From an uncultured Flavobacteriaceae bacterium (GTDB taxonomy: Bacteria > Bacteroidota > Bacteroidia > NS11-12g > UBA955), in the NCBI GenBank assembly GCA_964450355.1, contig CAYVDH010000002.1:1-59635 (forward strand): a DNA stretch of 59,635 nucleotides. The letters are read 5' to 3'. The notes beneath the pieces are model-generated. The model was not told the DNA's origin, ran no database searches, and was given only the letters and a program-made list of their open reading frames with translations. Shown piece by piece: positions 1-59,635 of this stretch (within the stretch, counting starts at the first letter, position 1; every line of letters starts with the position of its first letter). A program made the translations under genes and the position numbers.

Positions 1-208
1 TTTTTACAAATTTTAGTTTTATATTATAAATTTAACTTAAACTAATTTCAATTGTATTTTATACATAATTATGCAATAAATACCAACTTCTCAATCATTT
101 CTACCATTTATCTTGATTAAAAAGCCATGAAATAAAAACAAATTTATAAAAAAATATTCTAAACGATTATTGTAGAGTAAACTGCTTAAAAAACACTGAA
201 TATAAATC

Positions 209-3200
209 ATGAAATGGAACTATAAAATTTTTAAAATTAGTCTGACAAGCTTGATGTTACTATTGCTTTGGAGATCCAATATTCAGGCTCAAAACTCCAG
301 CATAGTTATCAATTTAAATGTTATTCCTCCTTATTCACCCTACATTTCAGATTATGTCAACAATCAAAACAAAACCATCATCACTCTGATACCAACTGCT
401 GCGTCAAGAGTAACTCAATTAAATATTTACTTCAAAGCCACTTTAGAAGGCGATAATGGAGTGAGTATTAGTTCTAAAACAGGTTATAAACCGCCTACAG
501 CACTTACAATCAGCGCTTTATTTCCAACCACAATGAATGGAAAACAATTGGCAAATTATTTTAACACCAATAACATGATTTTTAAAGGGGTTACTCTTCA
601 ACAATTAGTGAATGGTGATGGGTTGCCAGAGGGTACTTACACCATTTGTTTACAAGCATTCGATTACGATACTGATTTGCCATTGTCTGGTATGCAGCCA
701 AATGGTTGTTCTGCACCTATTACAATTAAACATCCCGACCCTCCTTTACCAATGGTACCAAGTTGTGCAAGTGTTGTTACTCCCAAACCTATTCAAAACA
801 TCTTATTTAATTGGACATATAACCCTGGCTATACATCCTCATTGCAATATTTATTAAAAATAGTACCAGTACTTAAAACACAGAATCCAAATGATGCCAT
901 CAATACCATGGTAACACCTGCTTTTTTTGAAAAAATAATTAATTCAACTTCTTATTTGTATGGCCCTGCGGACCCTATATTAACTAAAGGGCAAAAATAT
1001 GCCTACAGAATTAAAGTGTATGATCCACAAGGTAAAATTTTATTTAAAAACAATGGCGAAAGCGAGGTCTGTACTTTTACGTATGGTGAAGAAGAAAAAG
1101 AACAACTCATAGTTAAACAAAACAATCAATTAATGAACATTGAAATCATTAATCCTGTATGTGGTAAATATCCCATTAAAGACAAGCAGATATATATTCA
1201 ATGGAAATCTATCCAATTCACAAAAAAGTCAAGCACTATTGACGAAAAAAAATTAATTGAAAAAACTGAAAAATATTTAATTGAAATAGCTGAAAAATCA
1301 ACGTATCTCAACGGTAAAATAAAACCATTTTCTGAATCAAAAATTGTATTTTCTAGCTATGAAACCAAAACCTTTTTTCAATCAAATGTTTCTTTATTAA
1401 AATTAGTAGATAAATCTTCCTATTATTTTAGAATCTCAAAATTTGAACAAAATAAAAAAATAGCTGTGAGTGAAATTTGTGAATTTAAATACCAATACGT
1501 AGCTTCTGAAAAGAAAAAAGCAAAAAACAACAGTTTAAAGATAAAAGGTCAAATTGTCTATACTGCATCAGGAAAAGAAGGCGAATTTGTATTAAATAAT
1601 ACATCCATTACTGCTGAAGAAGTTTATTATTTGGCAGATAAAAACAATGTAGATAAAGTAAAATATTATTTTTCTAATAATCCAATAACAAATAACCCAA
1701 TAAAAACTAAAAACTTTATCACAGATGACAATGGAAACATTAACACCAACATGAATGATGTAGTAGTTGGTATTGTCATTGAAAATTACAAAACTACAAA
1801 TCCTAAACTAGAGGGTATGTCGGGAGTGTTAATGAAAGGAATAAGATTAAAAATAAACAGCAATTATTATACACCCATTGATTTAATATTTACTGCAGCT
1901 AATAACAACATATTGGATATAGGTAAACAATATGTTAAAGTATATACTTTCAATGTTACATACACAGTGAAAAAAGGGTATAAAAACGCTGATAATATTG
2001 AAAGCATGTGTGAAGATTGTAATGTAAGTTTATATGAATTTGCAGATTTACCAGCTTATGTACCTAAATTTAAAAAAGAAAATAAAAAATTAGAAAAACC
2101 AATATTATTAAGTGGTTATAAATTCATTAATTCAGCAAAAACTATAGTAAATACATCCAATGTAGGAACCAAAACCACCATTGTTACATTTGAAAATCTT
2201 GTTTGTACTAACACAAGTGAGCATCACTATTTGACAACAATACAAAATCAAATTTTTGAAGATGGTGATAAAATGCAATATACTTCGTTTACAGATAATC
2301 CTAAAACAAATAAAAAAAGTCAAACCATTACTTTTATATCTAAAAAATTACCAACTTCAAAAGTAAAAGGACAAATATTTTACACTTACAAAGGCACCAA
2401 CACATCTCTTCCCTTAAATACAACGTTATTATTGAAAGTGTGTTATGTCATTGATAATGGAACTAAAAAGTTGGTAATGAACACCTATAATGTTGACAAA
2501 TCTGGTGGAACTCAATATCAAAATGAAGTCATAAATGATTTTAATAAAAAATATCCTGACAATGAAAAATCAATTGGGAGTACTAAAAGTAATGAAGCTG
2601 GCGAGTTTGAATTTAATGTAGAGAATGTAGAAGAATTTAATCAAGATTTAACAAATTACAATGTAAATACAGGAGGAGGAGAATTTAAAGCTACTTTTTC
2701 AGGAAAAGTATATAGGTGTTTGAGGGTTGTAGTTAATAATGGATATTATACCAATCCTGATAATGAAATTTTTATTGATCCACTTGGAACAGTGAATATA
2801 GGAAAAATTACTGCAACAGTAAAAGCCATGAAAGTAAAAGTGATATGCAAATCCATGAATTTGGCAGGACAAGCTGTTGTGTCTGGAAATGGTGTTCCTG
2901 GACTGGATGTAGGTATGCAAAGAAAAGGACCAATGCCTAATTATTACCCTAAAAATGAAGGCAACATTTCCAAAGAAAATAACATTCCATTAAATTTTAA
3001 GAAAGAAAATTTCATTAGCTATGGAGTTACAAATTCAGAGGGTATTGTTATTTTAAATGATGTTGTTATTAGTAAAGAGAAAAATTTTGAAAAATTATTT
3101 ATTAATGCTATGTCTCCAGATTTTAAAGGTGATTTTAATTACATTGGTTTTGGAAATATTGATATTGGCCCATGGGATTTAAAAAGTGGAGAATCAGGTA

Positions 3201-6200
3201 AAATAAATACTTATTACCAACCTGAAGCAATATATAACTCAGATTTTGCAACACCTACTTATATTCTCAACATTAGCATGATTCCAATTTCTCCTAAAAT
3301 AACTGGTAGAATATTGGATATATCAAAATCTAATACAGGTTTATCTGATGCTGTTGTGATATTAACAAAAAAAGAAAAAGGGTACTTTGGATCTTTAAGT
3401 AAATCTGAAATTGGGATTAAAACTGATCAAAATGGCTACTTTGAATTTAAAAATATCAAAGTGAAAAAAACAAACGATGGAACAGTCACTGGCCCTGAAC
3501 TAAGTATCAAAGTGTCGAAATCAGGGTACCATTACACTAAATTTATGGGGATGAATTTTGATTACAGCAATGAATTAGGCATTTTAAAAGAAGGCGAACA
3601 AAGGGTTTTACCTGAAATATATTTAACACCATCAGGCACTTTAAATGGTACAATAAAAGACGAAAAAGGAGTCCCAGTAGATTGTTATGTTGGTTTGATT
3701 GGAAATGACTTAAGTGAATCAAAATACCAATTTAAAAATGGAATTTTTAGTAGTAATTATGAAGTACTAACTCCTCCAGGCAAACAACTTAAACTTGTAG
3801 TATGGCCCAAAGATTTGAAATATTACATAGATACAATCGATTTACCTGAGATTAATTCTGGAAATAACGTGTTTGACATTACTGTTTACAAAAGACTTCA
3901 TCGTTTTAAATTTAAAATTTCAGAAGAAAAACAAGTGAAAAAAAATGGATTTTATGTAACAACTTACACATCTATACCGAATGCTAAAATACAAATAGAT
4001 GAACATGTTGTTTACACTGACCAAAATGGAGAAGCTAAACTTGAATTCGCAAATACTAGTACAAAAAATTTCACAGTTAAAGTAAGTGGACCTCAGGGGG
4101 AAAACTACATCGAAATTCAAAATAAAGTGACAAATTACGAATCAAAAAAATGGGCAAAATATTATCCATTTAATTTAAATAAAGGTATTGAAATCAATGG
4201 AAAGGTGACTTTAAAAGGAAAACCAATAAGTGGAGCAAACGTATGGGTGGACAGAGGTGCTGGAGTTAAACCGCTAGAAGTTAGTACAGATAATTTCGGA
4301 TTTTACAAATTGCAAGGAGTGAAATTAGGAACTAAAAATAAAGTTAAAGTATTTGCATCAGCCTTTCGTGATGATAAAATAATTATTGGAAATGAATCAG
4401 AAGTTGTGATTAATGATAAAATAATTCAACACGATATTCAATTACAAGAATTTTCTGACTATGACATTTCAGAATTTTATGGTTATAAATTAAATATTAC
4501 ATCCATAAAAATAAATTTAGATGGATCTGTAAATACTAAAGGATGGATTGATTTAAATAACTACAGCAACGATTTTAAACTTTCAGAAAATGGAAAAGTG
4601 ACCTTTAATAATCTTAAATTTAAAAAAGGAGTAAATAAGAATAAACGAGGAATGATTGAAGGAATCCCTTTAAGTGATGAATTAATCTTAGACAATATTG
4701 GTGTAAACATGAAGTATGGTAAACACATCAATGTATCCTTTTTTGAACCTCTGCTATTCAGTGGTAAAACCATGAGCATTAAAAAATTGAACAATGAAAA
4801 TGCTAGTATTTCAGGATATGCTTATATTGTCGATAATTCATTTGATTTTCCTGGAAGTTACTTAAGTTTTGGAAAATCACAATTTTATTTTGGTAATAAA
4901 GAAAAAACTGGCAATGATAAACCAATTGTTAGTTTGTTTAATTCTAACAATAATAAAATATTGTTTAAAAATCCATTTAATTTATGTGATATTTATGGCA
5001 ATGGATTAAAATATAAATTTTTACAATTTAATGCTGAATCTAACCCTGAAACTTCAACCATAAAACTGAACAAAGACAAAGAACCTATAATTTCATTGGA
5101 CACTAAAATCAGTGCTCATTTTGATAACATCACTCCTTCAGATTTATTAATAGATATTGGAATTTTTGAAATGAATCATGAAAAAATATTTCCTAATAAA
5201 GGAAAACAAAACATAAAATTCAATTTAGAACAATGGGTAGTAGAAGTAAAAAATTGGCAAATAACAAGCGATAAAGGTGGAATTACCTCTAATGAAGGTT
5301 TCATTACAGCGGGTGCTTTAAATGTACCTTTTAAAAATTTTCACATGCAAAATAATCTATTGGTATTTGATGATTTTGAATTAAATGAATTGAATTTAGG
5401 CAATGTGACCAAGTTAAATTTAAGTTCTGGCACCAAAACAATTTTTGGTTTTGATCAAGCCACTGGAAAAAATAAGGAGCCTCATTGGAAACTTTCACTG
5501 GTAGGTAAACCAAATAAACCTGCCGCTACTTTTGGAGATATTGATGGGCTTGAACAAGGGAAAAAAATCAATATAGAAGTTTTAACTTTACTAAGTAATG
5601 GTGAACAAATGTTAAGCTTTGGAGCATACAACGAACCATTATTACTTTATAATGTGATTAAGTTTACTCCAACAACCTTGAACAGTTACAGCGATTATTT
5701 TACATTAGGAGGAGTTATAGACTATAACATTCCTAGGATTAGTAAAGACATCTCTGGAATCATCAAAGTGGTAAAAAAGGGAAATGGAGCAAGTATTGAA
5801 ATCATGCCACAACAATTAGAATTTGAAGGAAAAGGATATGTTAAATTTTTAAGTTTAGGAACCAATGATCAAAAACAAAACATTTCTAAAGATAATTTGA
5901 CTATTTATGGTACAATTCAAGAACCAAATGAAACACCAAAATTTAATTGTAAAATAGAAAAATCCAGTTATGAATCCAACCCTAAACTTACATTGATACC
6001 TAATCAAGTTGTACCATTTGGTAGCAATAAACTTGCAAATGTAAATGGTAGCATGCTGGTAGTAAAATCCGATTGGGATTATTTAAAATTTGAAGGCGAT
6101 TTACAAGGATTTACTGGTGTTAATGACCAAGCAAAACATTTAAAATTTGTAGTATATGGTGATATAAAAGCTGAAGGTAGTAGCATCAAAATGGACAATA

Positions 6201-7006
6201 TAAATACACCTTTTGGCAACATGGAAATTACCTATGATTTTGCTAAAAGTAGGTTAATAGGTCACTTGGATGTTGATATGGATTTCAGTGAATCATTAAC
6301 AGTAAAAGGAGTTGCAAATTTATTGTTTGATAAAGATGGTTTCTTAATTAGTGTAGCAGCACAAGTTACAGCTCCTGTTGTCAATACATTTAATGCAGGA
6401 ATTTTATTGGGAACTTATAAAACCGTTCCTCAAAATTTCCTTTCAGATGTGGTAAAATATAATTACAATAAAAATATCCCTTGCCACATACAAAAATCGG
6501 GATTAAAAGGGTTTTTCATTACTGGAGCAAGGCAATTGCCTTTACAAGTACCTAACTTCAATGTGGATATTCCTCCAGGATTGGCTTTGGTTTCTTTGTA
6601 TGCTGGAGCTACTTCTGGAATAGAAGTGCAATTAGCTATGAACTTTAGTGGTGGATTAAAACTTGATGCTAATATTTTAGCGTATGCACATGTTTGGGCT
6701 GGTATTAATTCCATAACATGTACCGAAGCAGGTGTGGATATTACCGCGCAATTATTAATTGCAGGAACATACGATGCCGGTAATTTTAGCATAGATGGAT
6801 GTGGTAGCATTTTAATGGCTGTGAAAGGCTATCAAAAAGTGCCACTATTAGTTGGCTGTACAAGTCCCGAAATAAGTTTAGACACTCAATTAGGAGCTAA
6901 ATATTTAATCCATTTAGGAAGCGATGGATTTCATCAAGGTGTTGAGTTTTCAGTAGGAGCAAGTGCTAGTAATTGTACTGCTTTATTAGATTGTAGTAAA
7001 AAATGA
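209..7006 (+). CDS. Giant secreted/surface protein (2265 aa), paralog of 18022..24054. It has a conserved N-terminal ~270-aa module and carboxypeptidase-regulatory-like beta-sandwich repeats, and no T9SS C-terminal domain
   Basis: Single 6.8-kb ORF. The signal peptide is MKWNYKIFKISLTSLMLLLLWRSNIQAQ. The N-terminal module aligns by eye with the 2010-aa paralog (PPYSPYISDY / APYSLKLTDYY; LPEGTYTICLQAFDYDT / LPEGLYYFCFSVYDANT; LFNWT / VFNWS; LYGPADPILTKGQKYAYRIKV / IYGPAQPQLIKGKRYAWRVQV). CarboxypepD_reg-like segments are present (ITGRILD...KTDQNGYFEF; INGKVTLKGKPISGANVWV...STDNFGFYKL). The C-terminus (..NCTALLDCSKK) lacks a YPNP-type sorting domain. Confidence 0.8.
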   Translation: MKWNYKIFKISLTSLMLLLLWRSNIQAQNSSIVINLNVIPPYSPYISDYVNNQNKTIITLIPTAASRVTQLNIYFKATLEGDNGVSISSKTGYKPPTALTISALFPTTMNGKQLANYFNTNNMIFKGVTLQQLVNGDGLPEGTYTICLQAFDYDTDLPLSGMQPNGCSAPITIKHPDPPLPMVPSCASVVTPKPIQNILFNWTYNPGYTSSLQYLLKIVPVLKTQNPNDAINTMVTPAFFEKIINSTSYLYGPADPILTKGQKYAYRIKVYDPQGKILFKNNGESEVCTFTYGEEEKEQLIVKQNNQLMNIEIINPVCGKYPIKDKQIYIQWKSIQFTKKSSTIDEKKLIEKTEKYLIEIAEKSTYLNGKIKPFSESKIVFSSYETKTFFQSNVSLLKLVDKSSYYFRISKFEQNKKIAVSEICEFKYQYVASEKKKAKNNSLKIKGQIVYTASGKEGEFVLNNTSITAEEVYYLADKNNVDKVKYYFSNNPITNNPIKTKNFITDDNGNINTNMNDVVVGIVIENYKTTNPKLEGMSGVLMKGIRLKINSNYYTPIDLIFTAANNNILDIGKQYVKVYTFNVTYTVKKGYKNADNIESMCEDCNVSLYEFADLPAYVPKFKKENKKLEKPILLSGYKFINSAKTIVNTSNVGTKTTIVTFENLVCTNTSEHHYLTTIQNQIFEDGDKMQYTSFTDNPKTNKKSQTITFISKKLPTSKVKGQIFYTYKGTNTSLPLNTTLLLKVCYVIDNGTKKLVMNTYNVDKSGGTQYQNEVINDFNKKYPDNEKSIGSTKSNEAGEFEFNVENVEEFNQDLTNYNVNTGGGEFKATFSGKVYRCLRVVVNNGYYTNPDNEIFIDPLGTVNIGKITATVKAMKVKVICKSMNLAGQAVVSGNGVPGLDVGMQRKGPMPNYYPKNEGNISKENNIPLNFKKENFISYGVTNSEGIVILNDVVISKEKNFEKLFINAMSPDFKGDFNYIGFGNIDIGPWDLKSGESGKINTYYQPEAIYNSDFATPTYILNISMIPISPKITGRILDISKSNTGLSDAVVILTKKEKGYFGSLSKSEIGIKTDQNGYFEFKNIKVKKTNDGTVTGPELSIKVSKSGYHYTKFMGMNFDYSNELGILKEGEQRVLPEIYLTPSGTLNGTIKDEKGVPVDCYVGLIGNDLSESKYQFKNGIFSSNYEVLTPPGKQLKLVVWPKDLKYYIDTIDLPEINSGNNVFDITVYKRLHRFKFKISEEKQVKKNGFYVTTYTSIPNAKIQIDEHVVYTDQNGEAKLEFANTSTKNFTVKVSGPQGENYIEIQNKVTNYESKKWAKYYPFNLNKGIEINGKVTLKGKPISGANVWVDRGAGVKPLEVSTDNFGFYKLQGVKLGTKNKVKVFASAFRDDKIIIGNESEVVINDKIIQHDIQLQEFSDYDISEFYGYKLNITSIKINLDGSVNTKGWIDLNNYSNDFKLSENGKVTFNNLKFKKGVNKNKRGMIEGIPLSDELILDNIGVNMKYGKHINVSFFEPLLFSGKTMSIKKLNNENASISGYAYIVDNSFDFPGSYLSFGKSQFYFGNKEKTGNDKPIVSLFNSNNNKILFKNPFNLCDIYGNGLKYKFLQFNAESNPETSTIKLNKDKEPIISLDTKISAHFDNITPSDLLIDIGIFEMNHEKIFPNKGKQNIKFNLEQWVVEVKNWQITSDKGGITSNEGFITAGALNVPFKNFHMQNNLLVFDDFELNELNLGNVTKLNLSSGTKTIFGFDQATGKNKEPHWKLSLVGKPNKPAATFGDIDGLEQGKKINIEVLTLLSNGEQMLSFGAYNEPLLLYNVIKFTPTTLNSYSDYFTLGGVIDYNIPRISKDISGIIKVVKKGNGASIEIMPQQLEFEGKGYVKFLSLGTNDQKQNISKDNLTIYGTIQEPNETPKFNCKIEKSSYESNPKLTLIPNQVVPFGSNKLANVNGSMLVVKSDWDYLKFEGDLQGFTGVNDQAKHLKFVVYGDIKAEGSSIKMDNINTPFGNMEITYDFAKSRLIGHLDVDMDFSESLTVKGVANLLFDKDGFLISVAAQVTAPVVNTFNAGILLGTYKTVPQNFLSDVVKYNYNKNIPCHIQKSGLKGFFITGARQLPLQVPNFNVDIPPGLALVSLYAGATSGIEVQLAMNFSGGLKLDANILAYAHVWAGINSITCTEAGVDITAQLLIAGTYDAGNFSIDGCGSILMAVKGYQKVPLLVGCTSPEISLDTQLGAKYLIHLGSDGFHQGVEFSVGASASNCTALLDCSKK

Positions 7007-8934
7007 AACTAAAAAAATACAGTATATTATTAATTCTATTGAGTTTACTAAAAACAGTAAATTCCCAAAATCCCTACATCACCAAAGGGGTAAATGGTTA
7101 TTTTATTTTCGTAGATAGAATGATTCCAAAAAATGAAAATGGTGCTCAAATTTTTAGAGACAATTTAAACACCATACAATTAAATTATCCTGAAACTGAA
7201 GAAGAATTCATTTCTAAAGTTCATCAATTTTATGCAGATAATCCATATTATTCAATACAAAGTGATAGTGTATTGAGAAATTATTGGCAATGGAGCACTG
7301 GTTTTACATTTATTGACAGCCTTCCATTGGCAGCTAAAATGCCTGATGTTTTAATTGGATTAGGAGTTATGCATTTCGAAAAATTCAATGAAGAGAATAA
7401 AAATTCATCATTTGAAGTCGCTTATAATGGAACAAAAACTCCATTAAAATTAAATCAATATAGAACAGAAAATAAAATTAAATACCTAAATCATCAGTTA
7501 GATGAAAATTATATACAAATTCATTGGATATTAAAATCTGAAGAAAACATCATGAAAACCAAAGTATATAAACAATACATTGGTCAACAAGAAACTATGA
7601 ATGAAGTCAATATTAAACCTTATTTATTTAGAGTTAAAGACAGTGTTTTAATCAAATTAATGGATACCAATGCCTACCCAGGTTTAAAATATAAATATTA
7701 CATTAAAACAATAGATTATCTTGGTTTTGAAAACAAATCAGCAGATTCTGTAGAAATACTAAATATACCCCGCAATACTTTGCCTGTCATCATGAATGCT
7801 AAATCAATAAGTGATGATGTTAACAAAGCCATTGTATTAAAATGGAAATTACAACATCATTTTGCTGTTCAAACAATTGATATTTATAGAAGCCCTAATT
7901 TTGATTCAGGTTTTGTTTACATTACTACAGTAAATAATAAAGATACAAGTTACATTGATTATTCAGTTCAAGCTGCAGTTGGTTATTGGTATAAATTTGT
8001 TATCAATGGCGTATTTGAAAGAGGAATTAATACCACTAAAATTGGGGGCATTTTAAAAATTGATGCCGAACCTCCAACATTAAAAGGAGTTACCTGTGTT
8101 TCTTCTGATAAGGGAATCATAGTAAGATGGATTCCTAACAGCAACAATGTAAGAGGTTATTACTTATATAGAGCAAATGGATACAAAGGCGAAATGCAAA
8201 TGATAAGTCCATTAATCAAACATGAATCTGATAAATCCTATTATGAATACATTGATAGTTCATTGGTGGTGAGAAATGGTAACATATACAGTTATGCAAT
8301 AAAAGTATACAGCAATGGATATGTTTTTAGTGAATTCAGTGATACTTCATCAAGCTACATTGCAGCGAATGAAAATATGTATGCATTAAGCCGAATAAAC
8401 ACCATTATCAATGATGATCAAATTCTTTTACAATGGGATAACATTAATATGGAAAATGGGAAATGTTTAGGCTATCGATTGTATAGAACAGATAGCAATA
8501 AAACTTGGCAATTGTTAAATCAAGAACTATTAAATAAAAATCAATTCAATGATACATCAGTAAAATTCAATACCAAATACAGCTATAAATTGTGTTTAGT
8601 GAATTACAATGATCAAGAAAGCAATTGTTTAACCACTGATGTTCTTATCAATTCGCCAAGTGTATTTCCTCCTGAAATAATGAGTATAAGTTACTCCAAT
8701 AACAGTGTAGAAATAGAATGGGAGAACAACAATCAAATGGGTGTGGATGCCATAGAATTATATAGAATGGAAGAAAATAACAGCCCAATAAAGGTGGCTT
8801 CTCTTGCACCGAATCAGAACAGTTACACAGATAAAACCATAGAAAAAAACAAAAGCTATTTTTATTACATAGTACTAAAAGCTTATGGAAGCAAAAGCAA
8901 TAACAGTACACCTACCAAAATCATAACAGAATGA
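7003..8934 (+). CDS. Secreted fibronectin-type-III-like repeat protein (643 aa), paralog of 24070..26178
   Basis: ATGA overlap with the upstream giant gene. Signal peptide MKLKKYSILLILLSLLKTVNSQ. Repeated FN3-like units have the pattern Y(R/L)YR....Y.D......Y.Y.(I/V) (IDIYRSPNFDSGF..YIDYS..GYWYKFVI; YYLYRANG..YEYIDSS..IYSYAIKV; YRLYRTD..FNDTS..YSYKLCLV; ELYRMEE..YTDKT..YFYYIVLK). Confidence 0.75.
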   Translation: MKLKKYSILLILLSLLKTVNSQNPYITKGVNGYFIFVDRMIPKNENGAQIFRDNLNTIQLNYPETEEEFISKVHQFYADNPYYSIQSDSVLRNYWQWSTGFTFIDSLPLAAKMPDVLIGLGVMHFEKFNEENKNSSFEVAYNGTKTPLKLNQYRTENKIKYLNHQLDENYIQIHWILKSEENIMKTKVYKQYIGQQETMNEVNIKPYLFRVKDSVLIKLMDTNAYPGLKYKYYIKTIDYLGFENKSADSVEILNIPRNTLPVIMNAKSISDDVNKAIVLKWKLQHHFAVQTIDIYRSPNFDSGFVYITTVNNKDTSYIDYSVQAAVGYWYKFVINGVFERGINTTKIGGILKIDAEPPTLKGVTCVSSDKGIIVRWIPNSNNVRGYYLYRANGYKGEMQMISPLIKHESDKSYYEYIDSSLVVRNGNIYSYAIKVYSNGYVFSEFSDTSSSYIAANENMYALSRINTIINDDQILLQWDNINMENGKCLGYRLYRTDSNKTWQLLNQELLNKNQFNDTSVKFNTKYSYKLCLVNYNDQESNCLTTDVLINSPSVFPPEIMSISYSNNSVEIEWENNNQMGVDAIELYRMEENNSPIKVASLAPNQNSYTDKTIEKNKSYFYYIVLKAYGSKSNNSTPTKIITE

Positions 8935-9905
8935 AAACATTAACCTATTTTATTTACATCTCGGCACTAATTCTATTTTCTTGCGCTAAAGACAATGGAA
9001 TAATTGCTACAGTAAGTGTTGATTTTATTATAAAAAACAACAATGCAAATGCCCCTGCTTTGGTTGAATTTGAAAACAAATCAAAATTTGCAAATGGATT
9101 TGTTTGGTATTTTGGAGATGGAGATTCGGCAACTACAGTTCATGCAACGCATACTTACACTCTTGGAGGCATTTATCATGTAACCCTTAAGGCATTTACA
9201 GATAAGGACATTATCACTGTTTCAAAAACTGTAAATGTCACCAATGCAAATCCTGTTGCTGATTTTAATTTTAACATGCCAAAACCCTTTGTAAATGCTG
9301 CTAATTGTCAATTTTCAAACACATCGCAAAATGCAACATCTTATTATTGGCAATTTGGCGATGGAAATGGAAGCAACTCAAATTCTCCAGTTCATGAATA
9401 CAAATCAAGTGGCATTTTTACTGTTAGATTGGCAGCTTATTCAGGTAATGGTGATAGCAGCGTAACGACCAAACAAATTAAAGTAAAATCGAAAGCAGAC
9501 AGTGTGTTGATACACCAAGTGAGAATAATTACTACGGCCACATTAATGTTTCAAATGTATCCATTAGATGGTTCTGATGATCCTGATTATTTGGTAGCAT
9601 TTGGCAACTGGATAGATACAAGTAAAAAAAGAACATACACCATTTGGAACAGCAAATCCTTTCCATTAGATTACAATTTACAAAGCAATCCTATTTATTT
9701 ACCTGTTGCAATTGGTTCAGCTTCACCACTGATTAATAAAGTGTTTATATTAGATAATGATGGTACTTATGAACAAAATGTCGATGATTTAGATTTAATT
9801 TTAGCAGATTACACTAAAGTTTCTAATCCATACCCAGATGAAATTGATTTAACTGGTAGCACTTTAGGTGAAACTACTTTAAAGTTGTTTGTTACTTGGA
9901 AGTAA
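8931..9905 (+). CDS. PKD-domain lipoprotein (324 aa)
   Basis: ATGA overlap with the upstream gene. Lipoprotein-type signal MKTLTYFIYISALILFSC. Two PKD signatures (WYFGDGDSATTVHATHTYTLGGIYHVTLKA; WQFGDGNGSNSNSPVHEYKSSGIFTVRLAA). Confidence 0.8.
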   Translation: MKTLTYFIYISALILFSCAKDNGIIATVSVDFIIKNNNANAPALVEFENKSKFANGFVWYFGDGDSATTVHATHTYTLGGIYHVTLKAFTDKDIITVSKTVNVTNANPVADFNFNMPKPFVNAANCQFSNTSQNATSYYWQFGDGNGSNSNSPVHEYKSSGIFTVRLAAYSGNGDSSVTTKQIKVKSKADSVLIHQVRIITTATLMFQMYPLDGSDDPDYLVAFGNWIDTSKKRTYTIWNSKSFPLDYNLQSNPIYLPVAIGSASPLINKVFILDNDGTYEQNVDDLDLILADYTKVSNPYPDEIDLTGSTLGETTLKLFVTWK

Positions 9906-11573
9906 TTAATCCAATACCAATACCTTATCTAAATATACTTGATTTATCTTGATGATATACAATCCAGGGTATGTTAATTCAATTTCTGTATTTGGTTCAT
10001 TGATAAATGCATCATATACTTTTTTTCCGGTAAAATCATGTATTTCAACATGACCTAAGTATGTGTCTGATGACAAATTAAATTTTCCATTATTAGGGTT
10101 TGGATATAATTTAAATTCATGAATTTTAGTTACTGGATTTAAATTTGTTGTGGCTGTAGTATCATTATGTTTTAGGAAAAATTTTATTATTTTTTTATCA
10201 AAATCCGAACGTGAACAATGGCCAGCTCCTATTTGGTATATTACATTTTCAAGTGTTGCACTGATTTCAGGTGAATTGTTTTCTAGGTCGTTCCATTTAG
10301 GAATTTGTAATTTATTTCGGCTTAAAACTGTTGGAGAGAATTTAAAATAAACTTGACCACTTAATGAATCGGTATAAGTAACTCCTTTTGAAACAAAATC
10401 GTTGTACAATTGATTGGATTCTGTTGAATTAATTCCTTTAACTTGAGTAAATCTATAAGGGTGTATTGGGGATGTTGAAAAAGAATATTGTTCATTGTCA
10501 ACTCCTTTGTTTGTTAATACATTACAATAATCTGTAATCCAATCTTTAATAAGAAATTTATTCAAAGTGCTATCAAAATTATCTTTTTCTCCATATGAAA
10601 AAATTGTAGGTGTTTCATAATTGTATATTGGATCTTTTATCAAATTTTCAAGACCAGAGTTGCCAATACAAGCTGTAGCTTTATATTTAAATTTATGTGC
10701 TATTTGTTCAGCAAATGATGCCCCTGCTGAAAATCCTAAACTGAAAAAATTAGTTTGATCATTCGTATATCCAAATTCTTTTAATTTAACATGTACTTTA
10801 TGCATCATGTATATATCATATTGCTCTCTTACGTATTGTTGTAATTGAGCAATGGTTAGTCTTTCGTTTCTTATGTTTCTATACTCGACAGTAAATCTTA
10901 CAACGTCATCGTTATTTAAATCATAATTTAATGGATTTTTTTTATGTCTCATTCTTTCTTCACTCTGAGGTATTAAAACACCAAAATTTGCATTCAATAG
11001 GTGTTTAACACTTTCAAATCGTTCACTGCTATTCAGCCATCCGTCAGCCGAACCATTGGTCCAATGATAAAATTCAACAATGCCTTTCATGTTATTTGGA
11101 AAATAATAAAATAGTTCTCTATCTTCTAAAATTGTAGTTTGTAATCCTATGGTTGCTCCCGCAGGAGTGAGAGTAGTATCATAGCCATAATTCATAGTAC
11201 CATAAGTTGTAAATTGTGGTCCAATATTGACAATAACTGTATCCCCTGGAATGACTATTCTATTGAATCCAAAATTAGTTAAGGTAGGATTATAACCATT
11301 TATTTGACTATATGTTGCATTGACAATAACATCTTTATTAGGCATGGTGATGATGGTGTGCCATTCGTCTATTTGATCCATTTGAATAGGGATATTGGTT
11401 GTCCATTCATTGAAAACAACATTGTTATTAGGATTGCTTTCGCTGTATATATGTATCCTAGTTCCTGCTTTATAGTTGCCGCTACCATATCCATTTAATA
11501 CTGTTAGGTGGAATATTTGCGCTTGTGATAAATGGCAAAAAAGCATTAAAAAAAATAGGTGTATGTTTTTCAT
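9906..11573 (-). CDS. T9SS-secreted alpha/beta-hydrolase-like esterase (555 aa)
   Basis: Signal peptide MKNIHLFFLMLFCHLSQAQ. Nucleophile-elbow motif GFSAGASF. C-terminal Por/T9SS sorting domain (KLYPNPNNGKFNLS...GLYIIKINQ...VLVLD). Confidence 0.7.
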   Translation of the reverse strand: MKNIHLFFLMLFCHLSQAQIFHLTVLNGYGSGNYKAGTRIHIYSESNPNNNVVFNEWTTNIPIQMDQIDEWHTIITMPNKDVIVNATYSQINGYNPTLTNFGFNRIVIPGDTVIVNIGPQFTTYGTMNYGYDTTLTPAGATIGLQTTILEDRELFYYFPNNMKGIVEFYHWTNGSADGWLNSSERFESVKHLLNANFGVLIPQSEERMRHKKNPLNYDLNNDDVVRFTVEYRNIRNERLTIAQLQQYVREQYDIYMMHKVHVKLKEFGYTNDQTNFFSLGFSAGASFAEQIAHKFKYKATACIGNSGLENLIKDPIYNYETPTIFSYGEKDNFDSTLNKFLIKDWITDYCNVLTNKGVDNEQYSFSTSPIHPYRFTQVKGINSTESNQLYNDFVSKGVTYTDSLSGQVYFKFSPTVLSRNKLQIPKWNDLENNSPEISATLENVIYQIGAGHCSRSDFDKKIIKFFLKHNDTTATTNLNPVTKIHEFKLYPNPNNGKFNLSSDTYLGHVEIHDFTGKKVYDAFINEPNTEIELTYPGLYIIKINQVYLDKVLVLD

Positions 11574-13255
11574 TTTTGTACGATGATTTTTGAATTTGTA
11601 TTGTTTAATTTTAAAGTATAAATTCCATTGGATAATTGGCTAATATCAATGTAATTTTCGATTAAAACTCCTGTTAACACCTCTTGTCCTAATGAATTGA
11701 AGATGGTATAATCGGCATTTGAATTGAAGCCATTTACATTTAAAATAGTTGATACTGGATTAGGATAAACATTGTACATTATTTTGTTATCATTGTTTAT
11801 TAAAGAAGTATTATTTTGTTGAAACGCAAAGTTAATAATAAAACCTGATTTTGGAATATCTAATCTGTTATTGACAAGCAATTGATTTCTTAATAATAAA
11901 CTATCTTTAAATGCCCCACAAAGCATAATGTACTTCTCATTTACATCTAAATCAAAACTTTTAGTGTAAATATTGGATTGAAATTTATGTGCTGTTTCGA
12001 ATTTTCCATCATTGTCTAAATGCAAAAGAAAAGAGGTTGTTTTATCTTCTGAATTTAAATAAAAGGCACTTGATGGGCTTGCATCAAAGTCAATATTTCC
12101 TACAAAATCCCCTGAAATGAATATGCCTTTGTCGTTGCTAACTATTTTATTGGGTTCGTCTTTATATAATCCACCAATTTGATAATGCCATATGGTTTCT
12201 CCATTAGTATTTAATGCAACTATGAGAATGTCATAATTCCCATTGGAAGCCACTTCGGTCAGTTTACTGCTGTCTGTTTCAATATTATAAACATCATCTA
12301 AATAGAAGTTCAATAAAATTGCATTATTGTCACTTATAGTTAAATTTTCGCACCATGATTTATAAGTATTATTGTCTTTAAAATGTTTGTGCCATAAATA
12401 ATCCCCACTTGAAGTTAATTTTAATACAAACATGCCATTTTCATTTAAAGTTAAATTATTAATTGATGTACTTGGATCCAAATCTACAGTTCCATTTAAA
12501 TATCCAACTATAACTATGTCATTGTTTTGATCCAATTCAAAATCATAAAATTCACAATCTGAGTCGTTTTGTCCAAATGTTTTATACCAAATTAAGTTCA
12601 TGTTTTCATCGTATTGATTTATAAAGCTTTTATCTTTGGTGTTACTTCCATAGTTTAGTTGAGATTGAGGACCTAAATCAAAATCAATTGTACCTTTATA
12701 GTTACCAAATAATATTGGTTGATTTTGTGCATTGATTCTGATTTTTAAATAATTAATATCCTTGTTAACAACTATTTGTTTAACCCAAAGAATAGTTCCA
12801 GTTGAACTCAATTTAGCAACAAATCCATTAGGACTTTTTCCATGTTGTGAACATCTTAAAGAATCTTGAAAATTATTACCATAAAACAATGTAGTAATAA
12901 AAGTTCCTAAAATGTAAATGTTGTTATTGCTATCTGTACATATGTCTTGTAATGATAGATTGTATGAAGAAATTGCAAATAATTTAGTCCAGCTATTTAT
13001 TCCTGTTGAATTGATAGAACTTAAAGTCATTCCATAATTATTTATAAATTTAAAAGAATCTATTGGGTTAAAATATAAATTAACTTGATGTATATTAACC
13101 GATGCAAAAATGTAATTATTTTGTTTGTCAAAACTTCCTTTACTGTTATTTATGTTATTTGATATAAGTTGTAATCCCCATTTTTGATCAAAGTTTTGAG
13201 CAATTGTGAAATTATTTAAAATCAAATAAAAAATAATCAGATACCTGTATTTCAT
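11570..13255 (-). CDS. T9SS-secreted SBBP/beta-propeller-repeat protein (561 aa)
   Basis: 4-bp overlap with the downstream esterase gene, so the two likely form an operon. Signal peptide ..NNFTIAQ. Recurrent SBBP-like motif G.(Y/F).G.(I/V)DFD(L/P/A) (GNYKGTIDFDLGP, GYLNGTVDLDPS, GDFVGNIDFDASP). C-terminal sorting domain (VYPNPVSTILNVNG...GIYTLKLNN...IIVQK). Confidence 0.7.
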   Translation of the reverse strand: MKYRYLIIFYLILNNFTIAQNFDQKWGLQLISNNINNSKGSFDKQNNYIFASVNIHQVNLYFNPIDSFKFINNYGMTLSSINSTGINSWTKLFAISSYNLSLQDICTDSNNNIYILGTFITTLFYGNNFQDSLRCSQHGKSPNGFVAKLSSTGTILWVKQIVVNKDINYLKIRINAQNQPILFGNYKGTIDFDLGPQSQLNYGSNTKDKSFINQYDENMNLIWYKTFGQNDSDCEFYDFELDQNNDIVIVGYLNGTVDLDPSTSINNLTLNENGMFVLKLTSSGDYLWHKHFKDNNTYKSWCENLTISDNNAILLNFYLDDVYNIETDSSKLTEVASNGNYDILIVALNTNGETIWHYQIGGLYKDEPNKIVSNDKGIFISGDFVGNIDFDASPSSAFYLNSEDKTTSFLLHLDNDGKFETAHKFQSNIYTKSFDLDVNEKYIMLCGAFKDSLLLRNQLLVNNRLDIPKSGFIINFAFQQNNTSLINNDNKIMYNVYPNPVSTILNVNGFNSNADYTIFNSLGQEVLTGVLIENYIDISQLSNGIYTLKLNNTNSKIIVQK

Positions 13256-13343
13256 ATTGGCAAATTTCAGTTATTTTTATCCTCATTGAAATACCCATTT
13301 ATGGTGATTGTTTCTATTTTTAGATGGCTTTATTTTTGAAGAC

Positions 13344-14846
13344 ATGAAACTAAACTTTTACTTTATTTTGTTCGTCATGGTTATTATTGGCTCATGTAAA
13401 AAAGAAAAAAACAGCAATGTAACACCGACAAATAACAATAATGATTCTACAGAAGTATTAGACACCATTCAAGAAACTGGTGGTGCTGCTGAACCTATTG
13501 CTGAACTGAACTCAACTCCTGAATTAGTATTGGCTTATGTCAGTAGTTTTCCAACCAATAAAGTACTAGACATGCCACCTGCTAAAAGTCAAGGAGGACA
13601 AGGCAGCTGTGGAGCTTGGGCAACAGTGTATTATTTACACTCTTATTTAAAACACCAAGCTGAAAATACCAATTATTATTTGCCAAATGGAAAAGATAAT
13701 AATGCTGTATTAATGAGCCCTAGTTACACCTTTAATCAAATGAAAAAAGGCGATTGTGATGGAGGTTCTGGCGCAATTGTTCATTTGTCGTACATGAAAA
13801 ATCAAGGTGTTTGTAGTTTAGATGACATGCCTTACACTTCCCCTAGTTGTGCATTACAACCTAATGCAGCTCAAAGGGCTGCAGCAGCTAACAACAAAAT
13901 TTCACAATATTTTAAAATCAATAGGCATAATGAAAATTTAATGAAAACTTTAATTAACTTAGAAATGCCTATTGTCATGGCAATAAAAGCAGATCAAGCT
14001 TTACACAATCTCGATGCTAGTAATGTTTGGATTCCTAATGGTATAAGTCCTGGCGGACACATGGTAACCATGTGCGGATACAGTGCTCAAGGCTATACAT
14101 TCATTAATTCATGGGGAAAAAAATGGGGGAATGATGGCAAATTTTATATTCCATACAATGAATACAATAAATTTCCTAAAGATGGAGGATTTGTTGCATT
14201 TTGGGCATCTAATCCTGCTTTAGATAATTTAAATAACAACAAAGTTTCAGAATATTTATTAAATGGCAACGCCCAAAATTCATCAACAGGAACCAACGGC
14301 ACACCAAACAATGTGAGTGGTGGTAATAACCGTAAAGGAAATAGCAATTCAGCAGTTGTATTGAATGGAACCAACAGCTATATAGACATTAATGAAAATT
14401 TTGCTGCTAATTTTTCAGTCAGTTTGTGGTTTAATAAAACCAGTGGAAGCAATAAACAAACCATTTTCTCTCAAGTAAATCAACAAAATGATGCAAATAA
14501 AAACATTGAAGTTTACATTGAAGATGATTCATTGGTTATAGATTTACCATCGGATGGTAAAAGATTTTTATTAAAAACTGATACAACCCTTAGTAATGCC
14601 AGTTGGTACCACTTGGTATTTACATTTGACGGCAAATTTTTAAGGTTTTATTTAAATGGTAAAGCCATCAAATTTGCAGTTTACATGAATTATTTCAAAA
14701 ACATGAATACATCTGCTACAATTGGGTGTACTTTAGCAAATTCCAGCGGAACAAAATCTAATTTTTTTAATGGGAAAATCGATGATATAAAAATATATTC
14801 AAGATCAATCAAAGAAACAGAAGTAGATAAATTATTTTTAGAATAA
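13344..14846 (+). CDS. Papain-like (C1 family) cysteine peptidase fused to a LamG/concanavalin-A-like domain; lipoprotein
   Basis: Catalytic motifs are QGSCGAWATVYY (Cys), GGHMVTMCGY (His) and NSWGKKWGNDGKFYIPY (Asn-Ser-Trp). The C-terminal LamG-like part contains FSVSLWF..WYHLVFTFDG..LRFYLNG..FNGKIDDIKIYSRSI. I prefer the ATG at 13344 (MKLNFYFILFVMVIIGSCKKE, a lipobox-like GSC) over the upstream non-ATG start at 13308 in the ORF track. Confidence 0.8.
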   Translation: MKLNFYFILFVMVIIGSCKKEKNSNVTPTNNNNDSTEVLDTIQETGGAAEPIAELNSTPELVLAYVSSFPTNKVLDMPPAKSQGGQGSCGAWATVYYLHSYLKHQAENTNYYLPNGKDNNAVLMSPSYTFNQMKKGDCDGGSGAIVHLSYMKNQGVCSLDDMPYTSPSCALQPNAAQRAAAANNKISQYFKINRHNENLMKTLINLEMPIVMAIKADQALHNLDASNVWIPNGISPGGHMVTMCGYSAQGYTFINSWGKKWGNDGKFYIPYNEYNKFPKDGGFVAFWASNPALDNLNNNKVSEYLLNGNAQNSSTGTNGTPNNVSGGNNRKGNSNSAVVLNGTNSYIDINENFAANFSVSLWFNKTSGSNKQTIFSQVNQQNDANKNIEVYIEDDSLVIDLPSDGKRFLLKTDTTLSNASWYHLVFTFDGKFLRFYLNGKAIKFAVYMNYFKNMNTSATIGCTLANSSGTKSNFFNGKIDDIKIYSRSIKETEVDKLFLE

Positions 14847-14866
14847 AGGAAGTTTTTATCCTTTTT
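14845..14866 (+). terminator. Weak candidate intrinsic terminator after the C1 peptidase gene
   Basis: aaagga / tccttt 6-bp stem with an 8-nt loop. It overlaps the TAA stop and is followed by a T-rich tract (ttctaatttttt). Confidence 0.3.
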
Positions 14867-14883
14867 CTAATTTTTTATTACAT

Positions 14884-15657
14884 TTGCCTTGTTTGAAACA
14901 AGGTTATAGCGATTTTATTGCTGAAATTAAAGGTCAATTTATTGACAAACAAATCCCTGATTTAGAAGAAATTATTTCTAATTTGAAGGGAATTACAGAA
15001 CTTGGACCTGTTTTAAATTCTTGTTTTTTTATTTTGGATTATAGAACTGAAGAATTACTTTTTCAGAGTTCAAATTATGAAGAAATAACAGGTTATAATC
15101 CAATCGAAATTTCTCATTCAAATTTTTTAAACTTATTTCATCCTACTGACAAAAAAATTATCACAGAAATTGTTTATTCAGAAGGAAGCAAAGCTGGAAA
15201 AAAAATTCCATTGTTTTTTTTAAAAAAAATGAAGGTTAGTTTTAATTTTCGTTTTCTACAAAAAGACGGTTCTTATAAGAAATTAAAAATGCAATTTAAA
15301 ACGTTATTGTATGATGAAAATAAGCAACCCTTAGTCATCATGGGAACAAATTTAATTTACGAAAACCCAAGCAATGACATTGTAAGCGAAGTAAGTTATC
15401 GTGGGCCATTTGGAAAAAACATAATTGTTTATAAAAAGATATTCCCTGTGAATGATTTAGAGTCATCCATTTTAACTCCTAAAGAACTAGAAATTGTCAA
15501 ATTAGTGAGTGAAGGTTTATCCTCAAAAGAAATCGCGAATAAAACAGGCAAAAGCATTGAAACAGTGAATACACAACGTAAAAACATCATCGGTAAAACT
15601 GGTACACAAAGCATGACAGACGTGGTGGTATTGGCTATAAAAAATAAATGGATTTAA
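14884..15657 (+). CDS. PAS-like sensor + LuxR/GerE-type HTH transcriptional regulator (257 aa as drawn; start codon uncertain)
   Basis: C-terminal LuxR HTH: LTPKELEIVKLVSEGLSSKEIANKTGKSIETVNTQRKNIIGKTGTQSMTDVV. The N-terminal part is PAS-like (FILDYRTEELLFQSSNYEEITGYNPIEI). The ORF has no early ATG. The TTG at 14884 is assumed, and a 17-nt palindrome sits at codons 2-7. Confidence 0.7.
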   Translation: MPCLKQGYSDFIAEIKGQFIDKQIPDLEEIISNLKGITELGPVLNSCFFILDYRTEELLFQSSNYEEITGYNPIEISHSNFLNLFHPTDKKIITEIVYSEGSKAGKKIPLFFLKKMKVSFNFRFLQKDGSYKKLKMQFKTLLYDENKQPLVIMGTNLIYENPSNDIVSEVSYRGPFGKNIIVYKKIFPVNDLESSILTPKELEIVKLVSEGLSSKEIANKTGKSIETVNTQRKNIIGKTGTQSMTDVVVLAIKNKWI

Positions 15658-15717
15658 GAATCCCATTAGAAATAAAATCAAAAATTTGGTGATTTCCTGA
15701 TTTATTATTTTTAATTC

Positions 15718-15783
15718 GTTTGAATAGGCTTATTGATAAATTTTGTTGTACCATAACAAAATAAGGCTTATTCAAACTTTTTT
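15718..15783 (+). terminator. Long imperfect hairpin + T-run; likely intrinsic terminator of the LuxR-family gene
   Basis: gtttgaata (15718-15726) pairs with tattcaaac (15769-15777). There are further inner pairs (ttatt/aataa, ttttgtt/aacaaaa). tttttt follows immediately. Confidence 0.5.
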
Positions 15784-15915
15784 GTAAAAAGTTTGGGGTA
15801 GTTTTAAATTGATATAAATAAGTATTTGCACATGTCCAAAATAAAATTACATTTGTACAGTTTTCATGAATTAAATATCAATGTTATATTAAATTCATTT
15901 AAATTTTGTATCACT

Positions 15916-18003
15916 ATGAAAAATATTACACCTTGTATTTTCATTGTTATAATTTTAAATTGTTATAATTCAATTTACTGCCAAAACCGAGTTGGGACAT
16001 ATCTTTTCAGTGATTCAGCATTAGATAATTATGGCAACGGCATAGCTATTTCTGGCAATGGACAAAGTATAGCAATTGGTGTCCCTGATTTTGCTACAAA
16101 TTTGAATAAAGGCATGGTTAAGGTATTTGATAATGTGAGTGGAAATTGGGTACAAAAGGGTAATAGTATAGAGGGATCGAATTATGAAAGGTTTGGGTTT
16201 TCAGTCGCTATGTCTTATGATGGTAATACGATTGCCTCAAGTGCCATAGGAAGCAATGCAGGTGGAGCCTGTAGTAATTGTGGTGTAACAAGGGTCTATG
16301 TCTGGAATGGAACTTCTTGGAATCAAATAGGAAACGATATTCAAGGGGAAACTAATGATGAATTTTCAGGGAGTAAAATTGCTATTTCTGATGATGGAAA
16401 AAGAATCATCATTGGTTCACCAACATATTCAGCACCTAGTTTTGAAAGTAATGGTTGTGCAAGGGTTTATGAATTAATTTCCAATAATTGGGTAAAAATG
16501 GGAGCTACTTTGGGTGGTAAAAGTTATAACAAATTTTTTGGAGCATCAGTTAGCATCAATTATAACGGCACTATAGTCGGTATTTCAGATCCTAGAGAAA
16601 ATGATGGGGCTACTTATCAAGGTGTAATTAGAACATATAAATGGGATGCTGTAAACAGCGATTGGAGCACTTTGGGAGATTCTATTTTAGGTAATATAAA
16701 TGCTAATTTTGGTAACAACATTTCTCTAGCTTCTAAAGTCAATGAAATGGCTGTAAGTTTAAATTTTTTCAGTAGTTCTGGATTTGTGGATAATGGTGCT
16801 GTTAATATTTATCAACTCAAAGGTGGAAATTGGGTTTTAAAAGGCAATCCAATTATAGGTGATAGAGATTCGCTTTATTTTGGCCATAGTGTCTCATTAA
16901 ATGATGATGGAAACAAATTGATTGTTGGAACAATTACTGATACAAATGGAACAAATACTGGCTATGCTCAAGCCTACAATTGGGATGGCAATAATTGGGT
17001 TGCTTATGGCAATAAAATATTGGGAGAAAAAAAGGATGATAATTTCGGTCAAGATGTAGTTATCAACAAAAATGGTCACATGGTTATTATTCATGCCAAT
17101 TCACAAGGAAGGGGAGATAGTGTTGGTTATGTTTGTGTGTATGAATATTGCAAAAATTCAAGAAATACTATAAGGGATTCTATTTGTGCTTCCTTACTTC
17201 CCTATACTTGGCAGGGAGTTGTTTTTACTCAAAGTGACACCCAAGATGTTGTCTTAACTAATTCACAAGGTTGTGATAGCATTCTCACATTAATACTAAA
17301 AGTGAAACCAACTAGAAATACAAGTTTTTCACGTACTTCATGTGGATACTATCAATGGAATGATTCTACTTATTACGTTAGTGGAATATATCAACAATAT
17401 TTTACAAGCTCAGATGGTTGCGATTCTATAATTAGTTTGAATTTAACGGTGGTAAACAACAATATAGATGCTAATTTTGCTGCATCTACACAGCTTTTTT
17501 CTAATAATTTGGTTAGAATAGTAAACATCAGTAATGCCCGAACAGATAGTGTTAGATGGGTTTTGCCAAACCATGCAGGTATTACCGTTTTAAGACAAAA
17601 CAAAAATTTTATTGAATTAAAATTCAAAGATTCTGGAACTTATCAGTTTGGTATGGTAAACAATAATTCCATTTGTGAAAAGGAGATTTTTAAAGAATTA
17701 TATGTCTATCCACACGATTCTATGGCTTATCTACCCAGCAACTTTGGACCATTTATAAGAAATTTTGAAATTTTCCCAAATCCAAGTATCGGCACTTTTA
17801 CTTGTCTTGTAGAATTAAGTAATGTTAGTGATATCCATATGCGTATAGTGGCAATAGACAATTATGCGGTTTTTGATGATCGAACCTTTACAGGTGATTT
17901 TCTATATGAAGTGCCATACAATTTGTCTATTAATCCTGGAGTATATTTGCTTATTCTTGATACAAGTCAAGGCTCCTTGATTCAAAAAATTATCATCAAT
18001 TAA
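15916..18003 (+). CDS. T9SS-secreted FG-GAP-like beta-propeller repeat protein with Cys-rich repeats
   Basis: Preferred start is M31 of the ORF (MKNITPCIFIVIILNCYNSIYCQ is a signal peptide). Repeats of the FG.S(V/I)...DG type occur (FGFSVAMSYDGNTIA, FGASVSINYNGTIV, FGHSVSLNDDGNKLIV, FGQDVVINKNGHMVI). Duplicated Cys module (..YTWQGVVF..SQGCDSILTLIL / ..YQWNDSTYY..SDGCDSIISLNL). C-terminal sorting domain (IFPNPSIGTFTC...GVYLLILDT...IIIN). It ends 18 bp before the next giant gene. Confidence 0.7.
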   Translation: MKNITPCIFIVIILNCYNSIYCQNRVGTYLFSDSALDNYGNGIAISGNGQSIAIGVPDFATNLNKGMVKVFDNVSGNWVQKGNSIEGSNYERFGFSVAMSYDGNTIASSAIGSNAGGACSNCGVTRVYVWNGTSWNQIGNDIQGETNDEFSGSKIAISDDGKRIIIGSPTYSAPSFESNGCARVYELISNNWVKMGATLGGKSYNKFFGASVSINYNGTIVGISDPRENDGATYQGVIRTYKWDAVNSDWSTLGDSILGNINANFGNNISLASKVNEMAVSLNFFSSSGFVDNGAVNIYQLKGGNWVLKGNPIIGDRDSLYFGHSVSLNDDGNKLIVGTITDTNGTNTGYAQAYNWDGNNWVAYGNKILGEKKDDNFGQDVVINKNGHMVIIHANSQGRGDSVGYVCVYEYCKNSRNTIRDSICASLLPYTWQGVVFTQSDTQDVVLTNSQGCDSILTLILKVKPTRNTSFSRTSCGYYQWNDSTYYVSGIYQQYFTSSDGCDSIISLNLTVVNNNIDANFAASTQLFSNNLVRIVNISNARTDSVRWVLPNHAGITVLRQNKNFIELKFKDSGTYQFGMVNNNSICEKEIFKELYVYPHDSMAYLPSNFGPFIRNFEIFPNPSIGTFTCLVELSNVSDIHMRIVAIDNYAVFDDRTFTGDFLYEVPYNLSINPGVYLLILDTSQGSLIQKIIIN

Positions 18004-18021
18004 CTATCAATCATTAACTGC

Positions 18022-21000
18022 ATGAAAAATAGATTGAAAAATAGATTACTTGTGTTAGTTGTATTGACTTATGGCTTAAATGCCAAGGCACAATTTCCTG
18101 TGCAGGTAATGACTCAATTAGTTGCTCCCTACAGCTTGAAACTGACGGATTATTATTTGAGCAGTACTCCAAAACTATATGTGACACTTACAAATCGCGA
18201 TTTTACCAACCCTAATCTTTCGGTAAAACTGAACCTAAAAATTGTGGGTAATAATGTAGAAATCAAATCAAACCCCAATGCTGTTTATACACCTATTGAA
18301 TTAATAGCAGGTGTTCCTCAGAGAATGTATTCGGTTGATATATCACAATATTTCGACCTTAATAATTTACTTTTTTCTGGCTTAACCAAAGAACAATATT
18401 TGACTACAGGAAAATTACCCGAAGGGCTTTATTATTTCTGTTTTTCTGTGTATGATGCAAATACAAATGAATTGCTAAGTGCACCCGAACAATGCGCTGT
18501 GGCTTGGATTTCGTTGGGAGACCCCCCAATTTTAAACTTACCTCAGAACAATTCGGAAGTGAGTGCAAGAGAACCCACAAACATTGTTTTTAACTGGTCT
18601 CCTCGACATCTCAACAGCCCAAATGCAGCTAGCAACACTGAATACGAGTTTCAATTGGTAGAATTGTTGGATAATTATGTTGATCCTAATGCTGGTTTTC
18701 AATCTTCAAAAATACTATACTCTACTACCACCAGATATACGAATCTGATTTATGGACCTGCTCAACCACAATTGATAAAAGGGAAAAGATACGCCTGGAG
18801 AGTTCAAGTAAAACCCATTTCAAAGGCGCAAGAATTTGATGAATATAGAAACAATGGTTTTAGCGATGTTTATTCATTTACTTATACGGAATATTGTCAA
18901 CCCATTCTCAGATTGCAGGCTAATGTTTCAGACCAAGAAGTAAGCTTTTCTTGGGCTCCAATTCAAAACGTGAGTTCATATTTTCTGCATTATCAGTTAT
19001 CTGACAGTCACGAAGACAGTTTGAATATTAGCAACCAAACATCAGCTTCTTTAACAAAGTTAGTAGCAAATGGAAAATATGTTTATTGGCTTACTTACAC
19101 TTGTAGTAGCGGTGTTTTAATTCAATCAGGTAAACAAAAATTTACTGTCCCTTCTACATTTAAAGTCAATGGCGAAAAACCGAGTAACCTTTGCCAACAG
19201 AATAAAAAAAACCTTACAGGAAATGTTTTTGTTTCCTATTATAACAATGGTTTAGAAATTAATTCTAGCAACCAATCAATATTAGTAAATTCTTATTCAG
19301 AATACAAAAAAGAGGCATTCAACTACAATGAAAATGTCAATACAAAGCTTCCTTTTGAAGGTGCGGAGGTTAATTTATTTCATTTAAAAAATGGAGTGGA
19401 AAAATTAATAGAAAAAGTAAGTACCGATATAAACGGTAAGTTTTCAATGAATGTTCAGCTTGAAACCTGCGACTTAGCCAATTATTATTTCAAAATAAAT
19501 GACTTGTCGGGAATGGTGAATGAAACCCAAATTTCATTGGATTCAACCAAACTGATTGGACAAACAATCTATACAGAAGCAATTCTATTTTTAAAGAGTT
19601 TTGAAATTAAACCTACAATTTTTTCACCCTATTCATCTTCTACTGAAAAAACTTATTTGGAAGTATGGCTTTCAAAATTGGATTGGGATAAAATGTATAT
19701 GCCCCTTGCCAAGGTATTGCAGGTAAATGATGCTACCAAAATGAGGTATAACAATAATGAGTATGTTTTAATAGATGTGATAAAGAATGGAGGTACCTAT
19801 AAAAAACTGCTTCAGAATCTCAACAATTCCAATGGTTATTTGTTCAAAACAGTGATTAAAGATATAGGTGAAAATACTGAAGTGATAGAGCCTATTAAAG
19901 ATTACACATATATAAGCAAGTGTTTTAAAACACAATTATACCAAACCTTTAAAGGGAAAATTACTTTTAAAAACAAACCTGTATCGCAAGCAGTTGTTTC
20001 TTTGTTGATTGAAAATCCAAACGATTTTTACAATAAAAATGTTGCACAAAATGAAACAACTATTTTATCGAATAACAATGGTTTTAAAACCATAAATTAT
20101 TTCTCCAATAACGATGGTGAATTTACCATAAACATTCCAAGATTACTTGAAAATGCTGTGGTAAAAATCAAAGTTGAATATTTCCAAGCAAACCCTGATT
20201 CGTACATCCAAGAAGTTAGAACAAGCAAGAGTTTGGTTTATACCACTGATATTGATTTAAAGATAAAATACTATTCTTATATAGGTTTTGTTGGTAAAAA
20301 TGTAGGCAATGAAATTACCCCAATTGCCAATGCCTTAGTGGCGTTAAGCAACAGCAATATCACTACAAAAACAAGTCAATACGGATATTTTGTTATTAGT
20401 TCTACTCAGAAATTAAATGGCAGCCTTACCATTAGCAATGATGGTTTTGAAAATCAAACTATAAATGTGTCATCCTTGCAGGTAGTTCCAATCAATTACA
20501 ATAACAATCTTTCTATTGAACAAGATTGGGCAGATGCTATTTCTAAATTGCCCATTATTATTAATTTTACCAATCAAAATCCTACACTAAAGAACAACTC
20601 CGAGCTATTTGGTAAAACGACAGGCATTTTGGCAAACACATACAATTACGAAGTAAATGTAATTTCTCAACAAATAGATGCAATAGTCAATGTTAATCCT
20701 ATAACCCTGACACCAAACAAAAACAGCAAAGTACCTGTCGAATTTTCAGTAAAATACAAAAACAACTTAATTGCACTTCCAATTTCATTGCAAGAAATTA
20801 ATTCAAACTCCAACAATCCAACAACACAAATTTATACGGAAGATGGTAAACACAACACTATATATTTAGCTGCAAACACCAATTACAATTTGAGTATTCG
20901 TTCATTTTCCAACTACATATTTAAGCCAATAAATAGCAATTTTAAAACAGTACAGCTGGGAAATAATTTGGTTCAAAAAATTGAAATTGTTTTGGAGCCT

Positions 21001-24000
21001 GCTATAGTTCAAAACATTAAAATTATCAGTTCAAAATCTAATTTAGTCATTCCAGGATGCAGTGTGGTATTAGAAGGCAATAATCAAACATTGCAATCGG
21101 ATAATAATGGAAATGTTCAACTTATTATTGGAGAAAACGAAATGTTTTCTATTTCTTTTTCAAAACAGTTCTACAAAGAAAAAATAATAAAAGGTAAAGG
21201 AAGTGATTTGATAGATTACAGTCAGATATTGATAGACACTCTGAATGTAAATTTTGAATACTTATCAGGTTTTCCTATTCAGGTTTCGCAGTATGTTGAT
21301 TTAGGAAACGGGCAATTTAATATCAGTGGTAAACTAAGAATCACTCCAAATAAATTAGTGAATGTGGATACGGCTGAAGGAAACTTGCTATTTAAAGATG
21401 TAGTGGTAAAAAAGGGCGGTGGTAAAAATAATTATTTTCCTATTTCTGATGTTGTTTTTGAAAATGGGGTTTTAAAAGCTGATTTATTCAATTACATACC
21501 CATTGAAATTAATAATCCAAAACTTACTAAAGCAATTAATTCCAATGATTACAGCAAAGCGGAGATTGGTGCAGAAAAAATTAACGCACGTATTGATTTA
21601 TTAGATTTTGAAAATAAATCACTCAGTTTAGGAACCTCCTCTTTTATTGATCTGGTAGGTGCAAATACTCCAAACGAATTCAAACAAATGTTTGCAGCAC
21701 CTAATCAGAATGTGGATGAAATCAGCAATAATAATGAGTATGCACTTAGCAATATAACCGGAAACTTCAACAACAAAGACCTTTTCCCCAATTACAATTC
21801 AGACAAAGATTTGCTGAAATTTAATGTGAATGGTAAAAATTCTATTATCAACAAAAATGAAATTGCTTTCTCAGGAAATTTGGATTTTGATAATACCTTG
21901 ACTAAAAATGGAGATAACAACAATCAATTTCCAGTTAAAAAGTTAGCCATAAAAAGAGATCTAAGCACCCTTACTTTAGCATTTGATGTGAGCAATGACA
22001 AACCATATTATGCAGGTATTGACAAACTACAAACCAAAATTACTTCAGTTAACTATAACGGTTTTGGAACAAACAATGGTCAATTAAATGTGGGCGGTGA
22101 GATTTGGTTTTGGAAAAAAGAAAAATCATCGCTCAATACCTTGGGTGTTGTTAAAATGAATGGTTTTAAAGTGATTCCATCTAACAGTGAAATTCATTTT
22201 AGTGGAAAATTGGAATTAGCCACGGGCTTGCCTGTTCAACAATTAAATTTCAAACCAACCGTTGGCAATGTAGATTTTGCATACTACCCTAATATTTTAT
22301 CATATGAAATTGCCACATCAGGTACTTTAGATTTTAATTTACATAGTAAGGAAACCTCGGTGATTGATCATTTTTTTCCTTTGGAAATAGAAGCATTCAA
22401 ACTGAAAACAAGTGATTTTACATTTTTCCTAAAAGCGAATGCTGAAGCTGGTATAGAGGTAGGTCCGGTAGCTATTGGATTAAATACTTTTATTCTAAAC
22501 ATAGGCTCTTCTGCTACCCTTTCATCAACCGATGAAATGTTGGACGATATTTCTGGCAACTACAATGTGCCCAAAATGAGTGATGGTGTGCCCTTAGAAA
22601 ATGACAAAGTAAATTGGATAGTTGGTATTGGCGGAAGTGTGGAAACAAGTATTAAAGAATTGACTTGTGGTGGAGGTGGAACGGTATTATTTGGCATGGA
22701 AAACAATCAATTCAAATGGATGGTAAAGGAAATTCAATTTAAATTGGAAAAGGGCGATATGTATGCCTTTGATGTGGCCGCAAAATTTAGCAATAACGAT
22801 ACACGCAATGGGTTTGAAGCATCTGGTACCGGTACTTTTTTGAAGAACACTGTATCGCTTGGTTTTAAGTACTACAAATACAGCAATAAAAACATAGAAT
22901 GTGGTGCTACTATAGGCTATGAACCTAAGAAACCCTTTGTTACAGGGCCAGTAGAATGGTTTAGAGTAGGTGGAGGTTTTGATTATAATCAAAACAACAA
23001 TTCACTGGCTTTTTGGATAAATGGTCAAGCTAGTGTGGTAGGAATGCCCAGAGAAATCATGTATGTAGATGCAGAAAAATTGGGTATTCTATTTCAAACA
23101 AAAGATTGCGGTGCAGTTCCTGTTATTGAGGGGAATGCAAAATTATATTTAACCGAAACTCAAGCTGGAGAAGTAAATAGTAAAATTGATTTTTGTAAAA
23201 ACTTCTTTTTACTGAGTGGGAACGTTGCTCTGCCCAATAAAATTCCAGGCATTAAAATTGACCCACAACAATTTGTCATTTATGGACAACACTCTCCGGG
23301 CGGTGTCACTGAAGGAAGCATGTTTGCAGCCTACACCACCAAATCAAAAAATAGTTTTGCCAAAGGCAATGCCGTATTTGCTTTGGGCTATCAGTTTTGT
23401 ATAGACAATCCAAATGTGCCTCAGGAAATTCTAACTTTTTGGGATGCGATTGACGACCGAGCAAAGCAATTTAAAAATGTAAAAAACAATCATAATTCAC
23501 AAGGAATTAATGTAGGTAACATAACTCAAGCAATGAAAGCAAAACCCAATTATTTCAGTGCTTTTTATGTGGGTACCAAACTCACCATTCCCAATAATGG
23601 TGGTTCTTACAACCTCAAAGTAAGTGATTGGGATGCAATGACCATTGATTACAATATGTATTTTGACGGATTCACATTTTTCACTTTTAGGTTTGATGAA
23701 TTGTATGCTAGAGGCTATGGAAATTATTATTTCAATCCTGTATTTGATATTGACATAGCCAGTTCACTCAAGTTCAAAGCAGATATTCAACTCAATACTA
23801 CTTTAGATGTAAAATTGAATGGCAATGATTGGTATATGGATGGAAAAGGTGATGGTAAAATTGAAATTACTACAGGTGGCAATTTAAAAAAATGCAACAG
23901 TGCTAGTATCAAAATGAAATGTGTAGCAAAAGTATTTAAACAATGCATTATAAAAGTACCAACTGGATTGAAGTTAAAAATTTGTGCTGACTTAAATCTC

Positions 24001-24054
24001 GACTTTAAGCTACAAGATGGTAAAGCCCCTAAGTTTAACATTCATTGGAATTAA
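18022..24054 (+). CDS. Giant secreted/surface protein (2010 aa), paralog of 209..7006; no T9SS C-terminal domain
   Basis: Signal peptide ..LTYGLNAKAQ. The N-terminal module is homologous to that of the 2265-aa protein (motifs listed there). CarboxypepD_reg-like segments (FKGKITFKNKPVSQAVVSLL..SNNDGEFTINIP; ITPIANALVALSNSNITTKTSQYGYFVISS). The C-terminus ..KAPKFNIHWN has no YPNP-type domain. Confidence 0.8.
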   Translation: MKNRLKNRLLVLVVLTYGLNAKAQFPVQVMTQLVAPYSLKLTDYYLSSTPKLYVTLTNRDFTNPNLSVKLNLKIVGNNVEIKSNPNAVYTPIELIAGVPQRMYSVDISQYFDLNNLLFSGLTKEQYLTTGKLPEGLYYFCFSVYDANTNELLSAPEQCAVAWISLGDPPILNLPQNNSEVSAREPTNIVFNWSPRHLNSPNAASNTEYEFQLVELLDNYVDPNAGFQSSKILYSTTTRYTNLIYGPAQPQLIKGKRYAWRVQVKPISKAQEFDEYRNNGFSDVYSFTYTEYCQPILRLQANVSDQEVSFSWAPIQNVSSYFLHYQLSDSHEDSLNISNQTSASLTKLVANGKYVYWLTYTCSSGVLIQSGKQKFTVPSTFKVNGEKPSNLCQQNKKNLTGNVFVSYYNNGLEINSSNQSILVNSYSEYKKEAFNYNENVNTKLPFEGAEVNLFHLKNGVEKLIEKVSTDINGKFSMNVQLETCDLANYYFKINDLSGMVNETQISLDSTKLIGQTIYTEAILFLKSFEIKPTIFSPYSSSTEKTYLEVWLSKLDWDKMYMPLAKVLQVNDATKMRYNNNEYVLIDVIKNGGTYKKLLQNLNNSNGYLFKTVIKDIGENTEVIEPIKDYTYISKCFKTQLYQTFKGKITFKNKPVSQAVVSLLIENPNDFYNKNVAQNETTILSNNNGFKTINYFSNNDGEFTINIPRLLENAVVKIKVEYFQANPDSYIQEVRTSKSLVYTTDIDLKIKYYSYIGFVGKNVGNEITPIANALVALSNSNITTKTSQYGYFVISSTQKLNGSLTISNDGFENQTINVSSLQVVPINYNNNLSIEQDWADAISKLPIIINFTNQNPTLKNNSELFGKTTGILANTYNYEVNVISQQIDAIVNVNPITLTPNKNSKVPVEFSVKYKNNLIALPISLQEINSNSNNPTTQIYTEDGKHNTIYLAANTNYNLSIRSFSNYIFKPINSNFKTVQLGNNLVQKIEIVLEPAIVQNIKIISSKSNLVIPGCSVVLEGNNQTLQSDNNGNVQLIIGENEMFSISFSKQFYKEKIIKGKGSDLIDYSQILIDTLNVNFEYLSGFPIQVSQYVDLGNGQFNISGKLRITPNKLVNVDTAEGNLLFKDVVVKKGGGKNNYFPISDVVFENGVLKADLFNYIPIEINNPKLTKAINSNDYSKAEIGAEKINARIDLLDFENKSLSLGTSSFIDLVGANTPNEFKQMFAAPNQNVDEISNNNEYALSNITGNFNNKDLFPNYNSDKDLLKFNVNGKNSIINKNEIAFSGNLDFDNTLTKNGDNNNQFPVKKLAIKRDLSTLTLAFDVSNDKPYYAGIDKLQTKITSVNYNGFGTNNGQLNVGGEIWFWKKEKSSLNTLGVVKMNGFKVIPSNSEIHFSGKLELATGLPVQQLNFKPTVGNVDFAYYPNILSYEIATSGTLDFNLHSKETSVIDHFFPLEIEAFKLKTSDFTFFLKANAEAGIEVGPVAIGLNTFILNIGSSATLSSTDEMLDDISGNYNVPKMSDGVPLENDKVNWIVGIGGSVETSIKELTCGGGGTVLFGMENNQFKWMVKEIQFKLEKGDMYAFDVAAKFSNNDTRNGFEASGTGTFLKNTVSLGFKYYKYSNKNIECGATIGYEPKKPFVTGPVEWFRVGGGFDYNQNNNSLAFWINGQASVVGMPREIMYVDAEKLGILFQTKDCGAVPVIEGNAKLYLTETQAGEVNSKIDFCKNFFLLSGNVALPNKIPGIKIDPQQFVIYGQHSPGGVTEGSMFAAYTTKSKNSFAKGNAVFALGYQFCIDNPNVPQEILTFWDAIDDRAKQFKNVKNNHNSQGINVGNITQAMKAKPNYFSAFYVGTKLTIPNNGGSYNLKVSDWDAMTIDYNMYFDGFTFFTFRFDELYARGYGNYYFNPVFDIDIASSLKFKADIQLNTTLDVKLNGNDWYMDGKGDGKIEITTGGNLKKCNSASIKMKCVAKVFKQCIIKVPTGLKLKICADLNLDFKLQDGKAPKFNIHWN

Positions 24055-24069
24055 AATGAGGAGAAAATA

Positions 24070-26178
24070 ATGAAGAGAAAAACCATAATATTAATCATAT
24101 ACTGCTTAGCACTTGATGTATATGCTCAAAAAGGTGCAAAAGAAAGTGATAAAATTCTTTATCAATCTTCACCTAAAGGCATTTATTTGCATGTAATCCC
24201 TCAAGCCATGTACAGTTCTGATGATTCTATGAGGTTGAAGAACTTAGATTATTTTATTATTTATCGCTCTGAAATACTTTCTGAAAACAATAAAAATACT
24301 GAAAATCAGCAAATCGGATTGTTAAAAAAAGTTGGCACTTACAATGAAATTGCAGAGATTTTTGGTAATGAAAAATTGCAGCGTATCAAAAGGGTTTTGA
24401 ATTTAAACGATGCTAATAGTGTCGTTCAATATTTTAAAAACAAAAAAAATCCGGAACAATACCCTCTCATTTATCAATTGATTGAAACTAAAATAGTAGC
24501 TGGAGATGTGTATTGGGATAAAACAGCCAAACCTGAAACAAAATATAAGTATTTGGTAATTGCTGTGTTAAAGAATGGGGAGCAAAAAGATTGGGGAAAT
24601 GTGATTACACAAAACAATTCGAAGGATTTATCCATCAATTATTTCAAACCTGTATTTAATAAAAGAGAAGTTTATGATAGTGCCATAGTTTTGAATTGGG
24701 TTTTGGTGGTTGACCGTGTAAAAGAGGGCGATAGAACGGTGTTGTATGACGAAACAAATGGATACAATCCAATGTGGAATGACAATGTGAATTTGTATGC
24801 CACAGTTTATAATTTTAGCAATGGAAAATACCACGAACTAAAAAGAATAGCTGCCAATTGGAATGAAGAATTAGACACAGCCATTTTTTCAGTTTCAATT
24901 CCTGCAGCATCATATCAGGCATACAATAATTTTATACAGTTGGAAGACAATGTTTACAATAGAGGTAATAATAGTGATACCGTAGAATCCTTTTGTGTAA
25001 ACGATGACAATCTTCCAATAATAAAAGAAATTTTTATAACAGACACGGTAGATGCTGTTAAAATTGCTTGGCATTCACAAAGTAAATTGCCCTTCATCAA
25101 AGCAGTACAAATCATTCGCGAATTTAGCAAGGATTCTATTGCAATGAAGGATACGCTACCATTGATAAACGTTTACGATTCTGTGTATTACGATTATCAT
25201 ATTTTGCCTGGAATTAAGTATTTGTATTTCGCTAAGTTCATTTATCATCCTAGTATAGATGCCAAACAAAGCATCCCAGCACAAGGTGTTGGTTCTTATA
25301 TCAAGTTCAGCAAACCAAATATTCCAACTATGCTTACAGCAAGAGATGAAAAGGGAAATAACAGATTAAATTGGGATTATGTAACTCAAAAAAGTTTCTA
25401 CGCCTACTATGTATATCGTGGTACAAATCCCGATAAAGTGAAATTAATTAGTCCTGCTATTTTTGAAAAAACATATTTAGATACTTCCATTTCATTAAGC
25501 CCAAGACTTACTTATTATTACAAAGTAGTAGCTGAAAATTTAAGAAACGACACCAGTTTATATTCTGATTTTGCTTCCATTACTCCTAATAGAAAAGTTG
25601 CCTTTGCAACTGCTTCAGTATATGATTTTTATTATGAAAATAACCAGTTGCACATCACTTGGACAGATGTACGAAATACAGACAATTTTGTAAAATCATA
25701 TCAATTGTACCGCAGGTATTTAGGAGAAGAAAAATATCTCCTCTTAACACCAGAACCGTTATCGGTAGCTGCTTTTACCGATAAAAACATCAAACCCAAT
25801 GAGCGTATTTATTACAAGGCAGTATCTGTTTCCCACCAAGGCGACACCATTCATTCTCCTATTATTGGCGAGTTCTTTTTACCTAAATCTAAAGTAGATG
25901 TGGTTAGTGATTTTTCTTTAAAAAATGTAGCTGATGGCATCCTGATTTCGTTGCCCAAAGTAAATTACAGCAATCGAAAAGCATATATTATTTACCGAAG
26001 AAAAGCAACAGAAGATACTTTTGAAAAAGTGGGTATATTGGACAATTGCAATTTTGAATTAGTAGATACCAATGTGCAACCCAACACCAATTATGTTTAT
26101 GCCATTGCTATAGTAGATAGAGATGGAAAAGAAGGGTCAATAAGTGTAAGTAAGTCTATTAAAAAAACAAAATCATGA
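24070..26178 (+). CDS. Secreted FN3-like repeat protein (702 aa), paralog of 7003..8934
   Basis: Starts 15 bp after the giant gene, with an AGGAG-like sequence upstream. Signal peptide MKRKTIILIIYCLALDVYAQ. FN3-like units (YVYRGTNPDK..YLDTS..YYYKVVAEN; YQLYRRYLGE..FTDKN..IYYKAVSVS; IIYRRKATED..LVDTN..YVYAIAIVD). Confidence 0.75.
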   Translation: MKRKTIILIIYCLALDVYAQKGAKESDKILYQSSPKGIYLHVIPQAMYSSDDSMRLKNLDYFIIYRSEILSENNKNTENQQIGLLKKVGTYNEIAEIFGNEKLQRIKRVLNLNDANSVVQYFKNKKNPEQYPLIYQLIETKIVAGDVYWDKTAKPETKYKYLVIAVLKNGEQKDWGNVITQNNSKDLSINYFKPVFNKREVYDSAIVLNWVLVVDRVKEGDRTVLYDETNGYNPMWNDNVNLYATVYNFSNGKYHELKRIAANWNEELDTAIFSVSIPAASYQAYNNFIQLEDNVYNRGNNSDTVESFCVNDDNLPIIKEIFITDTVDAVKIAWHSQSKLPFIKAVQIIREFSKDSIAMKDTLPLINVYDSVYYDYHILPGIKYLYFAKFIYHPSIDAKQSIPAQGVGSYIKFSKPNIPTMLTARDEKGNNRLNWDYVTQKSFYAYYVYRGTNPDKVKLISPAIFEKTYLDTSISLSPRLTYYYKVVAENLRNDTSLYSDFASITPNRKVAFATASVYDFYYENNQLHITWTDVRNTDNFVKSYQLYRRYLGEEKYLLLTPEPLSVAAFTDKNIKPNERIYYKAVSVSHQGDTIHSPIIGEFFLPKSKVDVVSDFSLKNVADGILISLPKVNYSNRKAYIIYRRKATEDTFEKVGILDNCNFELVDTNVQPNTNYVYAIAIVDRDGKEGSISVSKSIKKTKS

Positions 26179-27908
26179 TGACGAAACTTCTTTCAAAATG
26201 TAAACTACTAATTTTTCCCTTCTTTTTGTTTTGTGCAAAAAGCGCTACTAGTCAAGAAATAAATTTGGAGCATGTAAAAGAAAATATCAAACAAGCCAAA
26301 CTTTTAACTACATCGGGAGGAATCAATTTCAACACCTTCAGTTATAATGGTTCTAATTTGGCTAATAGAAATCCTTTTACCTGGCAATTGATAGGCAATG
26401 TCAATTTCAGGGTAGCTAACCTTATTGACTTACCTGTAACCTTTAATTTTACTAATCTTTCTCATCAATATAAACTTCCCATTTCGCCTTCTCGTATTGG
26501 CATTCATCCTACTTACAAAGGTTTCAAAGCACATTTGGGTGATGTGAATATGGTGTTTAGCCCTTATACTTTAAATGCGCATCAGTTTACTGGAGCTGGA
26601 TTTGATTATCAACCCCTGAAATCAAAATTTAACTTTAGCTTGATGACAGGGCGCATGCAAAAAGCAGTAAACTACGAATATGGAAATCAAAATATTGTTC
26701 CAGCATACCAGAGATTTGGTTATGGATTTAGAGTTGGATTTAATGATAAACTTGCCTCAGTTCATTTGAACTTCTTTAGTGCAAAAGATAAAATCAATTC
26801 AGTTAGTACACCTTTGGATTCTATAGGTATAAAACCATTGCAGAACGCAGTGGGTAGTATTAGTGCTGCTTTCAGGCCAGCAAAATTCGTGGAATTGAGT
26901 ATTGAGTCTGCTGTAAGTGCTATGACAGAAGATTTGAGAAATTCAGAAGATAAAATAAATAGAAGTCTATACTTGGTGGGTAATTTAATTCACTCAAACA
27001 ATACAACAACCATTCATAATGCCACCAATGCCAAATTGAAATTCAACATTAAGAATGCTGTTTTAGGGATAGGTTACGAAAAAATTGATCCTGGTTTCAG
27101 AACTCTTGGTGCTTATTTCTTTGCTAATGATTTAACCAATTACACCTTGCTATTTGCCAAACCACTTTTTAAAAACAAACTTAGCATCAATACCAATTTC
27201 GGTTTACAATACGACAATTTAGATAATAACAAAGCTAACACAAACTCACGTTTTGTGGGTTTGTTTAATATCAATTTTTCTCCAAATGAAAAATTTATTT
27301 TAAGTGCTAACTATTCCAATTTCAGAACTTATATGCGTATCAAGTCACAGTTTTTATTCATCAATCAAATCAATCAGTTGCAGACTTTAGACACTTTTAA
27401 TTTTACTCAAATCACTGACAATGTCAATGTTTTTGTTATGCAGCAAGTACATAAAAATGCAAAAAACGCACAATATATAAATGCCAATTTTAGTTTTCAA
27501 AATGCTCAAGTAATTCAAAAAACAAATGAGAGTGGCAGCAACAAATCTATATTTTATAATTTCAACTGTGCTTACACCTACAACTATTTACCTTCAAATT
27601 ATACTGTTACAACCTCCTATAATTTATCACTCAATGATTTGAACGACCAGTCAATTATTACTCAAGGTCCAATATTGAGTTTGGATAAAAAATCAAAGAA
27701 TAAAAATTTAGGTTTTGGTACATCTATTTCATATAACAAAAGCACATCTAGTAACGGAATTATAGCAGCAACCGACATTTACAACTTCCGATTTTACTTC
27801 AATTATTTACTCTTGAAAAAACACAATTTTAGACTGAGTACAGGTTATCAAAATTTCAATCATCAAAGTAATTGGTTGATAAATGCGGGATATGGATTAA
27901 GATTTTAA
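26175..27908 (+). CDS. Predicted outer-membrane beta-barrel protein (577 aa)
   Basis: ATGA overlap with the upstream FN3 gene. Signal peptide ..CAKSATSQ. The sequence is Asn/Tyr/Phe/Gly-rich with an alternating pattern throughout. It ends in ..NAGYGLRF (a terminal aromatic beta-signal-like residue). Confidence 0.55.
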   Translation: MMTKLLSKCKLLIFPFFLFCAKSATSQEINLEHVKENIKQAKLLTTSGGINFNTFSYNGSNLANRNPFTWQLIGNVNFRVANLIDLPVTFNFTNLSHQYKLPISPSRIGIHPTYKGFKAHLGDVNMVFSPYTLNAHQFTGAGFDYQPLKSKFNFSLMTGRMQKAVNYEYGNQNIVPAYQRFGYGFRVGFNDKLASVHLNFFSAKDKINSVSTPLDSIGIKPLQNAVGSISAAFRPAKFVELSIESAVSAMTEDLRNSEDKINRSLYLVGNLIHSNNTTTIHNATNAKLKFNIKNAVLGIGYEKIDPGFRTLGAYFFANDLTNYTLLFAKPLFKNKLSINTNFGLQYDNLDNNKANTNSRFVGLFNINFSPNEKFILSANYSNFRTYMRIKSQFLFINQINQLQTLDTFNFTQITDNVNVFVMQQVHKNAKNAQYINANFSFQNAQVIQKTNESGSNKSIFYNFNCAYTYNYLPSNYTVTTSYNLSLNDLNDQSIITQGPILSLDKKSKNKNLGFGTSISYNKSTSSNGIIAATDIYNFRFYFNYLLLKKHNFRLSTGYQNFNHQSNWLINAGYGLRF

Positions 27909-28032
27909 CAAGGTTTGTAACCTTATAAGTTAACTTGAGTTCGGTTTAAGAGTTTAATAAAAATAAAAGTGTTTTTCTTCAAACACGATTTTCAAAGATA
28001 GTTTTCCAAACTTCAATATTTTATCAACTTAG

Positions 28033-28286
28033 TTAAACCCAGAATCCGCATTAGAATTCTATTCCAAATAAAAAATGCTGCAAACTCAAGCGTCTTCTCG
28101 ATTTTATTCTTTGAAATAGCATTGCTATTCCTGCATCATAAAATCTTGCGAGGACTCTTGATTTTATTCTATGTCCGCCTTTGGTGGAGCCTTTTTTATT
28201 TTATTCATGAATTTAATTTAACATTATTGCATTCATTAGCTCGCAAGCTCGGTTCATAACTAAACCTAATGCGGAATCTGGGTTAA
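28033..28286. repeat. ~250-bp element bounded by 21-22-bp terminal inverted repeats (MITE-like or long-range RNA stem)
   Basis: Left arm ttaaacccagaatccgcattag (28033-28054). Right arm ctaatgcggaatctgggttaa (28266-28286), the reverse complement with one indel and one mismatch. Internal direct repeat gattttattct occurs twice, and there is an internal complementary pair cttgcgag / ctcgcaag. It lies in the 435-bp gap between convergent genes. Confidence 0.5.
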
Positions 28287-28342
28287 AAATGAATTTAGGT
28301 TAAATAGAAATTAACATGAATGGAATATGATAAATGCCCTAA

Positions 28343-28990
28343 TTAATCTAATACTTTATTTAAAATAAGATTAACTTCATTGAACATAGAAATAACCATA
28401 AAATGCCTGCCATTATTAATAACATAATCTGGAGATACATTAGAAATTGGGATAATTCTATCCTTACTCCCATGAATGTGAACTACTTTGGTTGAAGTTG
28501 ATTTATTGTTTTTCCAATTCAACAAAGCATTTATAGACCACTTTAAATAAGAAACATGAGATTGTTTTAAAATGTTAGACATCAATTTTTTTTCTTCAAT
28601 TGTTTTAATTCCAAAAAACCAATTTGTTATTGGATTGGGAATTTTTAACCAATGAACAGGTATTACCTTATGCAAATTTAAAAAAGCAATAAACTTAAAA
28701 TACCATGGCAATTGATTGCTTCTGGATAAACTAGAAATTATGATGATTTTAATTGGTTTGTATAAACATGAAATTTCTTTAGCAACGATGCCACCAAAAG
28801 ATAAACCGACCAAACAAAAAGGTTGATTGATGTCAATAGATTTAGCCATCCTAGAAGCATACTCTTCAATGGATTCATTTTCAAAAGGCATAATCCATGG
28901 CAAATGAATGATATTGTATTTAGGGTTTAATTTTATTTTTGAAAAAGCTGATTCATCAGCTCCCAAACCACTAATAAAATATACATTCAT
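28343..28990 (-). CDS. Alpha/beta-fold hydrolase (215 aa)
   Basis: GxSxG elbow VGLSFGGIVA. Candidate Asp (HGSKDRIIP) and His (NGRHFMV) are in the canonical order. No signal peptide. It lies 9 bp downstream of the third AIM24 paralog. Confidence 0.7.
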   Translation of the reverse strand: MNVYFISGLGADESAFSKIKLNPKYNIIHLPWIMPFENESIEEYASRMAKSIDINQPFCLVGLSFGGIVAKEISCLYKPIKIIIISSLSRSNQLPWYFKFIAFLNLHKVIPVHWLKIPNPITNWFFGIKTIEEKKLMSNILKQSHVSYLKWSINALLNWKNNKSTSTKVVHIHGSKDRIIPISNVSPDYVINNGRHFMVISMFNEVNLILNKVLD

Positions 28991-28999
28991 TGGAAATGC

Positions 29000-29683
29000 T
29001 TAATCGCTTTTAGCAGGTCTAAATGGATTGATCCAATGCAAAAAAGGTGATATTTTTCTGGTTTGTATCCATACTTTACCTTGTCCTTTAAAACGACAGA
29101 CTAAACCTTCACCAGAAAAAAACAATGACTTATAACCACCAATTTTACTAATGCTATACTCTAACCCTTCGGTAAAAGCAACAATGTGGCCTGTGTCAAC
29201 AATGTAGCCATCATTGACATCTATTTCGATGATGCCACCAAATGAATTGAACCACAGGTCGCCAAATCCTGAACATTTAATTAGGAAAAAACTTTCTCCT
29301 GAAAAAAAGCCTCGTGTAAGCCCTTGAAATTTGCTTTCTACATTCACAGTGTATGAAGAGGCTAAAAAGGCGGTATTTTGCAAATAAATGGTATTGTTGT
29401 TAAGAAAAACATGTTCAACATCACCAGGGCAAGCTGGTGCTATTTGAATTTCACCATAACCATTTTCAGTAGAAAATTCATTGATAAAAAGAGATTCGCC
29501 AGTTAAAAATCTAGACAATCCACCTTTAAATTTTGTTTTCATTTCTATGTTAGTATCCATAGTTGCCATTGCGGCAGCCTCTACTTTTAGTTTTTTGCCT
29601 TGGGGCATTTTTATGGTTACAAACCCATAATCTGGTTTGCATTGCATTGAATATTCAAATTCTTTTAATTCTTGATTTTCCAT
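29000..29683 (-). CDS. AIM24 / TIGR00266 (DUF124) family protein, paralog 3 of 3
   Basis: Family-typical motifs: GESLFINEF, APACPGDV, FFSGESFFLIKCSGFGDLW, VDTGHIVAF, SGEGLVCRFKGQGKVWIQTR. Clear similarity to the two upstream paralogs. Confidence 0.8.
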   Translation of the reverse strand: MENQELKEFEYSMQCKPDYGFVTIKMPQGKKLKVEAAAMATMDTNIEMKTKFKGGLSRFLTGESLFINEFSTENGYGEIQIAPACPGDVEHVFLNNNTIYLQNTAFLASSYTVNVESKFQGLTRGFFSGESFFLIKCSGFGDLWFNSFGGIIEIDVNDGYIVDTGHIVAFTEGLEYSISKIGGYKSLFFSGEGLVCRFKGQGKVWIQTRKISPFLHWINPFRPAKSD

Positions 29684-30372
29684 TATTTTCTTGGTTTTAA
29701 TTTGGGGCCTAATGTACTACCGAATGAACCTGTATTATGTGATTGAATCCACACTGTTCCGTTTCCTTTGAATTTACATACTAATCCTTCTCCTCCTAAT
29801 ATCGAGCTCATCCAGCTTTTGCCAGCCTTTGTTAATGTAAAATTTAGTGTTTCATCAAATGCCACAATATGTCCAGAATCCACTATGTATTCGCCATTTA
29901 TTTGAACAGGATAGATAGCGCCAAATGAATTCACAATGACTGTACCTTTGCCTTTGATTGATAACCAAAATAAACTTTCTTTAGACAATAAGGATTTAAA
30001 TCCTTGCCAATTCATATTGATTTCAATATCGGGAGAACTGGCTACATAAGAACCTCCTTGTACAATAATTCCTTCACCGTTTAATTCTTTCACCATCATA
30101 TCGCCTGCATGAGTTGCTCCAACCCACACAGTTCCACCATTAGAACTGGCTTTATAATGATTCAAAAAAAAGCTTTCACCAGATAATAACCTTTTTAATC
30201 CTTTTAAAATACCCCCTGAATTTTTTTTGTAAGTAGTAGTAGTCATTGCTATATCTGGGCTCATGGCAATCATACAACCGGCTTCGGCAGTAAATTCTTG
30301 ACTGGGATTTAATTTAATTTCAGCAGCTGTACAACCTGGTTGTAATTTTAACTGCACATTCAATTCACTCAT
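29683..30372 (-). CDS. AIM24 / TIGR00266 (DUF124) family protein, paralog 2 of 3
   Basis: GESFFLNHY, ATHAGDM, SKESLFWLSIKGKGTVIV, VDSGHIVAF, GGEGLVCKFKGNGTVWIQS. 1-nt overlap with paralog 3. Confidence 0.8.
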   Translation of the reverse strand: MSELNVQLKLQPGCTAAEIKLNPSQEFTAEAGCMIAMSPDIAMTTTTYKKNSGGILKGLKRLLSGESFFLNHYKASSNGGTVWVGATHAGDMMVKELNGEGIIVQGGSYVASSPDIEINMNWQGFKSLLSKESLFWLSIKGKGTVIVNSFGAIYPVQINGEYIVDSGHIVAFDETLNFTLTKAGKSWMSSILGGEGLVCKFKGNGTVWIQSHNTGSFGSTLGPKLKPRK

Positions 30373-30397
30373 CTTATTTATTTCTTAACTTTATAAA

Positions 30398-31057
30398 TTA
30401 TAAATGTCTATTCACCCATGCGGCTAGTCCAGATAAATTCCTTGTTTGAATGTATATTTTACCTTTACCTTGAACTCTTGTAACTAAGCCTTCACCACCA
30501 AAAAGGCTGCTGAATAAACCACCAGAAAACTGAGGTTTTAATTTCATGGTAGGTTCATAAGCTACCAAATGTCCTGAATCAACAATGAAATCATCGTGAA
30601 TTTCTTTTTCTAAAATCCCGCCATAAGCTCCAAAAATAACTTTACCTTTTCCTGATACTTGCAATTTAAATAAGCCTTCGCCACCTAGCAAAGAACCAAT
30701 ACCTGCCCATTTAACGCCTACTTTTACATTTGATTCGGAGGCAATATATGCCCCTCTTTGTAAACAATAACTTTCGCCATTTAATTCTTTCAAATGCATG
30801 TCACCTGGTGTGGCTTGAGTAAGGTGTATGGACAATTTTTTATCAGTATTGTTTGTAAAATGATTGATAAATAAACTCTCTCCTCCAAATATTTTTTTAA
30901 TGATGCTACCAAAAAATCCCCCATTAAATTTTGCAACCATATCCAATTCAGCAGACATACTTGACATGGCATCTGATTCAGTAACGATGGTCTCACCTGG
31001 GTCTAATTCAACAACTAAATAAGTAAATACTGGTTTACCTTCTATTTTAATATTCAT
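30398..31057 (-). CDS. AIM24 / TIGR00266 (DUF124) family protein, paralog 1 of 3
   Basis: GESLFINHF, QATPGDM, GGEGLFKLQVSGKGKVIF, VDSGHLVAY, GGEGLVTRVQGKGKIYIQTR. It starts 2 bp after the M48 gene stop. Confidence 0.8.
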   Translation of the reverse strand: MNIKIEGKPVFTYLVVELDPGETIVTESDAMSSMSAELDMVAKFNGGFFGSIIKKIFGGESLFINHFTNNTDKKLSIHLTQATPGDMHLKELNGESYCLQRGAYIASESNVKVGVKWAGIGSLLGGEGLFKLQVSGKGKVIFGAYGGILEKEIHDDFIVDSGHLVAYEPTMKLKPQFSGGLFSSLFGGEGLVTRVQGKGKIYIQTRNLSGLAAWVNRHL

Positions 31058-31059
31058 AA

Positions 31060-32175
31060 TTATTTTGATTTATTCATTTTTGTTTTAAACTCTTCAAATG
31101 TATTGGGCAAAGGTTTAAATATGTCAATTAATTTCTTTTCTTTTTCTTTCAATTTATCTATTCTTTCTTGTGTTTTGGGGTGAGTAGATAAAAAAGACAA
31201 ATCTACAGCATTTCCAATTGCAGAATCTATTTTATTTTCTTTTTTTATAGTTTCAAAAAAACTTGTCAATCCATGAGGATTTATTTTAGCCTTAATTAAA
31301 TAATCCCATCCCGTTTCATCGGCTTCTCTTTCAAACTCTCTGCTGTTAGATAAGGTGGCTAATTCGCCCCCTACATTGGCAAATGTACCAGCCAATGCAC
31401 TGACATCGCCAAGGGTAACAGAAAGCAAAGCAAAAATACCTAAATTATTGATGATTCCTCTGATATGGTGCCTTCTAGTCACATGTGCTAATTCATGGGC
31501 TAATACACCCATTACTTCTTCCCAATTTTTTGCATTTTGAATTAATCCAGATTGTACTATTACTTTACCACCTGGCAAAGCAAAAGCATTGATAGTAGGG
31601 TCGTTGACAAAATACAAATCAACAGTATAACCCTGCTTTTTAATTTCATTGAATAATGGTTCTGCTATGGTAAGAAATTCTTTTTTTAATGAATCGTTTT
31701 TAATGAACTTATAGTTCAAAGACATGGTGTTAAATAATTTATCTCCTGCACTTTTTTCCCATTCAATAGGAACTTGTTTAGCAAGTTTTTCAACCATTTT
31801 ATCTTTTAATAAATACAAACCCACAATACTCAAAGTAATGATTGCTATAATAAGAAAAGTGAATTTCCAGAATCTATTTATGGTTTTTTTTGCTTGTTTT
31901 ATATCAGCAACTAAAGTTGGATGAAATTTAAGATGTTCGTCTTTTAATATTTTTTTATCATCTGTATAAATAGAAATGTTGGGATTGTTTTTTAAGGTAA
32001 AGAAAATGTATCTATCGCCCGACCCACCACCATTCACTTTTATTTCATTTAATTTAAAAGTCAATTGAAAGTCATCACTAATAAAAGCAATGTCATTGAT
32101 ATTGATTATTACGTTGCCACCGCATCTTCCTCCTTTTACATCGGGATGAATAATTGTTGCTTTGTATGTATTCAC
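31060..32175 (-). CDS. M48-family zinc metallopeptidase with an N-terminal soluble domain and one TM helix (371 aa)
   Basis: HExxH site LAHELAHVTRRHH. Downstream third-ligand region EFEREADETG. TM segment FWKFTFLIIAIITLSIVGLYLL. NAFALPGGKVIV is typical of M48. Confidence 0.8.
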   Translation of the reverse strand: MNTYKATIIHPDVKGGRCGGNVIININDIAFISDDFQLTFKLNEIKVNGGGSGDRYIFFTLKNNPNISIYTDDKKILKDEHLKFHPTLVADIKQAKKTINRFWKFTFLIIAIITLSIVGLYLLKDKMVEKLAKQVPIEWEKSAGDKLFNTMSLNYKFIKNDSLKKEFLTIAEPLFNEIKKQGYTVDLYFVNDPTINAFALPGGKVIVQSGLIQNAKNWEEVMGVLAHELAHVTRRHHIRGIINNLGIFALLSVTLGDVSALAGTFANVGGELATLSNSREFEREADETGWDYLIKAKINPHGLTSFFETIKKENKIDSAIGNAVDLSFLSTHPKTQERIDKLKEKEKKLIDIFKPLPNTFEEFKTKMNKSK

Positions 32176-32385
32176 TATGAATTTAAAAATTCAAATGTAT
32201 TATGAATACTATGTAATTTCAATTTTATTTTTAATAATTAGACCAAATTAATAGATAAAACCGTTGAAAGACAATAGGTGTCTTAATTAAAATACAATTT
32301 GGCACAATGCTTGAAAGATAATTAGTATAAAAGCATTTATTTTGCGCTTTTATCTAAAAAATAAAAAAACCTAAACATCAAGCTT

Positions 32386-35300
32386 ATGTGTACACAAACT
32401 ACAAAATCATCATTAGTCATTCTGTTTCTTTTCATTATCAATGGCATTTATGCTCAACAATGGTTGGGTAGAACTACCAGTAATTATGCTGGCACTTATG
32501 GAGTATATAACAATGCTTCAACTATAGCAGACTCAAAATACAAGTATTATTTTAACTTTTGGGGTAGAGGACTAAATTTTTACAACAACTATTTAGATTA
32601 TAATGCACCTATCAAGCTCAATCATTGGGCAAATGACAATTATGATATCAATTATAAACGGTTGGATGATAAAGCCGATTATAAAAAAAATTGGCTGTTG
32701 GAAAATTTAAATGGAAAAGATAAGTATTTCAGTTTTCAACAAGACATATGGGGGCCTGCAATGATGTTTCCTGTTGGTAAATCAATAAATATGTCTATCA
32801 ATACTCGTCAAAGAAGCGCTATCAATGTGTTTGGTATTGCTGAACCATTTGCTCGTATGGCATTTAATGGAATAGATAGCAGTGGAGGAATATACAATGG
32901 AAGCAATGGCTTACAAAGAAATAAAACATACAGCAATGGTAAATTTGGAGTGAATGCACAAACATATCAAGAACTCAGTTTCACCTTTGCTGGTACCATG
33001 GCAAAATCAGATAAACATCAATTAGATGGGGGTTTGTCAGTAAAATTTATCAGAGGTTTAGGTGCTGCTTATGTTAAAGGCAATGGTTTTGATGCTGCTA
33101 TCACAGGTAATAATAGTGCCACAATTCAAAATGCAGACATAGAATATGCTTACACAGACGATAAAAATTTGATTGAACCATTTAACAGACCATATGGTTT
33201 ATTTTCACTTCAAAGTAAAGGAGCAGGAGCAGGTTTAGACTTAGGATTGACTTATACTTTTAGACAAGAAAGAGGTAGATATGCACCTAAAAATAAATGT
33301 TTTTTAAACGATAGAAAAACTGATTATGATTTTAAATTGTCTATGGCATTGAATGATTTAGGAGCTGTAAAATACGGAAGAAACTCAACTAAATACGCCA
33401 TTTCAAGTAACAATATAAATACCATTAATGCACCAAGTTCTGTTCTCAATGGATTTAATGTTGGTAATCAAAATGCTTTAGATACCATTGGTAATAGAGT
33501 ATTTGCAGGATTAGGAGGAGTTAAAACTTCAGATTTTACAATGGCATTACCTGCAGCATTTAACCTTCAAGCAGATGTAAGATGGACTAAACATTTTTAT
33601 ACAGCATTAGTGTGGAATCAAAGCTTAAAAGGAATTAATTCTACAGGCATGAGAGCAACTTCTATGGTATCATTAGTGCCACGAATTGAATCAAGAGGAT
33701 TTGAATTCAGTATGCCTTTGACATTATCAGAAAATTACAAGAATTTTTATGTTGGAGCATACACCCGTATAGGACCAGTGTTTTTTGGTAGTGATAATTT
33801 AGGAGGATTATTGGGTGTGGCAAGTAACAGTAATTTCAGAGGTGCAGATATTTATGGAGGTGTATCTTTTGGAATTGGACATTGCCATCAATCTTGGTAC
33901 GAAGAAAAAGTAGATCCAGTAGTGACAGATACTTTTGAAACTAAAATTAAAGACACTTTAAAATTAGTTAAACATGATACTATTAGAATCATAAAAAGAG
34001 ATACGATTAAAATTGTTAAACGCGACACCATTTATAAAACCAAAAACGGAGAAATAAAAGTAAAACGCGATACCATTTACATTGAAAAAATAATAAAATC
34101 TAAAGTTGATATTGAAAAAGAAAATCAATTAAAACAAAAAGAAATTGAACTTAATAACAAACAAAAGCAATTAGAGCAAAAAGAAAAAGAACTTCAGGAC
34201 AAAGAAAAAGGTACATACAATGAATCAGATGCATTGAGAAATTGTAAAAATCAAACCACAATTCTAACAAATGAAAACATTGTACTACAAACAAAAGTAA
34301 CTAATCAAGCTACTGAGATAGAAAGGTTGAAAAAACAATTAGAAGAAGCAAATAGAAATAAACAAATTCAAGATGCTGAATTAGAAGCTTTGAGAAAATG
34401 TGGTACTAAAATCGTGTACAATGAAACTACAGGTAAGCCAATGACTCCATGTGAATTGTACGAAAGAGAAAAGTTAAGAACTAAAGATTGTGAAGAAAGT
34501 AAAATTGCTAAAGACAATGAAATAAACTCCCTTAAAAATCAATTAGCCATAGCGACTAAAAAAATTGGTGAATTGGAAGTGGAAATTAGCAATTTGAAAA
34601 AAGGCACTGGAGCTAAAAACAATGCAGAAGTTGTTAAAGGTACTGATGCAGAGAAATTATTAAAAGCAAACAAACAACTTGATAGTTTGAATTTACAAGT
34701 TATCATGCTTAGTGCAGAGCTTGACAAGTGCAAAAAATCCAACAGTCAAACAGAAGCACAAATCATCATTAAAAAATTAGAAGATCAGGTTAAAGAATTA
34801 ACAGCACAATTAAAAACATGCAAAGACAATACTGAAGTGCTTAATTCTACCATTGCACAAAAGAATGCAGAACTTGAAGCATGTAAAAAGAACATTAGTT
34901 CAGTTAATGAAGCAGAAACTTTAACCAAATTGAAAAAATGTGAAGATGAAAAAAATCTATACAAAGCAGAATTAGCTGAATTAAGTAAACAACACACTGT
35001 ATTAAATGCTAAAGTTGTAAGATTGAATTCAACAATAGATAGTTTGAAACAAGTGATTGCAAAAGGTGGAAATTCGGGAAGCAACGATGAAATTTTGAAA
35101 AAATGCAATGAAACCAAAGCAGAGTTTGAAGCAGAAATTGTGAAATTAAAATCTAAAATAACTACATTAGAAACTGAAGTTAATGTTGTAAAAAAAGACA
35201 ACGATGATTGCAATAAACGCAAAGTTGAATTAGAAGCAGAAGTGATTACTCTTAAAAAGAAATTAAGTGAAACAGACAACAGCGATGCGGCTAAGAAAAA

Positions 35301-36300
35301 TGTTGAATTAGAAGCTGAAATCATTAAATTAAAATCTAAAATTAACAGTCTTGAGTCTGATGTAGCTGAGAACAAAAAATTGAGTGATGATTGTGCTAAA
35401 CGCAAAGCAGAGCTTGAAGCAGAGATTATTACACTTAAGAAAAATGCGTCAGAATCAGATGCAACAGAATTGAATAAAAAAATTAGCAACCTTGAAGCTG
35501 AATTAGTCAATGTGAAAAAGAAATCTACTGATTGTGAAACTGAATTGACTTCTCTTAAATCAGAGAATGACAATTTGAAAAAACAAAAAGCTGAATTAGA
35601 AGCTGAAATAGTAACGTTGAAAGCTAAAAACAACAGTTCAAATTGCGATGAGTACATCAAACAAATTGAAGATAAAAACAAAAGCATAGAAGAATTAAAA
35701 ACTCAGAACAATACCTTGCAAAACAAGGTTAACAACTTGACGAATCAATTAAATGAATTGAGAACAGAATATAATTTTGTCATCAAACAACAAAGAAGAT
35801 GCAATGAAAAATTAGATAGTTGTATTAAAGGTTTAACTCCAGGTAATAAAGTGCCAGAAGGTGGTCCTTCAATGCCAGAAGGTAGTAAAGATGAAAGCAT
35901 AGAAGAGGTAAGTACACCAAGCCAACAAAAAGGAAGTTTATTTGGAGCTATTTTAGGGGCATTAGGAGAAGCTATTTTAACAAGTAGTACTAATAATTCA
36001 AGTAATAATGGAAGCAGCAATGGCAATACTAATTCAAGTTCAAGTTCAGGAACTACTGTAAAAAAGAATGATAGCAAACCCGATTACAAACCAATTAATA
36101 CAGGGACATCAAAACCAAGCACTACCAATTCAAATACGAATACACCAACTAGCACCACTAATACAAATGGAGGAACAGTAAAACCAAATAAAACAACACC
36201 AGTTAACATACCTAGTTCCACCAATACTAGTGGTACAAATACCACCACTACAAAGCCAAATCAGAATACACCTTCAAATAAAGCAGTGATTCCAAATTAA
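32386..36300 (+). CDS. Large envelope protein (1304 aa): signal peptide, ~500-aa beta-rich barrel-like N-domain, ~650-aa coiled coil, S/T/N/P-rich tail
   Basis: Signal ..IINGIYAQ. The N-domain is Gly/aromatic-rich (..GADIYGGVSFGIGH). (K/H)(R/H)DTI heptad-like repeats occur four times. A long E/K/L-rich region contains six ELEAEI(I/V)xLK units and ~15 spaced Cys. The tail is ..SSNNGSSNGNTNSSSSSGTT..TNTPTSTTNTNGG... No T9SS C-terminal domain. Confidence 0.7.
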   Translation: MCTQTTKSSLVILFLFIINGIYAQQWLGRTTSNYAGTYGVYNNASTIADSKYKYYFNFWGRGLNFYNNYLDYNAPIKLNHWANDNYDINYKRLDDKADYKKNWLLENLNGKDKYFSFQQDIWGPAMMFPVGKSINMSINTRQRSAINVFGIAEPFARMAFNGIDSSGGIYNGSNGLQRNKTYSNGKFGVNAQTYQELSFTFAGTMAKSDKHQLDGGLSVKFIRGLGAAYVKGNGFDAAITGNNSATIQNADIEYAYTDDKNLIEPFNRPYGLFSLQSKGAGAGLDLGLTYTFRQERGRYAPKNKCFLNDRKTDYDFKLSMALNDLGAVKYGRNSTKYAISSNNINTINAPSSVLNGFNVGNQNALDTIGNRVFAGLGGVKTSDFTMALPAAFNLQADVRWTKHFYTALVWNQSLKGINSTGMRATSMVSLVPRIESRGFEFSMPLTLSENYKNFYVGAYTRIGPVFFGSDNLGGLLGVASNSNFRGADIYGGVSFGIGHCHQSWYEEKVDPVVTDTFETKIKDTLKLVKHDTIRIIKRDTIKIVKRDTIYKTKNGEIKVKRDTIYIEKIIKSKVDIEKENQLKQKEIELNNKQKQLEQKEKELQDKEKGTYNESDALRNCKNQTTILTNENIVLQTKVTNQATEIERLKKQLEEANRNKQIQDAELEALRKCGTKIVYNETTGKPMTPCELYEREKLRTKDCEESKIAKDNEINSLKNQLAIATKKIGELEVEISNLKKGTGAKNNAEVVKGTDAEKLLKANKQLDSLNLQVIMLSAELDKCKKSNSQTEAQIIIKKLEDQVKELTAQLKTCKDNTEVLNSTIAQKNAELEACKKNISSVNEAETLTKLKKCEDEKNLYKAELAELSKQHTVLNAKVVRLNSTIDSLKQVIAKGGNSGSNDEILKKCNETKAEFEAEIVKLKSKITTLETEVNVVKKDNDDCNKRKVELEAEVITLKKKLSETDNSDAAKKNVELEAEIIKLKSKINSLESDVAENKKLSDDCAKRKAELEAEIITLKKNASESDATELNKKISNLEAELVNVKKKSTDCETELTSLKSENDNLKKQKAELEAEIVTLKAKNNSSNCDEYIKQIEDKNKSIEELKTQNNTLQNKVNNLTNQLNELRTEYNFVIKQQRRCNEKLDSCIKGLTPGNKVPEGGPSMPEGSKDESIEEVSTPSQQKGSLFGAILGALGEAILTSSTNNSSNNGSSNGNTNSSSSSGTTVKKNDSKPDYKPINTGTSKPSTTNSNTNTPTSTTNTNGGTVKPNKTTPVNIPSSTNTSGTNTTTTKPNQNTPSNKAVIPN
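35122..35629 (+). repeat. In-gene tandem coding repeats (six ELEAEI(I/V)xLK(S/K)K units)
   Basis: EFEAEIVKLKSK, ELEAEVITLKKK, ELEAEIIKLKSK, ELEAEIITLKKN, NLEAELVNVKKK, ELEAEIVTLKAK. The repeats are also visible at the DNA level (gaattagaagc[at]gaaat). Confidence 0.7.
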
Positions 36301-36360
36301 TAGAATAGTTTGAATAACAGAAGTTTAAATTGTATTTAGTTTAAAATTAGAGATAAATAT

Positions 36361-36391
36361 TTTGTAAAATTTAAAAAAAGACATACATTTG
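36361..36391 (+). promoter_or_regulatory. Candidate Bacteroidota sigma-A-type promoter for rimP-nusA
   Basis: TTTG at 36361-36364 and TACATTTG at 36384-36391 (matches TAnnTTTG), with a 19-bp spacer, ~55 bp upstream of the rimP ATG. Confidence 0.45.
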
Positions 36392-36413
36392 CATCATAAA
36401 ATATAAAGTTTTG

Positions 36414-36438
36414 AGTGAGGGGCCGAAAGCCCCTCACT
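36414..36438 (+). promoter_or_regulatory. Perfect GC-rich 10-bp stem / 5-nt loop hairpin in the rimP 5' leader
   Basis: AGTGAGGGGC-cgaaa-GCCCCTCACT. It lies between the candidate promoter and the rimP ATG (36445) in otherwise very AT-rich DNA. Confidence 0.6.
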
Positions 36439-36444
36439 TGTTAT

Positions 36445-36906
36445 ATGACAGTAAAAGAAATTATACTAACAGCAACAAATCAAGCATTAGCAAATAATGA
36501 CCAAATGTTTTTATTGCAAATTAATCAGCAACAAGAACATTATGAAATCATTGTTGATGGTGATGTTTTACTGGGGATTAACCAAATAACCGAGCTAAGT
36601 AGAAGCATCAATAAATTATTAGAAGAACCACTGGCAGACAATACTGAATACAGTATCGATGTCACTACTGCTGGAGCTGATAGTCCTTTGTTAATGTTAA
36701 GACAATACCCTAAACATATTGGTAGAAATTTTAAAATTAAGACGACAGATGACAATGAATTTGAAGGGAAATTAATTTCATTAAATAATGAAACTCTTGC
36801 TTTCGAAATTGCACCAGATAAAAAAAAGAAAATCAAATCAATTGAAACTAAAACAATTCAATTTAATCAAATAAAAAAAGCAAACATTATAATATCATTC
36901 AAATGA
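36445..36906 (+). CDS. rimP: Ribosome maturation factor RimP
   Basis: IDVTTAGADSPLLMLRQYPKHIGRNFKIKT..FEGKL matches the RimP core (..SSPG.DRPL....F....G..V.V...). It sits directly upstream of nusA and overlaps it by 4 bp. I prefer the ATG at 36445 because the upstream part of the ORF is the leader hairpin. Confidence 0.8.
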   Translation: MTVKEIILTATNQALANNDQMFLLQINQQQEHYEIIVDGDVLLGINQITELSRSINKLLEEPLADNTEYSIDVTTAGADSPLLMLRQYPKHIGRNFKIKTTDDNEFEGKLISLNNETLAFEIAPDKKKKIKSIETKTIQFNQIKKANIIISFK

Positions 36907-38159
36907 GCAACAATCAATCAATAAGTATCAAAGCATTAGTAGATTCATTCTCAGAATTTAAAGAGTTTAAAAACATTGACCGCGTAACGATGATGCGTGT
37001 ATTAGAAGATGTATTTAGAAACATGTTAAAGAAAAGATATGGTGATGATCACAACTTTGATATCATTATAAACACGGAACAAGGAGATTTAGAGATATAC
37101 CGCAACAGATTAATAGTAGATGATGAAGAAGTAGAAGATGAAAATTTACAAATAAGTATTACAGATGCTCGTAAAATTGAAGAAGATTATCAATTAGGGG
37201 AAGAAGCAACCGATAAAGTAGAGTTAGATTTATTTGGTCGCAGAAACATTTTGTCAGCTAGACAAACATTGATGACTAAAATTCTAGAATTGGAAAAAGA
37301 TGAATTGTTCAGAAAATATTCAGATAGAGTAGGTGAAATAATCTCAGGAGAAGTATATCAAATTTGGAAAAAAGAAATCATGGTGTTGGACGATGAAGGC
37401 AATGAATTGATTTTGCCTAAGTCTGAAATGATTCCTGCAGATTTCTATAAAAAAGGCGAAACAGTGAAAGCCATTGTTCACGATGTAACCATGATAAATG
37501 CTTCGCCCAAAATTATATTATCAAGAACATCACCTGTATTCTTAGAAAAATTAATGGAGTTAGAAGTTCCTGAAATTTTAGATGGGTTAATAACCATCAA
37601 AAAGATTGTTAGAGAGCCAGGAGAAAGAGCTAAAATTGCCGTGGAGAGCTACGATGACAGAATTGACCCAGTAGGAGCTTGCGTGGGTATGAAAGGAAGC
37701 AGAATACATGGTATTGTGCGCGAATTAAGAAACGAAAACATCGATGTCATAAATTTTACAACCAACATTTCATTGTTTGTACAACGTTCCTTAAATCCTG
37801 CAAAAATTTCTTCTATTACTTTGGATGATGTCAATAAAAAAGCAAATGTGTATTTACATCCTGATCAAGTAAGTTTAGCTATAGGAAAAGGTGGTTTTAA
37901 TATTCGTTTAGCTAGCCGTTTGGTTGGATATGATATAGAAGTTTATAGAGAAGATGTAGAATTTGACGATTCAGATATTGATATCGAAGAATTTGCTGAT
38001 GAATTAGAAAGCTGGATCATTGATGAACTAAAAGCTGTTGGTTTGGATACTGCTAAAGCTGTGTTAGATACTCCTAATGAGTTTTTAGTAAGCCGCACTG
38101 AATTAGAAGAAGAAACCATCATAGAAATCAAAAAAATATTGCAATCTGAATTTGAATAA
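36903..38159 (+). CDS. nusA: Transcription termination/antitermination factor NusA
   Basis: N-terminal domain, S1 domain (GEIISGEVYQIWKKEIMVLDD) and tandem KH domains (RAKIAVES..DPVGACVGMKGSRI; QVSLAIGKGGFNIRLAS). Canonical position after rimP. Confidence 0.95.
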   Translation: MSNNQSISIKALVDSFSEFKEFKNIDRVTMMRVLEDVFRNMLKKRYGDDHNFDIIINTEQGDLEIYRNRLIVDDEEVEDENLQISITDARKIEEDYQLGEEATDKVELDLFGRRNILSARQTLMTKILELEKDELFRKYSDRVGEIISGEVYQIWKKEIMVLDDEGNELILPKSEMIPADFYKKGETVKAIVHDVTMINASPKIILSRTSPVFLEKLMELEVPEILDGLITIKKIVREPGERAKIAVESYDDRIDPVGACVGMKGSRIHGIVRELRNENIDVINFTTNISLFVQRSLNPAKISSITLDDVNKKANVYLHPDQVSLAIGKGGFNIRLASRLVGYDIEVYREDVEFDDSDIDIEEFADELESWIIDELKAVGLDTAKAVLDTPNEFLVSRTELEEETIIEIKKILQSEFE

Positions 38160-38165
38160 TAATCA

Positions 38166-38348
38166 ATGCAGAAATATCTTCTGATTTTATTTGGTTTTGG
38201 GGTTTTAATAGCTTATTACTTTGATTTCAAAAAAAATAGTGAAAAAGAAAAAGGCAGGAAACTATTGTATATTGTTATCATTTCATTGATTAGTATTTTA
38301 ACAGTTTATTGGATTTATTTTGTGTTTTTTTCACCAAATAAAGTTTAA
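38166..38348 (+). CDS. Small hypothetical membrane protein (60 aa, two predicted TM helices)
   Basis: Starts 6 bp after the nusA stop. Two hydrophobic segments (LLILFGFGVLIAYYF; LLYIVIISLISILTVYWIYFVFF) are separated by a basic loop. No recognisable family. Confidence 0.4.
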   Translation: MQKYLLILFGFGVLIAYYFDFKKNSEKEKGRKLLYIVIISLISILTVYWIYFVFFSPNKV

Positions 38349-38471
38349 ATGACAATGTTTAATAGGGCATTATCATCATTTATTCTGTAACTTTATTTCA
38401 ATTTTGTCACATTAAGTTCACGAAATAATAAATAATGAACCATTGCGTTATTGAGTAAATATTAATAACCA

Positions 38472-39152
38472 ATGAAAATTAAATATTGTCTTTTATTCGT
38501 CTTAATTTCAACAAAATTAAATGCTCAAAAATTCAATTATGAATTAAAATTATTGAACAGCACTCAGTACTTCAATCAAAAAAACTCGAATTCGAGTCGA
38601 TTTGAAAACCAAGGTAACTACTTTCAAATATTAAAATTAACACCAGGCATTTCAATTCAAAAAGGAAACAATGAACTGGATGTAATCCTTACTGATTTAA
38701 GGTTCAATAAAAACAATGTAAAAAACTCGTATGCAATAGATTCTATTAATATTGCTGAGCAAAACACGAAAAACACTTCTTTTAATTTTGGACTGTTTAT
38801 TGCACCTTATGTAAAATTATTAAGATCAAAAAATGAAAAAACAGTCTTTGCTTTTGCATGCATTTTGTCATCTAATTACCAACTTTTAACCAGTACTCCA
38901 GAAGTTGGATTTAAAACTAAAATGACTTCATTTTCATTCAATGGTTTTATTGCGCCAAAGGTGAAATTTAAAATCAAAGAAACTATCAGTTTTGAAATCA
39001 ATACTCCAATTCAAATTTTTGGTACGAACGAAACCAAAAATAGAGTGTACAATTCTCTTTTAAACAAATCACAACAAACCACATCCAATGTAGATTTCTC
39101 ACTTTTACCTCAACAAGTGATGATCAATTTTGGTTTGGGATTTAGGATATAA
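38472..39152 (+). CDS. Hypothetical small outer-membrane beta-barrel-like protein (226 aa)
   Basis: Signal peptide MKIKYCLLFVLISTKLNAQ. Alternating beta-strand-like pattern. The C-terminus is INFGLGFRI. Confidence 0.5.
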   Translation: MKIKYCLLFVLISTKLNAQKFNYELKLLNSTQYFNQKNSNSSRFENQGNYFQILKLTPGISIQKGNNELDVILTDLRFNKNNVKNSYAIDSINIAEQNTKNTSFNFGLFIAPYVKLLRSKNEKTVFAFACILSSNYQLLTSTPEVGFKTKMTSFSFNGFIAPKVKFKIKETISFEINTPIQIFGTNETKNRVYNSLLNKSQQTTSNVDFSLLPQQVMINFGLGFRI

Positions 39153-39205
39153 GCACCCAATTTTGCAAATTCAAATATTAAAATGAAAACATAGCTAGTT
39201 TTCAA

Positions 39206-39213
39206 TATTTTTG
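39206..39213 (+). promoter_or_regulatory. Candidate -7 box (TATTTTTG, matches TAnnTTTG) for leuS
   Basis: The motif ends 12 nt before the leuS ATG at 39226. I found no clear -33 TTTG. Confidence 0.25.
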
Positions 39214-39225
39214 CATCTTGTAATT

Positions 39226-42200
39226 ATGTCGAATTATCATTTTAATGAAATAGAAAAAAACTGGCAAAAATTTTGGGCTGAAAACAAAACATTTAAAGCC
39301 GAAATTGATACTAACAAACCTAAATATTATGTGTTAGACATGTTTCCTTACCCTAGTGGTGCGGGTCTGCATGTTGGCCATCCTCTTGGTTATATAGCTA
39401 GTGATATAGTATCAAGATATAAACGACACAAAGGTTTTAATGTATTACACCCTATGGGTTATGATGCCTTTGGATTACCAGCTGAACAATACGCCATTCA
39501 AACAGGTCAACACCCTGCTATCACTACCGAGGAAAACATAAAAAGATACAGAGAACAATTAGATAGAATTGGATTTTCTTTTGATTGGGACAAAGAAATT
39601 AGAACTTCCGACCCTGAATATTATAAATGGACTCAATGGATTTTTATTCAATTGTTTAATTCATGGTACAATCCTGCTTTGGATAAAGCTGAACCTATAG
39701 ATAAGTTAATTAATCAATTTGAGAAGAATGGCTTGCAATCCGATGACTTACAATTTACGCCTGAAGAATGGAAACAATTTAATGAAAAAGAAAAATCAGA
39801 TATTTTATTGAATTTCAGATTGGCATTTTTGAGTGAAACAATGGTGAACTGGTGTCCAGCCTTGGGTTCGGTACTTGCTAACGATGAAATAAAAGATGGG
39901 GTTAGTGAGAGAGGAGGTTATCCTGTAGAAAGGAAATTGATGTTGCAATGGAGTTTGAGAATCTCTGCCTATGCAGAGAGGCTGTTAAATGATTTAGATG
40001 CTTTAGATTGGACAGAAAGCATAAAAGAAGCCCAAAGAAATTGGATTGGTAAAAGTGAAGGATGTTCAATTGAATTTAAGGTAGAAAATAGTGATACAAC
40101 AATTGAAGTTTTCACTACTCGTCCTGATACTGTATTTGGGGTTTCGTATTTAACTTTAGCTCCCGAAAATGAATTGGTTTTACAGCTTACTCATAAAGAT
40201 TATTTTAAGTCTGTATCAGATTACATTGATAAAACAAAAAAACGAAGTGAAAGAGAAAGGCAAGCAGATGTTAAAAATATCAGTGGTGAATTTACTGGGA
40301 CTTATGCCATTCACCCCTTTACTGGAAATAAAATTCCTATTTGGATTGGAGATTATGTTTTAGCTGGTTACGGAACAGGCGCAGTAATGGCAGTACCTGC
40401 TCATGACAGCAGAGATTTTAGTTTTGCAAAACATTTTAATTTGCCCATTTTACAAGTGGTAGAAGGAGTGGAACAAAACTTTTTAAAGGACTCAAAAGAG
40501 GGTGTTGATGAGGGAGCTGGTAAGAGGGTTGAAAGTCATTTAACCTCACCCCTAACCCCTCTCCAAAGGAGAGGGGAACAAGATTCAGATATTGAATTTG
40601 GTTATTATACTACAGATAAACAAACTTATTCAAAACTCATTGCCTTTGTTAAAGAAAATAGATCAAATCCAACTAAAGAAGAAGAGAAAATTTGGGAATT
40701 AATTAGAAATAGGCAAGTTAAAAATGCTAAATTCAGAAGACAACATATCATTGATAGATTTATTCCAGATTTTGTTTGTTTAGAGCTAAATTTAATTATA
40801 GAAATTGATGGTTTGATACATAGTCTTGAAGACAATATAATTTCAGATGAAGCAAGAACAAAAAGATTAAACGAATTAGGGTTTGAGGTTGTTAGATTTA
40901 CAAATGAAGAAGTGAACTCTAATATTGAAACAGTAATTTCAAAGTTAGAAAAAATTATTTCTGAAAAACAAACTTTCACCCCTTCTCCTTTGGAAAAGGG
41001 GCTGGGGGATGAGGTCAAAGAACCTTACGAATCCAAACAAGGCTTTATCATCAATTCTGACTTTTTGAATGGCTTGGAAGTAAAAGAGGCAATAAAAACT
41101 GTTATTCATGCGGTTGAAGAAAAGGGTATTGGTAAAGGAAAAACAAATTACAGATTGCGTGATGCCGTATTTGGTAGGCAAAGATATTGGGGCGAACCTA
41201 TTCCAGTGTATTATGAAAATGGAATACCAAAAACCATGAATGAAAAAGATTTGCCCTTGGTGTTGCCAGAAATTGATAAGTATTTACCTACAGAAACCGG
41301 AGAGCCGCCATTATCTAGGGCTAAGCAATGGGAATATCTCGGATGCCCTTTAGAGACAACTACTATGCCGGGTTGGGCAGGTTCATCTTGGTATTTTTTA
41401 AGATACATGGATTGCCATAATACCGAAGAATTTGTTTCAAAAAATGCAGTAGATTATTGGCAAAACATTGACTTGTATGTAGGCGGAAGTGAGCATGCCA
41501 CTGGGCATTTATTGTACTTCCGATTTTGGACTAAATTTTTACACGATTTAGGGTATTTGCCCTTCAAAGAACCAGCAAAAAAATTGGTGAATCAGGGGAT
41601 GATTCAGGGAATGTCAAGCATTATTTTTAGAGTAAATAATACCAATAAATTTATCTCATCAGGCTTGAAACATAATTATGAAACTTCATCAGTGTATGTA
41701 GATATAAACTTAGTTAAAAATAATGAAGTAGATATTGAAGCATTAAAAAAGTGGAGACCAACTGAATTTGAAAATGCCGAATTTGAATTTGAAAACAATG
41801 TTTTTCTTGCAACTTCAGAAGTAGGTAAAATGTCAAAACGATGGCACAATGTAGTCAATCCTGATGATGTTTGCAATGAATACGGAGCTGACACATTGCG
41901 CTTGTATGAAATGTTTTTGGGTCCGCTGCAAGATGCCAAACCATGGAGCACACAAGGGATTGAGGGAGTGTTAAGATTTTTGAGAAAACTGTGGCGTTTG
42001 TTTCATCAAGGTGAGAACGAGACTTTCTTACTATCAAATGATGAACCAAGTAAAGCAGAGTTAAAAATATTACATAAAACCATTAAAAAAGCCACCGAAG
42101 ACATCGAAGATTTCAGTTTTAACACCTCGGTCAGTGCGTTTATGGTTTGTGTGAATGAATTGCAAGAATTAAAATGCAATAAAAGACAAATTTTAGAACC

Positions 42201-42513
42201 AATAATCACATTATTGTCTCCTTATGCTCCACATATATGTGAGGAACTTTGGTCATTATCTGGTCATAATGGTTCAATAGAGTACCAAGAATGGCCTCAG
42301 TTTAATGCAGAGTATTTAGTAGAAAACGAATTCAATTATCCTATTTCATTCAATGGCAAAGTGCGTTTTAATATGTTGTTTGCTTTAGACAAAGACACCA
42401 AAGAAATAGAAAATGAAGTATTAGCCAACGAACAAACTATAAAATATTTAGAGGGCAAAACACCCAAAAAAATCATTGTTGTAAAAGGTAGAATTGTGAA
42501 TGTGGTGGTTTAG
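39226..42513 (+). CDS. leuS: Leucine--tRNA ligase (LeuRS) carrying an in-frame ~170-codon insertion
   Basis: Class I motifs: [16 protein letters not shown] (HIGH-type) and [10 protein letters not shown] (KMSKS). The conserved core includes [21 protein letters not shown] prefer the ATG at 39226 ([17 protein letters not shown]). The reading frame is continuous through the insertion. Confidence 0.95.
40500..41020 (+). mobile_element. DUF559 / Vsr-like (PD-(D/E)xK) endonuclease domain plus flanking GC-rich hairpin repeats, inserted in frame within leuS
   Basis: [79 protein letters not shown] matches the DUF559 consensus as I remember it. The flanks are cccctctcc-aaa-ggagagggg (40556-40576) and ccccttctcctttggaaaaggggctgggggatgaggtc (~40979-41016). 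Boundaries are approximate. Confidence 0.7.
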
Positions 42514-42565
42514 AAGATTATCTTCTATCATAATATTTTTTACGTAAATGAGTTATTACAAATAG

Positions 42566-43564
42566 ATGACTAAGAAAATTATTTATCTATCTGTAACAAT
42601 TTTGTTTAATTTGAATATACTAAAAGCACAATTTGGGAAAATTCATTACATCATTGAGTACAATAAACATGGCGACACATTGGCTTGTTATGAATACAAT
42701 AAAAGGGGGTTAATAAAGAATGTAAAATTATACCATAATGAGAACCAGTTTATGTTTGTTGACAAACTACTAAAGACTCATCTTTATTATGAATTTATTT
42801 ACATCGATAGTAATGAATTTTCAATTCTAACAAAGGAAATTGAATATGGATTTATTGAGAAACATTCTTTTTGCACATGTTCTGACCCATATTGTGATAT
42901 AGATGGGTGTAGTCAGATTGAAATTGAATTGAACATCCCATATATAGAATCCATAACAGAATATTTTTACTCAAAGGAGCTGGAATTTAAATTTAGTAAA
43001 AGAACTAACTATGATACTGGGCGTTATATATATTCAAATTGTTATTCAGATAGTTGTTTAGAGAAATATAAAAAAAGTAATATGAAGATGAATTTTCAAG
43101 ATTATGATTTTATTAGTGAAAAAGGGTATAATAAGGTCGAAATTAGAAACGATAAAAATTTTAAAACCGATATTATCAAATCTATTGAATTTACTACAGT
43201 GTTCTCAAAAAATGAATTTTATAATTTACATATATGGAAAATTTGTGATTGCCCAGATATAAAAGACATATATGATACCTTAGAAACTGGGGAATTTAAT
43301 TTTTATAAAGATACAAACAATAATTACTATGGGTTATCTGATAAATACGGTAAAATTATTCTTAAAGATAGAATGCCATGTTGTAATAATCAATCAAAAC
43401 ATAATCAATTGATATTTTATAATTACAATCCCACTAAAACAGAAAATGGATATAATATAAAAATAAGCCCATTTTTTATAGATCAATATCCTCAAAAGGA
43501 CATAATAAAAAAAATCAGGTCAACTAAAAAAAGCAAATTAAAAATCAAAAGGTATTTATTTTGA
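42566..43564 (+). CDS. Hypothetical secreted protein (332 aa)
   Basis: Signal peptide MTKKIIYLSVTILFNLNILKAQ. Lys/Tyr/Asn-rich with several Cys. No recognisable family. Confidence 0.5.
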   Translation: MTKKIIYLSVTILFNLNILKAQFGKIHYIIEYNKHGDTLACYEYNKRGLIKNVKLYHNENQFMFVDKLLKTHLYYEFIYIDSNEFSILTKEIEYGFIEKHSFCTCSDPYCDIDGCSQIEIELNIPYIESITEYFYSKELEFKFSKRTNYDTGRYIYSNCYSDSCLEKYKKSNMKMNFQDYDFISEKGYNKVEIRNDKNFKTDIIKSIEFTTVFSKNEFYNLHIWKICDCPDIKDIYDTLETGEFNFYKDTNNNYYGLSDKYGKIILKDRMPCCNNQSKHNQLIFYNYNPTKTENGYNIKISPFFIDQYPQKDIIKKIRSTKKSKLKIKRYLF

Positions 43565-43637
43565 AATTCAAAAGTTTTACAAGTTTGGAAATTAAATTAA
43601 AAAACAATAAATTGCCTATTATTTAGTTATAATACAC

Positions 43638-44537
43638 ATGAAAATAGAAAAACTATACATTGCCTTTTCCTTGCTTGTTTGTATTATTTTTTGCTCTAGT
43701 AAATTGCCAAAGCCATACAAAAAAGCCAAAAAACAAAATTGGATGTATGTGAAAGATTCTGTTTTGATGCTAGCTCATGAAATGAAAAATGGTGATTATC
43801 TAGTTTATCTTCAAGATTTATTAAAGTCTAATGATAAAACTGCTTATCAAAAGGCATTGCCCGACACAACGGTTTGGATAGAAAACAAAAATTTTAAATA
43901 CTTTGAACCTTTTGTTCGTTATTATTTTAGACACTCAGCTTACAAAGAGTTTCCATTAGTTGGTATAAGCTATGAACAAGCTCAAAATTATTGTCAATGG
44001 TTGACAAATAAAGTCAACAGTATTGAATCAAAACTATTTAAGAAAGTGTTGATTCGATTGCCTAACAAAGCAGAATGGATTATGGCAGCTAATGCTGGCA
44101 AACAGAATAGAGAATACCCTTGGGATGGAAAGTTTGTCAGAAATTCAAGAGGAAATTATTTAGCTAACTTTAAAGCCATCGGAGAAGAAAATATAAAAGA
44201 AGATTCTACAGGGGATTTAACCATTAATAAATGTTATAAAACAGTTAAAGTATTTCAATCTAATAAAATTGATACTGTTTTTAAAGGTTATGTTAATTGC
44301 GAAGACGATATAGATAAATTCATTACCACTGCGGTGTATTCCTATTGGCCAAATGAGCTTGGATTATACAACATGGCAGGCAATGTGAGTGAATTGTTAG
44401 CCGAAAAAAATCAGTACATTGGTGGCGATTGGAACAGCATTGCTTATTATTTAAATCTTAATACTGAACCAAGAACTTCAGTGAAACCATTGCCAAATGT
44501 TGGTTTTAGATATTTAATTCAGATTTTAGAATTTTAA
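43638..44537 (+). CDS. SUMF1/formylglycine-generating-enzyme-fold (FGE-sulfatase domain) protein, GldJ/GldK-like fold, probable lipoprotein
   Basis: FPLVGISYEQAQNYCQWLTNK and ELGLYNMAGNVSELL match the FGE-sulfatase domain signature (..PV..VSW.DA..YC.W; GLYDM.GNV.EW). The N-terminal hydrophobic segment has Cys (LLVCIIFCSS). Confidence 0.65.
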   Translation: MKIEKLYIAFSLLVCIIFCSSKLPKPYKKAKKQNWMYVKDSVLMLAHEMKNGDYLVYLQDLLKSNDKTAYQKALPDTTVWIENKNFKYFEPFVRYYFRHSAYKEFPLVGISYEQAQNYCQWLTNKVNSIESKLFKKVLIRLPNKAEWIMAANAGKQNREYPWDGKFVRNSRGNYLANFKAIGEENIKEDSTGDLTINKCYKTVKVFQSNKIDTVFKGYVNCEDDIDKFITTAVYSYWPNELGLYNMAGNVSELLAEKNQYIGGDWNSIAYYLNLNTEPRTSVKPLPNVGFRYLIQILEF

Positions 44538-44800
44538 AACATAGTTTTTTGTTTCATTTTAGAATCTAATACCATCATGTTTGAAGGGTCATTTAGACTA
44601 TTATTTTAACATAAATGTTTAAACAAATATTAATTTTGGTTAAACAAAAACAAAAATTTAACTATTTTTTGACAATTTGATTCAAATTAAATCAATTGAA
44701 AAACAGATAGTTAAATGTTAATTTTAATTATATTAGTTTTATTAAAAAAAATAAAGAGATTATTTTACTTTATTTGAGGATAAATAATTAAAAAAACTAT

Positions 44801-47800
44801 ATGTTAAAGAAAATTCTACTAACGGTATTATTTACTAGTTGGATTACCCTTCAATTAAATTCACAATGTTTTTCTCCACCAAATTATTGTACACCTACAG
44901 TTACTAACATCAACAGTTATGGAATTGGTTTGCAGAATGTAACATTAGGAAGTACAATCAATAACAGTACAACAGCAACTGGATTAGCACCAAATTATTT
45001 TAATTTTACATCCATGGCTGTCTCTGGTGCTGCTAATTCTACTATCAATTTTTCTATACAAAATGGTGGAAGTAACACCACAGGAGCAAGAATTTTTATC
45101 GATTATGATCAAAATGGAACTTTTTCTACATCCTCTCCAGAATTGGTATGGACTTCAAGTAATACTTCACCAGGTGTTACTGTAACAGGTAGCTTTACTA
45201 TTCCCAGTGGACAAAATCCAGGGGTGTATCGCATCAGAGTTACTGGAGACTTAGGTGGACAAGGAGCAAATCCTTGTAATTTGGGTTATGGAGAAATAGA
45301 GGATTATACTTTGATAGTTACTTCATCAACAACAGATGGGCAGGTTATTTCAAACCATTTGCCAACAAAATATGTATTGGGTAATAATACAATTGGTATC
45401 ACCATGGCCAATTACACTAATTCAAGTATCAGTTCCATGAAAATTGGGTACCAACTTGGCTCTAATACACCAGTTGAACAGTCATTAACTGGTTTAAGCG
45501 TTGCAGCTGGAAGCATTTATAGTACTACTTTTAGTAATCAACTTAATATAGGATCAACTGGTACATACACAATCAAAGTGTGGATAGATAGTATCAATGG
45601 CGCTGCTAACAACAGTACCAACAACGATACATTATGTCGCACTTTTGTAGTTTGTGCAGGTTTAAGTGGAACTTATACCATCAATCCAAGTGGTAGTGGA
45701 AGTTCTAATTTCAAAAGATTTGGTGAAGCTGATTCAGCTTTAATCAATTGTGGTGTAAGTGGCAAAGTGACCTTTAATGTGGCTAGTGGAACATACAATG
45801 AACAAATCATTATTCCTAATAGCATTTCAGGATTATCTGCTTCAAACAATGTTACTTTCCAATCAGCTACCGGAAATGCCAGCGATGTCAATTTAACTTT
45901 TTCTGCCAATACGACCAATAATTTTACTTTAAGATTGGATGGAGCTACTTTCATCCGATTTAAAGACATGACAATTACAGCATCTAATACAAATTTTGGT
46001 ACAGCTTTGTCCATATTGAATAATTCAAACAATGATTCCTTTATCAATGTGACATTCAATGGTATTTCAACTACATCAACATCTCAAAACCTTGCAGTGA
46101 TTAATTCACCATCCAATGCAATATTTCATTATTTATATTTCGGTAATTGCCGTGTAAATAATGGTTCTTATGGTACATTTTTACAATCAAGTTCTTCAAG
46201 TATTCTAGGAGCAAGTTCTCAAAATTTAACCTTTTTCAATTGTGAATTTAAAAATCAATATGCTTATGGAATGTATAATCAATATTTAGATGGTTTAAAA
46301 TTTATTTACAATAAAATTACAACCAATTCTACTTACACTGCCTACACTGGAATTTACAATTATTGGATTATGATATTAGATGATACCAAACGACCAATCA
46401 TTTATGGCAATACCATCAGTGGTGCTGTTGGAGGAACTGGAATGTACAATCAATACTTTGGAGTAAATTCAACAATAAATGCATTAAGAAAACCTCAGAT
46501 ATTTAATAACATGATTCAGATTGGTACTTCTGCAAATAGTACTTACGGACTGAGAGTAGCCAATGATTATGGATCAGATTTTATTCATAACACCATCAAT
46601 ATAACTACTACACAAAATACAAGCTCGTCTGCAGCTGCATTCTTTGAAAGTATAAGCAGTAATACCAGTAATGTAACCAATAATATTTTTTCTTCAACTA
46701 CAGGGGCACCTGCAATTAGAATTACAACCATTACAAATTACAACCCTGTTAATTTTAATGATTTATATACTTCAGGTACTAATTTAGCTTATTTAAATAC
46801 TACTGCTTATACTACCATTGCAGCATGGAGAACAGCCAGTGGTAGAGATGCAAATTCAGTAAATGTAAATCCTGGATATGTATCGAGTAGTGATTTACAT
46901 ATAAGCGGTGGTCCTATCTTACTTGTTCCTTTAAACAATTCAATATTAACCGATATTGATGGACAAACAAGATGTTCATTAACTGATATTGGAGCAGATT
47001 TTCATCCTTTAACTAATGATATAGGAATTAGTAGAGTAATTCATCCTAACAATGGCATTGCTGGTTCTGGCAACAGAGACATCATTGTTGTTTTAAGAAA
47101 TTTCGGAACTAACACTGTCACATCAGCCAATGTTAGTTACAGGGATGCCTCTACAGTTAAAACCATAGCTTGGACTGGCTCATTGGGATTATGTGATTCA
47201 GCTATTGTTACTTTCACAGGAAGTAATCAATACAATTTTACAGGTAATTGGAGTTTGAAATTCTTTACAAGTGCTCCTAATGGAACTACAGATTCTTATA
47301 TACCAAATGACACATTAAGAATGAATGGTTGTGTAGGATTGGCAGGTAATTATACCATCAATCCTTCAGGCAGTGGTTCTACTAACTTTACCACATTTGC
47401 AGCTGCTATCAGCGCAATGCAATCATGTGGTATAGCAACTCCAGTTCGATTCATTGTTTCAGCCTCTACATATTCTGAGCAAATAAGCATTCCTGCTATC
47501 AATGGGACATCAACTACAAATACCATCACTTTTGATGGTGGAAATGGAAATGCTTCAACCAGAATTTTGACATTTTCAAGTACATCGGCTTCTTTGCCAT
47601 ATGTATTGAGATTCAGCAATTGTAACAATGTTATTTTTAGAAATATGACCATACAAGCTCCTTCAACAACAGATGCTTGGCCTGTTCATTTCTTAGATGG
47701 ATTTAATAACAGAGTTAGTAATTGTGTAATAGAAATAAGTGGTTCAGGAGCAAGTGCAACAGCTTCTAATTTAATACCTGTGGTTATCAATGGAAATGCA

Positions 47801-50800
47801 ACAAGTGTTAGTACTGCATCTACAATAGCAAATAATCATTCGGTAGATAGTAACACCATCAATGCTGGGTATTATAACATGTACATAACATTAAATAATA
47901 CGAATAACATCATCAATGTTTTTAATAACAGTTTTAATCAAGGGTATCAATATGGTGTTTATTTTGTAAATCCATTTTCATTGAGATTTAATAGAAACTC
48001 TGTAACAATGAGAACTTCTATAACATCAAATATTCCAGTATATTTACAAAGTTTAAATAATTCTGGCACTACTTATTTTGAATTAAATGGAAATAAAATT
48101 CTTAACCCTGGACAAATGGGTATTTATTTAAACTCTTGTTCAAATTCTGGAACTGGTTTTAACAGAATATACAACAACATGGTAGGAGGTAATTTTAGGT
48201 ATGCAACAGGTACTTATGGTATTTATTTAACTTCTTGTACTAGAAATCAACTATACCACAACAGTGTAAACATGGATATTGCTACAACATCTGGAACAAA
48301 TTCATGTATTTTTATAACAAGTGGTAGCTTAAACGATGTAAGAAATAACCATTTAGCTGTAACAAATCCTGCTTCGGTTAATGCATTTAATTTATATTTA
48401 TCATCGAGTGCGGTTGTAACTAATGTTGACTATAACAACTATTATAATTTATCTACTAGCTCTAGTTTGATGTACAATGGCGGACCTTCATATGAATTAT
48501 ACAACTATAAAGCAGCCTTTCCTAATGGAGGTGGATTGAACTCAATTAGCATCAATCCTAATTATGTATCTTTATCAGATTTGCACTCATCAGCACCATG
48601 TAACGATGCTGCATCTATAGGAGTGGCAACAGATATTGACGGTCAAACAAGAAGTTCAAAACCAGATATTGGAGCAGACGAAGTTACTGGTTTGGGTACA
48701 AATGACATAGGTGTAAGCGAAATTCTATCTCCAGTATTTCCATTGAGTTCAGGAAATAACACCATCAAAGTAGTGATTAAAAATTATGGTTCAAACACAG
48801 TTACTTCTGCTAATGTCAATTACAACATTAACAACAGTGGAGTTACTACTCAAAGTTGGACTGGAAGTTTGGCAACTTGCGATACCGCTCACGTTACTTT
48901 TAATACACAATATAATTTTTCAACTGGAGCTAATTACATCGAAACTTATACAACCTCTCCTAATGGAAATACAGACAGTAAAAGATCGAATGACAGCATA
49001 AAAACAAGCATTTGTACAGCTATGAGTGGTCTATATACAATCAATGCTAGTGGAAGTGGAAGTACTAATTATACTTCATTTAAAAATGCAGTTGATGCTT
49101 TGATTTGTGCAGGTGTATCAGGTCCAGTTACATTTTCTGTAGCTGCAGGTACATACAATGAAAGAGTTGTGGTTCCACCAATAAATGGAACATCTACAAC
49201 AAATACAATTGTTTTTGATGGAGGTAATGGCAATGCAGGATCAAGAATCATTACTTTTGCCACTACATCTACAGCATTACAAGTATTGCAATTAAAAGCT
49301 TGTAATAACATAACATTCCGCAATCTTACAATCAGAAGTACCAGTACTTCTACAGCTTGGGTTGCTCATTTCTTAGATGGTGTAAACAACAGAATAAACA
49401 ATTGCGTAATAGATATGACAGGGACTGCTACTACTTCTACTTCTTCTGCATTTACAGCAGTTGTAATGAATGGAAGTAACTCTACCATTTCAACACAAAG
49501 TTTCTTTGGAAATAACAATATACTTGATTCTAATACAATTAGTTTTGGTTATTACAATGTTTATGTAGCAATGAATGCACTAACCAATACATTCATAACA
49601 AGAAACAACACCTTAAATAATTCTTATTTATATGGATATTTTTCTAATGGAAACTACTCACCGATAGTAAGTGGTAATACATTGAACCTAAGAACTACCA
49701 CTACAAGTAATTATGGAATTTATTTCCAAAATTGTAACAATACTCAAGGCAATTTTATGACAATAAATGCCAATAGAATCATCAATGCAGGTATTTATGG
49801 TATTTATTTAACATCTTGTTCAAAATCAGGAACAGACTACAACATCATAAGCAATAACATGGTAGGTAATTTCAGACACACTGCTGGTCCGGCTGGTATA
49901 TTTTTGACATCGGCAAGCAGAAACCTTATTTATCACAACAGCATTGATTTAAGTTCAGCAACTTTAAATACAAGTAACAATGCCGCAATATTTATACAAA
50001 ATGGTTCTGCTAATGAAGTTAGAAATAACCATTTAATGGTTTCTAATACCACTGCCTTGAATGCATATCCCTTATGGATTACACCAACAAGTGCAGTAGC
50101 AGCAGTAGATTATAACAATTATTTCAATTTATCGTCTTCATATGTATTGAATTTAGCAAATAACTTAATTACCATCAATAGTTATAAAAATGCATACCCT
50201 GCTGGCGGTGGAGTAAATTCATCTTCAGTAAATCCTTTGTTTGTTTCCTCAACAGATTTACATTCAACAAATACGTGTTTTACTGGTCAAAATTTAAGTT
50301 CAATAATAACAACAGATGTAGATGGTGAAAGCCGTTCATCTACACCAGATATGGGAGCAGATGAGGTTAACAATTTAGCCAACAATGACATGGGAGTTAT
50401 GAAAATTAACTCACCTAAATCACCAATTTCTGCTGGCACTAACACTGTGAATGTAACCTTAAGAAATTATGGTTCAAACACCATAACATCAGCCAACATT
50501 AATTACATATTAAACGGAGCTAGTCCTGTAACACAATCTTGGACTGGTAGTTTAGCACCATGTGATACAGCTAATTTCACTTTTACAACTTCTGCTAACA
50601 TGTCATCAGGAAGCAATTCACTTAGAGTGTTTACTTCAAATCCAAATGGAGCATCTGATCCTGTTAATAATAATGACACTGCAAGGTTTAATTTGTGTGG
50701 AGCGCTTAATGGAACATATACCATAGGTTCAAGCGGAAATTATCCTAATTTTACAGCAGCTGTTAATGCATTGTATTGTGGAGGTGTTTCTGGTAAAGTA

Positions 50801-53800
50801 ACATTCAATGTGGCTAGTGGTAATTACTACGAACAAATATTAATCAACGATTTAATAAACGGCATATCTGCAACAAACAATGTAACCTTCCAATCTGCAT
50901 CTGGAAATCCAAATGATGTTGCTTTAGTTTACAATGGAACTACTGCCAAAAATTACACTTTAAATTTGAATAATTCAAGATTCTTACAATTTAGAAACAT
51001 GACAATTAGTGCTATCAACACTTCTTTTTCTACAGCTTTATTGTTAGATAATAATGCTTCAAACGATAGCTTTATCAATGTGATTTTTAATGGTGTAACA
51101 ACAACAACAAACAGTACAAACTTTGCTGTTATCAGAAGTCCAAGTGGAATTTCTAATTTTATTTATTTTGGAAAATGTACCATCAACAATGGAGCTTACG
51201 GTTCATACTTCTTATCCAATGCTACAGCTCCTAGTACTGAAAATTTAACTTTTGACAATTGTACGTTCAATAACCAATATGCTTTTGGAGTTTACAATCA
51301 AAACATCAATGGTATTAAATTGATTAAAAATAACATCAATACAAATTCTACATTAACTACTTACATTGGAATACACAACAATGGTATTTTAATAAATTCT
51401 GATGCTAACCAACCTTTAATCATCGGAAATTTAATTTATGGAGCAGTATCAGGAACTGGCTTATACAACCAGGCAATGGGTGTTAATTCCACTATGAATT
51501 TAAACAGAAGGCCAATTATAGCCAATAACATGATTCAACTTGGTAACAATGCCAATGCTTGTATAGGTATCAGAGACAACAATACAGTGGCTTACAGTTT
51601 GTATTTGCATAATTCAGTTAATTTAGGTGGAACATCTACAGCAAGTACATCTGCTGCAGGTTATTTTGAATCTTCAACAACTGGAAATGTGTTGTTAAAT
51701 AATAGTTTTGCAGCTTATGCAGGTAATCCAGCCCTAAGAATTAATACACCTACTAATTACCGTTCAAACTACAACAATTTATTTACAACAGGAGCTAATC
51801 TTGCTTATCAAAGTACTACTGCAAGAACAACCATCGCATTATGGAAAAGCAATACATTGATAGATACAAATTCTATCAATGTAAATCCAATGCACAGCAG
51901 CAACATTGATTTACATTCAAATCAATCATCCATGAACAATGCTGGGACTCCAACAAGTTTTGTGATTAGTGATTACGATGGCAATACCCGTTGTCCTAAT
52001 GCAGGATGCGCAGGTTCTACTAGCAATCCTGATATTGGTGCAGACGAATTTGTTCCTGTAAGTTTTGATGCTGCTATCAATAGTATAAATACACCAGCAA
52101 CAATATGTCCTGGTTCATCTACTATCAATGTAACATTGCGAAATGCAGGCTCTACAACTTTGACATCAGCGAGTATTAATTGGTCTGTAAATGGTGTTGC
52201 TCAAACTCCATTTAGTTGGACTGGATCTTTAGCACAAGGTATAAGTGGCACATTTAATTTAGGTCCATTTAATTTTACTTCAAGCAATTCTACCATCAAA
52301 GTATGGGCAACTAATCCTAATAGCAATACTGATCAAAATAACATGAATGATACTGCTATAAGAATTCCATTGTTTACATTAAAAGGTAGCTTTACTATAG
52401 GTGGAAATAATCCAGATTTCAGAACATTTAATGAAGCTGCTACTGCTCTTAACACAAGAGGAGTATGTGGTCCAGTGATATTCAATGTAAGACAAGGCAC
52501 TTATGGAGATAGAATTCAAATAAATTCAATTAGCGGTTCCTCTGACATAAATTTCATTACTTTCAGACCGGATCCTAGCAATACTGCACCTGTAGAATTG
52601 ATAGTAGATGGTAACTCATCTGCAAATGACAATCACACCATTTTCCTAAATGGTACAAGATTTATAGCCTTTAGGGAAATGAGAATAACGAATGCCTCTT
52701 TAGGTAATAGCTCATTTGGTTCTGTATTAAGATTTGCAGGAACACAAGACAGTGTATTGTTTATTAAAAACATCATTTCAGGCCCTGTAACTACTAGTAC
52801 AAGTACTAACTTTGCTGTAGTGAACCATGGAACTGGGGCTGCAAATATGATCAACAGATTTGTGTTGGATAGCAATACCATCAGCAACGGTAGTTATGGA
52901 GTGTATTTGTATGGAAACACAAATTCATCTGCTAGTACTTTAGAGTTCAGAAACAGAATAAGACATAATCAAATCAATGGCGCTTATTATTCAGGAATAC
53001 AAACTTATTTCCAAAGAAGAAATGACATCATTGGCAATAGAATTTGGTTAAGTCCTACTTCACAAACAGGGTCTGTTGGAGTTTACATAGATTATGTTGA
53101 CTCGTTCCGTTTTGAAAGAAACAACATCAATAATTTTGGACAATACGGATTGTATTTACAAAGGGCTAATTTCCAATTTGGAGGTGGCTCATTTAAATCT
53201 ACCATTCAAAACAACATGATAGGAGGAAAATCAACACAAGCTAATCCATATGGTATTTATTTTTCTACATCATCACCGGGTTGTTTCCATTTAAATATTT
53301 ACCACAATTCAATAAGTGTTACTAGTGGTAATACTGGTTCTGCAGTATTTTTACAACAAACTTCTAACAACCAATTTGATTATTTAGATTTCCAAAACAA
53401 CTCCTTTGCTAACTTTGGAAATGGATCTTATGTGTGTTATTTTTACTGTAGTCCTGTTATTCCTAATTTAACAATTAATTACAATAACTACTTTAATGGA
53501 AGCAACAACTTGATTGTTATTGCTACAGGAGGTTATACCAACCCTACAGCAGGTGCACCTACTTATAATAATAACTCAATTGGTGGAAACCCTGGCTATT
53601 TCAATAATTTAAACAATTTAAAAGCAGCTAGAACACAACTTGACAACAAAGGAACCAATATCAGTTCTTGTTTAATTGATATTGAAAATGAAGTAAGACC
53701 AAAATCTCCATCATCAATAGTGGATATTGGAGCTGATGAGCACAATCCAGTTCAATTAGATATATCGGTTACTGGATTAAATGCACCTAGTATTTGTACC

Positions 53801-56800
53801 AACACCCAACCAATTTCTATTAGAGTTAGTAATGCTGCCTTTAAGCGAATAGACAGTTTTAGATTGAATTGGTCTGTAAATGGAGTAATACAAACACCTA
53901 CTTATGTTACAAGTACCATTAATTCAGGGAATTTTGTGAATGCAACAGTAACATCCTCGTTTAACTTTACCAATAATACAGATTATAATTTCAGTTTCTG
54001 GGCATTCAGACCGAATGGTGTTAATGATTCAGTTCCAGATAACGATACATTTAAAACAGTGTTTAGTTTCTTAGGAAATGCACAAGCTCCTATTACTTAT
54101 AATAATGCACAATGTGGAGCTGGTCTGTCTTTCTTATCTGGAAATGCAGTGTTAAGCTCTGATTCAATTTCATGGCACACAGCCAATGTTGGTGGAACAA
54201 CCCTAGGAATAGGTAATAAAATAGTAGGACCTTACATCAACAGAACCACCACTTTTTATGCTCAAGCCATTAGATTTAGTAAAGCCATTAGATTTGGACC
54301 AACAGGAAATACAGGAGTTAATATTACCCAAACAAACCCATATGGAGGTATGTACAATGTTACACCTAGTAAAAACATATACTTAGATAGTGTCTTGTTC
54401 CGTTTGTGGTATAATGTGCCTAACACTGGTTATAAATTGTTTTATAAAACGGGTGGATTCAGTGGATTTGAAACCAATTCAAGTGCATGGACTCAATTAA
54501 GTTCTGGAGCAGTTACTTTCTTCAATCAAGCAGGTCAAAACTATGGTAGAGTGCCAACAAATGGATTGTTCTTAACGGCTGGTCAACAATACAGTTTTTA
54601 TATTACAACTCAAGTTGGTGGTTTATACCCTACAGGTAATTCATTATATTCTCAAAGTGCTGGAGCTACAGTAACTAATCCAGATATGACCATTCAAGGT
54701 GGTGGTAGCATCATTATTGGTGAATTTGGATCAGTTCAAGTACTTACAAATTGGCATCCTGAATTCTCATTGGTGTATAAAAACCAATGTAATGGTGGTC
54801 CTCGTTCGCCAATTGTAGTGACTGTAAAACCAAGACCAACTTCTATCATCACACAAGGAACGCCTTTCCAAGGGCAATTTAACTTTGGATTACCTGCTAA
54901 TCCTGATGTAGCTGAGGTAGGTAAAACAAACACTTATGAAATTACCCCTCCAGTAGGCTATAACAATGCTGATCATGGAACTACTTGGGCAGTAACAAGC
55001 ATTTATGCTAATACCAAATGGGGAATAACTGTACCAATGACTGAATACGATACAGTTCTTCCATCAGCGAATGGACCTGGATTAATTATGTTTAAACCTA
55101 ATACTTTCTATTTAGATAGTTTAATTACGTTTACTGTGAATATGTCCGACTTTGGACCATATAATTGTGATTCAACATTAAAAAGAACTGTAATGGTTGC
55201 ACCAACCCCAAAAACTAATTTTGTATTTGGCGATACCATTTGTTTAGGAACTACTACTTTCTTTGATAATTTAACTTCAATACATTCAGGAGATGCCACA
55301 TACAAATGGTATTTTGGTACACCAAATAACGACAGTTCTGACAATAAAAATCCAGATTTTAATTTCCCATCAGCTGGCGCTTACAATGTAAGATTAGTTG
55401 CTACAAGTACACCATGGGGTGTAGTTAAAGACACTACCATTACCGTTAACATCATTGATGTGCCTAATGTGAAATTTAAGGTCATAAACCAATGCGAAGG
55501 CATACCTGTTGTATTCCAAAATCAAACAACAGTATCAGGTGCTGGTGCTTTACAGTATAGTTGGAATTTTGGTGATAATTCACCTAAATCTAATGTAACA
55601 AGTCCTTCTCACTTGTACAACATTCCAAAAAGTTATCCAGTGACATTGAGTGTTAACTTCAATGGTTGTAGAGTTGATTTAACTAAAAATGCATACCAAT
55701 TCCCAAGACCTGATGCAGAATTCAATCTACCTAGTGCTCCTGTTTGTGCTAAATCAGAAATAGATATCACCGACAATTCTACCATTGCTTGGGGTGAATA
55801 TGGAACTTATTACACCTTTGGAGACGGAAATTTTGGAACTGTTGAAGATGTAAAACACACGTATCAAAATAGTGGAACATACAACATCAAGTTGTTAACT
55901 ATATCAGAGTTTGGTTGCGCTGATTCTATAACAAAACAGATGACAATAAAATCTAAACCTACATCAGACTTTACGTTCCCATTTGCTTGTAGCATCACCC
56001 CTACACCATTTACTAATAATTCAACTATACCAGCCGGGGAGAGTGTAAATAATTATTTATGGTCATTCAGCGATAACACTTCATCAACCCTTACTAATCC
56101 ATCAAAATCATGGTCGATAATTGGACCAAAAACAGTGAAATTAAAAACGGTATTAAACAATGGTTGTGAAGATGAGATCATCAAGACATTGAATGTAGGA
56201 GTTCAACCTACAGTCGTATTTGAAGCCGAAGATCAATGTGTGGGCAAAGAGGTTAATTTCACCAATAAGACCACTTATCCTCAAGGAAACATCACTTATT
56301 TCTGGGATTTTGGAGACAATACAAGTACTACTCAAATGCATCCTAACAAAACTTACAGTACTGGAATGGGCGGTGGAGCTGCTACTTACAATGTTAAATT
56401 GGTTGCTTCTATAGCTGGTGGTTGTAAAGATTCAATGATTAAAACCATTTCAATTAATCCACTACCTACCTCTTGTGATTTTGATTTCAGACGTGATTTT
56501 AGCATTTCTAAAACTGCATACGTTTTCACACCACTAGGAACTACCACTGGCATTAATTATGTTTGGTACACTGGCGATGGTAATGCCATCAATTCATCTG
56601 CAACTGGAATGACATACTCATTTGCCAACCAAGGAAAATTCTGTGTGGAAATGGTTGCATCTAATGCATCAGGATGTGAATGTTCTAAGATTAAATGTGT
56701 AACAGTAGCTACAGGAGTAAATTCAGTAAATGGCAACAATGATTTAGTTACAGTATATCCAAATCCAAATGCTGGAGTATTTAATATTGAGATTGAAGGT

Positions 56801-56977
56801 AACACTGAAAAATCTGAGATTACAATATACAATGGCTTAGGTGTATTAATTAAAACCATAGAAAATTCTGAAAAAACAAACTTAATTGATTTAAGTCAGT
56901 ATTCTTCTGGAGTTTACATGATTAAAGTGAATGTAGGCAACAAAATAATCACCAAAACAGTGACTGTATCCAAATAA
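44801..56977 (+). CDS. Giant T9SS-secreted adhesin-like protein (4058 aa): GEVED domain, five right-handed-beta-helix + CARDB-like modules, a PKD array and a Por C-terminal domain
   Basis: Signal ..TLQLNSQ. N-terminal GEVED-type domain ending NLGYGEIEDYTLIV. Repeated (L/M)(S/A/N)G.YTI(N/G).SGSG..NF modules. CARDB-like units (NYGSNTVTSANVNY....WTGSLATCDTAHVTF). About 6 PKD units (W.FGD....S....H.Y...G.Y.V.L). C-terminal domain VYPNPNAGVFNIEIEG...SGVYMIKVNVG..ITKTVTVSK. Confidence 0.85.
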   Translation: MLKKILLTVLFTSWITLQLNSQCFSPPNYCTPTVTNINSYGIGLQNVTLGSTINNSTTATGLAPNYFNFTSMAVSGAANSTINFSIQNGGSNTTGARIFIDYDQNGTFSTSSPELVWTSSNTSPGVTVTGSFTIPSGQNPGVYRIRVTGDLGGQGANPCNLGYGEIEDYTLIVTSSTTDGQVISNHLPTKYVLGNNTIGITMANYTNSSISSMKIGYQLGSNTPVEQSLTGLSVAAGSIYSTTFSNQLNIGSTGTYTIKVWIDSINGAANNSTNNDTLCRTFVVCAGLSGTYTINPSGSGSSNFKRFGEADSALINCGVSGKVTFNVASGTYNEQIIIPNSISGLSASNNVTFQSATGNASDVNLTFSANTTNNFTLRLDGATFIRFKDMTITASNTNFGTALSILNNSNNDSFINVTFNGISTTSTSQNLAVINSPSNAIFHYLYFGNCRVNNGSYGTFLQSSSSSILGASSQNLTFFNCEFKNQYAYGMYNQYLDGLKFIYNKITTNSTYTAYTGIYNYWIMILDDTKRPIIYGNTISGAVGGTGMYNQYFGVNSTINALRKPQIFNNMIQIGTSANSTYGLRVANDYGSDFIHNTINITTTQNTSSSAAAFFESISSNTSNVTNNIFSSTTGAPAIRITTITNYNPVNFNDLYTSGTNLAYLNTTAYTTIAAWRTASGRDANSVNVNPGYVSSSDLHISGGPILLVPLNNSILTDIDGQTRCSLTDIGADFHPLTNDIGISRVIHPNNGIAGSGNRDIIVVLRNFGTNTVTSANVSYRDASTVKTIAWTGSLGLCDSAIVTFTGSNQYNFTGNWSLKFFTSAPNGTTDSYIPNDTLRMNGCVGLAGNYTINPSGSGSTNFTTFAAAISAMQSCGIATPVRFIVSASTYSEQISIPAINGTSTTNTITFDGGNGNASTRILTFSSTSASLPYVLRFSNCNNVIFRNMTIQAPSTTDAWPVHFLDGFNNRVSNCVIEISGSGASATASNLIPVVINGNATSVSTASTIANNHSVDSNTINAGYYNMYITLNNTNNIINVFNNSFNQGYQYGVYFVNPFSLRFNRNSVTMRTSITSNIPVYLQSLNNSGTTYFELNGNKILNPGQMGIYLNSCSNSGTGFNRIYNNMVGGNFRYATGTYGIYLTSCTRNQLYHNSVNMDIATTSGTNSCIFITSGSLNDVRNNHLAVTNPASVNAFNLYLSSSAVVTNVDYNNYYNLSTSSSLMYNGGPSYELYNYKAAFPNGGGLNSISINPNYVSLSDLHSSAPCNDAASIGVATDIDGQTRSSKPDIGADEVTGLGTNDIGVSEILSPVFPLSSGNNTIKVVIKNYGSNTVTSANVNYNINNSGVTTQSWTGSLATCDTAHVTFNTQYNFSTGANYIETYTTSPNGNTDSKRSNDSIKTSICTAMSGLYTINASGSGSTNYTSFKNAVDALICAGVSGPVTFSVAAGTYNERVVVPPINGTSTTNTIVFDGGNGNAGSRIITFATTSTALQVLQLKACNNITFRNLTIRSTSTSTAWVAHFLDGVNNRINNCVIDMTGTATTSTSSAFTAVVMNGSNSTISTQSFFGNNNILDSNTISFGYYNVYVAMNALTNTFITRNNTLNNSYLYGYFSNGNYSPIVSGNTLNLRTTTTSNYGIYFQNCNNTQGNFMTINANRIINAGIYGIYLTSCSKSGTDYNIISNNMVGNFRHTAGPAGIFLTSASRNLIYHNSIDLSSATLNTSNNAAIFIQNGSANEVRNNHLMVSNTTALNAYPLWITPTSAVAAVDYNNYFNLSSSYVLNLANNLITINSYKNAYPAGGGVNSSSVNPLFVSSTDLHSTNTCFTGQNLSSIITTDVDGESRSSTPDMGADEVNNLANNDMGVMKINSPKSPISAGTNTVNVTLRNYGSNTITSANINYILNGASPVTQSWTGSLAPCDTANFTFTTSANMSSGSNSLRVFTSNPNGASDPVNNNDTARFNLCGALNGTYTIGSSGNYPNFTAAVNALYCGGVSGKVTFNVASGNYYEQILINDLINGISATNNVTFQSASGNPNDVALVYNGTTAKNYTLNLNNSRFLQFRNMTISAINTSFSTALLLDNNASNDSFINVIFNGVTTTTNSTNFAVIRSPSGISNFIYFGKCTINNGAYGSYFLSNATAPSTENLTFDNCTFNNQYAFGVYNQNINGIKLIKNNINTNSTLTTYIGIHNNGILINSDANQPLIIGNLIYGAVSGTGLYNQAMGVNSTMNLNRRPIIANNMIQLGNNANACIGIRDNNTVAYSLYLHNSVNLGGTSTASTSAAGYFESSTTGNVLLNNSFAAYAGNPALRINTPTNYRSNYNNLFTTGANLAYQSTTARTTIALWKSNTLIDTNSINVNPMHSSNIDLHSNQSSMNNAGTPTSFVISDYDGNTRCPNAGCAGSTSNPDIGADEFVPVSFDAAINSINTPATICPGSSTINVTLRNAGSTTLTSASINWSVNGVAQTPFSWTGSLAQGISGTFNLGPFNFTSSNSTIKVWATNPNSNTDQNNMNDTAIRIPLFTLKGSFTIGGNNPDFRTFNEAATALNTRGVCGPVIFNVRQGTYGDRIQINSISGSSDINFITFRPDPSNTAPVELIVDGNSSANDNHTIFLNGTRFIAFREMRITNASLGNSSFGSVLRFAGTQDSVLFIKNIISGPVTTSTSTNFAVVNHGTGAANMINRFVLDSNTISNGSYGVYLYGNTNSSASTLEFRNRIRHNQINGAYYSGIQTYFQRRNDIIGNRIWLSPTSQTGSVGVYIDYVDSFRFERNNINNFGQYGLYLQRANFQFGGGSFKSTIQNNMIGGKSTQANPYGIYFSTSSPGCFHLNIYHNSISVTSGNTGSAVFLQQTSNNQFDYLDFQNNSFANFGNGSYVCYFYCSPVIPNLTINYNNYFNGSNNLIVIATGGYTNPTAGAPTYNNNSIGGNPGYFNNLNNLKAARTQLDNKGTNISSCLIDIENEVRPKSPSSIVDIGADEHNPVQLDISVTGLNAPSICTNTQPISIRVSNAAFKRIDSFRLNWSVNGVIQTPTYVTSTINSGNFVNATVTSSFNFTNNTDYNFSFWAFRPNGVNDSVPDNDTFKTVFSFLGNAQAPITYNNAQCGAGLSFLSGNAVLSSDSISWHTANVGGTTLGIGNKIVGPYINRTTTFYAQAIRFSKAIRFGPTGNTGVNITQTNPYGGMYNVTPSKNIYLDSVLFRLWYNVPNTGYKLFYKTGGFSGFETNSSAWTQLSSGAVTFFNQAGQNYGRVPTNGLFLTAGQQYSFYITTQVGGLYPTGNSLYSQSAGATVTNPDMTIQGGGSIIIGEFGSVQVLTNWHPEFSLVYKNQCNGGPRSPIVVTVKPRPTSIITQGTPFQGQFNFGLPANPDVAEVGKTNTYEITPPVGYNNADHGTTWAVTSIYANTKWGITVPMTEYDTVLPSANGPGLIMFKPNTFYLDSLITFTVNMSDFGPYNCDSTLKRTVMVAPTPKTNFVFGDTICLGTTTFFDNLTSIHSGDATYKWYFGTPNNDSSDNKNPDFNFPSAGAYNVRLVATSTPWGVVKDTTITVNIIDVPNVKFKVINQCEGIPVVFQNQTTVSGAGALQYSWNFGDNSPKSNVTSPSHLYNIPKSYPVTLSVNFNGCRVDLTKNAYQFPRPDAEFNLPSAPVCAKSEIDITDNSTIAWGEYGTYYTFGDGNFGTVEDVKHTYQNSGTYNIKLLTISEFGCADSITKQMTIKSKPTSDFTFPFACSITPTPFTNNSTIPAGESVNNYLWSFSDNTSSTLTNPSKSWSIIGPKTVKLKTVLNNGCEDEIIKTLNVGVQPTVVFEAEDQCVGKEVNFTNKTTYPQGNITYFWDFGDNTSTTQMHPNKTYSTGMGGGAATYNVKLVASIAGGCKDSMIKTISINPLPTSCDFDFRRDFSISKTAYVFTPLGTTTGINYVWYTGDGNAINSSATGMTYSFANQGKFCVEMVASNASGCECSKIKCVTVATGVNSVNGNNDLVTVYPNPNAGVFNIEIEGNTEKSEITIYNGLGVLIKTIENSEKTNLIDLSQYSSGVYMIKVNVGNKIITKTVTVSK
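45669..54060 (+). repeat. Five tandem ~1.68-kb coding modules inside the 4058-aa gene
   Basis: Module starts are at ~45669, 47346, 49027, 50708 and 52384 (the G.YTIN/G motif), giving a period of ~1676-1681 nt. Modules 1 and 4 resemble each other (NVTFQSA(T/S)GN..D(V)..; DSFINV(T/I)FNG). Modules 2 and 3 resemble each other (TNTI(T/V)FDGGNGNA(S/G).RI(L/I)TF; AW(P/V)(V/A)HFLDG(F/V)NNR(V/I)(S/N)NCVI). Module 5 is divergent. Confidence 0.75.
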
Positions 56978-57001
56978 TTAACTTTTAACATCTTTTAAAA
57001 A

Positions 57002-57034
57002 ATGAGCATCTACCTAGGATGCTCATTTTTTTTG
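57002..57034 (+). terminator. Rho-independent terminator of the 4058-aa gene
   Basis: ATGAGCATC-tacctag-GATGCTCAT (perfect 9-bp stem) followed by an 8-T run, 25 nt after the stop codon. It is preceded by an A-run, so it could act in both directions. Confidence 0.85.
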
Positions 57035-57370
57035 TATATTCGTTTTGCCAAAGTTAAATTCATTATGAAATTAAATTAATGCAAGTAAATTGTTGAAGGT
57101 TCCAAAAGTCCACCAACTACTGGTAATCACAAACTATCTAAAAATTCATAAAAATAGTTAAATTTGCATAAAATAATTAAACAATTGATTTAAAAGGTTT
57201 TAAAATCTCAGAATTTGAAAATGTGTTTATAGTCAAATTGACTTTACAGTCATCCTCCAAATACCAGAAACATTGACTTTCAAACTTACTTAATTTGAAT
57301 TTTAAAAAAAATAAACATAAAAAGAAACCTGGCAAAAAGAGATAAACTATGAAATAGAAGTAATATAGGA

Positions 57371-57961
57371 ATGAGCAAGGCAAAGAGAAAAATAAAAATA
57401 ATGGTTGGCTCAACAGTTTATGGATTTGAAGACCAAATCTCACAAATAGTCGCACAATTTAATACTTTAGGCTATCAAGTACTTAATTCGCATCATGGCA
57501 GTATAAAAGTAAATCCACAATTATCAAACATGGAAAATTGTTTGAAAGCTGTTGAAGAATGTGATTTGTTTTTAGGAATTATTCGACCTTATTTCGGAAC
57601 TGGCAATATTGGGGACAAGAACATTACATTTGAAGAAATTAAAAAAGCAATAAAATTGAAAAAACCATATTGGTTTTTAGTTCATAGAGATGTTGTATTT
57701 GCTCGTAATCTTTTTAAAAAAATGAAATTGAAAAGCGGTGATGAAATTGTAATTGAAGACAATAAATTCTTTGATAAGAGATGTATTGAGGTGTATGAAT
57801 ATGTTATTCAGAACCAATTACCAGTTACACTTCGTAATGGAAATTGGGCACTGGAATTTTATCGCCTTGATGAAATGATGGTGTATATAAATGCACAGTT
57901 TACCGACAAAGAATTTATCAATGAAATAATGAATCAAACAAATAGAAACGATGGAAAATAG
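57371..57961 (+). CDS. DUF4062-like (TIR/nucleoside-deoxyribosyltransferase-like fold) domain protein (196 aa)
   Basis: IKIMVGSTVYGFEDQISQIVAQFNTLGYQVL ... NCLKAVEECDLFLGIIRPYFGTG ... ITFEEIKKAIKLKKPYWFLV fits my memory of the DUF4062 pattern (VF(I/L)SST..DL.EER..V....LG..V ... CL..V..CD(I/L)(F/Y)(I/L)GI.G.RYG ... E(Y/F)..A...(G/K)P.L.F). The assignment needs an HMM check. The start could instead be the internal Met at 57401. Confidence 0.5.
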   Translation: MSKAKRKIKIMVGSTVYGFEDQISQIVAQFNTLGYQVLNSHHGSIKVNPQLSNMENCLKAVEECDLFLGIIRPYFGTGNIGDKNITFEEIKKAIKLKKPYWFLVHRDVVFARNLFKKMKLKSGDEIVIEDNKFFDKRCIEVYEYVIQNQLPVTLRNGNWALEFYRLDEMMVYINAQFTDKEFINEIMNQTNRNDGK

Positions 57962-59420
57962 TTTTATCATAGAAAATCTGTTACAACAGAAAGAAAGTGT
58001 TCGATTGGAGTTTAAATCAACTATAAATATTGATTCAATTGCAAAATCTATTACCTCTTTTATAAATACCCAAGGAGGTGATTTAGTTGTTGGAATTGAC
58101 GACAATAAAAATGTATTGGGAGTTGAACATGCTCAGCAACAATCTATAACTATACAAAATGCTTTAGTAAATTTAATCAAACCTACTGCTCCTATTTCTG
58201 TACAGGCAATTTCCTATAAAACCAAAGAGGTCATTTTAATCAGTGTTTGGGAAGGAGCAAAAAAGCCTTATCTATTCAACAGTGTTATTTATAACAGAAT
58301 TGGTAAGGTTACAAAAACTACCAGTCCTAATAAACTTACTAATCTTATCTCACAACGAAAACAAGCCGATTTTCATTGGGAAAGATTGCCTGTATTAGGT
58401 GCAGAGCTAACTGATTTAGATTCTGCTGAAATAAAAAAAACGATTAAGTTTTATAAGGAATATAAAAAAGATGCTAAAATTGAAGATGTAGAAGATTTTT
58501 TAATACATGTTGGATTAATTCAAAATGGCAATATGACTAATGCCTGCATGGTTTTGTTTGGCAAAAATCCATTACGATTTATCTCTCAATCAAGAATCAG
58601 ACTTACACTTTATCCTTCTAAAACATCGGGCAATGAGTTTATTGATGATAAGATGTTTGAAGGCAATATCTTTAAAAATATAGCAGCAATTTTTGATTAT
58701 TTGGATATTGTTTATGGTAAAAATCATACTGTAAAAGGGCTTTTAAGAACAGACAAAACAAACTATCCTGTATTGGCATTACGTGAAGGTATTTTAAATG
58801 CTATTGTTCATAGAGATTATAATTCTGTTAAGGGTTTTTTACAAATATCTATTTTTGCAGATAGAACAGAAGTAAGTAATTATGGTGCTTTACCTACTGG
58901 TATTACTGTTGCTGATTTAAAGATAGAACATAGTTCAATTCTTCGCAATCCTGATATAGCCCAAATGTGCTTTCACAGAAAGTATATTGAGATGCTTGGA
59001 ACTGGAACGCAAAGAATGATTAGAGATTGTAAAGTAAATAAGTTTAAGATTCCAGTTTGGAAACAGAAAGAAAACGTAACAATTGTTGTTTTTCCTGATG
59101 TTGCACATAATAGAAAGAGCGAGGGTACAACTAAGGGAATACTTAAGGGAATAAGTAAAGGAATAATCACTAATATTGAGGGAATAACTGAGGGAATAAC
59201 TGCGGATGTAAAAGAGAAAATAACAAAGATCTTATTAGTGCTCTACAAGGAAGAAGGAGTTAGAACGGTAAATATTGAAAAGCTAATTGATATTCCTACT
59301 AAAAGTTTAGAAAGATATTTAAAACTCCTAAAAGATACAGGGATAATTGAATATAAAGGTGCCAACAGAACAGGTGGATATTATCTAACTAAGAAAGTAA
59401 AAAATATGCTTAAAAAATAA
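57951..59420 (+). CDS. AlbA_2 (Schlafen-like) DNA-binding domain + HATPase_c_4 + C-terminal winged-helix protein (489 aa; this family is often auto-annotated 'RecG-like')
   Basis: N-terminal ESVRLEFKSTINIDSIAKSITSFINTQGGDLVVGIDDNKNVLGV (AlbA_2 signature E...(L/V)EFK........I.....AFAN..GG.L..G(V/I)). Central LREGILNAIVHRDY (HATPase_c_4 signature). GI(L/S/T)(K/E)G repeat linker. C-terminal wHTH-like ..LERYLKLLKDTGIIEYKGANRTGGYYL. Overlaps the upstream gene by 11 nt. Confidence 0.65.
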   Translation: MENSFIIENLLQQKESVRLEFKSTINIDSIAKSITSFINTQGGDLVVGIDDNKNVLGVEHAQQQSITIQNALVNLIKPTAPISVQAISYKTKEVILISVWEGAKKPYLFNSVIYNRIGKVTKTTSPNKLTNLISQRKQADFHWERLPVLGAELTDLDSAEIKKTIKFYKEYKKDAKIEDVEDFLIHVGLIQNGNMTNACMVLFGKNPLRFISQSRIRLTLYPSKTSGNEFIDDKMFEGNIFKNIAAIFDYLDIVYGKNHTVKGLLRTDKTNYPVLALREGILNAIVHRDYNSVKGFLQISIFADRTEVSNYGALPTGITVADLKIEHSSILRNPDIAQMCFHRKYIEMLGTGTQRMIRDCKVNKFKIPVWKQKENVTIVVFPDVAHNRKSEGTTKGILKGISKGIITNIEGITEGITADVKEKITKILLVLYKEEGVRTVNIEKLIDIPTKSLERYLKLLKDTGIIEYKGANRTGGYYLTKKVKNMLKK

Positions 59421-59635
59421 CTTAAGAATTAAATAGTGAAAGTGTAAATAATTCAACATAGCTTGCCTATAATAGAACAATTGCAATATGCAGGGTTTCG
59501 TATTTTAAAGACGGTTTTTTAAAAATCAACTTATTGCAATGGACTAAAAGACATAGCATTTTATGAATGGAACCGATTCACCTGACTTGTCCACTTTAGT
59601 GCAACAAATCAAGTTTGAATAATATATCTTCTGCC

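Follow-up and report, generated by a model that had tools for sequence, protein, structure and literature searches.

Two diverged gene clusters for putative TANFOR-module giants and Fn3-repeat partners in an uncultured Flavobacteriaceae bacterium, with a candidate outer-membrane barrel for their export or anchoring

We investigated a 59,635-nucleotide stretch of DNA from an uncultured Flavobacteriaceae bacterium (hereafter the window), in which a preliminary description had proposed two paralogous cassettes, each encoding a giant exoprotein, a partner with FN3-like repeats and a third envelope protein. All six open reading frames were present at the coordinates and lengths that it had claimed, and are listed here with their associated features.

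209..7006, + strand: giant G1, 2265 aa (ORF, Pfam, NCBIfam TIGR02542)
4559..7003, + strand: C-terminal region of G1, residues 1451-2265 (AF2 model, hhalign)
7003..8934, + strand: partner P1, 643 aa, with signal peptide and four or more tandem Fn3-like repeats; start codon overlaps the stop of G1 (ATGA)
8931..9905, + strand: PKD lipoprotein L, 324 aa, third gene of cassette 1; start codon overlaps the stop of P1 (ATGA)
14884..15657, + strand: PAS-LuxR/GerE regulator, upstream of cassette 2 (Pfam)
15826..18003, + strand: FG-GAP protein with a T9SS C-terminal sorting domain (FG-GAP_2, Pfam; Por_Secre_tail E 4e-4, NCBIfam)
18022..24054, + strand: giant G2, 2010 aa (ORF, Pfam, NCBIfam, BLASTP)
24070..26178, + strand: partner P2, 702 aa, with signal peptide and Fn3-like repeats
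26175..27908, + strand: predicted barrel B, third gene of cassette 2, 577 aa, with signal peptide; start overlaps the P2 stop (ATGA) (AF2, synteny)
28174..28198, + strand: terminator-like hairpin and T-run after the barrel gene (1 site found, 0.2 expected)

Cassette 1 comprises, as sequenced, G1-P1-L, and is cut short where the contig ends, 208 nt 5' of G1. These 208 nt contain no coding sequence, and in three assemblies the contig stops at this point. A barrel gene of this cassette, if there is one, presumably lies beyond the contig end, and a search for a second barrel within the window found none. Cassette 2 proved larger than previously described, starting at 15826 and consisting of the T9SS-tailed FG-GAP protein, G2, P2 and B. 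The FG-GAP gene, which stops 18 nt short of G2, has homologues directly 5' of G2-type giants in two related loci, L086 (E 7e-51) and L097 (E 2e-25), and is, judged by sequence, the conserved first gene of G2-type clusters and a part of cassette 2. The ATGA overlaps reported for both cassettes were recovered at G1/P1, P1/L and P2/B, but G2 and P2 are separated by a 15-nt spacer. The two third genes do not resemble each other in sequence (best E 0.42), and the duplicated unit comprises the giant and partner only, rather than the whole cassette as had been proposed. No tRNA or Rfam family was found within the window.

The N-terminal modules of the two giants are homologous, as had been claimed (27% identity over 331 aa, E 2e-27 by BLASTP), and begin ~10 residues past the predicted signal cleavage site, with the TANFOR domain starting at ~residue 30. 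In G1, a Sec signal peptide is followed by the N-module (~29-295; a TANFOR domain at 35-173 and, after it, an Fn3-like half), a beta-sandwich array that includes a Pfam CarboxypepD_reg match at residues 1329-1388, and an all-beta C-terminal region. G2 contains a signal peptide, TANFOR (28-154), Fn3 (297-358) and CarboxypepD_reg (766-816) domains and a C-terminal module (~1712-1992), so that the CarboxypepD_reg-like domains described for both giants are present in both. The NCBIfam TANFOR model TIGR02542 (145 positions, NCBI curated cut-off of 67 bits) matched G1 at 43.8 bits (E 2.4e-11, model positions 7-144) and G2 at 33.8 bits (E 2.8e-8, model positions 5-136), both matches being significant and near full-length while not reaching the cut-off. 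Homologues named in their source as TANFOR domain-containing proteins (e.g. P0034, P0055, P0079, P0256 and P0262) match at E 1e-50 to 1e-117, bearing out the tentative suggestion of this name in the preliminary description. By the domain that stands just after their signal peptides, G1 and G2 are TANFOR homologues.

We identified 188 homologues of G1 (~1900-2600 aa, many full-length), and for G2 a full-length subfamily (P0242-P0253; 25-31% identity, ~100% coverage), placing the giants in different subfamilies with full-length relatives elsewhere for each. The N-module of G2 is additionally 40-48% identical to those of proteins ending in deaminase, AHH, EndoU, ART or SHH domains. The genome scan was run with a closer set of giants, an alignment of 17 diverse ones having proved too divergent for it. 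Searches of PDB with the G1 and G2 sequences and the G1-family profile gave no match at E<=1.

The C-terminal regions, described previously as long and divergent, are so only in part. Family profiles compared with hhalign align the middle regions (beta-sandwich array; probability 99.2%, E 9e-20) and also the final ~240 residues (probability 92%, E 7e-7), the latter forming a common module at G1 residues ~1999-2237 (nt ~6203-6919) and G2 residues ~1712-1992. The AF2 model of the G1 C-terminal region is a confidently predicted all-beta meander (mean pLDDT 85.5, pTM 0.46) that finishes with five to six strands of 18-22 residues, the last ~120 residues being predicted as very long, Gly/Ala/Ser-rich, alternating beta-hairpins. 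Its Foldseek matches in PDB and BFVD (LptD, ApoB100, ushers and phage fibres, at TM ~0.1) were rejected as generic long-beta-sheet noise and not homology.

To our knowledge, TANFOR proteins form the only described Bacteroidota-specific class of polymorphic toxins. The class is not as uncharacterised as had been supposed, its members having been described by Jana, Salomon & Bosis (2020, PMC7073777) as polymorphic toxins of Bacteroidetes, but the giants studied here do not fit that description. Like the TANFOR toxins, they carry their TANFOR domain immediately behind a Sec signal peptide, have Fn3, PKD and T9SS-substrate genes nearby, and are restricted to Bacteroidota. Unlike them, they lack a C-terminal toxin or an immunity gene, have a ~2000-aa body conserved per subfamily, and are followed by an Fn3-repeat partner. 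Within their last 815 or 860 residues there is no Pfam match at E<=1, toxin domains included; no immunity gene lies 3' of either giant, the next genes being the partners of 643 aa and 702 aa that are conserved across loci; and neither a toxin-type TANFOR gene nor an immunity gene was found in the window. The C-terminal regions are kept within each subfamily and not swapped (99-100% coverage at 25-30% identity). As the giants are conserved end to end per subfamily and are without toxin domain or immunity gene, we assign them from sequence to a second, non-toxin, structural or adhesive TANFOR class, apart from the published toxins, whose members may be adhesins or a scaffold of the system.

The partners P1 and P2 are homologous to each other (21% identity over 410 aa, E 1e-8) and are grouped in a single BLAST cluster that also takes in partners from 28 loci. 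The FN3-like repeats ascribed to them are supported by an xYR...YxYxV motif that recurs every ~95-105 aa and by fn3 matches in partner homologues of L001 and L087. In Pfam the best matches of the partners themselves (fn3_2 for P1, E 0.027; Pur_ac_phosph_N for P2, E 0.05) leave the fn3 gathering threshold unreached. We therefore use the term FN3-like on account of the motif pattern and homologues. At the place that corresponds to P2, L086 has a partner of 704 aa and L097 one of 721 aa.

The lipoprotein L has a lipobox (...LFSC) and two PKD domains (Pfam PKD_4, E 1e-21), and matches the HMM of a ~449-aa lipoprotein family found directly 5' of the barrel elsewhere (E 3e-67). Orthologues of L lie 3' of the partner in L004 and L005, and its family is found immediately 5' of B in 29/97 loci, with a median L-to-B gap of -1 nt (36 L-B pairs, both surveys combined).

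The AF2 model of B is a closed, antiparallel, plugless barrel of ~26 strands (pLDDT 79.5), in which only ~17 mature residues precede strand 1, with no POTRA or other periplasmic domain. With its signal peptide, its modelled closed barrel and its C-terminal aromatic residue (...GYGLRF), B has the predicted hallmarks of an outer-membrane beta-barrel. Sequence searches of Pfam, NCBIfam and PDB found no relatives of B, and the barrel profile found nothing in PDB at E<=1, although the family itself contains 2725 cluster representatives. Structural comparison of B with PDB by Foldseek gave 248 barrel matches at E<=1e-3, led by MtrB (TMq 0.49) and then by ushers and TonB-dependent receptors; with TM at most 0.49, these were rejected as evidence of kinship and reflect generic large-barrel likeness only. 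MtrB and ushers are barrels that house or pass proteins.

Linkage between these families was assessed in about 160 related loci in addition to the window. The barrel gene stands immediately 5' of a TANFOR gene in 37/71 genomic loci and within 10 kb of one in 48/71, whereas 23/71 have no barrel within 10 kb and about half have none directly upstream; in the reverse survey, from barrels, a TANFOR gene was directly downstream in 30/68. The median B-to-G gap is 18 nt (77 pairs), and in L051 the barrel is followed by a toxin-tipped TANFOR-AHH nuclease. The giant/partner adjacency sought in other genomes was recovered, with a partner directly 3' of 13 out of 55 complete TANFOR genes in the survey as a whole, and of essentially every close relative (L001-L018). 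Gene order differs by subfamily: G1 relatives have barrel-giant-partner(-PKD lipoprotein), as in L005 (B-G-P-L), the closest fully sampled relative of G1, and G2 relatives have T9SS protein-giant-partner-barrel, the G-P-B order of cassette 2 being found again in L086 and L097. Ordered, tight gene sets of this kind recur in Chitinophagales, Cytophagales, Flavobacteriales, Bacteroidales and Ignavibacteria-type MAGs. TANFOR genes thus travel with three families, an unmodelled large barrel, a PKD lipoprotein and an Fn3-repeat protein, all of which deserve curated models. The different subfamilies, each with full-length relatives and its own conserved gene order, agree with the proposal of an ancient giant-partner functional unit, and support either ancient duplication or independent acquisition of this unit.

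A ~1450-1800-aa protein without a Pfam domain, together with a partner, comes after the barrel in no fewer than seven loci. A hidden TANFOR module in these ~1500-aa body proteins was considered and rejected (hhalign probability 39%, mostly signal peptide), and their similarity to the C-terminal module of the giants is weak (probability 47% at best). Since a body protein without a detectable TANFOR module can follow the barrel, the barrel is tied to the system and not strictly to the TANFOR domain.

We compared this arrangement with known systems. As in two-partner secretion and CDI (TpsB-TpsA; CdiB-CdiA-CdiI), the gene for a barrel immediately precedes that for a giant Sec-dependent exoprotein, the mature N-terminus is formed by a conserved module of ~250-300 aa, and some family members have swappable C-terminal toxins followed by immunity genes. 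In contrast to TpsB, a 16-strand Omp85 protein, B has ~26 predicted strands, no POTRA domain and no Pfam or NCBIfam match; a haemagglutination-activity/TPS domain is absent from residues 1-340 of either giant (Pfam, E<=1); and there are an additional PKD lipoprotein and Fn3 partner, with the barrel gene last in G2-type clusters. LptD-LptE and MtrB-MtrA, which are 26-strand and protein-enclosing, resemble B in predicted strand number and in the lipoprotein gene that adjoins the barrel gene, but B is unrelated in sequence, reaches a TM-score of only 0.49, lacks an LptD-type periplasmic jellyroll and would have other cargo. Pairs of a T9SS type-B-CTD protein and a PorP/SprF anchor, such as SprB-SprF, likewise place a giant surface protein gene beside a dedicated barrel, and adjoin TANFOR loci; B, however, has no PorP_SprF match and is far larger, and the giants have no CTD.

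We suggest, with somewhat less than even confidence (about 45%), that the region contains two operons, diverged from each other, that encode a conserved envelope system of Bacteroidota, in which export or anchoring would resemble two-partner secretion but use an unrelated barrel. Homology, domain content, synteny and the modelled barrel fold are established by the analyses above, whereas we infer the localisation of the proteins, the contact between B and G and the direction of export. The system would have up to four parts, L, B, G and P, with G and P passing the inner membrane via Sec. B, perhaps gated or completed by L, would then provide a dedicated outer-membrane conduit and/or anchor for the N-module of G, and G would display its beta-sandwich stalk and its all-beta C-terminal region on the cell surface together with P. 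More tentatively, and on balance doubtfully, the B family, with or without L, might form the outer-membrane part of an unrecognised export or display pathway of Bacteroidota for TANFOR-module proteins and their Fn3 partners, a counterpart of two-partner secretion/CDI and the missing route for TANFOR toxins. The barrel is thereby a candidate, open to testing, for the machinery that secretes or anchors TANFOR proteins. Should it prove to be the translocon, it would represent a new route of secretion across the outer membrane, in a phylum that matters in soil, water and gut microbiomes. In the literature searched, beyond which others may exist, we found no paper that ties TANFOR proteins to a barrel or a two-partner-like route. 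The published analysis names neither the barrel nor the lipoprotein family (PMC7073777), and would have missed the barrel because its neighbourhood analysis was domain-based, a family without a model being invisible to it.

All T9SS cargo known to us carries a C-terminal signal. Export by the T9SS, proposed for TANFOR proteins in PMC7073777, is a published guess, although the toxins carry no T9SS signal. The T9SS might nevertheless export the giants, with the barrel serving as a surface anchor only, as PorP/SprF does for type-B-CTD proteins, or with the giants docking on the T9SS-secreted FG-GAP protein. T9SS substrates and PorP/SprF-OmpA genes turn up persistently beside TANFOR loci, so that some T9SS role is possible: a T9SS-tailed FG-GAP gene heads the G2-type clusters, the C-terminal 200 aa of its product in the window match T9SS SprB-repeat proteins adjoining other TANFOR genes, and type-B-CTD FG-GAP and PorP/SprF-OmpA genes lie directly 5' of the barrel in several loci. 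SprB and Por_Secre_tail are enriched near TANFOR genes, and >95% of TANFOR genomes have a T9SS (PMC7073777). Two further T9SS substrates sit between the cassettes of the window. We nonetheless consider this explanation unlikely: no sorting domain of type A (TIGR04183/PF18962) or type B (TIGR04131/PF13585) was detected at E<=0.01 on G1, G2, P1, P2, L or B, although identical searches detected one on the neighbours 9906..13255, 15826..18003 and 44801..56977; the conserved module of the giants is N-terminal, not C-terminal; and a dedicated large barrel would be unexplained if SprA exports them.

It is also conceivable, albeit improbable, that the giant (or a ~1500-aa body protein), P and the barrel form a surface fibre or delivery scaffold, which G1 and G2 would represent here, with smaller toxin-tipped TANFOR proteins docking as cargo via their N-module. 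Many loci (for example L043, L070, L074 and L087) contain one barrel, one body-protein and partner pair, and a separate toxin-type TANFOR gene. P comes after either a full giant (G1 or G2 subfamily) or a body protein; among the surveyed loci it directly follows a shorter toxin-type TANFOR gene only in L029, where the intervening 600-aa gene is partner-like. The lack in the window of toxin-type TANFOR and immunity genes, and the weak match between giants and body proteins, speak against it. The module common to G1, G2 and toxin-tipped proteins would further permit the giants to be polymorphic toxins of the published class, with an unrecognised C-terminal toxin whose long amphipathic beta-hairpins could form a pore; the per-subfamily conservation of their C-termini, the absence of toxin Pfam matches even at E<=1 and the conserved partner in place of a small immunity-like gene make this highly improbable. 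Finally, pairwise identities are low and beta-sandwich repeats are common in Bacteroidota, as expected from chance clustering of generic surface proteins without functional link, but recurrence of the ordered, tightly spaced sets across orders, together with translational coupling, leaves this barely credible, and it was ruled out by the synteny surveys.

The hairpin at 28174..28198 likely marks the end of the cassette 2 transcript. The PAS-LuxR/GerE gene at 14884..15657 is a possible regulator of cassette 2. This association is weak. GerE response regulators lie directly 5' of the barrel-giant pair in L002, and in L005 an unannotated gene pair of equal sizes (1035 and 210 aa) occupies the corresponding position.

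We recovered all six open reading frames named in the preliminary description, and list them here in map order with the FG-GAP gene that precedes G2.

209..7006, forward strand: G1, a giant protein of 2265 aa
7003..8934, forward strand: P1, a partner with Fn3-like repeats
8931..9905, forward strand: L, third gene of cassette 1, a lipoprotein (...LFSC) that carries two PKD domains
15826..18003, forward strand: an FG-GAP protein that carries a T9SS sorting domain, its gene ending 18 nt before G2
18022..24054, forward strand: G2, a giant protein of 2010 aa
24070..26178, forward strand: P2, a partner with Fn3-like repeats
26175..27908, forward strand: B, third gene of cassette 2, predicted to form a barrel with about 26 strands

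Both giants carry a Sec signal peptide, directly followed by a match to the NCBIfam TANFOR model TIGR02542 (G1 residues 35-173, E 2.4e-11; G2 residues 28-154, E 2.8e-8), with near-complete model coverage and scores below the curated cut-off; the tentative TANFOR assignment of the preliminary description was therefore right. The common N-terminal module that had been proposed was likewise recovered, as the first ~330 residues align at 27% identity (BLASTP, E 2e-27), and BLASTP found no significant similarity past them. Residues ~180-295 of this module look Fn3-like in sequence; G2 gives a weak Pur_ac_phosph_N match there and an additional fn3 match at residues 297-358. CarboxypepD_reg-type beta-sandwiches, also anticipated, are present in each giant.

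Judged by sequence, G1 and G2 are members of separate full-length subfamilies, with relatives of 2100-2600 aa for G1 (identity down to 24-30% over 98-99% of the length) and of 2000-2180 aa for G2 (25-31% identity over ~100%). Profile-profile comparison of the two subfamilies gave a single collinear full-length alignment (E 7e-68). With the N-module removed, the middles aligned (G1 ~698-1450 and G2 ~365-1108; probability 99.2%, E 9e-20), as did the last ~240 residues (G1 ~1999-2237 and G2 ~1712-1992; probability 92%, E 7e-7), and no relation was detected in the stretch separating them. The long C-terminal region called divergent in the preliminary description is therefore only partly so. Because the profiles align collinearly, and the middle and C-terminal regions are significant without the N-module, the giants are, on this evidence, true but old paralogues over most of their length. 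A confident AF2 model of G1 residues 1451-2265 (pLDDT 85.5) is all beta and ends in a Gly-, Ala- and Ser-rich sheet whose strands are 18-22 residues long and which has conserved cysteines. The model had no meaningful structural neighbour in the PDB or BFVD (TM ~0.1), and the region matched nothing in Pfam at E<=1.

The partners P1 and P2 align over ~410 residues (21% identity, E 1e-8). The repeats reported for them are present as an xYR...YxYxV motif spaced about 100 residues apart, at positions 292, 386, 491 and 584 in P1 and 62, 446, 544 and 639 in P2. Of the ATGA overlaps said to recur in both cassettes, those of G1 with P1, P1 with L and P2 with B were found; G2 and P2 lie 15 nt apart. The third genes, 8931..9905 and 26175..27908, which had been treated as matching cassette members, are unrelated to each other.

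The B sequence had no relative in Pfam, NCBIfam or the PDB. An exhaustive profile search placed it in a family of 2,725 cluster representatives, mostly of 555-600 aa; a second group, of ~810 aa, bears a C-terminal extension. Its model, built with 47 homologues (pLDDT 79.5), is a plugless barrel, essentially without a periplasmic part, and ends in ...GLRF. The top PDB structure match was MtrB (TMq 0.49); pilus ushers and TonB-dependent receptors came next. L scores E 3e-67 against the HMM for a family of PKD lipoproteins of ~449 aa. In 29 of 97 loci a member of that family immediately precedes the barrel, and the median gap is -1 nt (n=36 L-B pairs, both surveys).

We made two surveys, using the giant alignment to find eighty genomic loci and the barrel alignment to find eighty metagenomic ones. 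Among the 71 genomic loci with enough upstream sequence, the barrel immediately preceded the TANFOR gene in 37 and lay within 10 kb of it in 48. The pairing extends to the closest relatives of G1 (L001-L018), which show the order B-G-P, and to toxin-type members such as L051, where a barrel is followed by a TANFOR protein with an AHH nuclease end. In the metagenomic survey, a TANFOR gene was directly downstream of 30/68 barrels and anywhere in the locus for 37/68; most other barrels were followed by a Pfam-less protein of ~1450-1800 aa and a partner homologue. The spacing from B to G was short (median 18 nt, n=77 pairs). Two G2-type clusters, L086 and L097, have the order G-P-B seen in the window, and both keep a homologue of the FG-GAP gene directly upstream (E 7e-51 and 2e-25, respectively). 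Cassette 2, given as 18022..27908 with genes that are all present, therefore begins at 15826. The last ~200 residues of the 15826..18003 product match SprB-repeat T9SS proteins adjoining other TANFOR genes, and in more distant loci type-B-CTD FG-GAP proteins, SprB-repeat T9SS proteins and PorP/SprF-OmpA barrels lie directly upstream of B. These are very probably conserved multi-gene TANFOR envelope systems and not chance neighbours.

P genes follow full G1- or G2-subfamily giants or the ~1450-1800-aa body proteins, and L029 is the only surveyed locus with partner-like genes directly after a shorter TANFOR gene. The body-protein family, in which no TANFOR module was detectable, occurs in L043, L070, L074, L087, L131, L148, L159 and L167, often directly after the barrel, with a partner homologue next in most loci (exceptions L092, L096 and L156); it may be one of the system's core components. 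Tandem duplication of a whole TANFOR system occurs in the metagenomic loci L095 and L094, with modules of a short TANFOR protein (~760 aa), 964-aa and 164-aa proteins, a PKD lipoprotein (449 aa) and a barrel (581 aa).

Cassette 1 is cut by the contig end; the window is the entire 59,635-nt contig, and its 208 nt before G1 are non-coding. The breaks in three independent assemblies (L083, L084, L085) all fall 208-270 nt before G1, suggestive of a repeated element at that position. L orthologues come after the partner in L004 and L005, among the closest relatives of G1, and on the precedent of L005 (B-G-P-L) the barrel gene of cassette 1 probably lies beyond the break. In L004, an uncultured Chitinophaga MAG, the G1-type giant is apparently split (354 + 2009 aa) and two opposite-strand ORFs, possibly an insertion, separate it from the barrel; a disrupted junction between barrel and giant would then have a precedent.

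The one paper dedicated to TANFOR proteins (PMC7073777) defined them as polymorphic toxins with a Sec signal, with downstream immunity genes and with a variable C-terminus that holds a nuclease, deaminase or ADP-ribosyltransferase domain; it noted Fn3, PKD, SprB and T9SS-tail domains as enriched near their genes. The TANFOR domain and the toxin class are already known. The G2 N-module is closest to toxin-tipped TANFOR proteins (40-48% identity), carrying PF14424, PF14412, PF14436, PF01129, PF15652 and similar domains. In contrast to that class, which swaps its C-termini, G1 and G2 have conserved C-termini, no toxin domain and no immunity gene, and they are a distinct non-toxin TANFOR class. 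In the literature searched, Pfam and NCBIfam, we did not find the non-toxin giant subfamilies, the conserved Fn3 partner, the barrel family or the PKD lipoprotein family. There is a realistic, if less than even, chance that the system marks a new outer-membrane export route.

For this system we observed homology, domain make-up, a barrel fold and an absence of T9SS signals and toxin domains; the synteny of L, B, G and P is tight, ordered and widespread. We propose that Sec would carry G and P over the inner membrane, that B would serve the N-terminal TANFOR module as a conduit, an anchor or both, with L, on the analogy of LptE, perhaps acting as plug or cofactor, and that G would display its beta-sandwich stalk and C-terminal sheet outside the cell, together with P. 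We put the probability of this mechanism as a whole at roughly 45%. B falls in the size class of MtrB, LptD and ushers, wide barrels housing proteins, and is plugless. The genetic logic resembles two-partner secretion and CDI, but there is no homology, as B is not Omp85 and G has no TPS domain.

Export of the giants by the T9SS, speculated on for TANFOR proteins in PMC7073777, would leave B merely an anchor. T9SS genes persist as neighbours, but Pfam and NCBIfam searches that found the T9SS sorting domain on five other window genes did not find it on G1, G2, P1 or P2, and we regard this route as rather unlikely. It is less probable still that giant, P and B form an apparatus serving a separate toxin-type TANFOR cargo. 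That the giants are unrecognised pore-forming toxins seems very improbable.

Between the cassettes (9906..13255, reverse strand, and 13308..15657, forward strand) lie two T9SS-tailed proteins, one with an InlB B-repeat and the other with a beta-propeller repeat, a papain-family C1 peptidase fused to LamG and a PAS-LuxR regulator; these genes had no homologues in other surveyed TANFOR loci. In L002, GerE-type regulators precede the barrel, as does an unannotated gene pair of matching size in L005.

Elsewhere in the window, three tandem AIM24-family paralogues (28343..32175, reverse strand; 219-229 aa, each E ~1e-60) have an M48 peptidase gene upstream and a small alpha/beta-hydrolase-like gene downstream. 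A 1304-aa coiled-coil protein (32386..36300, forward strand) is encoded in a stretch of strong A-over-T skew (AT skew 0.35), with a 300-aa opposite-strand ORF inside its gene. The 1100-aa leucyl-tRNA synthetase (39211..42513, forward strand) contains an in-frame DUF559 (Vsr-like endonuclease; residues 478-581, E 5e-29) just past the editing domain, an uncommon insertion in a housekeeping synthetase. A 4058-aa T9SS substrate (44801..56977, forward strand; GEVED, CARDB, multiple PKD, Ig_7 and Por_Secre_tail) bears no relation to the TANFOR giants. Finally, a DUF4062 gene (196 aa) overlapping one for a Schlafen AlbA_2 and HATPase_c_4 protein (489 aa; pair at 57371..59420, forward strand) looks like a defence-type module.

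Follow-up and report, generated by a model that had tools for sequence, protein, structure and literature searches.

BoxC/PIT repeats have been known since the 1990s and form triplexes. As published, BoxC/PIT/TMECO elements (Hoyne and Maher, 2000; Hoyne and Maher, 2002; Holder et al., 2015, PMC4666352) are strictly intergenic and functionless, with no linked mobility gene; an intrastrand triplex has been shown in vitro for the Escherichia coli sequences alone, and polymerases are blocked in vitro by TMECO motifs, which also mark local genomic variability, mobility genes not being found nearby (PMC4666352). Among selfish endonucleases, the known EDxHD/Vsr-like homing enzymes (I-Bth0305I; 'fractured gene') are housed by group I introns or inteins or sit between the two halves of a split intein, and they carry NUMOD/HTH DNA-binding domains (PMC3239194, PMC2677866). 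The ShiLan domain, in turn, homes actively within a phage methylase as an in-frame insert that is not spliced; its HNH nuclease is read from a different frame, and the in-frame product is a loop (PMC11855218). Here we describe an element in the leuS gene of a 59.6-kb stretch of DNA (hereinafter the window, meaning the whole stretch analyzed) that has points in common with each of these but coincides with none. Like the EDxHD homing endonucleases, it has their fold and residue set and would be a selfish gene within a conserved host gene; unlike them, it has no splicing vehicle and no NUMOD/HTH region, is read through in frame, and is bounded by terminal inverted repeats. With ShiLan it shares a homing-type insertion, neither intein nor intron, that the host tolerates as an in-frame loop; it differs in having as its in-frame domain the nuclease, which belongs to another family, and in its structured inverted repeats and its cellular distribution across several phyla.

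Other systems offer more partial parallels. Inteins, too, are selfish, interrupt conserved housekeeping proteins in frame and often carry an endonuclease, but the window element lacks the Hint fold, splice residues and excision, and its sites are variable loops rather than conserved active-site motifs. The REP/REPIN–RAYT systems also have a gene framed by a short structured repeat in inverted orientation, and this repeat occurs solo elsewhere; RAYT, however, is an HUH/Y1 enzyme acting on single-stranded hairpins and REPs are extragenic, whereas the window element encodes a PD-(D/E)xK hydrolase, it is the gene that moves, and coding sequence harbors copies. The solo units described below resemble Rickettsia palindromic elements (RPEs) and in-frame MITEs, short palindromic repeats tolerated in essential genes and translated as loop peptides, although RPEs code for no protein and the autonomous form of the window type carries a folded nuclease domain. 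Terminal inverted repeats are common to IS/MITE-type elements and the window element, which lacks their DDE, HUH, serine or tyrosine transposase.

The host gene, leuS (leucine–tRNA ligase; 39226..42513, + strand), is a single unbroken frame with the insert included. Its ORF (39211..42513, +) runs for 1100 codons without a stop, and translation from the ATG at 39226 gives 1095 aa (protein P0121), the length claimed in an earlier interpretation made from the letters without database searches (the sequence-only reading). Profile searches recovered TIGR00396 at 944.9 bits, with the LeuRS editing-domain match covering aa 276–443 of the 1100-aa frame and the synthetase profile resuming at aa 601–1100 (profile positions 363–842). 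Between them, at aa 478–581, lies a DUF559 domain (PF04480; score 100.8 bits, cut-off 20.6; E=4.9e-29; profile positions 5–106 of 109), so that the central claim of that reading, a Vsr-like DUF559 domain translationally embedded in leuS, stands on a strong profile match (E=4.9e-29) within an unbroken frame. DNA and protein alignments with the empty syntenic alleles L001 and L086 place the whole insert at about 40468..41016 (+; aa 415–597), with junctions ..VVEG|VEQN.. and ..GDEV|KEPY... From FAKHF to NSDFL the window has 645 nt and L001, its closest syntenic allele without the insert, has 108 nt, which amounts to a net gain of 537 nt or 179 codons; the earlier estimate had been close (40500–41020, with some 170 extra codons). 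The GC content is 0.25–0.29 within the insert and 0.35–0.40 in leuS on either side. The site is a variable loop located C-terminally within the CP1 editing domain (approximately residues 364–378 of Thermus thermophilus LeuRS), with NYRLRD about 45 residues further on, and not, as had been supposed, a linker that follows the editing domain immediately before NYRLRDWG.

The nuclease module (Vsr-like PD-(D/E)xK, EDxHD-type) extends from FGYYTT to ISEKQ (40597..40971, +), as supported by Pfam (E=3.6e-30), PDB 3HRL, AF2 and Foldseek. It matches 3HRL by sequence (E=6e-16) and the NCBIfam model PRK09767 (YcjD) with E=5e-19, a score under the equivalog cut-off of that model. Its core is modeled by AF2 with a pLDDT of 80–94, and Foldseek searches with this model recovered 3HRL (TM 0.89, rmsd 1.7), I-Bth0305I (3R3P, TM 0.82) and Vsr (1CW0). 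In the full-length LeuRS model the confidence for the module is just 39–74, because few aligned sequences have a module at this site (site B), and that model was used only for contrasting linker and core: the left linker (aa 416–463) has a pLDDT of 22–27 and the right end (aa 584–594) one below 50. In a DUF559 alignment of 54 sequences, 19 columns are invariant, and the module keeps every one of them, including D515, E526, D528, H532 and D541, in agreement with the earlier remark that the acidic residues of the DF.C and IE.DG motifs are retained. E486, D515, D528, H532 and D541 are invariant across the 54 sequences and align to E170, D196, N208, H213 and D222 of I-Bth0305I, with H532 off by one residue; together with E526 they are the candidate catalytic residues. 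The module is under purifying selection also when embedded (dN/dS 0.04–0.2), as are the host parts of leuS (dN/dS 0.03–0.09). In Pfam searches the insert contained no domain other than DUF559 and MTES_1575; no NUMOD/HTH DNA-binding region was found, the N-terminal flank being predicted as disordered, and no DDE, HUH/Y1_Tnp, serine or tyrosine transposase, leaving the PD-(D/E)xK-type hydrolase as the sole encoded domain.

The module is bounded by a pair of ~33-nt inverted repeats, which went unmentioned in the sequence-only reading and are the most informative feature of the insert. The left repeat (40544..40576, − strand; strict motif at 40544–40575) reads CCTCACCCC TAA CCCCTCTCC AAA GGAGAGGGG on the + strand, is translated as 11 residues, and fits the consensus CCCTCNCCC N3-6 GGGNGAGGG N3 GGGNGAGGG (PMC4666352). 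Its reverse complement, CCCCTCTCC TTT GGAGAGGGG TTA GGGGTGAGG, can be set against E. coli type A, CCCTCTCCC N3-6 GGGAGAGGG TTA GGGTGAGGG. The right repeat (40979..41014, +), likewise translated, has the blocks of the left end in the opposite orientation and is slightly decayed, with more mismatches (CCCCTTCTCC TTT GGAAAAGGGG CT GGGGGATGAGG); the arms 40549–40576 and 40980–41007 are complementary at 79% over 28 nt. This right end recurs at L003, L004, L005, L085 and L087. The left and right hairpin loops (AAA/TTT, CAA/TTG, TCA/TGA) are reverse-complementary, so the ends are inverted and not direct copies; on the same ground we rejected a cut-and-paste mechanism that would act on a palindromic, restriction-like site and duplicate it. 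Judged by their three-block architecture and near-identical sequence, the window repeats match the BoxC/PIT/TMECO triplex motif type; unlike the published examples, they form an inverted pair around a nuclease gene, are translated inside leuS, and occur also in Bacteroidota and other phyla. A strict search for the three-block triplex (8-nt stems, ≤1 mismatch) found 1.92 such motifs per kb in the 250 nt next to DUF559 modules versus 0.032 per kb, a 60-fold enrichment (41 of 80 loci) and an association that spans phyla, with the repeats mostly one per side and inverted. In E. coli K-12, TMECO no. 9 sits 165 nt downstream of ycjD. The window itself holds no additional copy of the repeat or of DUF559. 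Upstream of the left repeat, the element's left flank (40468..40543, +) is translated as a linker predicted to be disordered and has homologous left extensions in L004 and L085, which read ..SSDGEKD(T/S)HL(T/A)SPLTPLQ; within it, GATGAGG at 40507–40513 is a direct repeat of the right-end tail at 41008–41014.

Comparison of alleles indicates that the insert is a DNA-level mobile insertion and not a lineage-specific loop; close orthologs lack the segment, which is thus not universal in the clade. The empty L086 and the filled L004 are syntenic and 99.0% identical in leuS (67 SNPs over 6.6 kb), with the insert as the difference. A second site, A, is also used: site B is filled in the window, P0122, P0125 and P0127, site A in P0123, P0124, P0126, P0130, P0131 and P0137, and both are empty in P0128, P0129, P0132 and others (empty leuS site sequences: GGTGGGGATGTTTCTATTGAGGTA and GGCGATGAGGCCCTC). 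The modules of L004 (site B) and L085 (site A) are identical at 364 of 370 nt (98.4%) against 93.6% for the host genes, and between L004 and L087 dS is 0.155 in the hosts and 0.81 in the modules. One metagenomic leuS contains two modules and three solo repeats, every one in frame; in-frame solo repeats are found at leuS sites B, C and D as well as within other ORFs, and further solo copies are intergenic. Their origin as plain deletions between hairpins is unsupported, as the solo repeats of L003 and L087 have no left tail. We found no long co-conversion tract around the L004 insertion, though classical homing from a divergent donor might leave one.

These observations are probably best accounted for by a selfish mobile DNA element, a nuclease cassette with triplex-type ends that spreads in a homing-like manner. 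The cassette would comprise about 0.5 kb, code for the DUF559 endonuclease alone, and end on either side in a ~33-nt inverted repeat made up of a BoxC/PIT-type hairpin and a mirror repeat (the intrastrand triplex motif). It could survive in an essential gene without RNA or protein splicing by occupying a CP1 surface loop, being stop-free, and preserving the host's reading frame at either end; its repeats encode G/P/S-rich peptides that would serve as disordered linkers, so that the nuclease could fold as an independent, tolerated domain of LeuRS. As to movement, we infer that the nuclease may nick or cut at or near its cognate triplex/hairpin motif, or a GGNGATGAGG-like tail sequence, upon which recombinational repair would copy the cassette into empty alleles and, rarely, into new sites that hold a solo repeat or microhomology to the tail. 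To our knowledge, a PD-(D/E)xK hydrolase alone cannot carry out strand transfer; true transposition would therefore need host functions. Weighing against the selfish-element reading, the signal of target duplication appears clear in one case and weak or absent elsewhere: the L085 insert is flanked by 15-nt direct repeats, of which the empty site has one copy, the repeat at the window insert is the 7-nt GATGAGG, and L087 and L003 show no clear duplication; the direct repeat also overlaps with the element's own tail. The want of a second repeat or DUF559 copy in the 59.6 kb of the window, of a long co-conversion tract at L004 and of an obvious NUMOD-type DNA-binding domain, as well as the moderate full-length AF2 confidence for the module, likewise count against this reading.

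Such junctions bear on an alternative in which the cassette is mobile and DUF559 is not its mover. On this account, replication would stall at the triplex/hairpin repeats, template switching or illegitimate recombination would follow, and any DNA between two repeats would be carried to new places, with DUF559 as a passenger whose role might lie in, for example, the repair or processing of structures or in defence. The junction microhomology with the element tail (GGNGATGAGG), in place of a target duplication of fixed length, favors this account; the polymerase-blocking TMECO motifs of variable zones, with no mobility genes nearby (PMC4666352), point the same way, and more E. coli genomes have TMECO (4605) than ycjD (3378), the number of TMECO copies per genome running from 0 to over 11. 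Yet the motif–gene linkage extends over very distant phyla, usually as an inverted pair and with 60-fold enrichment, a better fit to a cognate protein–DNA pair than to chance, and a mere passenger sits poorly with the purifying selection on the embedded nuclease. We consider this alternative unlikely.

The distribution of the module among other hosts bears on whether it might instead serve LeuRS. Aminoacyl-tRNA synthetases acquire appended domains, and DUF559 could be a domesticated one, a nucleic-acid-binding, tRNA-handling or regulatory appendage benefiting the host; its strong purifying selection and conserved active-site residues within leuS would suit such a role, as would its presence in LeuRS of many Bacteroidota and even Patescibacteria. 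PF04480 is found in about 60 of the 120 best LeuRS matches, one of which JGI has named 'leucyl-tRNA synthetase/very-short-patch-repair endonuclease'. The sequence-only reading knew of no described case, and we found no publication that describes DUF559 inserted in frame or links DUF559 to BoxC, but the architecture as such is not confined to this genome. The module, however, also occurs in other hosts: 34 of its 35 closest genomic relatives sit within long ORFs, their hosts including LeuRS, ValRS, MetH (at least three sites), RecG, UvrC, HsdR, TGT, CoA-transferases, an M23 peptidase and MeaB, and among the best 150 representative relatives some 40% are long fusions (54 long representatives matched 70 Pfam families in total, DUF559 and related families counted). 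Embedded copies are present in isolates, namely in MetH of Lutibacter flavus DSM 27993 and RecG of Flavivirga sp. 57AJ16. Unrelated host enzymes such as MetH, the M23 peptidase, CoA-transferases and chorismate synthase have no RNA function, the insert is absent from 99% identical alleles, close relatives have different loops occupied, the ends bear transposon-like inverted repeats, and the histories of module and host are discordant. Domestication is thus highly improbable. Of the three readings offered earlier, a tolerated mobile insertion, a new homing arrangement and a domesticated appendage, the first two are favored and the last is disfavored: it is the strain-level presence and absence, the second leuS site, the terminal inverted repeats and the many unrelated hosts that speak for selfish insertion. 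With regard to a phage origin, viral contigs contained only distant, partial relatives (≤45% identity), and PHROGs and PADLOC searches returned only weak, uninformative matches.

The insert could also be removed before the mature enzyme forms, as an atypical intein or by an intron-like or hairpin-guided RNA excision through its paired terminal repeats. The ends are complementary enough to pair in mRNA (79% over 28 nt), and Vsr-like EDxHD nucleases do reside in introns and inteins (PMC2677866, PMC3239194). Nevertheless, Pfam detected no intein/Hint domain in leuS and the junctions lack the Cys/Ser/Thr...His-Asn splice residues, as the sequence-only reading had noted of intein motifs; no Rfam family matched 39000–42700 at E≤1 save one sub-threshold chance snoRNA match, and no intron family reached the Rfam gathering score in the whole window. 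With the permissive search over leuS, the search at gathering thresholds over the window, and the Hint search all empty, we dropped the intron/intein reading. Furthermore, essentially every close relative, in host genes numbering in the dozens, stays in frame past the 3′ junction, a constraint that RNA excision would not impose, and solo repeats are likewise held to one frame. Excision is accordingly extremely improbable, and the conservation of frame together with selection suggests that the insert is present in the mature LeuRS protein. A chimeric assembly or a minority allele, as a single contig might lead one to suspect, can practically be dismissed, given the identical site-B arrangement in independent ENA, NCBI and JGI assemblies (L004, L005, P0125, P0127), the embedded copies in isolate genomes, and codon-level conservation through both junctions.

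Returning to the selfish-element reading, the results suggest that selfish DNA can inhabit essential genes in a manner hitherto undescribed: besides introns and inteins, a third route by which a selfish endonuclease may persist there, as a translated, tolerated domain, and one that appears common. For annotation, this means that long 'fusions' of LeuRS, MetH, RecG and the like would be insertion alleles and not new enzymes; the same alleles may offer natural permissive sites and linker designs for domain insertion into LeuRS and other enzymes. DUF559 is an orphan protein family of ~19,000 clusters at 50% identity that includes E. coli YcjD, and it emerges as the candidate enzyme for the long-orphan BoxC/PIT repeats. 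More tentatively, and with somewhat less than even confidence, we propose that the BoxC/PIT/TMECO repeats have their cognate nucleases in the DUF559 proteins (in E. coli, YcjD), and that the two jointly constitute an unrecognized pan-bacterial class of mobile elements that would spread by structure-targeted cleavage and repair and, uniquely, colonize essential genes free of splicing, the repeats translating to flexible linkers and the nuclease sitting as an inert inserted domain. Linking the orphan DUF559 family to the orphan BoxC/PIT repeats in this way yields a testable hypothesis on both.

The open frame of leuS (39211..42513, + strand, 1100 codons), translated from the ATG at 39226, gives a 1095-aa protein (database entry P0121) in which Pfam recognizes class I synthetase, editing (aa 276-443) and anticodon-binding domains, together with a DUF559 nuclease domain (PF04480) at aa 478-581 (E=4.9e-29; 100.8 bits, the cut-off being 20.6); the match to TIGR00396, the bacterial LeuRS equivalog, starts again at aa 601. 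The sequence-only reading of a DUF559 domain inside an uninterrupted leuS frame is thus borne out. Relative to the closest empty (module-free) and syntenic ortholog, L001, the stretch from FAKHF to NSDFL measures 645 rather than 108 nt, and the window therefore carries 179 additional codons, against the approximately 170 first proposed; alignment with related LeuRS, some close members of which lack the module, bounds the insert at ~40468-41016 (+ strand). Its GC fraction is 0.25-0.29, versus 0.35-0.40 for the remaining leuS. When aligned with Thermus thermophilus LeuRS (2V0C/1H3N) and with crystallised editing-domain constructs, the insertion site, hereinafter site B, falls in a variable loop of the C-terminal part of CP1 (~residues 364-378); the insert does lie in a variable region, but within CP1 and not past the editing domain as had been proposed.

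Searches with the module sequence recovered PDB 3HRL (E=6e-16) and gave a weak match to the homing endonuclease I-Bth0305I (3R3P). An AlphaFold2 model built on a 54-sequence DUF559 alignment has a confident core (pLDDT 80-94) between poorly predicted flanks (43-58), and Foldseek searches with it returned 3HRL (TM 0.89, rmsd 1.7 Å), I-Bth0305I (TM 0.82) and Vsr. All 19 invariant columns of the alignment are retained in the window's copy, including E486, D515, D528, H532 (aligned to within one residue) and D541, which match the EDxHD catalytic residues known from I-Bth0305I and Vsr (PMC3239194). Nei-Gojobori estimates of dN/dS are 0.04-0.2 for the module and 0.03-0.09 in most host comparisons; despite partial saturation of synonymous sites, the module's pN of 0.09-0.17 against a pS of 0.58-0.74 is unambiguous. 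The alignment and predicted structure together show what reads as an intact Vsr-like nuclease domain. In the full-length model the LeuRS core is confident, and the translated repeat regions (aa 416-463, pLDDT 22-27; aa 584-594, also very low) are predicted to form disordered, flexible linkers.

These repeat regions derive from two GC-rich segments flanking the module as mutually inverted copies, where none is expected by chance: a left repeat at 40544-40576 (CCTCACCCC TAA CCCCTCTCC AAA GGAGAGGGG) and a right repeat at 40979-41014 (CCCCTTCTCC TTT GGAAAAGGGG CT GGGGGATGAGG). Both are translated within the leuS frame and are among only five 30-mers with GC ≥63% in the 59.6-kb window (31.5% GC). 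A direct repeat, GATGAGG, occurs at 40507-40513 and 41008-41014. The left repeat is preceded by 26 extra codons (40468-40543) containing GATGAGGGAGCTGG, which is akin to a decayed repeat tail; since homologous left extensions are present in two further loci (L004 and L085), the mobile unit may reach ~40 nt past the left inverted repeat. A 130-codon antisense ORF across the insert (40626-41018, - strand), whose start is the right repeat read backwards, most likely just reflects the palindromic ends and AT-rich codons and is no gene. The window holds no further copy of the element; its sole further GC-rich perfect hairpin, GTGAGGGGCCGAAAGCCCCTCAC at 36415-36437 upstream of nusA, is of a non-triplex type.

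An intein was rejected, the splice-junction residues and any Hint/intein domain in Pfam being absent, as the sequence-only reading had also held for the junction motifs. An intron was likewise rejected: leuS has no Rfam match at E≤1 save one chance hit, and the whole 59.6-kb window contains neither an Rfam family at gathering score nor a tRNA gene at threshold. Against an assembly artefact stand the identical site-B layout in independent ENA, NCBI and JGI assemblies and the embedded copies in isolate genomes.

The insert is a DNA-level insertion, polymorphic between strains, which occurs at several leuS loops and in many other genes. Among 18 aligned close LeuRS orthologs (74-87% identity), the window, P0122, P0125 and P0127 have the module at site B; in P0123, P0124, P0126, P0130, P0131 and P0137 it occupies a separate loop where CP1 begins (site A), and P0128, P0129, P0132, P0134, P0138, P0140, P0147 and P0151 lack it. 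A second, different variable insertion in leuS was seen in P0125 and P0130, where an unrelated segment of ~100-130 aa (SPFLRGVHTV...YFPNKF; alignment columns ~1130-1300, equivalent to window ~41600-41900) replaces the leucine-specific-domain region. Syntenic loci comprise an empty allele (L086), one filled at site B (L004), one filled at site A (L085) and one filled at site A with a single repeat unit, or solo, at a third site (L087). The leuS genes of L086 and L004 are 99.0% identical across 2,736 shared columns, and over 6.6 kb these loci differ by 67 SNPs and otherwise solely by a 567-nt insert. The L004 and L085 modules, at different sites, share 364 of 370 nt in hosts that are 93.6% identical, whereas between L004 and L087 the module dS is 0.81 and the host dS 0.155; module and host histories therefore conflict in both directions. 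At the filled site A of L085, GGCGATGAGGCTCTA stands left of the element and GGGGATGAGGCCCTC right, where empty alleles have one copy, GGCGATGAGGCCCTC. This repeat resembles a target duplication, but microhomology-guided insertion would fit equally well, because the repeat shares sequence with the tail of the element itself and has no clear counterpart at the L087 and L003 junctions.

The 36-nt right-end unit also occurs as an in-frame solo in L003 (site B), in L087 (the third site, C) and in several further orthologs. A metagenome scan recovered the exact unit at 15 loci, some intergenic and the rest within long ORFs, invariably in one frame. A metagenomic leuS of 1286 aa (L105:3548-7405; contig Ga0302280_1001077) carries two modules (sites A and C) and three solos, all five in frame at five different loops, with SPLLWRGAGGEA among the solo readings.

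The embedding of DUF559 modules in host proteins is a general phenomenon. With one genome taken per species, 34 of the 35 closest module relatives (44-75% identity) are embedded in long ORFs that extend for hundreds of codons to either side, the 35th being interrupted at a contig end; farther relatives mostly stand alone as ORFs of 120-150 aa. Hosts include LeuRS at site B and at site A (the latter in Chitinophaga and two Patescibacteria, among others), MetH at no fewer than three positions, ValRS, RecG, UvrC, HsdR, TGT, MeaB, RimM, an M23 peptidase and two CoA-transferases; a word-indexed search added IspG, WecB, RNase HI, GNAT, an α/β hydrolase and guanylate kinase. An exhaustive HMMER search (E≤1e-3) yielded 19,050 DUF559 clusters at 50% identity; ~61 of the best 150 exceed 250 aa, some with two or three modules, and 54 long proteins from these 150 hit 70 Pfam families altogether, counting DUF559 and related ones. 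The multi-module proteins (P0241, P0244, P0248 and P0258) include a 1214-aa Eco57I-type methylase with two modules and a 377-aa protein with three.

By their sequence the element's ends are the intrastrand-triplex motif BoxC, PIT or 'TMECO', a known orphan repeat with the consensus CCCTCNCCC N3-6 GGGNGAGGG N3 GGGNGAGGG (PMC4666352). Building on Hoyne and Maher, Holder et al. (2015; PMC4666352) demonstrated that the motif adopts a stable triplex structure in vitro; the words 'endonuclease' and 'ycjD' are absent from the main text of that paper. A strict three-block search over 80 genome loci counted 75 motifs in the 39 kb of sequence no farther than 250 nt from a DUF559 module (41 loci; 1.92 per kb) and 15 in the 463 kb lying beyond 500 nt (0.032 per kb); the motif is thus enriched 60-fold near the modules. 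The usual layout, one motif on each side of the DUF559 gene in inverted orientation, recurs in Bacteroidota, Chloroflexota, Alphaproteobacteria, Ignavibacteriota, Patescibacteria and others. At the module flanks compared for orientation (L066, L072, L053, L056 and L084 versus L018, L034 and L042), mirror G-stem 'tails' point outward in embedded Bacteroidota copies and inward, toward the gene, in several free-standing ones (Dehalococcoidia, Doudnabacteria and one alphaproteobacterium). In the Escherichia coli K-12 segment L116:7200-7440 (NC_000913.3, ~1351200-1351440), TMECO no. 9 (1351239-1351204; Table 1 of Holder et al., PMC4666352) lies 165 nt downstream of the DUF559 gene ycjD, whose 3′ end is overlapped by a decayed copy. 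Among 5,426 complete E. coli genomes, 3,378 have the ycjD region and 4,605 have the TMECO 36-mer, in 1-11 places.

The comparisons show a cassette with inverted, apparently structured ends, encoding a seemingly intact Vsr-like nuclease and always read through in frame. We propose that the nuclease would recognize the triplex/hairpin motif or the GGNGATGAGG tail and nick or cut there, that recombinational repair would copy the cassette into empty alleles, and that it may occasionally be copied into solo repeats or microhomology sites. In essential genes only sense, in-frame insertions in permissive loops would survive, which could explain the repeats' uniform reading frame. This proposal has weak points: strand transfer is, to our knowledge, beyond the reach of a hydrolase, the L086/L004 comparison revealed no co-conversion tract, the signs of target duplication are ambiguous, and the window has just the one copy of the element. 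In the main competing mechanism the structured repeats would by themselves trigger template switching, with DUF559 a passenger or a processor of the structure.

A full-text literature search, in which not all journals were covered, turned up no account of DUF559 inserted in frame, of a LeuRS-DUF559 protein or of DUF559/YcjD being connected with BoxC/PIT. The nearest concepts include the Rickettsia palindromic elements and the REP/RAYT systems. EDxHD homing endonucleases are likewise selfish, but reside in introns and inteins (PMC3239194, PMC2677866); the ShiLan insert is also unspliced, but its HNH nuclease is out of frame (PMC11855218). The DUF559 element is best classed among the selfish endonuclease elements that inhabit conserved genes, and DUF559 and BoxC/PIT may plausibly constitute a cognate, pan-bacterial mobile system.
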